The notes beneath the pieces are model-generated. The model was given only the letters and a program-made list of their open reading frames with translations, did not search any database and was not told the origin of the DNA. This document shows, in pieces, positions 1 through 64,000 of a DNA stretch of 64,000 bases. Source of the DNA: Ruditapes philippinarum (taxonomy: Eukaryota); the NCBI RefSeq assembly GCF_026571515.1, contig NW_026864408.1:62001-126000 (forward strand), written 5' to 3'. Position numbers and translations under genes: made by a program. Position 1 is the stretch's first letter. Each line of letters opens with the position of its first letter.

Positions 1-1649
1 ATAACGTGAAAACAATGGTATAATATGAAACAATGGATATTACCATTGGCATAACATAAAACAATGAATATAAACAGTTATAAAAGTCATTGGTATGACA
101 TGACATAAATGCAATGAGCATACCTGATATTTTCATTTTTTTACAACATAACTTGTACAACAAACAAGAATATTTGTAACTCCGAAGAAAGCTCCCAGAT
201 GTTGCTTTAACAAAACAACAAACATGACTTTACAATAAATAGTTGGAAAATCTATTTATAGCAACAGTGACCTTGACTTTTGATCCAATCAACCTTAAAA
301 ACACTACTAGAGTAGTAACTGTCTTTGAAAGGTACCTACACTTTAAATTTACTAACATATCAGTCAATAAATGAAGTTTTATACAAAATTTTTATTGGTA
401 TGTCACACATGGGGACATATTGGGGCAAGAACCAACCAGCAAATATAATGCCCCCAATCAAAAAAGATTTATGAAAATATTTATGAAACATTGTATAAAA
501 ATGCCCAAATTTCCAAATTTGATTCTGAGGCTTCATATAAACATCATGGCAAAAAGTAAACAAAATTACTAGTAATTTTAGTCATCAATAATTAAATAAC
601 AGTGTGTCACCTTAAAAATAAATTTTCATTTGATTCATGGCATTTAGAGCATTTCAAACATTTATGGTTTTTAGACTTTTTAAAAAGCATTTTTAAAGGT
701 TCTTGCTAAAGAAACATTTTTAAGTTCATGTTACTCAAGGAGCCCCACCCATCAGAATATGCAATACTGCAGCAAAGACGTTGGTACCCAGCTAAATAAA
801 CTGACGATGTTGTAGACAAGTACCTGGGAACCATAGTTTCATAAATAAAGATAATTTAAAATAAATGTAAAGGTGTATGTTAGATACCCAGAGATTTTTA
901 AGTTGTGTTTTCAATCATTCATATAACAGTTGATCCTCAAAAAAAGCAGAACAATTAGATCTAGAAATAAATAAATAAATACATTGTAAAAGTTAAAACT
1001 GAAAATTTCATTCTAATAAGTAAAGAGGTCTATTAAAAATTAATATCTTAAACCTATAACAAATGCATAAATATAATTTCAACAATTTCAAGTAAAAACG
1101 TTGTAAGTAAAAAATGAAGGCATTTCTGAATATGTCACATTTATAACGACACATTACGTTAACACTACAACAACGAAAGCTGCCTTTGGTTAGGAAGGAC
1201 ATCGTGTATTCTATTAATTGTATACACGATAAGTTTAGCGAGTATAAATGCAGTTAACACGCGAATCAAATATTCCATTCACAACAAAAAAATAATGGTT
1301 TTGATTTCAATTAATGTTCACACTTGTTTTTATCAATTGGTCGAGAAAGATGAAAATCTGTTAAAGAATTCCAGATTATCGAAGCCCTGTAGAAAATAGG
1401 AACACCCTAGAACAGCCTGTTCTACGGTGTTCCTATTTATAGAAAAAAAAATATTAACGAAGGTAGGTGGTCATTGCGACTAGAGATTCTGTATTTTGTA
1501 ACTGAATTATGCATGTCAGTGTCTTTGGTACGTGAATAATGTGACAATTGATACTTGGTCAAGTCACCTTGCAAATTTCAAGGATAAAAATTTATCTATA
1601 TTAAGAGAAATGGTCTTAGAGATGATTTCTAACTCGGGTTTTAGTGTGA

Positions 1650-1840
1650 TTGATGGAGTTTTACATCACACCGACACAGTATGGGTTATATGGCGATGTT
1701 CCAGCTTTACTGGTGGAGGAAGACCTCAGGTGCCTTGCCATGCATTATTTCAGGCACAAACTGGCACCAGAGTAGAACCATCCGTGTTCCATAAACTAGC
1801 TGGATAGCTTCCTCACATGAAAGAATCCAAAGTCCCTGGA
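1650..1840 (-). mobile_element. SINE core and tail fragment, same family
   Basis: GAGGAAGCTATCCAGCTAG...GGCACCTGAGGTCTTCCTCCACCAGTAAAGCTGG homologous to the other copies; head lost. Confidence 0.7.
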
Positions 1841-2587
1841 AGGGTTCTAGTGTACAGGTGTTTTTATATGGATATCAATATATAAACAATACTGAATGCC
1901 AATACTCCCTGATTTTGTTCTAAATGCTCGAAAAAAATACAACCAAAAAAATCTACTATATAAAACTTAAATTTTGTTCCTACAATGTAAAGGACATTCT
2001 AGTGTTGAAACTGGCCTTTTAAGGTGCTATGAAATCAATGATAGGCAAGTTTTTTTACATATCAATTAGTTTTAAAATCTACATCAATAAATGTAGTAAA
2101 AATAATGGCAGCTTTTTGCTCTTTCATGTTTCACCATGTCTAACATGTAACTTACATTGTACAAACATCTGGATCACCCTGTATAACAGTATAATTGCGC
2201 TGTCATGTTCAATAGTTCACCCTGTATAACAGTTAGTATGCAGTTGCAGCATATGAAGTTCACCATGTACAACAGTTTGCACTTAAAGCATATGAGGTTC
2301 ACTACATCTACAACAGTTAACTAGCGCTGTAATATGGGCATTCTTCACCTTTATGGTTCTTTCTGACATCTGTAGTCATCTTAATCCCTTCACTAAAATC
2401 TTTCTACCCAGCATACTTGGCACCCGTTCTATCTAGGCACTGTTTATATGTATATATTTACATTAACCAAAACATTCATTGTAAAACAACAAGCGAGGCT
2501 AGAGGTCAAGGCTTCACAATGAAACGGTTCACCATTCTTCTATTCCGGACTTGTAAAAGTTTGTATAAACACTGCGACACAGTCTGA

Positions 2588-2646
2588 TCATGATGCTTCC
2601 TCTGACACCACATGACATATCTTCTGGCTAGTGTAAGTTAAAGATC
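2588..2646 (-). CDS. SLC7 gene A exon 12, coding part ([19 protein letters not shown])
   Basis: tacag acceptor, phase matches exon 11, LAT-type C-terminal TxxxQK..VV motif, TGA at 2590-2588. Confidence 0.88.
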
Positions 2647-5600
2647 CTGTAATAAAAAGTAGGAACAAAAATACAATAACAAAACTATTCTAAATACAGG
2701 CTCGGCCTTTACAAAATTACGATATAACATATTTCAAAATAAGGTATATATATTGACACTATTTTGTCAACTTCTCTTTTTATTTCTGAGAAAAGCTTTC
2801 TTAGAGGCTTGCTTTCTCTTTCAGAGCCTTGTTTCATTTGAGTCTATTAAGACGTAATAAAACAACTTTTAAGGTACAACTTTTTTATTTTAGCTCCTTA
2901 AAAAAGATTTCTATTTGAATTCAAAAAGACCTAATTTATATTTCTATATATATTTCTCTCATTAATCCATTAGCTTTGTTCCTTGCTTACTACATTTGTT
3001 CCGTGCATACTAGATTCCCAGTGGATTAAAAAGATTTTCGTATCTGATATAAATATTGACACATCTTTCTTAAGACCAATGTTTCAATAAAAGTATAATT
3101 CCATATAATTCATGTACCCAGATACTTACTGACAAAATTAGTAAAAGCCTGGGGCTTATTTTTCCAGCGTACTCCTAAAATGTAGACAGGTACGCCAGTC
3201 AGTACCAACAACAGACCCATACCCGTATCTTTGGGCGCAGCAAAAAGTGGCACAATTAACAAGAATAGCACGGCAATGAGGAAAGTAATTGGTATGGCAA
3301 TATTAAACTGTAAAGAAAAGAAATAAGATATGTTATTTATAAGCCGAACAAATTCATCAATCATGCATCATGTGTTCATGAAAAGGGCCGTAACTCTTAC
3401 ACACAAAAGTAGGTGTGGATAATATGTTCTTGTCTATTTTATTTTCACTGAAACATATACAAATATGTAAGTATATTGACAGCTATATTAACTCATGTTT
3501 ATGATATCACCAACAAGTATATAATACACATACATATCACATACATGTAGTATGTCATGTATACTATATATATAATAACCTCAGTTTATACAGAATTTAT
3601 TGAAGTTCAACTGCATAGGTATCTAATAGCTTATAGACACACTCCCAAATTCATTTATGGAACCAACCAGTACTAAGCAAAATAAGTGCGAAGTTTCTTG
3701 CTCCTATGGGTTTTAAACCCATGCAGCTTGAGATACTGAGATTACATTATTACCTTAATAGGTCTGTCCCATTCTGGGTGTTTGTAGCGAAGATACAGCA
3801 AACCTGTGACCGACATACCCACAGACAACCACTGTACAAAACTCATATAGTTGATGAGAGCATACATGTCATCTGAGATCAACATAATAATTGATAAACC
3901 TCCCTGAAAAACATGACAAGATCAATATTAAATCAAAATATGAGATACAAGTATGTACTATTATTTGTAATGAGTTTAACATAATAATTGATTAGCCTCC
4001 CTGAAAAACATGATGAGATAATACATATTTAATCAAATATGAGATACAAGTATTTACTATTATTTGTATTGAGAACAAAATAATTGATTAGCCTCCCTGA
4101 AAAACACAGTGAGATCATAATTTAATCAAATATGAGATACAAGTATCTACAATTATTTATAATGTGATCAACATAATTATTGATAAACCTCCCTGAAAAA
4201 TGAAAGGAGATCAATATTTAATCAAAATATGAGATAGAAGTATCTTCCATTATTTGTAATGAGATCATAATGAGATCAACATGACAAGATCTATGACAAG
4301 TAGCAGAAACGCATACTGAGATCAACATTAAAATTTCATAAGCTTTCCAGAAATCAATAATTGTGAGATCAACATGAGATCACATAACATACAATGATAA
4401 AAGTTGAGATCAACATAAAAACAATAAACTATATTAGCAGTCAGTTCTCCTGCACAGGCTGGTGAGGATCCATGCTGGTCGCAAACACATTATATTGGTA
4501 TTGTCATAAGCAGCTCACTTATTGAAGGTTCATAAGCAGCTCATTTATTGAAGGTTTTTATATATTTAAGATAGTAAAAATGAATTAAATGTTGTCTTAC
4601 AGTGAAGAGCATGGCTGGCATAGGTGTGTAACGTTTAACATTGATCATAGACATCAGTTGTGGTAAATGACCTTCTCGTGCTCCCACAAAAAATAATCTG
4701 AAATAAGATTTAATAAATAAACATGACACTTGTCTTTTTTATATTTACAGCACAGACATTCATTTTTATATGTGACTATTCTATAATGTATTTAATGGGA
4801 ATATTTAAAGTTGAAATTACTGTTTATTTCCCATGCAATATAACCATTATGTAATTCTTTTTTGTTTGTTTGGTTTAACAACCCACCAACACAATTTAGG
4901 TCATATTGCACCAAAACATGAAAGATTATCTTGGCCAACCTTCTGTTTCAAACTTAATGCAACACCAAGAGTCAAAACCTGCTCACCAACTTGAGCTAAG
5001 AGATTCATAGACTTCAGTAATTTGAACCCATTTAGTCGCCTCTAACGATCTTGCCGGGAAAAACAGTGGCTGCAATTCTGATGCCTCAACCCTTTAAAGC
5101 AATCTCTCAAACAACCAGAGTGAAGGCGGGGCTAAATTTTTCAATGCCAAAAACAGGAAAGGTTCATAATGAAACAAAATTGACTGGATGCGAGTAAAGT
5201 TGTGTTTCAAATAAAAACTCTTCAAACTTACCTCCCTGAGGTAAAGAGTAGACCATTTACACCTCCAAATGTGGAGAGTGATACAAACACTGGTATGATC
5301 CATGCCATTACACCGTATACTTTCTCCGCAAATGTCTGTGAAAATAAAAAAGTTTATATTTAATCTGACTCAACGATTCATTTACAAAACAATGTCACTA
5401 ACATCCCTATGTCTTACCAAGTTATTTCTAAACAAAGGGAAAAAAAATCAGAACACATAAGGAGATAATAACATCTAGTCATTTACACTTTCACCCTCTT
5501 TCACTGTTACAAAAAACCTTAACAAATATGATGCTTACATAGCCATAAAAAAAGCAAATCTATTCAATTTAAGCCACTTTAAATAAGTACACTAAGTAGT

Positions 5601-8600
5601 CTAATTTGAACCTAACTCCACTAAAATCTTAAATGGAATCGTCCATCTTTCCGATCGTTTTTTGGGTAAAATTTGTATAAAAGGTGCTGACTGAATAGCA
5701 AACAGTGCAGACCATGATCAGATGGCAAGGATTTCCTGCTGATCTTGGTCAGCACTGGTGGCATGGGTAGCTTCAGTCGCTGCCAGCAGGCTAAGGTTAA
5801 ATTAACATTTGTACTTCAGGCAGTCATACTACACTCAAAGTACACATTTTCTGTTCCAAATTTGGTATTTAGAAAATCAATGAAACCATTAATGGTAAAT
5901 TTCAATACTGGACGTATACAAAATTCATCACATAAAATCTTCAAGAATATGATTTCAATAAAAATATAACAAAATTCACAGAACTTTTTTTTCTATATTT
6001 CCCTGAATAAATCAATATGATACGATAATGTTTATTGTATAACTTACAACAGCTACTGCATTAGACTCCATCATCTCTCTAGGTGAAACCAGTGTGAAAT
6101 AAGCCACATTTGAAAACACATATACAAACGTTACAATTGGAATTGATATGTAGATAGCACGCGGTAAATTCCTGAAAAAAAAACAAAGAAAAACTCTAGT
6201 GTTTTAATATGACAATATCACATTGAACGAAATTTAACTCATATAATTATCATTTCTATGAGCTTATATTCATTACACTCGGTTTAAGCATAATTTTTAA
6301 GGCAGACTGCAAAACAAGTTCTTTAAACTAAAATTAATCACTTTCGAGTCCGCTTCCTGGAACCAACCAGTACTGTAGTATAATGAAGGAACATGGCCGT
6401 GACCTGATTAGGGCTTCAACCCATAATCCATGGGTTGAAAGGCAGATACTTTAACCACTTGGCCACCGCTCCCCTTCTTTACACTCAATGCTTTGCAGAC
6501 GGTGGTCGTACCAAGCTAGCATTATTTATCAAAATCATGCTTATTTTAATGAAATCTTTACGTTTTGCGAACTGCATTTCATGGTATTTGTATATGATGA
6601 CCATTATATACTGGCTCTATAACCCCCTTTGTTTAAGTCTATATAAATCAAGTAACCCACAAGGTGGAGACACTTTTGATCTCAAGAACCCCGTACCAGT
6701 GTTCTGCACATTGTCTAATTATAAGTAATATTTCTGCAAAAAAGTTTTAATTTTTTTTTCAATTGGTTCAAATGATACAGAGCTGACACAATTCTGAACT
6801 TGATGCAAAATGAATGTGACCTTGACCTGAGAAAGGTCAAACATGTGCTTTCCACAGCATCATCTTATTAAAGTTAACATTTCTGTCAAGTAGTTTCAAT
6901 TTCCTTCTGAACAGACCTGACACGAAAACTGATAAATGACGCACGGACAGATGACCATGTGCATTACATTATATGCCAAATTTTTTTGGGGCATATAATA
7001 CATTGATAAAACAGGTAGGTACTCACCTGTAAGGATCTATCAATTCTTCTGTTACAAAATTAAGAAAATTCCTGAAAAAAAAGAAATTACAAAATACATG
7101 CAATGTATGTATTTTCATTTTCAGAAAATAATCATTTTTTTATTCAGTCAAAATATATCAACATTCCCATTCAACTTTACAACAACTTTTATGTATATGT
7201 AAGAGAATATTGCATTTAACATAATCTTTGCTTTTACCTGTACATTGTCATTAACATAAAACATTACATTAATTTTCTCAATTTGGATGTTAACTGATCC
7301 CAAATTGTAGCATTATAGCCAATTATATCATTTCACATACTAGCTTTTTATGTTAAGAAATAAGACAAACAAATGTTTTTATCTGTATTTTTTTTCCTTT
7401 TTCAGTATTGTATGCAAAGATTAAAACATAACAAATGCTTCTTTAACATAATATTTATCTTATGACATTATGATATTCCCAAATATGATAATTTGCAATA
7501 TACATAAAAGGGTATTATCTGAAGATGGAATAATCATTAAAGGGGTTCAGTTGATCTAAGGGTGTTAGGGTATGCGACATCAGCTAAGGGGGGCCAGTTC
7601 CACAAACTCACCCCCTAAGATCAACTAAACTCCTGTAGCAGTTCTTGTACGTGAATCCCAGATTTAATAATTATTCCATTGTCAGATAATACCCTGTTCT
7701 TTTCCCAATTATTTACCCCATACTTATTCTAGTAGTACAAAAGTCACCTAAATATGGCACCACACATATAGTGGATGCAAAACTTAGAGGATTATCAGCA
7801 GCTGTGTCCATTTATACACAAAGATCCAAGTGATAACCTTTGACCTTATCAACTGAAAGATCAGACCCCCAGCTGCCAATCAAGCCTAGGACTTTATCTG
7901 ATTGTTGTCCGATTATGCTAACAAGTTAACAAGTTTCATACTGTATGTACTTGCAATTGACCATTACCACATTATTTTACAAACAGATAATGGAATATTT
8001 TTTCCAGACCTTTTATTGATAAAGAATCAAGAAAGGTAGTGTTTAAGCTGTCTCCTTAAACAAAATTAAATCGGAGTTGCTTCCCTTTCACTACATAATA
8101 ACAATAAACCTATTCAAATCAGAGTTTTCTCCCTTACATCACACTAACTTACCATCCAGCATAAGCAAAGAGTCCACTGTAGAATGCCAGAGACACTGAG
8201 CCTACCCCTACATTAGCACCGTCTATATTATCCCATGCATTCACTATATGTTCATGCTCCCCTGAAAAGTGAAATTAAAAATTAAGTTTGTGCAAAAAAC
8301 AAAAACGACTGGAAACAAGGCTTGACAAAAGTTGATATATAAATTAAACTCCACTTGTTACAATATCAACATAATGGGTTTGCGACCAGCATGGATCCAG
8401 ACCAGTCTGCGCATCGGCGCAGTCTGATCAGGATCCATGCTGTTCGCTTACAAACCCTATTACAAGTAGAGAAACTGATAGCGAACAGCATGGATCCTGA
8501 TCAGACTGCGTCGATGCGCAGGCTGGTCTGGATCCATGCTGGTCGCAAACCTATTACGTTGGTTTTGTCATGACACGGCTCAAATGTTATCTGGATACAA

Positions 8601-11600
8601 TGACATAAATTTGGAAGTCCCCTGAATATCGTTATAAATGGAGTTTACTGTATACATCATCAACAGCTCCAGAACTTTCTACTTAAATGGGAACCAGTCT
8701 GTTCTTTCAATTGTTCTGTCAATTTCATCAAAGAAATAAATTTCATAAAAGAACGGTATTATTATGTACTAAACTATACATTGTTCCTTGTCAAATATTT
8801 GTTAGATTGTCTTTTATGTTGATTTTAACACATATTTTGGTCATACTTCAGCAGTTGATCCACCAGACTGACTTTCCAGGATAACTAACAAGTAAAATTA
8901 TCAATTTATCTGCAAGTCACCTACATGATTTCCTTCCCAAATAAAGAACCATTTGTAATAGCACTAGTAATCAACTATTTATCATTACCACTACAGTTAT
9001 TAAAGACCATTTGGACTACAAAAGAAAATATAGATAAAAAATCTGAATCCTTGCATTCTTCAATTATTAAACAATGCATATTTTCAATCATTTATAATAA
9101 AGATGTGATAAACTAATCATCAACTCGTCACCTAACTGCAGTAATGGTTTAACTCCTTACATAATTAAATAGGAGTTAACCCATTTCTGCACTAAGGTGA
9201 CAAACTTTTGAATGATTTTTAAAATTCTACCCCAAACAAGAAAGACAATCAGTACAATATACAAATTACCAGAAACACAGTTACCTCCCTTTATCAAACT
9301 AAATCATATTTCTACCTACCCATAGCTATCATAGCAGCCCCAGTAAAGATAATCAGCAGTAAGGCAAGTAATTTTGCGACTGTAAATATATCCTGGATTT
9401 TTGTGGCTGCCTTCACGCTGACAATATTCACAAATGTTAAAATACCTGAAAATAGAAACAGTTTTTTATATTTCAAGTATTTTTTTACAAATTATTTCAA
9501 TATTGAATTAAACAGGCTTCTATCTGATGAAATTGATATATTTTATGAGAATTCACATGAAAATGATAAATTTTACGAGAATTTACATGTTTTTTCATCG
9601 AAGTACAAATATATCATATGAATTATATGATTTTCCATGGTTTTCTTGTTATATAACATATGAGCCATGTCACGACAAAACCAACATAATAGGTTTGCGA
9701 CCAGCATGGATCCAGACCAGCCTGCGCATCCACGCAGTCTGATCAGGATCCATGCTGTTCGCTTACCAACCCTGTAACAAGTAGAGAAACTGATAGCGAA
9801 CAGCATGGATCCTGATCAGACTGCGCGGATGCGCAGGCTGGTCTGGATCCATGCTGGTCGTAAACCCATTATGTTGGTTTTGTCATGACACGGCTCAAAT
9901 GTTATCAACATAACAATAATGCCTCATCTATAGACATAATGAATATTTGTATTTGAACATTTTCATTAAATATTTACGCATCATAAAAGGATGGTTATAT
10001 TATTGCCTTGTGTATAACTCAAAGATCATGTGACTGCTCTGACATCTTAATGACCCATTGCCAAAATTGTTCAATTTGTCACACACCCTCAGGTACTATT
10101 TTCTCTCTGAGTGCTTTCATCGAAAATTATGAAAGAATCTAAAATGATGGGGGAAGGGGTGGTGGTGGGGAGGGGGTAATAATTTATAGTCATAACATTT
10201 GGGCAAATATCTTTATTATTAAAACACCAATTATGACCAGGTTCCCTAACTCGTGGAGTAATGCGGATGGAAAGTTCTGTACTTGAGCTGGGTTTCACAT
10301 TTGACCTGTCAAACTCTGCAGTGTAAATACAAAAGGGTTATTTGGTGCTAAAAAAGCAGAGGATCATGCCCAACTCATAATGTTGGGATTTTTATTATTG
10401 AATTTATTATCTGATTGACCCCACAGATTTAGGTAAGTAAATCCAAAAGGCAAGGTAATTGTTTCCTATAGACAAGTTTCCAGGGTTGCACATGAATGAC
10501 TATACTACATAATATCAACAGGAATGTTTTTATATCTATCCTGAACTACCTCCTAAATATAAATGGTTTGGATGAATCGTTTTTTAATAATTTTGTACCC
10601 TATTAAACAAACAACAATCATAACATGACTAATGCCAAGATTTTTGTATTCTTTTAGAGATATAAATCAAGTTATTCTTTTATTAATGTCAGATTTGGGT
10701 GTCCTTGATTGCTAAAAATACTAGAACAATGTTCTAGAATGTAAACAAGCTGGTGTTCAACTAATGTGACAGCATACTGAATGTGAGCCAGTTTATTCCA
10801 GTTTGTGACTGGTTCCCAGTAAATTTGTGCTAAGAAAAGACACAGGTATATAATTAAATAATAGACACATTATTTAAAAGTCTGACATGCTAACTATTTC
10901 AAATAAATAAATTTTTTTACTGTCTGCACAAGTATGGCCGTGTCTTATAAGAGGGTCAATGCAATGGTCTGAACTATAAGTGTGTTTTATTAACCTTTTA
11001 AGTCTTATATGCAGGTATATAGGGTACTTAAGAATTGAAGTAACAGCTTTGTTTTTAATACGACTTAAGAAACCATTGAAAAGGTATTTCAGAGTCAGAT
11101 AATCAGATTTAACTTATACTTTTTTTGTATACTTTTTTAATTAGTCAAACTATTTGTTCCCCAATTAACATCTTCACACGTATGTCTTAAAATTAAGTCA
11201 GGTTAGAGTAAGAGAATTATAAGTTGCAGTACAGTTTTTGTTGTTTCTAACATAATTATCATTAAAAAAGAGAAAAATCAACATTTTTGATTCACCAAAA
11301 CACAGCAATTAATAAAGTAAAAACTATTTACACATCTAGATCCAAGCTGCAGTAAAAGAATGCTTTTTTCGTGTCAAGAAAAGCCATAAAAATGAATGAC
11401 ATTATTGCACTGCTCTGCTGCAATATTTATATCTATAAGCATTGTCTTGTAAATGCAAGTAGAAACAAAATGAATGAACAAACTAGCAAGCAAGTGAATG
11501 AATGAATGAATCAATCAATCAATCAATCAAATAAATCAATCAATCAATTAATCAATCAATCAAAGGGCTGAAAGCTCTGTGGTATTTTCTGATCTTTGCA

Positions 11601-14600
11601 ATCTAAATCGTACTGTACAGTACATCTGTATGTATTTTCCTGTATAAGTATATTTTTATATACTATAAATTAATTCGTCTTACAGGGCACCGAGATGCAG
11701 CGACTGCGTATAGATTTTTTACTATAACAGTTTGAGTTTGATACATATGGAATTTTCAAAAAAATAATTAATGTTCATTTTTTATGACAGCCACACATTA
11801 TCATTGCATATCGTGTCTACTTTCTTAAAAAAGACACTTAAGAAATAGTTGCTTCGAATGGGATTGGAACCCCTGACCTCTCACACCCTAAACGAGCGTG
11901 TTACCCCTGTACCACGGGGAAGTTACACGAAGAAAGCCTGAATGAAATCAAACAATTCTGAATTTAGTATTTCCATTTCGGGTTTGTAATCTTTAAAATT
12001 ATTAGTTTTGATGTATTTAGTTTACGATAAACCTGTTGTTTAACACTGATGTAAATAATTTAGCGAAAATCTTCTCGCCAAAACAGCCCGACATGTATAT
12101 ATTTCACTACTAGACAGTCAGATTTATTTGCAATCTCCTACGCAGTGATCTCCCATTACAGGCCGTAGCGTAACCGGTGCACGGAGTTTGATTTATTTGT
12201 GTACTACGCTATGAAGAATTCGGTTATCGACATCGCTAAAAATAGCATTTTCATTGATTAAAATTATTCATCTGCGTAATTTGTGATTGTGCATTTATTG
12301 TCTATTCTATAAGCCACCACTACTTTTAAATTTTGAATGCGTTGTAATTTGTTGGATACTTGTGACAAATAAACATATTTCTTTCTTTTACATAGCTAGT
12401 TTTAAACTGTTCTGAGAACTACTTGTTGTTAGGTCTGTCGCGATGTCAGCATTGTATTTCCTGACTGCGTCAAAAAATACAAAAACGGTCTGACAAACAA
12501 ATTAATAATAATTTTTAGAAGCGGGTCTTAATCGAGTGAAACCGAGCCTGTAACATTTTTTAAATTTTGCTGTTTTGGCATTCTGTGGGGATTTTGTTTT
12601 TATATATTTTAAAATATTCTGAATTTTACTTTTCATTAATATTGCAAAAATTGGCATATTCATTTTTGCTATAAAAAGTTTCCTGCAACATACGCAATTA
12701 ATGTCAAATCATAAAAATTTAAATAATTAATTAACACAGCACTAAAAAAACTTAAAATTTCCAAAGTCTGTAAACTGTCATCCAAATGAGCAACATTCCT
12801 AAATTAACAGGCGATTTGTTTACTGTTTGTGATGGATGGTGTACTGTAAAAACAGACATATATACAAACATGCAAAATGCACTGATATACACCATTTCCA
12901 CATGTAACTTTCGTCCTTGGCTTAATTTGCGTATTAACAGACCAATAGAAAATTGAATAAGGAACACTACATTGTTAGTTAATTTACTATTTCTGAAAAT
13001 ATTACCTCTAGTAGAGTGTGGTCACACCGTGCTAAAGTATGTGAGCCGACCTGGCTTAAATATTACTTCCAGTTATATAAGACGTTTATATGGCCCAGTG
13101 AAAACAGTTGTTTTGCTTTATATAACCAAAGCCACAGAGCAAAACGACCGTTTATACACATTAAACATATACAATGTCGGGTAACTTCTAAAAAAATCTT
13201 TATAATGAATAGATTATATGGCCAAAATTCTTTATTTAACCCTTATTTAACTCTTATTTAACCGGCTGGAACCTAAAGTGCTGAGCAACAACCTCAAGTA
13301 AAGAGCCAGGCCAGCCTGAATGTCTGTACACACTGGCTTTACACTGTATTAAGTTGGTAGTTCTATCATATATATTTTTTTATATTTTCATATTTACATC
13401 CCTTAAACTATAAATGAACTGTTTCAAGTTAAATGTAAGGTAAAGCCATTTTATAATGATATTCTGCAGGTTTGGGCTTCACAGGGAAAAAGGAAAACAC
13501 GATCAAAGCTGCAGCCATGTATTATAAAATATGATAAAATTACAACGTGAAACACATTTATCATAACATATAAACATGTCAGTATCTCAGATGCTATCGG
13601 TAAATAAAAATTTGAAAAAAGACATTAACATGAAAAATTTCATCATATGACTTGTACATAACAAAGGATCTTGAGTAATAAAATAAAATTCTTCCTAGTT
13701 TATGTGCTAGTAAATTAACCCACATGATTTCATTTTTAACAGCACATGATTTCATATGCCCATTAACATTGAATTTGGTGGGTGCAAATGCTGTATTTTT
13801 ATGAAAGCAGTCAATTTATCACCTCTTTAAAAGTATAACATTTCCTTTCCCTGCTCCATTCAGAAATATTGTAAAATACAAACAAATCCTTTGAAGTCCC
13901 TCCACAATATTGGTTTTTCCAAGCATCAGCAATATGTTGCTTTCAAATTTGATATTTAAGACAGTGCAATGCAAAAGTGCTCTTTTAAATTGTGAACTTA
14001 AGGAAGAAATCAGCATGTCACAAGCAAGTTGCAATAAAAATTCTAAATGATTTACAATTATCAAATCAATTTTTCACTGATTTTGAATAGGAAACTGATC
14101 TTAGATTTGACAGATTTGACTGATTTAAAGAAAAATTGAATGAATGTGAATTATCATATAATTATTGGTTTTTTTTTTGCATAAATGAAATCTACTAATA
14201 CAATCATGAATATAATGCTGATCTTGAATATATTTTTTATACACTTCAATGTTTTTTTGTCATTAACTTTCTGTGTTTCTTACACAAAGAACTCTACATT
14301 AACCCACACCCCTAGCTCATCTCTTTTTTATTTCTTTTCAAAATGTTATTTCCTTGTTTGGATAATTAATCTCTATCTTAACCACTATTAACCTGCTAGT
14401 GGCCACTGATTCTACCCATGCCACCAATGCAGACCAAGATCAGCCAGCACACCTGTGACTTATGATCAGGGTCTACACTGGAAAAGCTATTCAGTCAGCA
14501 CATCGAAATTTTTCATAAAAAATGATTAATAATTTTGTCTAGATCAAAAAACCTTAATCAAGTCAATTTGAAATATTGAATAATTTAGTGTGTTAATATT

Positions 14601-17600
14601 TTTACTTATGGATTTATATCTATTTCAGGCCTATCCTAATGATCTGGAAAAAAAACCACATAACACCTCATAACATATTTTCGAGCATTGTACTGTCGAC
14701 CTAAATAATGATGAAAAAAACAACACAACAAAATAGCCTGTAGTATTATAATTTATCATAAAAAAGATCCTCATAAATCACCATCTGATTGTACATTAAA
14801 AAATATCATTATATCATAATTTATAGTCCTTTTTTTTTTTTTTCTTAAAAAATAATCACTCACAGAAGCCTGGGTATCAATGAACCTGAGTGACAAAAAA
14901 CTTTTAAAATTAACTCATCTCCGAACTACGTGACCATGAAAGCTTAAGTTACAAAAGATATGCATCTATCCATTGAAGGTCCATATCGTACAGATATCCC
15001 CATATCATACAGTCATGTCCATAGTGAATCGTTTACCTTCGCTTGACTTATATTGTTAAAGTTCATGGGTGGTTACTAAGATAATATAGTAACCTTAGCA
15101 AACTTCAGTAGTTAAAAAATACCCAAGACCTTGTTCCCAATCTGATATATGGTGTAATTTAATCAACCCTTTCTAATGATTTGTTGAGCTTTTTTTACTG
15201 TAAAATTCCATAGTAACCCAAAAATACCATGGGTAGTAACAAACTACATGTTTACTATATTTCTAGCTTTATTAATTTAGCAGAATAGTAACATAATTCC
15301 AAAAATCTAATTTTCTCTTTTCACATAAGGCTCCTTTCGTTTAGGAAAAAATACTACATGTATATTTTAAGCTTATTTGGCAAGCAAAACAATAACATAA
15401 TTTCTAAATCTAAATTTCTTCTTTTTCACATAAAGATCCTTAAGTTAAGAAATTTATAATACCAGTAACAGTTAAAGGCTTAAATTTTAAATTTTCTTGA
15501 ACATGTTTGATAAAATTCCATAATACAAGACAATGAATGCGAGATCCTGGCATGTACAATGGTATATAGAAATGTTACATAATCATTATTCTATTATATA
15601 TATTCCTACATTAATTTAATTCATTTCGTTGGGTTTAGGGTCATAGAGCAAACAATTTTGGCACTGAAAACGTATTTTGTGACAAAAATGAAACATGCAT
15701 AGTTATGTCCCGGACAGTAATAAATATCATTAAACATGCTCTTGTATTAGTACTTTTTCTCACAAAAAAGGTAATTATTCTGGAACTTATATTAACTGAT
15801 TATTTTCTCTTTGATCTTGGGACACATTAATATTGCTGTGACTAGCTTCCAATATATTTCCTTAAAGCAGCTTGTCTCCAGATCCATGCTAATTTTTGTG
15901 AAAATTTTTAAAATGTATTATCAAAGAGCAAAACTATTGTCAAGTAAATAAAGAAAGCAATTAACCGCATTGCAAACGTCAATTATAATCTACGAAAATT
16001 ACCATAAATACTTTAAATCGCTCAAAATATGCAGTAGAAATATGGTGATAATACTGCAAAAGTCTGAAATTAATTGCATATAACATGTAAATTATTTCTT
16101 GAATAGTGAATATTTTTACTTTGTTTAAAATCTTTGTACATTTTTCTTAAGGTTGCAGATTATCTGATTATCTTAAAATATTTTGGCTCATCTGTAGGCA
16201 TGCATCTATAATCCGGGATTATTCAATCACTGTATAATCACTATATAAATATCAGCCTCCTGCTCGCCACAAAAATATTCCAATTTTAATTTATGTGCAT
16301 ATTTACTCTTAAATTTTAATTGCACAATTGGCAGGCAGTCAATATCTCCGATGTAAAAGAGCTTTAAAAGATTGACAAATTGCCATAGCAATAAAATTTG
16401 CAAAAAAACATGAGAAACCATTTATGTTTTCATAATCTGTAACCATATTTATTTCCAATAAATTTTATTGTTTTTGAAGTCCTTATACTGAAAGCTTATT
16501 TTTTCAATACTTCCCTAACCAGAAAATGCGCATTTGTGAAAATGATCCCTTATCCAAGCATTTGTGAAAATGGTCCATTATCAAAGCATTTGTGAAAATG
16601 GTCCCTTATCAAAGCATTTGTGAAAATGGTCCCTTATCACATTTTTTGTGAAAATGGTCCCTTATCCAAGCAATTGTTTAAATTATCCCTTATCTAAGCA
16701 TTTGTGAAAATGGTCCCTTATCTAAGCATTTGTCAAAATCGTCCCTTATCCAAGCTTTAGTGAAAATTGTCCATTATCAAAGCATTAAATTTTGTGAAAA
16801 TTGTCCCTAAAATATCCAAGCATTTGTGAAAATTGTCTATAATCTGAGCATTTGTGAAAATGGTCCCCTATCCAAGTTTTGGTGCATAATGAAGGGCATT
16901 ATTGGGATAAAGCCTGAGACAGAGCATGTATATTTTCTCTTCCTTTTAATAAATTTTTTTTCATATACCAGTAACAAAAACATTCTCTTTAAATTCAAAG
17001 ACTAAGATTTCCCGCACATGTGCAAGTGCGACAGTGTTTAAATTCGGTTAAAATGCCTTCACACTGTATGCATTTGGAACAAGAGCTGTCGGTAGGACAG
17101 CAACGCTCGACTATTCTTAGTGCTTGATAGTAAAAAAAATGCTTGATACAGTTACCTCCTCCTGTTTACAGGTTGGGGTCATGATGGTGAACAAGTGTGC
17201 AAAGTTTCAAAGCCATATGTCAATGGACTTTGAAAATATTTGAACTATTACAAAAACTTTAACGTAAATTCTAAGTCGAAAAAGGGGCATAATTCTGTCA
17301 AAATGCTTGATAGAGTTACCTCCTCCTGTTTACAGGTTGGGGTCATGATGTTGAACAAGTGTGCAAAGTTTCAAAGCCATATGTCAATGGACTTTGAAAA
17401 TATTTGAACTATTACAAAAACTTTTAACGTAAATTCTAAGTCGAAAAAGGGGCATAATTCTGTCAAAATGCTTGATAGAGTTACCTTCTCCTGTTTACAG
17501 GTTGGGTCATGATGTTGAACAAGTGTGCAAAGTTTCAAAGCCATATGTCAATGGACTTTGAAAATATTTGAACTATTACAAAAACTTTTAACGTAAATTC

Positions 17601-20600
17601 TAAGTCGAAAAAGGGGCATAATTCTGTCAAAATGCTTGATAGAGTTACCTCCTCCTGTCTACAGGTTGGGGTCATGATGGTAAAACAAGTGTGCAAAGTT
17701 TCAAAGCCATATGTCAATGGACTTTGAAAATATTTGAACTATTACAAAAACTTTAACGTAAATTCTAAGTCGAAAAAGGGGCATAATTCTGTCAAAATAC
17801 TTGATAGAGTTACCTCCTCCTGTCTACAGGTTGGGGTCATGATGGTGAACAAGTGTGCAAAGTTTCAAAGCCATATGTCAATGGACTTTGAAAATATTTG
17901 AACTATTACAAAAACTTTAACGTAAATTCTAAGTCGAAAAAGGGGCATAATTCTGTCAAAATGCTTGATAGAGTTACCTCCTCCTGTCTACAGGTTGGGG
18001 TCATGATGGTGAACAAGTGTGCAAAGTTTCAAAGCCATATGTCAATGGACTTTGAAAATATTTGAACTATTACAAAAACTTTAACATAAGTGGTTACGCC
18101 GACGCTCGGGTGACTGCAATAGCTCTACTTATTCTTATCGAATAGTCGAGCTAAAAAGGGGCATAATTCTGTCAAAATGCTTGATAGAGTTACCTCCTCC
18201 TGTCTACAGGTTGGGGTCATGATGGTGAACAAGTGTGCAAAGTTTCAAAGCCATATGTCAATGGACTTTGAAAATATTTGAACTATTACAAAAACTTTAA
18301 CATAAGTGGTTACGCCGACGCTCGGGTGACTGCAATAGCTCTACTTATTCTTATCGAATAGTCGAGCTAAAAATGCAGTATACTGATACTGTAGGCTTTA
18401 TGAAAATAATGACATCATATTATGCAGTTAAATTTGTTAAAATTTTAAAAATATATCAATATGGTATTGCTTAAATAGTCTAGATGCTGGTTATATTTTC
18501 ATGAATACAGACAAGTCAGTCCAGCTTTTATATTTAGAACTGTCCATAATCAATTTGGGGGATTTCAAGAGATGTAAAATTTGTCATTCAACAGTATAGA
18601 GCCTGGTCACACTGCAAGGATATGCAGGCAGGCTTTGGCTCTGAACTGGTGGCAAGACTCCAACACAAGGAAGTAAATTACTGATGGCATATAAATGTTA
18701 TCATCACTGCTAATTTATTCTTTTACTTTTATTGTGTGATATGCATTTTTATCACACACCAGTGCCGACTTTGAGACTCCATAATGGTACTGCACGGCCG
18801 TGCATATATTTTGACTTGACATCATTAATGTTATACAAATATATCTTAAAGACAAGCTAAATGTTAGCATTATACTACAGGCGCGTCAGTGAAAAATGAC
18901 TCTTGTTTCACTTTAAACGGTACTTATTTTGGGTATGTGATCAACAGAATATGAAATTTCTGTAAGTTCCATACTGAATTTATTGAACTTGTTGAATAAA
19001 ATAATATTAGGCTCGACAGAGGCTTGTATAATTATATAATTTTATTCAACTTGTGCAATAAATTCAGTATGGAACTTACACTCATTCAATATCCTCTATA
19101 TATAATCATTGTTGAAATGACAATGCAGGGACTGAATTAAAAGATGTCAGACTACTGAACAAGTGTTAGTGAATCCCTCATTAAATTCTTTTTAAAAAGG
19201 ATACCTGATATAGTGTACTTTCTTTCATACTGGATGATCACATAACACTTCTTTACTTACATGTATAAATATATACTTTTGTCACATAATTAAAGATCAT
19301 AGGCCATATGTTGTATTCATATACCACTGATAATACATGTATATATATATATCAATCTGTTTCTTACTTTCAATGATAACAGAAAAATCAATTCTCTTAA
19401 TGCCTTTGTCATGTTTCACATTGACACACAGCTTCCATTCATCCTAACTTACAATCTTGTATACTTTTGTGAAAAGGTGAAAAGATCGGCTTTTAGTAAT
19501 TAGAGCTTAATTGTCAACACTTCCATCGAAAACCTATGCTAATTTGTTTTTCTGATGCACTCATTGTATGCTTGCAATTATTTCATTTCATTCAAAGCCT
19601 TGTGAAGAATGCATTCAGGTTGGGTAACGTTTTGATTGGATAGTTTTTATTTTATAAATGGAAAGTGTCACTTTATGAATTATGACATTATCATATGATG
19701 CAATAATGTGCAATGAAGGTTGGAACATAAAATTTTCATGAGTCTTATTCAAAAATTGATCATGTGTTATAATGTAGACTGTGCTCTTTCTCTGAATAAC
19801 TTCCTTTTCATATATTGCTACACAGGAAGTTGAAACAGTAAACCAGACAAACAAACAAAATATCACCTTCCAGTCTGTACAAATCTAAATTTAAATTATG
19901 TTAAACAGTTTAGACTTGATAAGATTGAATAGTCCCACTTGTCAAAATATTCCATCAATGAATAAAAATGTTTATGTTTTTTTCCAAAATGATTATCATC
20001 GTTCCCCTATTGCCAACAATGTATAAAGATGACAAAACAACATTTAACGAGGAATCAAGATTGTCATAAATTAGGACTATAACGACAATAACCTTTGTGA
20101 AAAGACATGCTGATTAGTATATTTTCTTGTGATAAAATCATCAAACTTTATCCCCTGCCAAAACTGAACAAGTTGCCTTAATCCAGGGCACTGTGCCACG
20201 ATTATTGGTAATTGTTATGATCTGTATGTACTTATGAAAGAATAAAAACAATGATACATACAAAAGCTTGAAATTTTGAAAATTGGTATAGTATCATTTA
20301 TACACGTTGCTGACGCAATATATGGGAGAATATAGCCTGAATGAGATAAATATGACCTCAGAGGCTCTAGCAAATTGTTATTGTTCATAAGGAAACCCAG
20401 CAACTTTTGACTGTTTGCAAAAAAGCATTGTAAAAAGACACACATAATCAGCGGCTATGCCTAACGTTGCATTACAAAAAAAGTAATTCCAGTTAAGTCA
20501 TCATTGCCAAGTAACTTTTAATTAGAGTTCTGAAGTAATGACATTTGAATAAAGAAATAATGAAAAATACTATAAAAACAAAATGCAATAAAAATGTTAT

Positions 20601-23600
20601 GCACGCAGATAGTTAACTGTCTACAATATAGAAATACATTGTTATTTGTGCGGGCAATTTGGTTCTTCACGGTATTTACAGCAAAGTATACAAATCGTTT
20701 AAGCCAATCGGATTCAATAAATTTATTCGCATTATCATGATTTATAAAAAGTGCTCTTGATCAGATATTCGGCCTTCATGCATTTCCCTGCAATCCTCAA
20801 CATCCTGTGCATAAAACAGAATAAACTGTTCGTAAACAAATTTTTAAGCTATTACTTTTAAGTAGGATAATTTAACTGTTTAGCAATGATTCCGCCCATG
20901 ATTGGGATCATCTCCACTTAGTGAAATATATAAACATATTTCTTTCATACAGGTATTCTGGGAATTTTTTTTTTTTCAAAATTCATATAATAATTTCGAA
21001 ACATATATAGCTTTATACAATTTACACAATTCATCTTTCTTGTGTTTAAGTAAGTTTGACCGAACTCTGAGATTTATTATCACTTTGATTTTAAGCCTGA
21101 TATACATGTACTTACTGATACATAGTGCAGCTAACAGTCTTGTGGCGGCCTCTGGTGGATCGCAGGAAGGGAAGAATGGTTGAAGAGCATAATAAGCAAA
21201 AGTGAGAGCAACAATAGCTTGAGCTGTCGGCCGAATGATAATCAAATTCACCTGAAATACACAAATACTCATCAGCATTATTCTCATAATCATCATCATT
21301 ATACTAATTATGCTACTCGTCATAATCATCCTTATTACATTGTTAACTCATCATCATCATTATTATCATCATAATCATCATTATTACCATAGCAATCCTT
21401 ATTGTACTAATCATTATCATAATCATTATCATCATCATCATCATCATTATACTAATCATACTACTCATCATAATCATCCTTATTAAACTCATTATCATCA
21501 TCATCATAAAATAGATAAAATATAAAATAATGCATTGGATATGTAAGGGTCTAATAAGCTTCATATCAAGAAGCACAAATTATTTTGATTTAATTTTTTT
21601 TGTCGTTGTTTTTCATTCTTTTCATTTCTTTTTTAATGTTTAAACAGATCTATAAATCTTAAACCACAGTACCTTTCATTTATCTCTTACAATATTGTTA
21701 TTGGTACATATTTGATCTTTATTAAACTAATCTCCTTAATCTCTGACTGATATATATCTATACAAAGAGACCAAGTAAACGAAGAAATTAAAATGACCAT
21801 AATATTTATAATTCAGAATTTCACAAATGCTAGATTAAAACAAGATATGTTTGTAAAACATGTATGCCCCCTATCAGCAGCCAATTATTCATGTGATAAG
21901 GTAATTATGCATGACTTCTGACCCTGTGATCAAACAATTAATAAGGGTTATCAAGTATCTACTGGTCATGACCTTGACCTTTGACCCCTTGACCAAAACT
22001 CCAATAGGGGTCATCTGCTGGTCAAGACAAATCATCATACAAAGTTTGAAGTTCCTAGGCCTAAGCGTTTTTACTTAATTTGATCAGAAACCGTTTTTAC
22101 TTACAAGGTCAATGTGACCTTTGACCTTTGACCCCTTGACCCCAAAATTCAATAGGGGTCATTTGCTGGTCATGACTAATCACCATGCCAAGTTTGAAGT
22201 TTCCTAGGCCTAAGGTTCTTTTATATTGATCCGAAACCGTTTTAACATACAAGGTCAATGTGACCTTGACCTTTTGACCCCAAAATCAATAGGGGTCATC
22301 TGCTCGATCCATGGGGGACCAAATCACCTATGCCAAGTTTGAAGTTCCTAGGCCGAAGTGTTTCTTTAGTTATTGATCAAACCGTTTTTACTTACAAGGT
22401 CAATGTGAACCTTGACCTTTGACCCCTGATCCCAAAATCGAAAGGGTAAATCTGCTGGTCATTGAAAAATTCACCATACCAAGTTTGAAGTTCCTAGGCC
22501 TAAGGGTTCTTAAGTTATTGATCAGAAACCGTTTTTACCCCTTACAAGGTCAATGTGAACCCTTGACCTTTGAACCCCTTGACCCCAAAACTCAATAGGG
22601 GTCATCTGCATGGTCACCACCCCAATCATCATACAAAGTTGAAAAGTTCCTAGGCCTAAGCCGTTTTTAGTTAATTGATCGGCAACCGTTTTTTTTACCT
22701 ACAAGGTCCAATGTTACATGACCTTTGACCCCTTGACCCTAAAAACAATAGGTCATCTGCTGGTCATGACCAAATCCCCATACCAAGTTTGAAGTTCCTA
22801 GGCCTAAGGTTTCTTAAGTTATTGATCGGAAAGCAATTTTTACCTACAAGGTCAATGTGACCTTTCCCTTTGACCCCTTAACCCCCAAAATCAGTAGGGG
22901 TCATCTGCTGCTCACTGACCCAATACCATCCACCAAGTTTCGAAGTCCTACGGCCTAAGGTTTCCCCTTTAGTTATTGATGCGGAACTGCTTTTTACCTA
23001 AGAGGTCAATGTTACCTTGACCTTTGACCCCTTGACCCCAAAATTCCAATAGGGGTCATCTACTGATCTACATGACCAATCACCATACCCCAAGTTTTGA
23101 AGTTCCTAGGCCTAAGGGTTTCTTTAATTATTGATCCGAAACTGTTTTTACCTAAGGGAGGTCAATGTGACCTTGACCTTTTACCCCTTGACCCCAAAAT
23201 CAATAGGGGTCATCTACTGATCATGACCAATCACCATATCAAGTTTGTAGTCCCTAGGCCTAAGGTCTTTCGTTATGATCGGCAAAACCGTTTTTACCTA
23301 ACAAGGTCAATGTAGACCTTGACCTTGACCCCTTAACTCCAAAATCAATAGGGGTCATCTCTACTGATCATGACCAATCACCATATCAAGTTTTGAAGTC
23401 CCTAGGCCCTCAGGGTTCTTTCGTTATTGATCGGAAACCGTTTTTACCTACAAGGTCAATGTGACCTTGACCTTTGACCACTAAACCCCAAAATCAAATA
23501 GGGGTCAATCTGCTGGTCATAACCAATCACCATACCAAGTTTGAAGTTCCTAGGCCTAAGGGTTCTTTTGTTATTGATCGGAAACCGTTTTTTTTTACCC

Positions 23601-26600
23601 AAGAGGTCAATGTGACCTTGACCTTTGACCCCTTGACCCCAAAATTGTTAGGGGTCATCTACTGATCATGACCAATCACCATACCAAGTTTGAAGTTCCT
23701 AGGCCTTAAGGTTCTTTACTTATTGATCGGAAACCGTTTTTTGCTTACAAGGTCAATGTGACCTTGACCTTTGACCCCTTGACCCAAAATCAATAGGGGT
23801 CATCTACTGATCATGACAAAATCACCATTACCAAGTTTGAAGTTCCTAGGCCTTTAGGTTCTTTAGTTATTGATCGGAAACCGTTTTTGCTTACAAGGTC
23901 AATGTGACCTTGACCTTTGACCCCTTGACCCCAAAATCAATAGGGGTCATCTACTGATCATGACAATCACCATACCAAGTTTTGAAGTTCCTAGGCCTTA
24001 AGGTTCTTTAGTTATTGATCGGAAACCGTTTTTGCTTTACAAGGTCAATGTGACCTTGACCTTTGACCCCTTGACCCCAAAATCAATAGGGGTCATCTAC
24101 TTGTCATGACCAATCACCATACCAAGTTTGAAGTTCCTAGGCCTAAGGGTTCTTTAGTTATCACTCGGAAACCATTTGGTCTACGGACCGACGGACCGAC
24201 AAGTGCAAAGCAATATACCCCCTTTTTTTCAAAAGGGGGCATAATAATCATGTCATAATGATTACTAACATAATGGGGATTTTCGTTTCAACAGGGTATT
24301 ATTAGTAATAATATATTGAAATTAAATGATTACAAGTTTATAAATACTGTTTCACAGTAAAAATATTTTATTTTTAAGAGACGATAACAAAATCAACTGA
24401 AGAGATGTCACAAAAACAGCATGCTTGACTTTTCTTGAAATGTGATGGTAAACAAAATCCAGATAGGGAAAATAATTCAGTAAACATTTATGCTAGAGTT
24501 AAGGGGTCTTGGTCTGTGGTTTACAGTTACAGTCCAAAAGACATTAATGTTTATATTTCAAGTGAATACCTTTAGCTTGTATAATGATGAATTTTTCATG
24601 CTAGTTCTTAACCAAAGGGGTATAATTTAGAAAAAGTACATGCTAGAGTTATGGGTCTTGGACAGAACAGGAAATCGTGGCTGCATACAATAGGTGTTAA
24701 CCGGAAGCCAGCAAATACAAGTTTTCCATATCTAATCTTGGGCTACATAAATACTATTACTGTTATAACTTCACAGTGCACTGCTATTATCAATAGCATG
24801 GTCAATGTGTTGCAGTAATTACATGTATCAATATATCTAGTAAAAGTTTGTTTGTACGCCATAACCTAGACCGGAAAAATCCACATTTGCCGAGTTTCAA
24901 TCTTTATGCCATGTGTGCACGAACCCAAATAACTTCAGTGGTTGATAAAATGTAGTATCATCCATAACATAAACAAGTGATGCAATAGTAAGTGAGCTGA
25001 ACTTTTTTATTTGAATACTCTACTATAAACTAAAAATAACATTTAAGTATCATCCACAGCTGTTATACATCCATCTGCTAACATTATTTAAAGCGCACAA
25101 AGATTTTAAAATTAAAATTCACAAGGTCATATTGTTTTTCGACTAGGGCATACAAGACATTCATGTTTTGCAGTTATAACTAGAACTGCCACTATCATGG
25201 CGTGAATACCCCCGCATACCACTTTGTCTGAATCAACAGTGGCCATTTAGAACTCAAGGACAACCACCCTGCCAAATCTGAGGTGACTAAGCCAATGCAT
25301 TGCTAAGTTATGTATTCTACATGCTTCAAATGTCAAAATCAATACACTCTGGACAGGCATTGGGGAAAAGCTTTATTTTGACAAGGTCCCTGTGACCTTG
25401 ACCTTTGACCCAGTGACCTCAAAATCAATACGGATCATTTACTAATCATGACTAACCTCCATGCCAAATATGAAGACTGTGGGTCATAGGAACCTTAAGT
25501 TTTTGGGCGGACAAGCTTTTTGAAGTCAAGGCCCCTGTGACATTGACCTTTGACTTCAAAATCAATAGGGGTCATCTACTAATCACGACTAACCTCCATG
25601 CCAAATATGAAGACTGTGGGTCAAAGGAATCTTAAGTTATTGGGCGGACAAGCTTTTTGAAGTCAAGGCCCCTGTGACCTTGACCTTTGACCTCAAAATC
25701 GATAGGGGTCATCTACTTATCATGACTAACCTCCATGCCAAATATGAAGACTGTGGGTCAAAGGAATCTTAAGTTATTGGGCGGACAAGCTTTTTGAAGT
25801 CAAGGCCCCTGTGACCTTGACCTTTGACCTGGTGACCTCAAAATCGATAGGGGTCATCTACTTATCATGACTAACCTCCATGCCAAATATGAAGACTGTG
25901 GGTCAAAGGAATCTTAAGTTATTGGGCGGACAAGCTTTTTGAAGTCAAGGCCCCTGTGACCTTGACCTTTGACCTGGTGACCTCAAAATCAATAGGGGTC
26001 ATCTACTTATCATGACTAACCTCCATGCCAAATATGAAGACTGTGGGTCAAAGGAATCTTAAGTTATTGGGCGGACAAGCTTTTTGAAGTCAAGGCCCCT
26101 GTGACCTTGACCTTTGACCTGGTGACCTCAAAATCGATAGGGGTCATCTACTTATCATGACTAACCTCCATGCCAAATATGAAGACTGTGGGTCAAAGGA
26201 ATCTTAAGTTATTGGGCGGACAAGAAAAAACCGACGGACGCCGGACGGCCAGACGGCCGGACGGACAATCTGATTCCAGTATACCCCCCTTACAACTTTG
26301 TTGTGCGGGGGTATAAAAATTGTTTTCAATACCAAATCAGACAGCTGAATGTTTATACTTTTTAAGTAATATTTTGGTAGTCCATCCACCTGACTTGTTT
26401 TCCTGGATAACCAACAAATAACATTACCAACTTATTAGCAAGTGTCCGGCAGATAAGCAGTGAGAGACAAATTGAGGGATTGGTGCAAAACAGCTGTAAC
26501 TCGTATTATATAATGAAGGAGTTACGTCTGTTTGTCACCAATCCATGAAAATGACTTTGACTCAATGTCTGAGATCAATTGTCATGAAGAAATTTTGCCT

Positions 26601-29600
26601 CCGACACCTGAGGATTGATCCAACTGGATCGTCACTTACAAATACCATTGAGGTAATTTCAAACTTACCCATAGCTGCAGGAAAGCCAAGCATGGTCCAA
26701 AGGCTTCAAGAATGTAGGCATAATCCCCTCCTGACCTTGTGATTGTGGTTCCAAGCTCCGCGTAACACAGTGCACCAATAAGTGACAACAACCCGCAACC
26801 TGCCCACACGATAATTGCAACACCAACCTGAAATAACACAAACATTAAATATTTATTATTCACTCATATGACATCTTAAATGATTTCGTTCACTTGTATA
26901 ACCCTTTGTCAGGTCTATTGCCATAAAATAAAGAACTTCAATCACGGCTTCAGTGCGACTCTTTGTAGATTCTGTACAATCCCTAAAATTAACTAGAACT
27001 ATCACTAAATGTGATTAATACCCCCACAAGTCTGCTTCGGAAATGAGGATGTTACTAGTAACAGAATACCTTGTAAAAGAATTGAAACATAGAGTAATGG
27101 TTGTGGGCAATTAAAGATAATTGTTGTTCATATATGTTGCATTTCCTTTGAATGTGGTTGGCCATTGATGAAGTTTAATTGAATTACTATGTAATAAGTC
27201 CAGAAAGACAAAGAAAAAGAACAAAGGGCAATAACTCTATAAATACTGAAGATAGAGTTATAGTTCTTGTGCACTGCACTTCCTCTTATTGTGCTTGACC
27301 ATTGTATGAAGTTGTTTTGAATTTCAACCAGTACGTTTTAAGTTATGCTCCGGACAAGGAAAAGTATCAAAGGGCAGTAACTCTGTATTTTGTCAAAATG
27401 GAGTTATGGCTCTTGTGCACTGCATTTCCTTTTAATGTCCTTGACAACTGTATGAAGTTGTACTGAATTCCAAACATTAGTTTTCAAGTTATGCTCTGGA
27501 CAAGGAAAAGTAACAAAGGGCAATAACTCTGTAATTAGTCAATATGGAGTTATGGTTCTTGTGCACTGCACTTCCCCTTATTGTGCTTGACCATTGTATG
27601 AAGTTGTTTTGAATTCCAACCAGTAGTTTTCAAGTCATGCTGTGGACAAGGAAAAGTAACAAAGGGCAGTAACTCTGTAATAAGTCAAGATGGAGTTATG
27701 GTTCATATGCACAGCACTTCCTCTCAATGTGCTTGACCATTGTATGAAGTTATAATGAATTCCAACAATAAGTCTTCAAGTTATGGTCCGGACAAAAGAA
27801 AGCAATGGAAAAGAAACAAAGGGCAATAACTCTGTAATTAGTCAAGATGGAGTTATGGTTCTTGTGCACAGCACTTCCTCTCAATGTGCTTGACCATTGT
27901 ATGAAGTTATAATGAATTCCAACAATAAGTCTTCAAGTTATGGTCCGGACAAAAGAAAGCAATGGAAAAGAAACAAAGGGCAATAACTCTGTAATTAGTC
28001 AAGATGGAGTTATGGTTCTTGTGCACTGCACTTCCCCTTATTGTGCTTGACCATTGTATGAAGTTGTTTTGAATTCCAACCAGTAGTTTTAAAGTTATGC
28101 TCTGGACAAGGAAAAGAAACAAAGGGCAGTAACTCTGTAATAAATCAAGATGGAGTTATGGTTCTTGTGCACTGCACTTCCTCTCAATGTGCTGGACCAT
28201 TGTATGAAGTTATAATGAATTGCAACAATTAGTCTTCAAGTTATGGTCCGGACAAAAGAAAGCAATGGAAAAGTAATAAAGGGCAATAACTCTGTAATTA
28301 CTTTAGATAGAGTTATGGTTCTTATGCACTGCACTTCCTCTCAATGTGCTTGACCATTGTATGTAGTTATATTGAATTCCAACCATTAGTCTTCAAGTTA
28401 TGGTCCGGACAAAAAAAGAAGGCAATGGAAAAGCAACAAAGGGCAATAACTCTGTAATTACTTATGATATAGTTATGGTTCTTGTGCACTGCACTTCCGC
28501 TTATTGTGTTTGACAATTGTATGAACTTGTTTTGAATTCCACCCAGTAGTTTTCAAGTTATGCCACGGACAAGGAAAAGTAACAAAGGGCAATAACTCTG
28601 TAATTAGTCAAGATAGAGTTATGTTTCTTACGCACTGCACTTCCTCTCAATGTGCTTGACCATTGTATGTTGTTATATTGAATTCCAACAATTAGTCTAC
28701 AAGTTATGCTCCGGACAAGGAAAATGCAACGGACAAAAAAAAGCAATGGAAAAGCAACAAAGGGCAATAACTCTGTAATTACTTTAGATAGAGTTATGGT
28801 TCTTGTGCACTGCACTTCCCCTTATTGTGTTTGACAATTGTATGAAGTTGTTTTGAATTCCAACCAGTAGTTTTCAAGTTATGCCCCGGACAAGGAAAAG
28901 TAACAAAGGGCAATAATTCTGTAATTAGTCAAGATAGAGTTATGGTTCTTGTGCACTGCACTTCCTCTCAATGTGCTTGACCATTGTATGTAGTTATATT
29001 GAATTCCAACTATTAGTTTTCAAGTTATGCTCCGGACAAGGAAAATGCAACGGAAGTCTGGACCGACCGACCGACCGACCGCCCGACCGACCGACCGACC
29101 ACCGAGTGACTCCTATATACCCCCCCAAACTTCGTTTTTGGGGGTATAATAATGGACTGGTCAAAATTCAAAGGAGAACAAGTTCATTTCATTACTTTTG
29201 TGGAGTACATCAATAAAACCTCAAATCTTGTTAATACTATCAATATGTATGAATTTCCTACAAGATATTGGCTTAAACGAGATACTGACTTCAAGGCATT
29301 AGAGACTGATCGCATTTGCTACAATTTGGACAGACAAAACTTAAATCTGAAACTTCTTGGTTACAAAAATAGACAGACAGGACCAAATCTGATACTTCTT
29401 AAGAAGGAAATAAAGCTCTATGTCATTAAAAGCTTACATTCAACAAACATCTTTCTTACAAGGAGTAGGTGTATAAGTAAAGTTTCAGTAGATTTATGGT
29501 CGAATAGTCCGATATGTAGCAATTAAAGCATTTAAACAACAATGTTTAAGTAGCAATTTAGCCTGACACAACATTTTTCAACTTCTCTGCCCACAATGCC

Positions 29601-32600
29601 TCTCTCTTTCCCACAAAGGTCGTAAACTTTGGCAGTACTCAGGACATTGGCTCGTAAACATCAAGTGAGACCTTTCTTTATGTATAAAATACTCATTTAT
29701 CAACATGGAAATCCATTCATTTTACTTTAGTGTATACATCTACAGGAACATAAATTCATGCTATAAATGTAGGACAAACATTCAATATACTGGACCAACA
29801 GGGTATTGCTTTGATTGTCAAGCCTTTTGAGTATAGTGAGGTAGCTAACTTTAATTTCTCATACTTTCCCAAAGCTCAATACATTTATTATCAGTGAAAA
29901 AGGCAACAGCACAATTTGCCTATTCAAACGTTATCACAAAGCGTCTGTACATCACAACTGGGCTTAAGCCCTTTTTGGGTGTTATCTGTTTGTTCTCAAA
30001 AAACAAGGGGGATAATCAAGATTAAAATTTGAAGATGGTGAAATGCACAAGTTTGCCTGCCTCTATTATAACAAGCAGCACTTTTGGTTTTAGCATTCAG
30101 AAGGGGTTTGCACCACTTTTCAAAAATAATTATATTTCACATATTACAATGTGCCAAATAAACATATTTAACACTTAATTGATGGCCAAAACACCTAAAA
30201 TATAAGCTTTCCACAGCGTTATAAATTTTTCGTGCCCCAAAAGAGGCGACACTTTAAAATTCTCATTAATGGCTATATGCAGGATTTTATGAATATTCAT
30301 ATCTTTCGTAAACATATATACTTTTATAAAGTTGTTTTCTATATGTTCATTACTTCCGGCTACATTATCTCCTAAAAGCCAGCTTCGTACGGGCAAGTGA
30401 CTTTCTATTGACCGAACCAATCCAAATTAACATTTCTTGCATGCCATTATTCATTGTCCTTCCATCAGCAGAATAAATATTATTCCAGACAAACAAAACA
30501 TTGCCTAATATCTAATATCTATAATTGAATATCTGTTGACAAAAGCAGACGAGACAATAGCAAGACGACAATAGCAGATGACAGGGACAATCTGTTGAAG
30601 TACCCTCTATCTTAATGTCTAAATCTCTGTTAATAATAGACAGCATTCAAGCAAAATGACAATAGAATCTTGAATAATATACATATACAGTATAATGTAC
30701 ATAGTTTAAATACATAAACATGCATAACTTCATATTTCATAATATCATTTCTGTTTCAAGTTAGAATTAAACACATTTTATGCTTCAAATTTTATGCATA
30801 ATTATTTCAAGTGATAAATCAAAAATATGTACATATATAGTGATATTTTTATAAATTTAAAATATAAATTCCAGAACATGAAATTTTATGCCATATAATC
30901 AACAAAAAATCTAGAACATGAATATCCATGCCATATAACCAACAATAATTCTAGAATAAGAAGATCCATGCCATATAACCAATAATAATTCTAGAGGTTT
31001 ATGTCATATAGTCAACAAAAATTCAAGAACATGAAAGTTCATGCCATATAACCAAGATAAATTACTGGAACATGAAAGCTCATTATGCCACATAACCAAC
31101 ATAAAAATTTCAAACATGAAATATCATGCCATATAACCAACAAAAATTCCAGAACTTGAAATGATAAACTAAGACTGTTTTCCTAAAACAATCAATGATT
31201 CAGATAGATTCATAGAATGAAAGAATAATCCCCGTATTAAAAGGAAACAACACCATTTGCATATATATAGCCGAGACGGCTATTTCGGAACTAATGCATT
31301 TCATTAATGCTAAAAAAAGCCGACATTAATATATCAGAATAAATGGAGGCTTTCTCTTGAGTACACTCCTTCTATTTCATGCACAGACACTCCCAGTCCC
31401 TTCTACAACACCATGCATTTTGTAATTATTATATCATTGTAATCAAATGACAATCTGCTTTTGTTCTAAATATCAATACAGATGTTGTCACTTTGTCAAA
31501 GTTAAGCTTTGACCTTTTCAGAAAAGGTTAAGTGTCCAACTTTCCATGAGAAAAGAATACTTGTTTTCCATTACAAAAAATATAGAAAGTCAAATTTAAA
31601 TCTCTGCAGGGGGAAAACTGGACAGATATGCACAGTAAAATTTCTTAAGTTTTAAGTCGGAAAACAACAAAAATGTTTAACTTAATGCCTATATAGCATA
31701 CTTTTCATCAGTTTTTATTTTAGCTACATTTGTATTTTAGCTCAACTAAAAGCTTCAACTAAAGCCACATCTTCCAGGAATCTATAATCAGTACTGGCAT
31801 AATATAAACAAATATACAATCATGGTGGTGTCCCCGAGTTTGGCTCAAACCCATAATCCCTAGGTTGCGAGGATTTAGCAATGCCGTATCTTAACCACTG
31901 CAGGTCACCAGGTTCCCCTATTTAATACAGAATCTTTTTTTTTTTCCTACGTGTTTTTTAATCATGTTACGTAACATAGCAACAGAAAGAATGCTGTGAG
32001 TGCCGAAGCTCATTCTACTTTCTTTATTTTATAATCCACAGACAATAAAAACATTGCGCACAAAGCTTAAAAGTTCATTGATGACTTGTTACTAATAGGT
32101 GTTAAATACCTCAGATAACATAAACTAACATTAATGTATGATTTATTTCATATTTTATGGGTAAAAGTTCATGTTTAATGAATACCATATGTCACAAATT
32201 ACTTGCACCACCATGTGTATTTTTTTATAATCTTACATGGTATGTAAAGTATAATTTATATTTTGTTAAAGGCCCATCCCTAAGAAATGCTATCATTTTA
32301 TTTCATAAACTTGCTATTTTTCAGGTATCTTGCTACAGTTTTCAAAAAAATACTCAATTGACATATAGATGAACTATCTTTTACTTATTTTGCTCTGTTG
32401 GCAATGGGTATATTCATAAGTGAATGAGTATTATTTGTATGGAAGTTAAAATACTACTTTGTTTACATTTTGCTACCTTTACCATAAATTACTACCCATT
32501 CAGCTAAACTTTCTTCAGTTGTTTAACATCTATATATGCTCTTAATCGATTATTAAGAGATTACATTTATTAAACACATGTTTGACATTTCTAAAGAATT

Positions 32601-35600
32601 ACAAAAATATGGATTTTTGAGGTATAATGTGCCTTTAAATAAGCCATAACTATCAGAGTTTAATAAACATGTAAAAGCAATTGCATTTTTGCAAAATGCA
32701 ATTCTATGAAAATTTCTAAAAATTTACAGATTGAATAGCCTTAGGGAACTATGCAGACATTATGATCAGACGGCACAGATGTACCTGTGGACGCTCATGG
32801 TCTGTACTGGTCACAACAGTGGGTCCTATAAATCAGTTGCAATCAGCAATACAAGAGCTAAATCAATTCATATTCATCATACAAATTCAGTATGGCAAGA
32901 GTAACGAACATATAAATGAATTGAACAGCACAAAGCCTGACCTCAACAAACTTTAATAACAATGTACGAAAGTGTTGCATTGAAGTGTATATAATAATAA
33001 AGCTTAAAATCTGAGGGCTTAATTGAATAGTCAAAAAAAATGTCAACATTTCAAGTCCGCTACATTTGAATTCATAACAATTTTTTTATCCGTCCATCAA
33101 GACATTGAATGGATCAATTGTTTTGTTTCTTCTGAATTCATTTTGAAAAAAAACATAATATTTAGATAGGACAAAGTTTCCCTTCCGGTGCACATTACCA
33201 AACTATACAAATATCCCGAAGGCGAGACCGTGGTAGCTATATGTGTCTTTTTATTTAAAGCTTGGTCAGGCGGACAAGTACAGATTAACAAATAAAGCCG
33301 CTTTTAATTCTCCGCTTTTAATTCTCCAACTCTATTTATTCATGTATATTGATCTTTTTCAAAAATAGATTTTAATGTACAACAATGTTTCATTGATTTG
33401 CACGCCTCTTCAAAACCGAGTACCAGGAACTGATGATGATGTAACATTGCATCACACACTTGTGCTAATGTGCATCACAAAAACAAGAGAGGCAAATAAT
33501 GAGTCACTTTGCTTCCAAGAAAAAAAAAACATTTCCAAAAAAAAGGAGGATATGAACTGTTGTTCAAGCTGTCCGACAATCTGATTGGTTAATAGAAAAA
33601 TACAAACCACAAATTCTAAAACTAACAGTACATTATTAAAGCAGCCTTTAGATTTTTATTTTTTTCGTAGGAAAAACAATCCTGTGTTATTTTAAACTAC
33701 CAGTAAGTGTTCCAGTAATTTCATCTTGAAAAAGTACATCAGTTCTGTGTACTGTTTAAGTCCTCTTCAACATTGCATCCCGAGAGCTATTTATAGTATG
33801 GAGTGACTTTGGTTTCTAAAAATAGAAGATCGTGTCCACCTTACTAATTTACATATAGAGAGGCTCAGAGTGGACAGTAGATTAGGGGTATCGAGAGGTT
33901 TCTTTATTGTTTAAGTTTTCCATCCATGGCAAATTTCATCTTCCATCTTAATTCTTTAGATTTGAAAATTATATGAATAATAATATCTGTCATATTTTGC
34001 GGTTCGGATCGGAATATCCGTCCCGAGGTGACCCGCCCATGGGCGGGTGACCGAGGGACGGATATTACGATCCGAACCGCAAACATATGTCAGATATTTT
34101 TTCTTGCATATTCTAGCATATTCCATTACATGTATATTTTAAATTCTTTATCTTTATTTTCAATGAAAATTTATATCATTACAACCGTATAACTACTTTC
34201 ATTCAACAGCGTATGAATTACAAAATCATTCATAACGGTAAAATGACGTCATATTTATCGTGCCATTGTACAGCACGCGACTCATCTGGAACCCCCCATG
34301 CCAGATGAAATTTCCGGCATGGGTAAAACTAACGGAAACGCCAGTCTGATATGCAAGAAACGATTTACCTACAAATAACAAATTTAACATAGTCACTTAA
34401 AGTGCTTCCAGGAAGTAGAAGTCTACACTAAGTGACCATACCAAGAAATACAAATGTATTTTAGGTAATAAACGATGACGATAATTTAGCAATAAACAAA
34501 TCCCTTACCATTCAAAATATCTTAAATGAACCATTGTGAAACAAAACTTTTCCGGGAAAATCTCAAAATATGTAGGGAGCAGCGAACAATGCAGACTTTG
34601 TTTAGACTGCAAGGATGTGGTGGCTGATTCTTGGCTCGCACTTATAATACAAGTATGGTCACCAATAGTCTAAGTGTTAAGATTTAGTCACAAACTTTTT
34701 GAATGCTCTTTTCAGTTTTTATATAACAAAATGTCAATAAGATGTACCATTTTTCACAAAAAAATGTTCTTTATTTGAAGTATTACAGATTTATGTTTTC
34801 AACTTATAAGTATTACAGATTTACAGATTTTTGTAAACTTGAAGCTGGCTTCTAAAAAGTAAAATTAAAGTAAAATTTAAAAAAAAATTAAATTTTGGTC
34901 ATGAACTTTTTTGTTTAAGAATCAGTGGAGTCCAACCTTGGAGTAATGTAAACTGATTAAAATAACATGTTAAATATGTATAAATCTTGCAGCAATAAAG
35001 ACCTACGTAAAATAATATTAATCTGAATTTTAATCTAAATCTTCCGACATGACCCACAAAAGTTTTGAAACAGTGGACTCTTGGCAGATACTCAAAACAA
35101 TATTATAAATAAAACAAGTAGGCTACAAGCGGCCAATAGCACACAGTCTTACATTCAGAACAAATTCTGAATTTTGACAAAAATCTACTTTGAAATTTGT
35201 TTACTTGGTTAAATAATTTGTTGTTGTTTTTTTTTGTAAAAGAATGAATCAAGTTCTTAATTACGATTATAACAACCTCTTTACTATATAATAAGCTGAT
35301 GATGAAAAGTTTTTTTTTTGACTCAAGTACTTAGTGCAGGGAATTAACAAATCATTTTCCAAGAACTACTTTTATGATTTTACAGATTATTTTTTTGTAT
35401 CACTTAACTCATAAATTAAGACTCCTTTCTGTGTTACAGATTGCCTTAAATTTTTCTTAGCACTGAAACAAAAGCATATAACTAAAGTATCTAAAATTCA
35501 AATTTTTATGCCAGACCTGAATGTACTTTTATTTTTATGTACTATTAGCTAATGCTAACAAGGAAATTTAAGTTTCATCTCTACCAATTATTTGCCTAGG

Positions 35601-38600
35601 GTCTTAATTAAAATCATAAATTGAATGTTGCATGTTGAGTATACTATAAGTATAGGCGATAATTATACACATCTTTATTGGATATATGATTCGTTTTTCT
35701 ACACAACCACACTGATGGAACGGCTCAGTTTGGCAACATCTAATACAACGCAATACAAAAATTCTCAAACACAACTCATTTTAAAGGTATTTGGACACTG
35801 ATTAGATAACTATGGAACAAGACTATTAACAAAAGCATAATTTTGTGGAAGTTAAAGCATAACAAAGTGCGGTACAATTTTATGTGAACTTTTTTCTTTT
35901 ATATTAAACAGTCATCAAAGACTGATGTCACTGGTGCAAAACAGTATAATTCTACATAATTTCATTACCAAGATGACTGATGTGGTTTTCTTTGATTAGT
36001 TATTCTTACTGAACAGGTCCAATCAAACGCCCTCGCGATTAATTGTATCAGACGCTCAACCATAAAATTTACTTTCTGTTTCATCTATATTCTTTCCTTG
36101 ATTATAATAACCATTATAAATATAAGAAAGTACCAAAAATGCAGGTGTAACCTGGTATAAAATTATTTTGCATATAAAAACTAATGCTTTACATGAGGAT
36201 AACAAACATTTATGTAGACTAAATACGTATAAAACATAACAATTAGCTACCTGTATAGTAGGTAAGAAACAACAAAATTTGCTTTATCGCGCGATCATAA
36301 ATTATTGCAGAGAAAACATTATAACGTTCCGAACATGGTTTTCATGTTTGATGTATGGTCCAAAAGACATGATGCAATATTGCAACATGTCATACGTTCC
36401 GCACATCAAAGGAAAAGACTGCATTACGAACATGTCGGTATGATTTGCACAGACTAAATACATCATGACTACACAAGTACATATACGCTTTAACATCATG
36501 TCGTAATGTTCTACTTTCTAAAACAGTTTACGAGGTCGATTCAAAACTGCTCGCTGACATAATTCGACCAGAGAAAAAAAAGAAGCTCACATCTTGTCCA
36601 GCCAGGACTTGAACATGACACACAAACATTATGGCCATAAAATTTCAAAAGAAGACCAGGCAGCATATCTAGGAGCGGCCTTCGCCATTGGTCAGATTCA
36701 AATTACTAGTGACCATACTACTGTAAATCACTTTATATTCGCGTGATCTTTATTTCGCGAAAACCCCACCCCCGGATTATTTCGCGTATTCATGAATTCG
36801 CGATGGCAGGGACAGAAATTTATATTCGCGATTATTTGGAATTCATTTCCGCAATATAACAAGAGTAGATTGAAGTTAATTCCTATACTATGTCGCTCTT
36901 ATGCAAGGTAAATGTTAATGGTGTTAATAATAAACAGTTTTTATTTATTTATTTTATATGCAAAATGTACCTACATACAGGTAATTGACTTATTATGAAC
37001 GGATTTTCTAATCATTTGTCAAATTTGTTTTTTGTTTGCAAATAGCGTGTTTGATAAAACGTTAAATGTTTGTAAGAAGGTGTTATATACTTGTTATAAT
37101 TCTTAATATACCGTGTGAAAATTGTCCGTTGATCACTGTTTTACCGTAAATCTATCTAAACAATTTGTGTTCACATTTGTCTGTAAAGTGCAAAATTTGT
37201 GGATATTGTCTCTTTTTGTGTTTTACATGCATGCATTCATGAGGAAAATGGAATGGGAAAAATCTTTAACCTTCAAATCTTTATTATTATGTAAATAAAA
37301 CATTGCACATATTAATTATTTGCATTCAGTTATTGTATTCATTATAAAATATGATCACAATTCGAAAAAAGTGTCATCAGATTTATTTTTTATAATGTAT
37401 GTTATGTTATAAAATTTACGCGGCATCATGAATTCGCGACGCGGCCGATTCGCGAATAATAGCGAAAATTAAAACATCGCGAAAAATACCGGATTTACAG
37501 TAGTTACTAGTAATCAGATGGATAAAAAATATTATAGACGGATGCTCTCGACTACATTTTTATCATCATAGCTATCTACATCATTTGTCATTCTTCATTG
37601 TTCCCTCATATGGAATATGCCTATCTTAGTTATGGACATATAATCTTTTAGGACGTAAAAAATGGCTTCATACTTATATTGTGAAGAACACACACAAATG
37701 CCACATCCACCAAAAATGTGTTAACAAAGCACTTAAGATTCTCTGAAATCAGAGGTTCAAAGGTTAAATGAGTGCAAATATATGTTCTGCTAAATGAACC
37801 CAAAAAGCTTCAACAAGCCAAAGGAAAATTAATGACCCATCAATTTTCATTCTTCCATGACATTACAAACCAAATTTCTGGCAAATATTACAAAGGTAAC
37901 TTGAAAGAAAAACAATCATATAAACAGTAAAAACATGACTGTAGTGATACCTACTTTATCAGCATTTTGTCAAAATATTACTGGGCAATGCCAGGAATTT
38001 TTTCTTTCTATGCTTCATAGAGAAAGATCAAAGTTGACTTAGTATGCAGTTAAAGTAACAAAAAACAAAAATAAAATATTAATGCCAACACAACAGTATT
38101 TTTTAGAAAGACAAAAAAACAATCATAATAAAGCATCATGATTCTACATTTAACATATCCATTTGATTCTGTTTGGCTCGGCAGTTAAAGGCAGATATGC
38201 CATGAAATATGCATGGCCACAGAAGACCCACCGCAAATATTCATAAGTAATCAATATTAATCATAAAATATAACACCCGGTATATCTATGATATAAGTAT
38301 TCCTACCATCAGGTAAGGGAAAAAATACAAAACAACTTAAATTAATTGAAAAAAAAAAACCATGGTTTATGGCAATTTGGGATTTGAGAAATTAGTTTGC
38401 CGAGAGCTAATCCGACACACAACTTTATTGGGGTTGAAGTAATAGGTGCATAATGTGCCTGTCAGAATTATGACCTAAGAACTTTGCTGAGGTTAGAACT
38501 TACTAAGCTGTCGCGTGACCTAAAACTTTGCTAATTTCATATAATTTTGAAGTTGAAACTAAGCTGTCACATGCAGTTAATCTTTGCTGCTGTTACAAAA

Positions 38601-41053
38601 TAATACGCAGTTACATGACCAATTACCTGACCAATTACAGTTACTAAATTTGCATATTGTTTACTGTTTGATACTATTTTCATCCTAAAATATGGCTTTA
38701 TATTTACTTTTATATCTTTTCTTTTACTAATTATTTACATACAATCTAGACAAACTTTAGTCTAGATATGTTAGGAGTAATAGATGACAACTGTCTTGTA
38801 AAGTAAAATTATAACAACAAGAATTTGCATGATTTATGTAGTGTTACACCCTGTACTGGCATTTGAATAATATATAGTATCAAGTAACACTGGCATACTT
38901 TTGTAATAATTATATTGTAATTTTTAATAGACATAACTTTGTAAAGTGCAAAATTTTACAACACAAAAAAATAAAAATTTTCACCAAAAAAAAATGGAGT
39001 TGATTTTACGTCGCACCAACATAGTAGAGTTCATACAGCAAATTTTCAGCTTTACTGGTTGAGGCAGGCCCCAAGTGCCCTTCTGTGCATTATTTCAGGC
39101 ACAAGCGGGGACTTGAGTAGAACCACCAATGTTTCGTAAGCTGGCTGGATAGGTCCCACACATGAAAGAATCTAAAATCCCTGGCAGCCATTTGAACCCA
39201 CAGCGGTAAAGGGCAAGTAGTTTGAAGTCACCGACCATAACCACTTGGCCAGGTACGCCCCATAAAATGTAGTTAATGACCTAAGAAATATGACATGCAA
39301 AAAGTGTTGGGGGAGGGCAAATATTTTAAGTGACCATAATAATCATTAATTAATTCAATGGTAGACTCAGTAGACAATACGATTTATCTTCCTTTTTAGC
39401 TTTGACATGTAGGTTGTGTCAAGGCTTTACTTTCTTCATAAATTCTTTTGTTAATTGTTAGTTATGAGTTGTGTTTTCATATTAATGTTGAACTGTTGAA
39501 TTTGACATTTTTTCAGACACTATGTACATTAAATTTTGTACATTTACAGAGTTTTCACCCCCCCCCCCCCCCCCAAAAAAAAAAGACTTGTAATAAAACT
39601 GAACAGTGAACAAATTTACAATATCCTGTTATATAACCTGAATTCTCGAAAAACAGAATCCGGTTTCAAACATAAACAAGGTTATCTTTTAAATACGGTA
39701 TGCTTATTTAGAACAACAAATTCTGAGGCAGTTACATATATAATTTACTTTTCTTAATGCATGGGTAACTGGTAACCTTCTACAAATTATGCTTGATACA
39801 TTTGTTTAATGTTTCTTGTAAGGTTAGGTCATGATCATTTCTATCACTGCACACATTTCATACTATGGGAACCAGAATAAACTTAACAGGACTTTGTCAT
39901 ATAGACAAAAATCAACTTCAGTTAATATAAAAATTATAATAAAATGGTTGATGATAAATTTCCAACTTAAGAATAGTTGGTTTAATTAGTAATTTATATC
40001 AATATTTTTAGAGCTTTATTGTAAAACAACTTCTTGCAACATTTACAACATTTCCATATCAATATAATGTAATCCTCACCATGAAACTAACCGGAACTGG
40101 CCATTGGTGTCATATGTAGAAACATGGTCAAAACCCTAGTAGGTCTAAAACGGCTATGTGGCAAATGCATTTTGAATGCATTTCAAGTAAAGAGACTGAT
40201 ACTTTATTCTTTTTCTAGATGAATTTAATTGTATTTACTGCAAATTTATGTGGTATGTGGAAAGTTATTTAATCATGAAAAAAATGTTAGTTTTTGCTGT
40301 TTAATTGTCAACTAAATTTTCTCACATAAACTATTCTGGAAGAGAATTAGTTTTCTAAAAATTGAATAATTTAGGATGTAGAATAAAGTTATCTCCAAAA
40401 TAATAACTGATATATCTTACACAGATTTTAAACATATACATTAATATTCAATAAGGTGTGAATTTATGCAGACTTAATAATTAATGAAAGATCTGCTTCA
40501 GCCTTATTTATAGTTACAAAGAAACTAAATATTGCATCATCAAATTTTTAACAATAAAAGTTACAAGTACAGTGTATATTTCCCATGCCCCTTTCACAAC
40601 ACCTTTATAGTTAGCAGCTGAAAGGGCAAACACCTGCGCCACTAACAAATTTAGCAATTATTACCTGATGTTACAATAGACTATAATTTATAAAACACTT
40701 ATCAATACTTAAAATAAATGTAAACAATACTAAAAGATGTGTCATTCAAATTCAAGGAAGTTGACATAAATATCATTTCATTAGACATATAAATCTGCTA
40801 CCTGTTATTTTTTCTACATACATTTAATTCTGAATAAACATAAAAAACAACAACTTACAGAACCGGCTCCTTCCAACACCCCCCTGGGTGAGACAAAAAT
40901 CCCAGATCCAATTATAGACCCAACTATGATTCCAACCCCGTTGAACAGCGTTATGGTCCGTTTTAATTTCACTGTCCCATCCTGGTCATCGCTTGGAGTC
41001 TCTGAAGAATCATGTCCACTACTGTTTCGATTTTTAACTTCTGTCGAAGTCAT
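2588..41053 (-). CDS. SLC7 family L-type amino acid transporter light chain, gene A (LAT1/JhI-21-like); complete 12-exon CDS, 493 aa
   Basis: Coding exons of 195/159/136/126/109/45/124/104/97/150/178/59 nt join in frame through GT-AG introns (1482 nt). LAT motifs: [27 protein letters not shown] (heavy-chain disulfide Cys), [39 protein letters not shown]. Exact orthologue not assignable by eye. Confidence 0.95.
3130..3307 (-). CDS. SLC7 gene A exon 11 (FNIAIPI...TGVPVY...TNFV)
   Basis: 178 nt, TM11-12, GTAAGT donor. Confidence 0.93.
3754..3903 (-). CDS. SLC7 gene A exon 10 (GGLSIIML...[10 protein letters not shown]...RPIK)
   Basis: 150 nt, phase 0/0, tttttcag acceptor, GTAATA donor. Confidence 0.92.
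3874..4290. repeat. About 96-bp tandem repeat (4 copies) spanning the intron 9/exon 10 junction of gene A
   Basis: CCTCCCTGAAAAA recurs, placing exon-start positions at 3903, 4000, 4096 and 4192. Confidence 0.9.
4601..4697 (-). CDS. SLC7 gene A exon 9 ([12 protein letters not shown]...PAMLFT)
   Basis: 97 nt, GTAAGA donor. Confidence 0.95.
5232..5335 (-). CDS. SLC7 gene A exon 8 (TFAEKVYG...[14 protein letters not shown])
   Basis: 104 nt, TM8 motif, GTAAGT donor. Confidence 0.93.
6048..6171 (-). CDS. SLC7 gene A exon 7 ([11 protein letters not shown]...SNAVAV)
   Basis: 124 nt, GTAAGT donor. Confidence 0.95.
6290..6474 (-). mobile_element. tRNA-headed SINE with V-like core (degraded relative at about 31740-31920)
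   Basis: GGGGAGCGGTGGCCAAGTGGTTAA head, CAGTACTGGTTGGTTCCAGGAAGCGGACTCG core. Confidence 0.65.
7027..7071 (-). CDS. SLC7 gene A exon 6 ([14 protein letters not shown])
   Basis: 45 nt, GTGAGT donor. Confidence 0.93.
7509..7695. repeat. Degenerate long hairpin (probably the same element class)
   Basis: AGGGTATTATCTGA...TCAGATAATACCCT arms. Confidence 0.55.
8153..8261 (-). CDS. SLC7 gene A exon 5 (...[14 protein letters not shown])
   Basis: 109 nt, TM6 motif, GTAAGT donor. Confidence 0.93.
8367..8581. mobile_element. Second copy of the palindromic MITE (left end truncated), nested in an older TIR element (about 8345-8652)
   Basis: Highly similar to 9662-9896; outer TAAACTCCA...TGGAGTTTA inverted repeat; a further remnant at about 4450-4520. 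Confidence 0.8.
9320..9445 (-). CDS. SLC7 gene A exon 4 ([28 protein letters not shown]...)
   Basis: 126 nt, phase 1/1, ttttcag acceptor, GTAGGT donor. Confidence 0.93.
9662..9896. mobile_element. Palindromic MITE (GAGCC...GGCTC, AWWT-like flanks, possibly Sola-related)
   Basis: About 105-bp arms forming a near-perfect hairpin; flanks ATAT / AAAT. Confidence 0.85.
11495..11563. repeat. Compound (TGAA)n(TCAA)n microsatellite
   Basis: Read directly from the sequence. Confidence 0.85.
11851..11921 (-). pseudogene. tRNA-Pro(AGG)-like pseudogene or SINE head
   Basis: Minus strand TGGTACAGGGGTA...CTCGTTTAGGGTGTGAGAGGTCAGGGGTTCCAATCCC closely follows tRNA-Pro; acceptor stem does not pair. Confidence 0.6.
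16531..16876. repeat. 28-bp minisatellite (CATTTGTGAAAATGGTCCCTTATCAAAG), about 12 copies
   Basis: Read directly from the sequence. Confidence 0.9.
17078..18373 (-). mobile_element. Helentron-associated (HINE-like) element with about 165-bp core tandem repeats and a duplicated end
   Basis: Subterminal IR GCTCGACTATTC (17105-16) / GAATAGTCGAGC (18140-51 and 18356-67), terminal hairpin CTGTC..GACAG, about 7 near-identical units. Confidence 0.8.
18962..19079. repeat. Long hairpin (probably the same element class)
   Basis: GTAAGTTCCATACTGAATTTATTG...CAATAAATTCAGTATGGAACTTAC arms. Confidence 0.65.
21116..21251 (-). CDS. SLC7 gene A exon 3 (VNLIIIRPT...LAALCI)
   Basis: tttcag acceptor, GTAAGT donor, phase 1; contains conserved Cys in FPSCDPP. 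Confidence 0.95.
21266..21508. repeat. Degenerate (ATC/ATT)n microsatellite next to the exon 3 acceptor
   Basis: Read directly from the sequence. Confidence 0.9.
21839..24245 (-). mobile_element. HINE-like element with about 120-bp core repeat (TGACCTTGACCTTTGACCC)
   Basis: ATGCCCCC / GGGGGCAT subterminal IR, GACC/GACG microsatellite, about 18 tandem units. Confidence 0.8.
25178..26319 (-). mobile_element. HINE-like element with 120-128-bp core repeat
   Basis: ATACCCCCGCA / TGCGGGGGTAT IR, GACG microsatellite, about 7 units. Confidence 0.8.
26669..26827 (-). CDS. SLC7 gene A exon 2 (VGVAIIVW...FLQLW)
   Basis: tttcag acceptor, GTAAGT donor, [20 protein letters not shown]. Confidence 0.95.
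26991..29150 (-). mobile_element. HINE-like element with 145-160-bp core repeat (AAAGGGCAATAACTCT)
   Basis: ATACCCCCA / TGGGGGTAT IR, (CCGA)n microsatellite, about 12 units of two length types. Confidence 0.8.
30870..31160. repeat. About 40-bp degenerate minisatellite (ATGCCATATAACCAACAA...)
   Basis: About 7 copies. Confidence 0.75.
33437..33506. promoter_or_regulatory. Inverted CARE pair plus AP-1 site, candidate intronic enhancer of gene A
   Basis: TGATGTAAC directly followed by ATTGCATCA (33437-54); TGAGTCA (33500-06). Confidence 0.5.
33970..34360. mobile_element. Long-hairpin element, same architecture, different sequence
   Basis: Hairpin 33982-34098, then IR TTCTTGCATAT (34101) / ATATGCAAGAA (34349). 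Confidence 0.7.
36721..37500. mobile_element. Tc1/mariner/pogo-type MITE
   Basis: TA-flanked CTGTAAATC...GATTTACAG termini, repeated TTCGCG/CGCGAA subterminal motifs. Confidence 0.8.
38995..39261 (-). mobile_element. tRNA-headed SINE, same core family, diverged copy
   Basis: TGGCCAAGTGG A box, GGTTCAAAT B box, core homologous to 48634-48750. Confidence 0.75.
40859..41053 (-). CDS. SLC7 gene A exon 1 (MTSTEVK...GVLEGAGS)
   Basis: ATG in aaaATGa context at 41053; [30 protein letters not shown]; GTAAGT donor, phase 0. Confidence 0.9.
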
Positions 41054-41099
41054 TTTGTCGTGTGATGAACCGCTAACTGGTTCGAAATCTGTGGAACTA

Positions 41100-41410
41100 C
41101 TGACTGAAAACACATGCACGTTGTTTTGGTATCAATTACGCATGCGCACAACTTCGGGGGCTGTACCATTTTCCAGTAGAGGTAGGTAAACAATGTACTA
41201 TTAAATTTGGCGCTACTATTTGTTTATGTAAACAGGCGAGTAAGCAAGGCATCTGCATCAACTTTTCAATAAAACTGAGACAATGTTCTAAACACTGATG
41301 AGAAAGAATGTATTTTTAAATCAGTACTTCTTCTAAAAAGTGTAGTGTAGGTATGTTGCTATAGCAGCTAACAAATACTATATTCCATTGATATATTTGC
41401 TGACGCAATA
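41100..41410 (-). promoter_or_regulatory. Putative proximal promoter of gene A
   Basis: Inr-like TCAGTC (41107-41102, which could instead be a splice acceptor), NRF1-like TGCGCATGCGTA (41137-48), GTAAACA twice (41186, 41228), E2F TTTGGCGC (41206-13), TGACGCAAT (41401-09). Confidence 0.5.
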
Positions 41411-41960
41411 TTTTCCCACGCTGTATGATTTTTGATAAAAGTAACACGGAGTGGCCTTGACCAGAAAGATTTCACTATGATGAGTCCTGATTCTAATTTT
41501 GTTTTAATAAGTAGCCATTATTATTATTTTATTTCACATATGACCTCAAATGTAATACGTTTATAACTGTTATTGTTATTTGTTGTTCAAAATTTTAAGC
41601 TTTGCATGGTTCCTCTTGCATAGGCCTATGCCTTAATTACACTGAAACTGCTTATAATTAGTTCCGCGTTATGACTGGATAAAAACATAGAATGATATTA
41701 ATGATTTAATAAAAACAACATTGTCAACGCAAAAAATATAAAGGAAAATATTAAACTATAATTTGAAAGAACTTAGAAAAATAATTCTTGTGTTTGTTTG
41801 TGTTTTTAGTCTTCACATTGTTTTTAATGATTTCAGAAATGCTTTAATTGTTCTCAATAAGAACAGTTTGAATTTTAATCATTACTAATTTATTAACACA
41901 ATTTTGAACTATTGCATTTAAGGCAGCTCGAGTTGTCCACATTTAAGTCCGTATATTAAT

Positions 41961-42576
41961 TATTAAGAGGTTAATACACGGCAGGAGAGGGCCGGAAGGT
42001 GATAATCGGCCCGCAAAATGAATAATGGACCCGAGGGCTTTAGCCCGAGGGCCATTATTCATTCAGGGCCGATTATCACCTTCCGGCCCTACTTTGCCGT
42101 GTATTAATGTCTTTAATACACTTGGTAGATCAAATAGTAGCATTAAAAATACTTTGAAGTTCTTTCGTTGAAATTCTTGTCTACACTTCTACTGTTCTGT
42201 AGAGATGTTTACTGTTTGTGTGTTCAAAGTAGTAGAATCGAGAAGCAAGTTTTATTTTCATTTTTTTCGGAATTAATTTGTCGTATTATTTATTCAAATT
42301 TCAATAGTTACAAAAATGTGTTTGTACGAAATACGCTTAAGCTCTCATAATAAAATAAAGCGATTCGTGCGGACAACCTACTTTCACTTTTACAGTTAAC
42401 TGTTTGATGACGTGAAATATGACGTCATTGTTCCAGTTTGTGCACGTGCACATGTTCTGCGGGCTGATAACTAGTTCTCGGCCCCGGGCCGCAAACTCAT
42501 AATAGGTCACGTGACACTCATAATCAGTTGAAATCATAGGCAATTTTGTTACTATATATAGTAACAAGTGTATTAA
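41961..42576. mobile_element. Long-hairpin non-autonomous element (Crypton-like geometry)
   Basis: Hairpin 41971-42107, second IR TTAATACACTTG (42113-24) / CAAGTGTATTAA (42565-76), TATTAA at both ends. Confidence 0.7.
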
Positions 42577-44479
42577 TTCGTATTATCAAGGATATGACGT
42601 ACGCAGAGTAAGATTTAAAGGAAGTCTCTTTATACTAGTACAAAGGGTTGTCTCTTATCTCTAATCAAATATGTTTATAATGCTTATAAACATTATGCAT
42701 AAGAAATACTTTCATTTATATTTTTCAACAGCGTTTGGTTTTCTGGTGTCACTTGTAGTTTCATTATCCATATACCATGCAAAATCATCTTTCTCTTCTG
42801 TTGCCTTTTGGCAATTAGTACTGCTGTTGTCACGTGATAAGCATGTTACATGCTCTAAAACATTATTTAAACATTACAAAACTCATGTTTGCCTTTTTTA
42901 AAACGAAAAAATAGTGCCTGAGACATAGTGTGCCTTTAATATTATGTATCGGCAACAGGTTTCAAACGGATGTGTAATGACATTATGATCTATAATGGTG
43001 AACGTATACTTTTCTACTTTTATAGGAGAGGGGTGTTTGTAGGGTTTGGGAATATTTTTTAATTCTTCCTATGTAGAATATTGACGTCTTTGTTACATGT
43101 ATTAGTATTACTAAACAACTAATCAACGGCCTATAATCCTAAGCGTAAAGCGATATTACTTTGGATAGAGTTGAGCCCCTTTGACAGTTGATAAAATATT
43201 TGAAATTTCCAGCCTTCCGAAACAGAAAGGTAAAGTTTTTTATTCCTTCTTATGTACTTGACATTTTCATACTGTTTTTTTTTTTTAAATGAGAATGATA
43301 AATAAGATGAAATTGAGCCTGGTCCCGTTGAAACTAATGCACGGAGGAGCTTACGTCGATGTTCATCGTCTGCATAGCTGGAAAGACACCACTAAATCAT
43401 GATTTCAGTCCAGCCACATTAATTGAAGATTAAAAGAACTATATAGCAAAAAGAATCTAATTGAGCGGCCATTTGAGGTATTTAAGTGACGTATTAAAAT
43501 ATGCAAGGTAGCATTTGAGGTCCATGGGAGCAAAATAGAAATAACGGAAAGTAATAAATTAAAATGGAGATTTCATGCTGTTTCTCACGTGAAATGTATT
43601 TAATTTGTATGGTGGCTGTTTTATATTATGTTGAATCTAAAAAAAGCAAATGTTGTATCTAGAAAAAAGAAAGAAAAAAACTCCAAACTCCAAAATACGA
43701 CAAAGTCAAAATGTGCACATTGCATTTGAATCAATCTTGGTGTTACATTCCCGCAAAATAAAATATTGAACAAAAATATGTTATATGTTTAATCTCAGGT
43801 CAGTCAGGATACCTTGTAATTATAGATATAATTACGACACGTTCCGTGAAAATCGTTTATTTTCAAAATAAGAACTTCATTGACATTTTATAATGATAGA
43901 ACAAACAAGTCATAAGAAAAATGATTGTGTGAAACTTTCACAATAAAATGCAAACGAAACAAATTTTCTCATGAAATTTGAAACTTTGATGGTTATAACT
44001 TCATTTCTTAAAAAAAGAAATGTTATCGGCTGTCAATCCTTGCTGGGTCATTTCATTTAGAGTTGTTGTTTTTTTAATTATCTTTTTACAAAAATGTTGT
44101 TCATTTTACTATATAATTAACAAATAGAAAAACACAGTATAGATATTTAGATACATAAGAAATACTGAAATACTGAAGTTGAGTGCTCAGTGTCAGAAGT
44201 TTTCTAGTGCCATCATTTGTATTTAGACCTGCATGGTTGCTGATACCTGATACTTTGGATTGATAGAAAAGCGTTTGAAAAGACTGATTCAATTGTTTTA
44301 TTTATATATTTCTTCCAACGGTCTACATATGTATTGAAATTAATTTTAAACTTTGGAATTGTTTACTGTATACATTATTTATACAATACGTCTACACAAC
44401 AGTTTGCTAGGATTTAGTATAATACAAGGCATAAAGCACCCAGGGTGAGATATAATCTGACCAGTAACGCGGAGTTATA

Positions 44480-44760
44480 TTTTGATTGACAGATCCCATA
44501 TTCCCGCCTCTGTATTTTCATTGGTTGACCTACATAAATTCGACCGGATGTTGATTACTGCTGCCATTGTGAAGTTCCACGCGCGTAAGTTAGGAAGTAA
44601 CAAAATTGACCATTAGCGAATTAACTAAATACCCATACGGCTGTCCGGAGCTAGATATAGTGCCACTGATAAAATAAACTCTGTCAACATTTACGAGCTG
44701 TTTGAATTTGTGCGAATTACCAAGAGGAATCGTTTTGTGGAACACGTGGGTTTCACTTCT
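44480..44760 (+). promoter_or_regulatory. Putative proximal promoter of gene B
   Basis: CpG-enriched; TTCCCGCC (44501), ATTGG (44520), CCGGATGT (44544), GGAAGT (44593), CACGTG (44743). Confidence 0.5.
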
Positions 44761-44828
44761 CAGTTAATTTGTTATTTATGATAAGATAGTCGGATTTTTT
44801 AATATATATTGAAGAAAACACTAAGAAA

Positions 44829-45291
44829 ATGGGTGAAGATTTTAAGGTTGTGAATGCTGACGGTGATAGTGATTCTGGAAGAATAAAGTTGAAGAAGGAA
44901 ATAGGACTTCACAATGCTGTGGCTATCATAGTGGGGGTTATTGTGGGGAGTGGAATTTTCATTAGCCCTAAAGGAGTTCTTATGGAAGCGGGCTCTGTGG
45001 GACTGTCACTTTCAGTATGGGGAATGTGCGGAATTATTTCACTTGTAGGGGCTTTATGCTATGCTGAACTGGGAACATGTATTCTGAAATCAGGGGCAGA
45101 TTATGCGTACATTGGAGAAGCATTTGGACATTTACCTGCATTTTTGTACTTATGGGTTGCTTTAGTTATTATTATGCCAACAGGGAATGCAATTACAGCT
45201 TTGACATTTGCTAAATATGTGCTACAGCCAATATTTCCAGACTGTGAGGTTCCATCAAGTGCAGCAAGTTTACTGGCGGCCTTATGCATTA
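44829..45291 (+). CDS. SLC7 gene B exon 1 (MGEDFK...LAALCI)
   Basis: aaaATGg start, TM1-TM4, GTAAGT donor at 45292, phase 1. Confidence 0.95.
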
Positions 45292-48200
45292 GTAAGTATT
45301 TAATTTTAGTTATTGATTTCCCTCTATGGGCCCCTTGTAGTAAATTTACTATATAGTAACACCATGCATTGAACACATGGGTTTCATCATCAAATAGTTT
45401 CGGTGATACACATGGTTGCATCATTAGGAAGGTTCCATTTTCAATTCATGAATGATTGATGGGGTTAGATTTGAAATCAATAATATCTTAAAAATTGATT
45501 TTAAAGTTGAAAATAACTTGAATCACATATAGGCTGGCATACATGTATATTGGGCTAACATGTATTTTTATATATAACACAAATTTTAATATTAAAATAT
45601 AACTCAAAATGGCATACACTATGTTCATTTACACTGTATTATATTACTTTGTGCTGTTGATGAAAATAATAAATAATAAAATACTTCCTGACACAGTCTA
45701 CTATAATATATTCATATAAATATAAATATGTTCACTTAAACAAATGAGCTCTTCTTTCTCAAATAGGAAAAAAAATAACAAATTTCAAATTGAGAGGAGT
45801 CTCAGAGGAATCAACAAATCTACTGGTGTGAGATGGAAAGGGATTTAAAACTTTTCCCACTACACCCTTACCCTCATATCTATACTTACCCTGGCTGCTG
45901 AATTTCATAAATGGGCTTGTCCAGCATCTGTTTTTTTTAACTGACCATTATCTATTTTGGGGATGTCAAGATGAAAATTAAAAGTTACTCTGCCAGCAGA
46001 TGTACTGGTTGCAATCGCTTTACAGGTACTCTCAGTTCCAACCGGCTAAGCCAGTTTAACAAATAAATCCTTGAGAAATGTAAAAGGTGACTTGTATCAA
46101 ATATAAATTTGTCTTGGTCTGTATTTCCTGTGTTGAGTAAACACTTTTGTTTACATATTTGTCAATGTTAATCAGAGCCCAAGGTAGGCTCCTCTTAAGA
46201 CCTACTCTATAGAAAAAGCATCTGTTTAATTAAAGTGACATTATGTCCAAAAAGCATCTGTTTAATTAAAGTGACATTTTGCCAATAAGAGCAAATAGTG
46301 AGTGTTCAAGTAAAATTAAAATACAAATGTTACTACATTTAATGATTTTTTTCATATTAATGTTTTCAATTTTATAATATTAAGCATCACTGAGTAATCA
46401 TTAACCCCTGTGACGACCCTGAGACTCATATAGATATCCTTCAGGAATTAGCGGTTATGTCCAATTTATGAAGAGTGGGACAGTCTTTTTATATTTTAGA
46501 CAAGTTTTTATATTGTATCCTTTAGTTTACAATAATTGTAATTATTAATTATTGTTTACTCGCCATTATAATAGTCATTCTTTTGGAATATACATCTAAT
46601 TTACCTCAACTTGACCCTAAAAAAATAGCATAATGTCACTTTAAGCAACAACCTATTTTCTCAAAAGTAGTATGTAATTTCTTACTATGATAACATTTAT
46701 ATCAACAAAAAATAGACTTATCCCCAAGGTGTAACTGTTAATTAATTAACCTTTAACATAGTGAACCATTGTTCGTTCTTTCTGATGTTTTCTTTTTTTT
46801 TAACTGACATAGATAAATGTCAGTTATGTTAAGTGTTATTTGTACATAAGTATTTTTGTACAAATGTACCAACTTGGACACATACTGGCAAATTTATTAC
46901 TGTTGAATTTTGATCCATTTGCTTCATTGTATGGTATTAAACCATTTTCATGCTCTCACTTGGAGGAAGGGGGAGTTGTTGCTTATGTCTGTCTTGCTTT
47001 CAAGGTGTGGGACTCGCTGACAAACTAGTAGAACGTGGGCCAGGGGGCATCTGTATACTGTGGACACACTTCTTTAGTTTAATCGTATTGTTGCAAAAAA
47101 GTCTCTAAATTTCAACATATTGTGTTCATGATTAAATTAATTTTCTGGACAAAACTACATAAATCATATCATTTGAAGCTAATAATTCAATTCTAAATTT
47201 GCAGTTAAAATATTAAATATATAATATTGAATATTCAAAGTCTGTCTAAATATAAATTGGGAAAAAAGATTTCCAGCTATATTAGTCTAAGTCTATACAA
47301 ATGTATATTAATTTGGGAAAATATTTCGATGAGAATTAAGGGAATGATTTTAGATTAGCAGCAACATATGGCCATATTTATTACTAGTGTAATAAATAAC
47401 TTATAATTATGATCACATGCCTGAAGTCAAGAGCTTTATACACATCAGTTCAGCTGCTCTATAAAAAGGGAAGGGATACTGATAAGGATCAGCAAGCGCA
47501 GTGGTCAGCCTCTGTGGTGTTAATTAATTCATGGGGTTATAACATGTTATTAATTGGCACTTGGTTAATTGATCTTATCCCTTTTGGCTTTATATCTTCT
47601 GAATCTGTGTTATAGTCCAAGGTCAACAATATAGAGACTGGTCAGATTGCATGGATGTGCATGCTGTCATGCCTCTCAGTATGTACAGTACGTCTTGGCA
47701 TTATTTCAGTAAATTATTTCAGTTTCATTATCTAATGATATTGATCATCTACCATGCAATGATGCATGGCCTGGCTTTGTTGCAGATCTGCAGATACATT
47801 GTATATGTAATTTTCCCAAGTTTAATTTTTTAATTGTAACCAATTTTCTGTTGAAAATGTGCAATTTTCTGTTGAAAATGTGCAATTTTCTGTTGAAAAT
47901 GTGCAATTTTCTTATAACTTTCAATAAAGACTCTAAACATGAAAAAAAAAAAGGGTTTACAATTAGAGTGGTTTGTTGGTGCATAAACGTCAACCTGGGA
48001 CATAAGAGTCACTGGTTCATTATATATAAAAATCAAGGGTATTGCCCACGTCTGATGCATGTATATACATACAGAAATGTCACATGACAAATGGGTCGAA
48101 GCTGGAACTCTAACCATGGGTATGCAGGTTGATGACCAGTATGACGTGGCCTTTGCAAATATGAATCTTAGTTGTTATACTATTTACAACTGAAATAGAC

Positions 48201-51200
48201 CACATTAAGAAACATTGCATAAACAAAGTTTTTCTAACCTTTAACATGCTTAAGTCCATGTTTATTCCTTAAATGTTCTCTAATACCTGATACAGAATTG
48301 TATGACTTATCACACTGATCACATATATAAGTTTTTCTTTTATCCTCTGTAGATTTTACACTTATCTTATCCTCATCCTCAGAATTTTCAAATTCACTAG
48401 CTGTAAATTCACCAAGAAAAAAATCTAAATCAATATCCTCAAAGTGAACAAAGTCCAATTTTCCATAAGCCATATTGCAGTGTATCAGTGTGTATAAATT
48501 TCATTTTTTTTTTTATTTTTTTTAATGCGTTTATTTAAGGTCGCTGCCGGAAAGCCCATATGGGCGACCGTACACTCAAGTCGGGCCATCCTAGAGCGTC
48601 CCGCCGAGATTTTTCGTCAATTTTTTTTCAGCTTTATTGGTGGAGGTAGACCCCAGGTGCCCCTCCGGGCATTATTTCAGGCACGAGTGGGCACCTGGGT
48701 AGAACATCCGACCTTCCGTAAGCCAGCTGGGTGGCTTCCTCACGTGAAAGATTTCGACCCGAGTGAGGATCGAACCTACAGCGGTGAGGGACCTGTGATC
48801 TCAAGTCAGCGACCTCGGCCACGGAGGCCCCCACTGTAAAATTTCATATATGAACATTGCATCTTAAATGTTTACTTTTTATGAACAAAATTGAGTTTAA
48901 ACTGTCAGTCAGTTTTAAGTTTATTTATACTCGGCGCCGGAATAACCATATGTCCGAGAATTCAGCATCCGTGCTTGTCCACTAAGGTAGTCGCATCGGG
49001 GACGTCTTTGTCAAGCTGAGTCTTCCTGATATTTCCATTCTTCGTTCATTGGTGGTAGAGGAGATGACAATATTGGCCAGGCATCATGTTCCATACTGAC
49101 GATAACAAAAACGGCTCTCATTAGCGCCAACCCTCCAGAGTTAGTCACGACAGGTCAACCAATTTCCTCTGGTACCTTAGATCTATGACTTGACCTGCTG
49201 TGTGCCTTCTCCGCGACGTGCACGCCTCTGGAGGGATTTGGAGAAGAGTTAAAACTGTCATTCAATAGCATCTTTTAAAAGGGCATTATTGTGTGTAGTA
49301 AGAAATCAATCTATTCAAAAATGAAGATTAAAGCTAAATAAGAACATAATTACAAATATATGTGAAAAATAAGTTTAAACATCAAAGATTATCAAAGGCC
49401 ATGTCACAAACAAACATGAATAAAACAAAGGTCAGACATTTCATTAAACCAGAAATTATTACATGTTATAAACATGTTTATAGCAGCTGTACACTTTAAT
49501 TACATAATATATATATTCTATAATTAATTTGACATAATTATATTCTATAATTAATATAAACCATGTAATTAAAGCTATAATTGAAATTTAATGATTAAGT
49601 TATTTCTGAACATATTTTAATTACAAAACGTAAATTTTCTATCATAATTAAATACGGTAAAATATTTATCTGTATCTGATTCATATTTATTCATATTTTC
49701 AAAATTGATTCAATGAAAAAAGTATTTAAAAAACCAACAACCTTTTTTTAACTATTATTTTGATTGCCCACCTCCCGAAATCACCGGAAAATTTATGCAC
49801 GGAATATATCAACCCGGCATGTACCGTGATTACGGCGTTTAAAAATGGCGCTTATCGATCGATCGATCTCGATTGGACACCAACATTGGCCGTGATAAGA
49901 AAGCGCGAGTTGCTTGTCCCGTTATCTTATGTCCCAGCGACATATTCACATTTGGTTGAATAGTTAAAAGTTGCCATCCTAGACCTTTTTTTCACTGCTC
50001 CGCACCACAGTGGGTTTGAATCTGGCTTGAATGATGTTAAGTGTTTAACATAATTTATAGTATATATAATCAGTTCAATAAAAAACAAACGCTTTCCTTA
50101 GCTTTCGACATTTTGTCTTTTTCTGAAAATAAAATAGATTATAAAAAACGTTTTTACATTTTTGATAGGATATAATCAGGGCTTCCACTAGGAATTTTTT
50201 TTAGGAAGTCAGGACTTCCTTTCAAGGAATTTTGGAAGTCATGAGGAAAATTTCTGGAAGTCAGTTGTTCTTTCGTGTTTCAATGTTTGATTTATAGTAT
50301 GGGATGATACCGGTAACAGCAATTATTTTAAGTATTAAGTTCAAGGTACCTTCACATGATTGTTGGGTAAATAACTAGGAACATTTCCCTGAAAAGGACT
50401 GTATTGTTGTTATTTAAGGACAGCAGTAACCATGTAGAACCTTTCAGTGATATCATTCAAACATTTGCTAATTGGTATAACAAAAAAAAAATCCAAAAAT
50501 AAGAACTTTATTCTTTATCAATCATGGTACAAGTACATATAAACATAGCATACAACTTACAAATTTAACAATCATAAATGAGAAGTACTACATGATCAAA
50601 CATTTTTCAAACATTATAGTAAATGCATAACATAATGTTGTCTTAAGTGAATTTAAGGGTATGAATATATTAATAACAGAAAAAATTATCAATACATGCA
50701 CAGTATCATTATCAATAATAAGAAAATGCAGAGTACAAAATGTACCATCATTTCTTTGTCTATTTTACAGAAATATGTACAGGCACAATAAAAAAATCTT
50801 ACTTGATTTATATTCTAGCTTATATTGTTAAAATAAATATTAATAAATAGTATAATTTGGTGATATTTGATAAATAATATTTACAAAAAAGGACAGGCAA
50901 AGATAAAAAATAGTCAACAATCCTTACTAAGTAAACCTATCTTATGTTTTATTATATAGTATATTTAATTGATTACTTTGATATTGCCATTTGATTGGAA
51001 TAAACTTAAAAAATCAATGAGGATACTTCTAAAAGATATTTACAAAAATATATACAGGCAAAGAGAAAATTAGTAAACAATAATCTCAGTAAATGTGGCT
51101 GATATTGTTCAATATTTGTTAAAATATATACTAAATCCATGTTTAATGTGACATGATTAATGAGATTATGACATCATTTGCTTGCTATTAATTTAGTGCA

Positions 51201-54200
51201 TAACACTATTAACAAAATTAGTGTGAATAAAAAGCAATCCTTATTGCATAATTCTGAGGTACTTTCACACAGTCACAACTTTTCAATACTCAGATTATCA
51301 TTATTGAACTTTTCACTGAACATTATCATTGTAAAGTCACTTGCTTGGTTTGTAAAGTTGAGCCAATCTCCTTTTCTTTTCAAGGCGCCAGTGTTTAATT
51401 GCTTTGTCATAAGGGAAGTTATGTACACTTGGGCCAGATGATAATTTCATCAAAATGTCAAGGTTATCTGGGGTAAGGGAAGTTCTGGCTTTGATTTTGA
51501 TTCTGTTTTGCAGACTGAAGCCGCGTTCACAAGCAACACTAGTGACTGGGATACACATGGCTATAGTTACCAACAGTGAAGTCAGAGGATATTCCTCTTG
51601 GTGTCGCCTCAACAAGACCTTATGAAATTCACTTAGAGTCAGTTGTTTGTAAGAACCATGCATTAATGTTTCTATTCCACTGAATTCCCTTTTAAGTTCC
51701 ATTTCACTTATTTTGTAGAACTCAGCAAGTTCCTTCAAGTTGTCGGATGTCTCACATGCTGAGAGAAGGTCGAGACTACGGGGCTCAAGAACACTGAAGG
51801 CTTTCAGTATTGAAGTAGAGTCATTTGACAGTCTTTGTTCTAGGTGATGGCATACACTACCAATGTAATCGTTTTTCAATTTGTCCATTTGAGACTTCTC
51901 ATTGGCATGTGTAAGTTGTATTCCCTTGAAGAATAATTTGCTTCCATTAGCACTGATATTGTCTTTAAATTCAGCAGTTCTTGTCCCTGTCACATTTTTA
52001 AGACCATTCAAACGTCCTAGAGCACTATCACGTAATATGTCCAGCTGACTTACATCTAAAGATTCAGCTTGAAGCTGTTTGCTTAAAATTCCAATAACTG
52101 ACAGCACGTCACTTAATACAGCCGTAAAGGCAGGAAACTTATAATGTAACACATCCTTGAGTAGCCCTTCTGCGATGTTGTCACCTATTGTGTTTTTTCC
52201 CTCATTTGATTGTAGATAGGCCACAATTGAACCATAACACTTGTGAACAGTTGTAACAGCATTTTCCATCGCCAACCAGCGAATATTTATTGGATCCTTG
52301 AGTTTGAGTTGTGGTTCTTGCATGATATCTTGCATTGCCTCAAGTTTAAATGTCCTGATACCTGAACCTGACACATGAACATACAAATTTTTCAAAGTAT
52401 CCCTATAATGTTTCAAGTACGGAACCTCCTTTGATGCGTCTGAACAGGCTAAAGCAAGTCTATGGGCCATACAATGGACATGAGTCAACAGAGGGGCGTC
52501 ATTTCTTAACAACTGTCCTACACCACCTTTTCTCCCAAACATGACAGAGGCACCATCACTACCAAATCCAACTAAATTCACCATGTTAAGTCCAAGTGAT
52601 TTCACTTTGTTCCTCAGTTCATTAGCTATTGTTAGCGCAGTCCCATCAGCAATTCGTATATCTCCAACTAATTGAGTCTTCAAATCACCAGTGTTTTTAC
52701 ACACATACCTTATATACATTATCAATTTCTTGTGAATAGACAAGTCTGTGCTCTCATCAGTAATAATTCCATAGTACTTAGCACTTTGTAGTTCACTTTT
52801 CATTTGTTCATCTAACACATGAATCAAACTTTTCTGCACACCAATGATAGTGTCACTATGCAAGTCTTTCATTTCTGGATCAACACCACTTAATCTTAAA
52901 AAATCCAGCTGCGTGTTCACGAAAGAATTTGGAAGATTTTGTTTTGCTACAAAGTATGTTGTGCGAAATAGGTGTTTTTCAGATTCTGAGATGTGTATGA
53001 TGGGTTCTTCTTTTTCTACCTCTGGATCAGTACCATACAGCTGTTGTCTCATGTGATCAGCCTGCACAGCATGTTTGTGGTCCTTGGATTCATTGTGTTT
53101 TACAAGTGTGGATCTCTGTAGATTTCCTGAAATAAAAAAAACATGACAATTGTTAGCATTGTTAAATTTCATATTTGTAAAATAAAAAATATTGATTAAA
53201 TATCTTTTGTGTTTACAATTATTTCTACCCAATACAATTTCAGTGTATCAAATGAATCATAACACATTAACAAATTTAATCAGGCTTGCAAATTAAAAGT
53301 TTTATGAAAATAATATGAACACCTTTCTCGACCAAATTATTTTTGTAAATGCTTACTGATAAAATAAAAGCTAACATATATTTAGTAATATTTACAATAA
53401 AAAATCAAAATATCATAAATTATTTTATTTCCTCACTATGTGCCGAGCATTTTATTTTTCAACAGTTAGCATGTTCATTTTTTTAATCAATAAGATAAAT
53501 TTAATAGTTTAATTACCAGCCCCTTCCTTTGTGAAAGAATTTTGAATTTTTGCAGCACGACATACTTTACAGTACATCTTCTTGGAGTCTGAATTATATT
53601 CAAGCCAGTCAAATTGTTTGAGCCAATTATCTTGGAATATGCGTACAACAGGTTTTGAATTTTGATCACTTTTTGTTTTTTTGGAAAGTTGCTTTGGAGC
53701 AACATTCTCAGACTCATCATTTTTACGTTTTTGAGATATGCCAAATTGCAAAAGTGACCGTTGAGACATTTTGAGAATGTGATGAAAGTTTGGGTAGGGA
53801 ATTAGGTTTTTAAATGTAACTTTGCTTCTCATAATTAGCGAGTGGAAAAAATTATATACAATCAAATCATGATCAATAGAATGTGTGAAAATTAAACGTC
53901 TTTAACTTCAAAAAGGAAAAAAAAATCAAAAGACAAAAAGTTGAAACACACTTCGCCGACTCGGCAAACTTTCGGATATCAATCAAAACTTGCCGATGCA
54001 CACAATTGAATAAATCATTTTATCTAATTAAAGTAGAAACAGGTACCTACCTCGGTTTATGACAATTAACTGTCGATTATCCATACAAAATAAACAATTA
54101 ATCCAATCACTTTGTTTTCACGCTTATCAAGGTCATAAATCAACACTCGCTAATTCGTCACATTACAGTTAGTCTTAATTGCTGATGATTATAATTGGTT

Positions 54201-57200
54201 CTTCCAAAGTGCCCAAACTTGCCTATATATGAATATAAAGACTTGGCATTGACCAGAGGTACACCTAGGTCTTTATCATCTCCTGCTGGTAGTAACCATA
54301 TTCTATTTGAATTTTCTTTTTTTCAGCTATACTGACATTTGTTAACTGTTACAATGTGAAGTGGGCAACTCGAGTTCAAGATGTTTTCACTGTGGCCAAA
54401 ATCATCGCCTTGGTAATGATTATCATCACAGGGATTGTGAAATTTGTAACAAGTAAGTAAATTATTTGTTATTCAGTATTTGTTTATGAATTATATTTGT
54501 ATCCATTTAGGATTCTTCGTTTGATGAATTTTCATTCTAACCCATGGTGACTTGGTCAGTGCTGCAGGACTTAAAAGATACCATAACCTTACAGTTTTAG
54601 CAGTGTCTTTTTGGTACATATATTACACAGTACATATATAAACAGTTATAAACAAAACTTACCAGTAACTACATATTTCTGCGCCAAAAATTACTCAGTG
54701 GTCATTGCAATTCTTTGTATAAAATTAAGTATTTTTCAAATGTGTCTATTGTATTAGCTAGGCTTGAAAAATGGCAAACAATAAATTTTATTCAGTTAAT
54801 AATTTATTTGGATTTTTAAATAGTCAATTTACAATAATTAAAATGAGTGTATCTTGGGGAAATAATTTTTTCTAAAGTTACTTTGCATTGTCAGGTTTTG
54901 TCTAATAATCCCAAATATATGAGGTTTTTTTTGGCACAATAGTCTCTCAGTATTGTGCTGAGCGCTGATAATTGGAATGCTTGGTTAGGGGGGAGAGGTA
55001 GACTTCTGATTGGGAACCCCCTACCCCCCGAATTAACTGGGAAAAACCAGAATATTTTTTGTTCTGGAGTAAGTCTATTGAACTATTTGTTTATCACATT
55101 AAGAAACACAGCCTATTCTGCTAAGCATAAAATTTTGTTTTTGTATTATCTCAAAGCCTTTGTTCTTTCATCTGTGCCAAGATCCTACCATTAGGTTAGA
55201 TTTCGGACAAAGTTGATTCTCAAATTAAAAAATGTTTTATAGAATATATTGAAAACTTATCCCGAATAAAGCCATGACCTTTTATCTTTAACCCAAACAA
55301 AGTTGTTTATTTACATTTAGTATTATTGAAAATAATTGTTGGTCCCAAAAAGCTATAAAAATATTATTGGTCTTAAGGACTTTATGTATATTAGGTTTCA
55401 TTAAATAGTATCAATATTTACAAATAAACTATTGTAGCGTATTTGTAACACATTGTTATAATGTGGAGAATTGTGCCGTGTAGACTACGAATTATATAAT
55501 ACAAAGTTTAATTGAAAAGAAAAAGAATGCTTAATAGAAAACAGCTTATTTTGAAATAAATTCTTATGTGGCTTTACCTATTTGTTGTACAGTAAAAAAA
55601 AATTAAGAAAATTTCGAGGAGTTTTTAGACAAAAGTATTATGAAAATATACATGTACATGTACCCAGGTCTTTAACATATGTGTATTTCTCTATTAAATT
55701 TAGATGTTTATGAAGTCAGCTGTGCAAAAAATTTTGTAAGATTTAAAATATTTTAATATTTTTTATGTCCCATTAAAATTATTGATGTTTGATAACCATT
55801 CATTCCCCTTAGAAAATGAAATTTTATTCAGACCATTGGCATGTAGATTATTTGATGAATTAATTTGATCAAATTGAAGTAAAAAAAACTCCCTATTATC
55901 ATCCGATTTGTATCTTGTATGTGTCAATTAAGAAAAAAACTATCTTGTCTACCAATGCATAATGCATTTAAAGTTAATTTACAATGAACCTGAGTTTTTT
56001 GTATGTGTGAATTAAGAAGAAAAAAAACATCCTGTCCTATAAATTAATGCAAGTTCAAATTGATTTACAATGTACTGAGTGTTCATGTTTTTTTTGACAG
56101 ATGATCAAGTTGAAAGTTTTGAGGAGCCTTGGGAAGGTACAACAACAAATCTTGGCAGCATTGCTTTCTCGTTCTACTCCGGTCTCTTTTCATATGCAGG
56201 ATGGTAAGTGTCCATAACCCCTTTGCCTCCTGACGGCAACATATTTAATAACCTGTTCAAACAGTGCAGACCAAGATCAAGCCGACACCTTTGTGCAGAT
56301 CATTGTTTTCACTGTTCACTAATAAGTTAGTAGTGTGAAAAGGATTTAAATCACTACAGTGTTTGAGCAGTGCCTCTAAATGCTTTCAGAAGTTGTGGTT
56401 ACAATGTTGAAAAATATTGCTCTTTTCACAGATTCTTACATTTTTCATTTATTATCATAAATAAATATGTGTTAAGAGAATGAACTCTAGATGTCTGAAA
56501 GTTCATTTCTTAGAGTAAAAAGGTGAGATTTTAACATTATTGGAACATCACAGAACAACACAGTGGCAACAAACACAAATTGAATGGCAACAAAGCTGTT
56601 GCTTCTGGAAGTTTGACGCTGCCACTAAACAACGCCATCCCATAACACGAGAAACATCAATGTTGCTATAAAATTTTGTCATTGAAAGAAAAGTAGAAAT
56701 CTATATAAAGACAAGTGCAGAAATACAATTATAACTATTGATAACTAGCACCTGTGGATTCATTTAAAGCTTCACACATTTTTCAGAATCATTTTCAGAC
56801 ATTCTAACACAACCCGCATTTTGCCCTATTGAACATAGAAGAACAGAAAGTGTGTGTTATTATGCAACAGATGCACAGTTTGACGTTCTATATTTAGACG
56901 TGTGACGTAATCATTTTACACGTGACGTAACCACTAAAATCCGATGCGCTGAAAATAAGTACGAAAACAAATCAGGCGCAATTTTGCTTAACTAACAAGT
57001 ACGGCAACATTTATTTGTTGATGTGTTAGAATCGAAATAATATATCCAAATCAGTGATTTTATCGCTTGATAACATCACTGTTTGTCGGTCGGATGCGCA
57101 TCATTATATCACTCGGGCTACGCCCTCGTGAAATAATTCCTTGCATCTGAACTCCAAACAGTGATGTTATTGAGCGATAAAATCACTGTTTGGGATATAT

Positions 57201-60200
57201 TATTTCTTAAATAGTTTTGAACCAAGGGCCATAACTAGTATGAATTTTCACTAAATTATTTCCCTTTTTGAGCTTCAAGGCCTAAGTATAATGTTGTAGT
57301 ACAGTTTCATTATCATGAACCAAGAAAATATTCAATTGACCTATCTGTAGACTGGGGTTGTTATTTTAACTTTAAACTTGTCATAATAGAAAATGGGTTT
57401 TTTCGCAAAATGTTAATTTATTGAATAAAATTTTTTGACCAATTTGTCAATGTGATGGCAACCCACTGTTTCAAAAGAATAAATGGACAGTATTTTTATA
57501 AAGAAAGAAATTCAAGATATCAACTGCACAGTTTGATATCGGTCCTGACATGTTCGGTTAAGATTTTGTTATTGGTTCAGTTGCATCGACACTGAGTGTT
57601 AAACTCATGTGGTTACTTTGCAGGATTGAAGTTAGCAACTGTCCGCAGCTTTGATCACTAAATTCTCATGGAACTGAAATTTGAAAGACAAAATGAAGAG
57701 TTTTACATTACATTATCTTTATTACATTATGTCATCAGGGCGTAATAACGCCTATTAACAGGTTAACTCATTATATAAGCTAATAGGAGTTAAACCGTTT
57801 TTGCACTAAGGTGATGATTAGTTCTTTAGTTGTGGTCTACATTTTAGTCAACTGTCAGTTTATTTGAATATCCTTAGGAAATTTTATTTATATTTAGAAG
57901 CTTACTAGGTTTAGGCAAAAGTTATAGATGTAATTAAAACATTTTAAATGCTTCATATATGAGATCATTTTAATGTGGATATTTTGTAAATATTTTGTTG
58001 ATGAAGCAAATATTTTAAATGGTCTGACATAAAGTGAAATGATTTTAATGTTATTTTAATGTATAAGTTAACTTTAAAGGGAATAAATCCCTGCAAATTT
58101 TGTTTCATTTTGTATGAGTGCACATTTACATGTAACCTTTGTTATTATAAATATAAGTAAACAAGTAATTATAGGTAATTATTGATAAATCGGTGCATCA
58201 TTGATATTTATCATCCGATATCAAGCTATTTTTGTCTTGATATGCTTTGCGCTGAATCAATGATCTAGCACAACCATACTATAATTTTAACTGATAAATA
58301 TTAAATAAATTTTAATATTAAACAATGCACACAGTTCATAATTTGAAGTACATGTAGGCTAGGTCCATTTTAAGTTAAGATATATTTAAGTTCAATGGGT
58401 TAACTGTCAATGGGTTGTGGGGCAAAATAAGAGTTATAGCCTAATTTTGAATGGCCCGGTTGTCCTTTGATGACTGAAACAAAAATGTCCTGATTTATTT
58501 CCACTAGGACATTGAAGCCGTCACTGATCTGTCTGGTCAACGAGTTTAATGTAAAAGATCTATAGAAAATTTGAGTTTTTTATGACGATAAGATGTGGCT
58601 TGGGTGACAGGTTTTAAGGTTTTATATTTCAAGACGTAAATAATTGCGGACAGACAGTAATGTCTGACAGCAGGTATAGTGACTTTTGTAAATGTACAAT
58701 TATAAAGCCACAGGTATTTTCTTTTCTGAACAAATGACTTCAAAATTGTTTATTTTATGTTCAACAACAAACATAGGGTCATGTTCGCAAGTTGTGAAAG
58801 GTAATCCCAAGTGTTAGAATGCTAGGTTATTTAGATACCTTATCAACATCTTAAAACATTCTTTTACTTTGGTAAAATACAAAACAAACAAGATCTGGGT
58901 GTTGAAATGGGACCTATATTGACAATTATCGTGCAGTCAAAATAGTTTGTTTACATGCTATTCTCTAATGAACTTGTTACTTTAACCATGGCCTTTTCAA
59001 AAGATAGGAACAATAAGATTTTTTTCTACATTTGTGTGTGTGTATGATGAAATCAGGAAAATTTTGTCAACTGCACCTTTGAAATGTAATTTTTTTTACA
59101 TATATAAATGAAACATTAAGTAGCATACTACCTAACCAACATAAATTTAGTAAAATACCAAGTCAAGATAGCACATTAAAGACACCTCAAAATATTAAAG
59201 GTCAGTCACACAAACCCTCTCTGGACTTAGATTTTGCTTTACTCTTTCCATGCTATTTTTTTTTAGTAACTTGTCCTTCTTTCAATCTGAACAATAAAGG
59301 AAAATATTAACTCACTTATGAATTTCATGAAATATTTTGGCACATCTGGAGGCATGTAGCTTTAAAGCCTTGAGTCAGGAATGCATTAACCATTATTTAT
59401 TATTGAAACACATACAATTCAATTCAGTTAAACAACTTTTATCGTTTTTATTTTCAGGAACTACCTCAATTTTGTGACGGAGGAACTTAAAGATCCATAC
59501 AGGTATTGCAATTATTTTATATTCTGGCTAAATGTTGCAATGTATGTGGGCTTAGATTGTTGGTGTGTAGGTTCCTTCCATAGAACTTTACCCTTTAAGC
59601 TAAATGTTGCACTTTACCTTTATTTTAGGCTAAATGTTCCAAAGGCTACTGTGATAGCTTTCTTAGATTTTACAAAAATGACAGTATAAGGTTCTGGGCT
59701 GCAATTACTTTATTGTAACACTATTTCTTATTTGGTAAAGCGCCATCTGGTTTCCAAGTACAAGTACTCTGGTATAACACTGTGTGACATATGAGTTTAA
59801 TTTATGATTTGATTATTACATGTATTTGTTACTTTCTAATTAATTCCAAGTGCTTATAAATATCTTTAGTTATATTCAAGTTAAACTATTGCCAATCAAA
59901 ATTGTTCTCTTGTTTGGTTTGGCATTATGACACTGTAAGAAAATACGGCTGTAGACAGGATGAAAATTGTTATAAAAAGGTAAGGGCTCTTCAGTTATAA
60001 GTCTTTTTACTATTGCCAATCAAAACTGTTCTGTTGTTTACAAATACTCCTGTTTGGCATCAATATGGCACTTAGAGGAATACGACTGTAGACAGGTTGA
60101 AAATTGTAATATAAAAATGTAACGGCTCTTACAAGATATTTATTATCCTGATGAAGGTCTTGCAAGACTAAAACCGGTAGATCCTAGAATAAACCAGTTA

Positions 60201-63145
60201 CAAACCATCCTGATGTTTGATGTGTGTTCTCTCCTTCTCTTGATTTACTTGTTAAGATATTTATTAGATCGTTTATATGGCTTTTTACTGTTGTCAGGTA
60301 GGGATAGGAAAAAAAAATGTCTGCTTGTCATAGAGTGAAGTAAAAGGTCGGCACTAAATATTTAATTTAAAGGAACTCCACTGAGGTCAAAGGCCTAAAA
60401 AATGAAATTTGAATTTCTTACATAGATCAACTGGCTTACTCACAGTGGAGAAACTTAAACAAGAGGATATCAAAAGATGATTACGAAATATATATTAACC
60501 CATTACTTCATATACACGCCTTTTAACACCTTTTTCACCCCCCCCCCTTTTTTTGTTGTCTCAAATGATACAAAATGCCTTATTTAGACCCCAAACACTT
60601 GTTTTTGTTTGAGAAATGTTGTTAAAAAAGTGACCTCTTTTTCGGCGCGGCACCCCAACCAAAAGATACATCAGGGGGTTGCCAGAAGGGGGATGTGCCC
60701 AAGAAAATTTTGGACTTGTGAGAGGCTGTAAATGACCCAAGAATGATCATAAGGTAACGTGTAACCAACGCTGAAAAGCATTTGACTCTATCTCAATCCA
60801 TTGAGAAGTTGCAGCACTTTGAAATAAATTTTGATGGAAAAAATCAACGCAAAATAGTGATTTCTGGCAATTTTGAGATGTCCCCTCGTTGCCAAGGTAA
60901 CAGAAAATTTAAGCCTGAGCATGTTGTTGCAAGGGCAATGGTCCAGTCAACATTTGTGCCAAGTTTGATTAGTGTTGAAGCAGTTTTTATAGTATTATAG
61001 CAATTTGAACTTGTAACGGGAGACTTTTCAATAAAAACAGCCATTTTTCACAAAATGGTCATGAAGTAATGGGTTAAGAAAAAAGTGAAAACTTATATTT
61101 TTATGCTAGTCTGATCTAAAAGAAGGTAGTTTTTGTGAAATTAAATAAATGCACTTGGAAAAGTAGCTATTCCTTAATATTCATATTTAATAATACAGTA
61201 GCATTAAGTAAAGGTCAGAAAGTAATTATTGCTGTCGTTGATTACTGTAATAAATATGCCAGCTGCATCCATAAATGTTAGGCAAAAAAAAAATGTTATA
61301 TTTTACGTCCCGTACCTACCCTCTTATTTTTGGACTGCAGGCCTTAGTATTTTTATTAACATTTTTTCAATAAGTTTTCCTGACTATATGTCAAATTATA
61401 TTTAAAGAATATAAATATAAGTGAAGACCTATCGAGAATTTTTTATTAGAGGACCAGAAACAGAACTTTGTATCTTTTGGCCTAAGTACATGTAGGTTTT
61501 TTTATAAACATATATATTATGCTTATATTTAGACAAGAAATTAATGCTACCAGTGAGTTCATGTACATGTATGTTTTGGATAATTACATGTGTTAAGTTT
61601 ACATAGAACATATAAAAATTGTCAATTACCTGTTGTCCAATAAATTTAACAAATATATACAGAAAAATTATATAAGAAAATGTTTTACCAAATAGTTATG
61701 TGAGCTGTATGGAGGTCTGACATATAGGTTGTATTTTTCACAGGTTTTGAACAAAATTGTATAAATTTATGTATGCAATTGAATACCATATGTTATGCAA
61801 ATATACTGGCTATTAAAAATACATCTGTAACAATTTGGTGAATTATGATTTGTCAATTTATTATACATTAGCATTTAATCTTTAGCATTATTGGGACTAT
61901 AGAATTACTTTAAAAAATCCATGACAAAATATACATTTTTGTTTACATCTGTCTGTTGGTGCAGTATAGAACTCTTTATTCCAAATCAATGTTCATAGAT
62001 CATATAACCCTCCCAGTGAACATACATTTTTTTTCGATATTCAGTAAATGATAACAGTTAAAAATTGTAGAAGTATTTGTTTGCTAATTTTGAACAAAAA
62101 AAAATCTATTTGTAAACTGAATGAATGCCACTGTAATTAAAGCCATGTGCTTAGCCATTTAGCTTTTTATGTGTAGAGTATATTTTGATATATAGAGCAT
62201 TGTAGAGCGTTGGATATGTAAAGCATAAGATATGTAAAACATTAGATATATAGGGCATTAAATATGAAGACATTAGATATTTTTGGAGCATTTTTTATCA
62301 TTAGATATTACAGTATTTGGGTATCATTTTTATATGTGAGTATTTATATGTAAAGCTTGGAATGTAGACATGAGATATTAAAGGCATTTATATAAGAGCA
62401 TTGGGTGAGCATGAGATATAGATCATTAGATATGCAGATCATTAGATATGTAGAGCATTAGATATATAGAGCATTGGATATGTAGAGCATTGGATATATA
62501 GAGCATTAGATATGTAGAGCATTGGATATGTAGAGCATTGGATATATAGAGCATTGGATATATAGAGCATTGGATATATAGAGCATTGGATATATAGAGC
62601 ATTGGATATATAGAGCATTGGATATGTAGAGCATTAGATATATAGAGCATTAGATATAAAGCGTTGGATGTATAGAGCATTGGATGTACAAATCCTAGAT
62701 TTGAGAGTTTGTGTCATGAGTGCAGCACATGTGACAATTTGAATGTACAGAGTGCCATTAATTATCCAGCAGTGTTTCAAATGACTGATAAACTTGTTAC
62801 TTTCTTGTTTAAAGAAAGGTTGTCTATCAGAAACTCTGACTGTCCAATTTTGGGAATTGCTTGCTAATTTAGTAAGTGCTTGCTTATTTGGTAAGTGCTT
62901 TCTGGTTTCTGAAAGAAATGCTGTCAATAAAGTACTGGTGAACTAGCAGAGGAAAAACTAAAAAGTTGAGTATTTGTATAGATTATTGAATGATTGATTT
63001 AATGAATGATTTACATTTCAGAAATTTACCTCGAGCAATCTGGATATCCATTCCATTAGTGACAATCATTTATGTGCTGGCAAACATTGCATACTTTACT
63101 GTCCTTACACCACATGAAATGCTGATGTCAGATGCTGTAGCTGTT
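44829..63145 (+). CDS. SLC7 family L-type amino acid transporter light chain, gene B (minidiscs/LAT-like); exons 1-5, 3' part outside window
   Basis: Exons of 463/126/103/45/124 nt join in frame; [47 protein letters not shown]. Confidence 0.95.
45381..45423. promoter_or_regulatory. Two CARE/AARE (ATF4-C/EBP) motifs in intron 1 of gene B
   Basis: GTTTCATCA (45381-89) and GTTGCATCA (45415-23) both match TGATGnAAn on the minus strand. Confidence 0.5.
47842..47911. repeat. 21-bp tandem repeat, 3 copies
   Basis: AATTTTCTGTTGAAAATGTGC. Confidence 0.85.
48234..48473 (-). CDS. Small acidic + single C2H2 zinc-finger ORF (79 aa, possibly a first exon)
   Basis: [24 protein letters not shown] fits C-x2-C-x12-H-x4-H; acidic N-terminus; ends at a possible donor AAG/GTTAGA. 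Confidence 0.6.
   Translation of the reverse strand: MAYGKLDFVHFEDIDLDFFLGEFTASEFENSEDEDKISVKSTEDKRKTYICDQCDKSYNSVSGIREHLRNKHGLKHVKG
48505..48834 (-). mobile_element. tRNA-headed SINE (MetaSINE-like core) with atypical tail and poly(A)
   Basis: Head GGGGCCTCCGTGGCCGAG..GGTTCGATCC (A/B boxes), core GAGGAAGCCACCCAGCTGGCTTACGGAAGG, poly(A) tail, approximate TSD AAATTTCAT. Confidence 0.85.
48908..49245 (-). mobile_element. GC-rich retroposed insertion (unclassified LINE 3' end or SINE fragment)
   Basis: 15-bp direct repeats GAGTT(T/A)AAACTGTCA at 48893-48907 and 49246-49260; minus-strand 3' end ATAAATAAACTTAAAACTGAC. Confidence 0.65.
50177..53900 (-). mobile_element. hAT DNA transposon hosting the transposase; one terminus visible, the other approximate
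   Basis: CAGGGCTTCCACTAGG terminus at 50177 (hAT-like CAG start) followed by repeated GGAAGTC/GACTTCC subterminal motifs; no matching TIR or 8-bp TSD found on the other side. Confidence 0.65.
51337..53769 (-). CDS. hAT-superfamily transposase (ZNF862/C17orf113-like), 2 exons (53769-53517, 53126-51337), about 680 aa
   Basis: A phase-1 GT-AG intron (53516-53127) rejoins a TTF-type zinc finger ([28 protein letters not shown]). Catalytic D (ITDESTD), D (GSDGASVM), CxxH (HCMAHRL), RW, E (SVACERGFS) and the C-terminal hAT dimerisation region are present; no stops or frameshifts. Confidence 0.88.
54327..54452 (+). CDS. SLC7 gene B exon 2 ([20 protein letters not shown]...)
   Basis: 126 nt, tttcag acceptor and GTAAGT donor. 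Confidence 0.95.
56101..56203 (+). CDS. SLC7 gene B exon 3 (...[12 protein letters not shown])
   Basis: 103 nt, gacag acceptor and GTAAGT donor. Confidence 0.93.
56801..57210. mobile_element. Long-hairpin element, same architecture, different sequence
   Basis: IR ATTCTAACAC (56801) / GTGTTAGAAT (57023) abutting a hairpin at 57034-57206. Confidence 0.7.
59458..59502 (+). CDS. SLC7 gene B exon 4 ([14 protein letters not shown])
   Basis: 45 nt, ttttcag acceptor and GTATTG donor. Confidence 0.93.
59886..60130. repeat. About 120-bp imperfect tandem duplication
   Basis: ACTATTGCCAATCAAAA...CTGTAGACAGG...GGCTCTT occurs twice. Confidence 0.75.
60146..60253 (+). ncRNA. Degenerate minimal type I hammerhead ribozyme in a Penelope-like insertion
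   Basis: CTGATGA (60148-54), stem II GGTCTTGCAAGACT, AAAA in place of GAAA, CCGG palindromic stem III, TA cleavage site, then AATAAA; perfect 13-bp TSD AAGATATTTATTA. Confidence 0.75.
60499..61073. mobile_element. piggyBac-type MITE
   Basis: Perfect 13-bp TIR CCCATTACTTCAT / ATGAAGTAATGGG, TTAA on both sides. Confidence 0.85.
62190..62690. repeat. 18-bp minisatellite (TAGAGCATTGGATATATA)
   Basis: Homogeneous copies at 62430-62690, degenerate copies to the left. Confidence 0.9.
63022..63145 (+). CDS. SLC7 gene B exon 5 ([11 protein letters not shown]...SDAVAV)
   Basis: 124 nt, tttcag acceptor and GTAAGT donor. Confidence 0.95.
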
Positions 63146-64000
63146 GTAAGTATAACTCTTTATCTTTAAATCATTTAATACTGGCTTGAGTGGCAGTAAT
63201 GGAGAGACAATGATGCCAGGGTAGACTCAGGTAGTTCTGCAAATAGCGCTGTGCAGTCGGGCCTAACTCGACTGTTAGATAGTTGTAATTTATGTTTGGA
63301 TTTTGAAATCCTGAAACCTTGAGTCTGCTATCAGGATATTACCTCCTATGTTACCAGTTTAGACCAAGATCAGGTGATACATCCTGCCGTCTGATCATGG
63401 TCTGTAATGTTAACTTTTCAATCGGTTCATATTTTTAAATTTTCCTAAAAAATAATGAATGGTTTTGTCCAGATTGTAAGATGGACAAGTCCATTTAAGA
63501 TATTTAGTGTGTTTAGGATTAAATAAAAAATGGATTATTCTATGCAGCAGCAGCATATATGTCAGTAGTCACAGTTGGAAGTGAAAATTCTTGTGTCATT
63601 TAGTTACAGGAGCATATTTTTAATACATATGGTACATTTCAAATTTTGTCAAATTGATATTTTTAAGTTAAAAAAAAGGTTAACTTTTAAAGGTAGTCAA
63701 TATATATGTCTTAGAGGTCTCTTTTTGCAGTTTAAAAATGAAATATTGAATGTCTGAACTTAAGCTTTTTAAGTGTTCATTATTTATGTCAATAAATGAA
63801 ATCTATTTTTCACTGGCTAGTACTGGTTTTTGGCCGAGTTATTTATATACAGAAGCTATTAAGTGTCAACATTCATTTAATAGATTTTAATACTTGTAAA
63901 GTTGAGAGGGAAAAAATGTACTGCCACTTATTGTTGGCAGAATCACTTAAACTGGAAAACATTTATTATTATATTTACTAATATCGAGTGATTATCAATA

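What the first reader, a model, noticed from the sequence alone, without database searches (positions are those of the whole stretch)
19696..45423. Divergent SLC7 pair carrying many ATF4-type amino-acid response elements: candidate starvation-responsive transporter locus
Seen: the exact 9-mer TGATGCAAT occurs at least 5 times, all in introns 1-3 of gene A (19696, 24978, 33446 rc, 36370, 40531 rc). Two more CAREs lie 90-130 bp into intron 1 of gene B (45381, 45415), and TGACGCAAT lies at 41401 upstream of gene A. The intron-1-proximal sites of both genes share the extension CATCATCAAAT (40531 and 45381). A rough mononucleotide estimate gives about 1 exact 9-mer per 64 kb on both strands, ignoring TG/CA bias. 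Established: mammalian SLC7A5, SLC7A11, SLC7A1 and SLC38A2 are ATF4 targets through TGATGnAAn elements, often in the first exon or intron. Inference: the GCN2-ATF4 to LAT circuit is conserved in this invertebrate and co-regulates both paralogues.
Basis: partly seen in the sequence, partly recalled or inferred. Interest (0 to 1): 0.72.

Follow-up and report, generated by a model that had tools for sequence, protein, structure and literature searches.

The report
Stress-switch motifs in clam transporter introns
Two back-to-back amino-acid transporter genes of a clam carry DNA motifs of the type bound by the stress regulator ATF4, the motifs also mark related genes in this clam and in two other bivalves, and they likely switch the transporters on under stress as in mammals, though binding and induction are untested.

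Summary
The five exact TGATGCAAT lie in unique intronic DNA of gene A (0.5-0.6 expected). On their own they are modest evidence: 4 of 100 window shuffles reach 5, roughly 90-250 genome windows would do so, and the broad consensus is not enriched (20 against 15).

Independent data support the ATF4 reading:
- Two other SLC7 paralogues hold 6 and 4 exact sites (17 against 6.0 expected over 369 kb; controls 4 against 5.1).
- Gene B orthologues in two other bivalves keep TGATGCAAG 66-77 nt into the same intron.
- All 5 bivalve metagenome loci carry the 8-mer core (10 against 0.8; loci chosen after the sites were seen).
- Clam ASNS and SerRS have sites at their 5' ends.
- Clam ATF4 has the two-uORF leader.

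Not shown: binding, induction, GCN2 as the kinase, conservation at gene A, or a shared enhancer (5' ends 3.4 kb apart, with a repeat between).

Verdict: probably a real ATF4/CARE-controlled LAT-type transporter pair, a known mammalian circuit seen in a bivalve.

The parts
3122..41111 (-). Gene A, LAT-type SLC7 light chain (11 coding exons located; last exon not located)
   Evidence: tblastn with P0003; splice sites read out; exon 2 best matches human LAT1 in PDB; RNA contigs reach 41069-41111 in 3 of 4 runs, exon1-exon2 splice seen in 2
40857..41111 (-). Gene A exon 1 (ATG at 41053)
26669..26827 (-). Gene A exon 2
21116..21251 (-). Gene A exon 3 (holds the Cys aligned with the LAT extracellular-loop Cys)
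40531..40539 (-). CARE TGATGCAAT in ATGATGCAATA context, 318 nt into gene A intron 1, about 570 nt from the furthest RNA 5' end; best candidate for gene A
   Evidence: unique flanks
36370..36378 (+). CARE TGATGCAAT (ATGATGCAATA context), gene A intron 1, 4.5 kb in
   Evidence: only a weak local self-palindrome hit
33437..33454 (.). Abutting inverted pair TGATGTAAC (+, 33437) and TGATGCAAT (-, 33446), gene A intron 1
24978..24986 (+). CARE TGATGCAAT, gene A intron 2, between two tandem arrays but outside them
19696..19704 (+). CARE TGATGCAAT (ATGATGCAATA context), gene A intron 3
20311..20319 (+). TGACGCAAT inside a dispersed repeat; shares a 15-mer with the 41401 site; probably incidental
41401..41409 (+). 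CREB-C/EBP-type site TGACGCAAT, about 290 nt upstream of gene A's furthest RNA 5' end
   Evidence: motif class listed as ATF4-bound in PMC10637723
41950..42900 (.). High-copy repeat between the two 5' ends
   Evidence: many 90-95% alike contigs with loose ends in 4 of 4 runs
44554..45291 (+). Gene B exon 1 (ATG at 44829); 99% identical to a Mercenaria LAT2-like protein; gene runs past the window end
45381..45389 (-). CARE TGATGAAAC, 90 nt into gene B intron 1; same 10-mer (GTTTCATCAT) as the human ASNS AARE in a published reporter
45415..45423 (-). CARE TGATGCAAC, 124 nt into gene B intron 1; second copy of a short local duplication
54329..63145 (+). Gene B exons 2-5 (54329, 56091, 59459, 63017)

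Best explanation
The two genes are LAT-type SLC7 transporters whose introns carry ATF4-type C/EBP-ATF response elements, and each gene is likely switched on through its own intronic sites when cell stress raises ATF4. Shown: gene identity, the sites, their excess in gene A and in two further SLC7 paralogues, a site at the same intron position in two other bivalves, and a clam ATF4 with a 3-codon uORF plus an overlapping out-of-frame uORF. Inferred: eIF2alpha phosphorylation (by GCN2, PERK or another kinase) lets ribosomes bypass uORF2. ATF4 with a C/EBP partner would then bind the intron-1-proximal sites (40531; 45381/45415) and probably some deeper gene A sites, and transcription of both transporters would rise in parallel with ASNS and tRNA synthetases. 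Odds: proximal sites functional about 0.75; most deep gene A sites functional about 0.5; amino-acid limitation among the triggers about 0.6.
For: 1. Gene A: 5 exact sites against 0.5-0.6 expected, peaked at the optimal word, outside repeats. ATGATGCAATA occurs 3 times against 0.13 per 64 kb; ATGATGCAAT is the preferred word in human MPRA data (PMC10637723).
2. Other SLC7 loci: 17 exact sites against 5.98 in 369 kb (P 1.7e-4); control loci 4 against 5.08 in 313 kb; arbitrary loci 2 in 183 kb. C11765 has 6 against 0.53 and xCT-like C3822 has 4 against 0.24.
3. Gene B orthologues L020 and L021 both have TGATGCAAG at intron +77 and +66, beside a shared block (27 of 40 identical; best of 40 shuffles 22).
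4. All 5 bivalve metagenome loci carry TGATGCAA: 10 against 0.78. In a six-locus set it ranked 1 of 12,425 8-mers seen.
5. In the independent set 6 of 18 sites read ATGATGCAAT against 0 of 19 background sites (P 0.008).
6. ASNS and SerRS, the 2 canonical targets whose 5' ends could be read, both have sites within about 130 nt of the first splice donor; IleRS has a candidate.
7. Clam ATF4: bZIP matches only ATF4 in PDB; two-uORF leader.
8. Human LAT1 has a first-intron AARE (PMC11497297).
Against: Window-level excess is modest: 4 of 100 shuffles, and about 94 (Poisson) to 250 (empirical) genome windows would reach 5. A non-repeat cluster of 5 in 26 kb occurs on C2, where only an EGF-domain exon was recognised. 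The broad consensus is not enriched. The window's gene B intron does not align to L020 or L021 above shuffles in the same orientation, and its sites are on the opposite strand. Four annelid-like members of the gene B clade have no site in the first 260 nt. The 25 non-bivalve genomic loci show only 7 against 3.65 (P 0.08). Six of 13 paralogue contigs have no exact site (one is a haplotype copy), and the 2 sites on C12383 are repeat copies. tRNA-synthetase loci as a whole are at background (2 against 1.85). The five bivalve loci were picked after their sites had been seen and come from two assemblies. A at -1 alone is not significant (11 of 18 against 6 of 19, P 0.07).
Confidence: 0.7

Rival explanations
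1. Only the sites near the 5' ends work; the four deep gene A sites are chance words in 31 kb of AT-rich, TG/CA-rich intron (TGATGCAAT is also the CpG-deamination product of TGACGCAAT).
For: 4 of 100 shuffles reach 5; non-repeat background cluster on C2; no orthologous DNA for gene A introns was obtained; mammalian ARS CAREs were sought within 3 kb of the start (PMC5175342).
Against: Self-trained Markov models of the same introns expect 0.46-0.67. Single-base variants are not raised. Paralogue C11765 has four exact sites 12-14 kb into the gene, three within 600 bp.
Confidence: 0.35
2. The sites are functional but answer mainly to ER, oxidative, hypoxic or osmotic stress through PERK or another kinase, or are read by another bZIP pair (ATF5-like, C/EBP or CHOP-type dimers), not by a GCN2 starvation circuit.
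For: All eIF2alpha kinases converge on ATF4 (PMC6480217). An oyster PERK is described (PMC9680061). GCN2 was not located in this genome; both searches were uninformative. The xCT-like paralogue is also site-rich.
Against: ASNS and SerRS, amino-acid supply genes, carry the same sites. GCN2 is near-universal in animals (recalled). This rival shares the cis-mechanism with the best explanation.
Confidence: 0.3
3. The divergent pair is one co-regulated unit: the CAREs act on both promoters, or a shared intergenic element drives both.
For: Head-to-head layout; sites within about 0.6-0.9 kb of each 5' end; a TGACGCAAT in the intergenic stretch.
Against: The 5' ends are about 3.44 kb apart with a high-copy repeat between. 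The intergenic stretch has no TGATG-type site. The genes fall in different clades, and unlinked paralogues are equally site-rich.
Confidence: 0.2
4. All of it is chance or repeat-borne, with no regulatory meaning.
For: Most background clusters inspected were repeat copies or satellites (C120, C488, C56, C103), so clusters do arise without function. The 20311 site is in a repeat.
Against: The five exact sites and both gene B sites have no match in 1.34 Mb of sampled own-genome DNA and lie outside tandem arrays. Independent excess in paralogues and in two other bivalves.
Confidence: 0.1

Closest known systems
Human SLC7A5 (LAT1) first-intron AARE, ATF4-induced on leucine or glutamine deprivation (PMC11497297, passages read)
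   Same: LAT-type light chain; C/EBP-ATF element in the first intron
   Different: Here binding and induction are untested; gene A has five optimal sites spread over 21 kb; one-to-one orthology to LAT1 is not established
Mammalian ATF4-CARE regulon of ASNS, SARS and other cytosolic aminoacyl-tRNA synthetases (PMC5175342, PMC5444488, passages read)
   Same: Clam SerRS has TGATGCAAT in intron 1, as human SARS does; clam ASNS has 5'-end sites; gene B's 45381 site equals the human ASNS AARE 10-mer (PMC6480217)
   Different: Clam ASNS sites appear to lie in a predicted non-coding first exon and intron 1 rather than upstream; exon layout inferred from sequence only
Drosophila 4E-BP (Thor) first-intron cluster of four ATF4 sites under GCN2-ATF4 control (PMC5223598, passages read)
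   Same: Invertebrate, intronic, homotypic cluster of ATF4 sites
   Different: A compact, tested enhancer in a translation regulator; here dispersed, untested sites in transporters of a mollusc
Human SLC7A11 (xCT) AAREs (PMC6480217, passages read)
   Same: The clam xCT-like paralogue on C3822 carries four exact sites
   Different: Intragenic in the clam; no ARE/Nrf2 test made

Membership tests
[quoted passage not shown] | Matches NTGATGNAAN (or CREB-C/EBP NTGACGNAAN) | tested here: met
   consensus from PMC10637723
[quoted passage not shown] | Above background and not repeat-borne | tested here: met
   Gene A 5 against 0.46-0.67, unique flanks. Holds for the optimal 9-mer only; broad consensus at background; 20311 is in a repeat
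[quoted passage not shown] | Lies in promoter, first exon or first intron near the start | tested here: met
   40531, 41401, 45381 and 45415 lie within about 0.9 kb of RNA-contig 5' ends (contigs do not fix a true start). The four deep sites do not
[quoted passage not shown] | Conserved in orthologues | tested here: inconclusive
   Gene B: a site at intron +66/+77 in 2 of 2 bivalve orthologues, but on the opposite strand and not alignable to the window; 0 of 4 annelid-like loci. Gene A: no orthologous DNA obtained
[quoted passage not shown] | Bound by ATF4 with a C/EBP partner | not testable with these tools
   needs ChIP or EMSA
[quoted passage not shown] | Required for stress induction of the gene | not testable with these tools
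   only assembled contigs were available for RNA, which give no levels
SLC7 heteromeric light chain (LAT type) | AA_permease_2 family with LAT1/LAT2 as closest solved relatives | tested here: met
   P0003 (99% identical to gene B exon 1): PF13520, best PDB hits LAT2 then LAT1. Gene A exon 2: best hit LAT1 (53 aa only)
SLC7 heteromeric light chain (LAT type) | TM1 GSG motif, TM6 F-x-Y-x-GW motif and loop Cys (roles recalled) | tested here: met
   Aligned to human LAT1/LAT2 for P0003; present in gene A exons
SLC7 heteromeric light chain (LAT type) | Pairs with an SLC3 heavy chain and exchanges large neutral amino acids | not tested
   heavy chain not searched; substrate range needs an assay
ATF4-driven integrated stress response | ATF4 orthologue with conserved basic region | tested here: met
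   L184 bZIP matches only ATF4 in PDB, E 3.4e-12
ATF4-driven integrated stress response | Short uORF1 plus out-of-frame overlapping uORF2 in the ATF4 leader | tested here: met
   3-codon uORF and 48-codon overlapping uORF; both splice joints in 4 of 4 RNA runs; only 1 run is listed as reaching past uORF1; model from PMC9971878
ATF4-driven integrated stress response | GCN2 kinase present | tested here: inconclusive
   PF12745 and PF13393 found nothing; the second also missed HisRS, so neither shows absence
Bidirectional-promoter gene pair | Starts within about 1 kb (recalled definition) | tested here: not met
   about 3.44 kb apart with a repeat between

The most novel reading that the evidence does not exclude
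Bivalves run an ATF4 regulon over their expanded SLC7 light-chain family in which each paralogue's stress inducibility is set by its load of optimal CAREs scattered through tens of kilobases of intron. Gene A, C11765 and the xCT-like C3822 are heavily loaded, gene B and C8734 lightly, and others not at all. Gene B's intron-1 element has kept its position between venerid-like and myid-like clams while turning over in sequence and strand.
Probability: 0.3. Interest if true: 0.62.

Novelty: new member of a known kind. Interest (0 to 1): 0.45.

Why it matters
The ATF4-CARE link to amino-acid transporters is established in mammals, and intronic ATF4 enhancers are known in flies. I found no description of it in molluscs in the searched library (most subscription journals are not covered). 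If confirmed, it extends the circuit to bivalves, which face starvation, hypoxia and salinity swings and use free amino acids as osmolytes (recalled). It would give ready reporter elements and marker genes (gene A, gene B, C11765, C3822, ASNS, SerRS) for the integrated stress response in a farmed clam. It would also offer a tractable case of binding-site turnover. It is not a new kind of mechanism.

Tried and rejected
- Broad consensus TGATGHAAH as evidence: at background; rejected.
- The CATCATCAAAT extension as a separate element: GA at -2/-1 recurs in 5 of 18 independent sites against 1 of 19 background sites (not tested for significance). It reads as a favoured ATF4 flank plus AT-rich chance; the longer extension was not seen at other sites.
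- Shared 15-mer at 20311 and 41401: 2 of only 4 genome copies, but 20311 is in a dispersed repeat and the C2048 copy lies in a long, internally repeated ORF; not used.
- Using genome clusters of ATGATGCAATA to find other ATF4 targets: C120, C103, C488 and C56 were repeats or satellites. Pfam on 78 selected ORFs from C2, C2048 and C7043 gave only EGF and Sushi pieces.
- blastn of non-coding DNA between clam genes and metagenome orthologues: no convincing alignment outside exons; the L020/L021 block had E 0.24 and was tested separately.
- All-taxa test with an objective rule: 30 loci after dropping 3 near-copies of L031; 16 against 4.8, rank 56 among 8-mers seen at least 5 times. The signal is carried by the 5 bivalve loci.
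- PSAT1 and cytosolic ValRS 5' ends fall off contig ends; not assessable.
- GCN2 searches were uninformative.
- Gene A's last exon was not found.
- No other species was among the sequencing runs, so no cross-species read laying; within-species polymorphism at the sites was not examined.
- The tree is the quick method on 150 columns; the careful search did not finish.
- Earlier-findings look-ups were empty; one search gave one shark NARS1 note.
- No supplements were opened; clam stress RNA-seq tables in papers outside the library could bear on induction.
Full report
WHAT THE WINDOW IS. The window is G000:C12895:62001-126000 of a 1.41-Gb genome. Gene B's first coding exon is 99% identical to a Mercenaria mercenaria protein named LAT2-like (P0003), so this is a venerid clam. 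tblastn and splice-site read-outs place gene A on the minus strand (ATG 41053; exons at 40857, 26669-26827, 21116-21251, about 9445 and on to about 3122; last exon not located). Gene B is on the plus strand (ATG 44829; exon 1 ends at 45291; the gene runs past the window). P0003's closest solved relatives are human LAT2 and LAT1; gene A's exon 2 is closest to LAT1. RNA contigs reach 41069-41111 for gene A (3 of 4 runs) and 44554-44606 for gene B (4 of 4). The 5' ends are thus about 3.44 kb apart, with a high-copy repeat at about 41950-42900; contigs do not fix true starts. The two genes fall in different clades of a quick tree.

THE OBSERVATION. All coordinates check out. The genome holds 22,808 TGATGCAAT, 1.04 per 64 kb. 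Five in the window gives Poisson P 0.004, but 4 of 100 dinucleotide shuffles reach 5, and about 94-250 windows in this genome would. The broad consensus is at background (20 against 15.25). Within gene A the signal is sharper: 5 against 0.46-0.67 in 24 kb of non-array intron, while the 27 single-base variants total 9. Three sites read ATGATGCAATA (0.13 per 64 kb), and ATGATGCAAT is the preferred word in human MPRA data (PMC10637723, passages). The sites are outside tandem arrays and have no match in 1.34 Mb of sampled own-genome DNA, except TGACGCAAT at 20311, which is in a repeat. A low-copy repeat would escape this sample. By contrast most background clusters inspected were repeat copies, although one unique-sequence cluster on C2 remains unexplained. 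The window alone is suggestive, not decisive.

INDEPENDENT TEST 1: PARALOGUES. I fetched the other SLC7 loci found (13 contigs; one haplotype copy dropped from the count). They hold 17 exact sites against 5.98 in 369 kb. Pooled control loci (ubiquitin-conjugating enzymes, tRNA synthetases, window flanks) hold 4 against 5.08 in 313 kb, and 19 arbitrary loci hold 2 in 183 kb. The excess sits in C11765 (6 against 0.53) and xCT-like C3822 (4 against 0.24). Six contigs have none, and two sites on C12383 are repeat copies.

INDEPENDENT TEST 2: OTHER BIVALVES. A metagenome scan gave 80 loci. L020 groups with Mactra and L021 with Mya, both in gene B's clade; L034 and L041 group with C11765; L064 groups with one C8734 gene. 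These five come from two assemblies. L020 and L021 both have TGATGCAAG at +77 and +66 of the intron where the window has its sites at +90 and +124. They share an upstream block (27 of 40 identical, best of 40 shuffles 22), while little else aligns. The window's intron does not align to them above shuffles in the same orientation, and its sites are on the other strand, so conservation is positional and would need turnover. The window's pair looks like a short local duplication. All 5 loci carry TGATGCAA (10 against 0.78), and in a six-locus set that also held L060 it was the top 8-mer of 12,425 seen. These loci were chosen after I had seen. With an objective rule over all taxa (30 loci, 3 near-copies dropped) the count is 16 against 4.8, rank 56. 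The 25 non-bivalve loci alone give 7 against 3.65 (P 0.08), and four annelid-like members of gene B's clade have nothing in the first 260 nt. No orthologous DNA was found for gene A.

INDEPENDENT TEST 3: CANONICAL TARGETS AND ATF4. Clam SerRS has ATGATGCAATA, its core 47 nt into intron 1, as human SARS has an intron-1 CARE (PMC5175342, passages). Clam ASNS has one site 43 nt after a TATA-like run and another just past the first predicted donor. IleRS has a similar, unconfirmed cassette 6.2 kb upstream of its ATG exon. PSAT1 and cytosolic ValRS were cut by contig ends. tRNA-synthetase loci overall are at background density. One of 11 bZIP hits matches only ATF4 in PDB. Its splice joints appear in 4 of 4 RNA runs, and the leader has a 3-codon uORF and a 48-codon out-of-frame uORF overlapping the main ATG, the layout behind delayed reinitiation (PMC9971878, passages). 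Only one run is listed as reaching past uORF1. GCN2 searches were uninformative.

MECHANISM. Shown: transporter identity, the sites, their excess, positional conservation at gene B, sites at ASNS and SerRS, and ATF4 with two uORFs. Inferred from mammalian knowledge: stress kinases phosphorylate eIF2alpha, ATF4 is translated, it binds these elements with a C/EBP partner, and each transporter gene is induced through its own introns. I put this at 0.7. Which kinase drives it, whether the deep sites matter, and whether the pair shares enhancers remain open (see rivals).

COMPARISON AND NOVELTY. It works like human LAT1's first-intron AARE (PMC11497297, passages), xCT's AAREs (PMC6480217, passages) and the fly 4E-BP intron cluster (PMC5223598, passages). 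As CAREs the sites meet the sequence, background and (for four) position tests, are inconclusive for conservation, and are untested for binding and function. Searches for a molluscan precedent (listings and abstract starts only) found none; one search returned 0 papers, and most subscription journals are not covered. From other papers I saw passages only: PMC9680061 (oyster PERK), PMC5444488, PMC9941348, PMC8195618 and bioRxiv 2025.07.14.664701; the last two added nothing. An earlier scan note on shark NARS1 is an unchecked parallel and was not used as support.

VERDICT. Observation confirmed; interpretation partly supported; a new member of a known kind; interest 0.45.

Noticed in passing
window 51337-53901 (-): hAT-family transposase ORFs (635 aa with Dimer_Tnp_hAT and DUF4371, plus an upstream zinc-finger piece) inside gene B intron 1.
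   Followed up: partly
window 48234-48500 (-): Short ORF with a C2H2-type zinc finger, below curated cut-offs, in gene B intron 1.
   Followed up: no
window 17136-18373, 21969-24177, 25382-26224, 27207-29105: Long tandem arrays with 145-165 bp units fill about 6 kb of gene A introns 1-3.
   Followed up: no
window 44585-44763; L020, L021: L020 and L021 have a splice acceptor just before the ATG, implying a 5'UTR intron. The window has a possible donor and acceptor here, but RNA contigs run through unspliced.
   Followed up: partly
G000 C11765:244921-254549 (L131, L004): LAT/y+LAT-like paralogue with six exact TGATGCAAT, as two tight groups plus one; its orthologue L034 has six CARE-like sites in 680 bp of intron 1.
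   Followed up: yes
G000 C3822:126676-132353 (L148): xCT-like paralogue with four exact TGATGCAAT and one TGACGCAAT within 6 kb.
   Followed up: partly
L100:4297-4760 and L120:2570-2730: ASNS and IleRS share a layout of TATA-like run, CARE 43-52 nt later, then a splice donor; non-coding first exons inferred from sequence only.
   Followed up: partly
L190:3029: TGACGCAAT about 260 nt upstream of clam ATF4, in a short gap shared with a spliced gene on the opposite strand.
   Followed up: no
L031, L033, L036, L037: Four closely related arthropod-type LAT loci keep TGATGCAAC 350-384 nt upstream of the matched exon.
   Followed up: no
G000 C56:60769-62825 (L177) and C488:174191-175361 (L169): Satellites whose 27-29 bp units each contain a CARE or CREB-C/EBP word, dozens of copies per array.
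   Followed up: no
L002:2333-2503 and 3121-3288; 5889-6137 and 7117-7203: Gene B has two similar exons for residues about 351-408 and a partial second copy of the next exon: possible mutually exclusive or duplicated exons.
   Followed up: no
G000 C13209:191775-204505: Two adjacent SLC7 copies, each matched as one uninterrupted stretch (apparently intronless).
   Followed up: no
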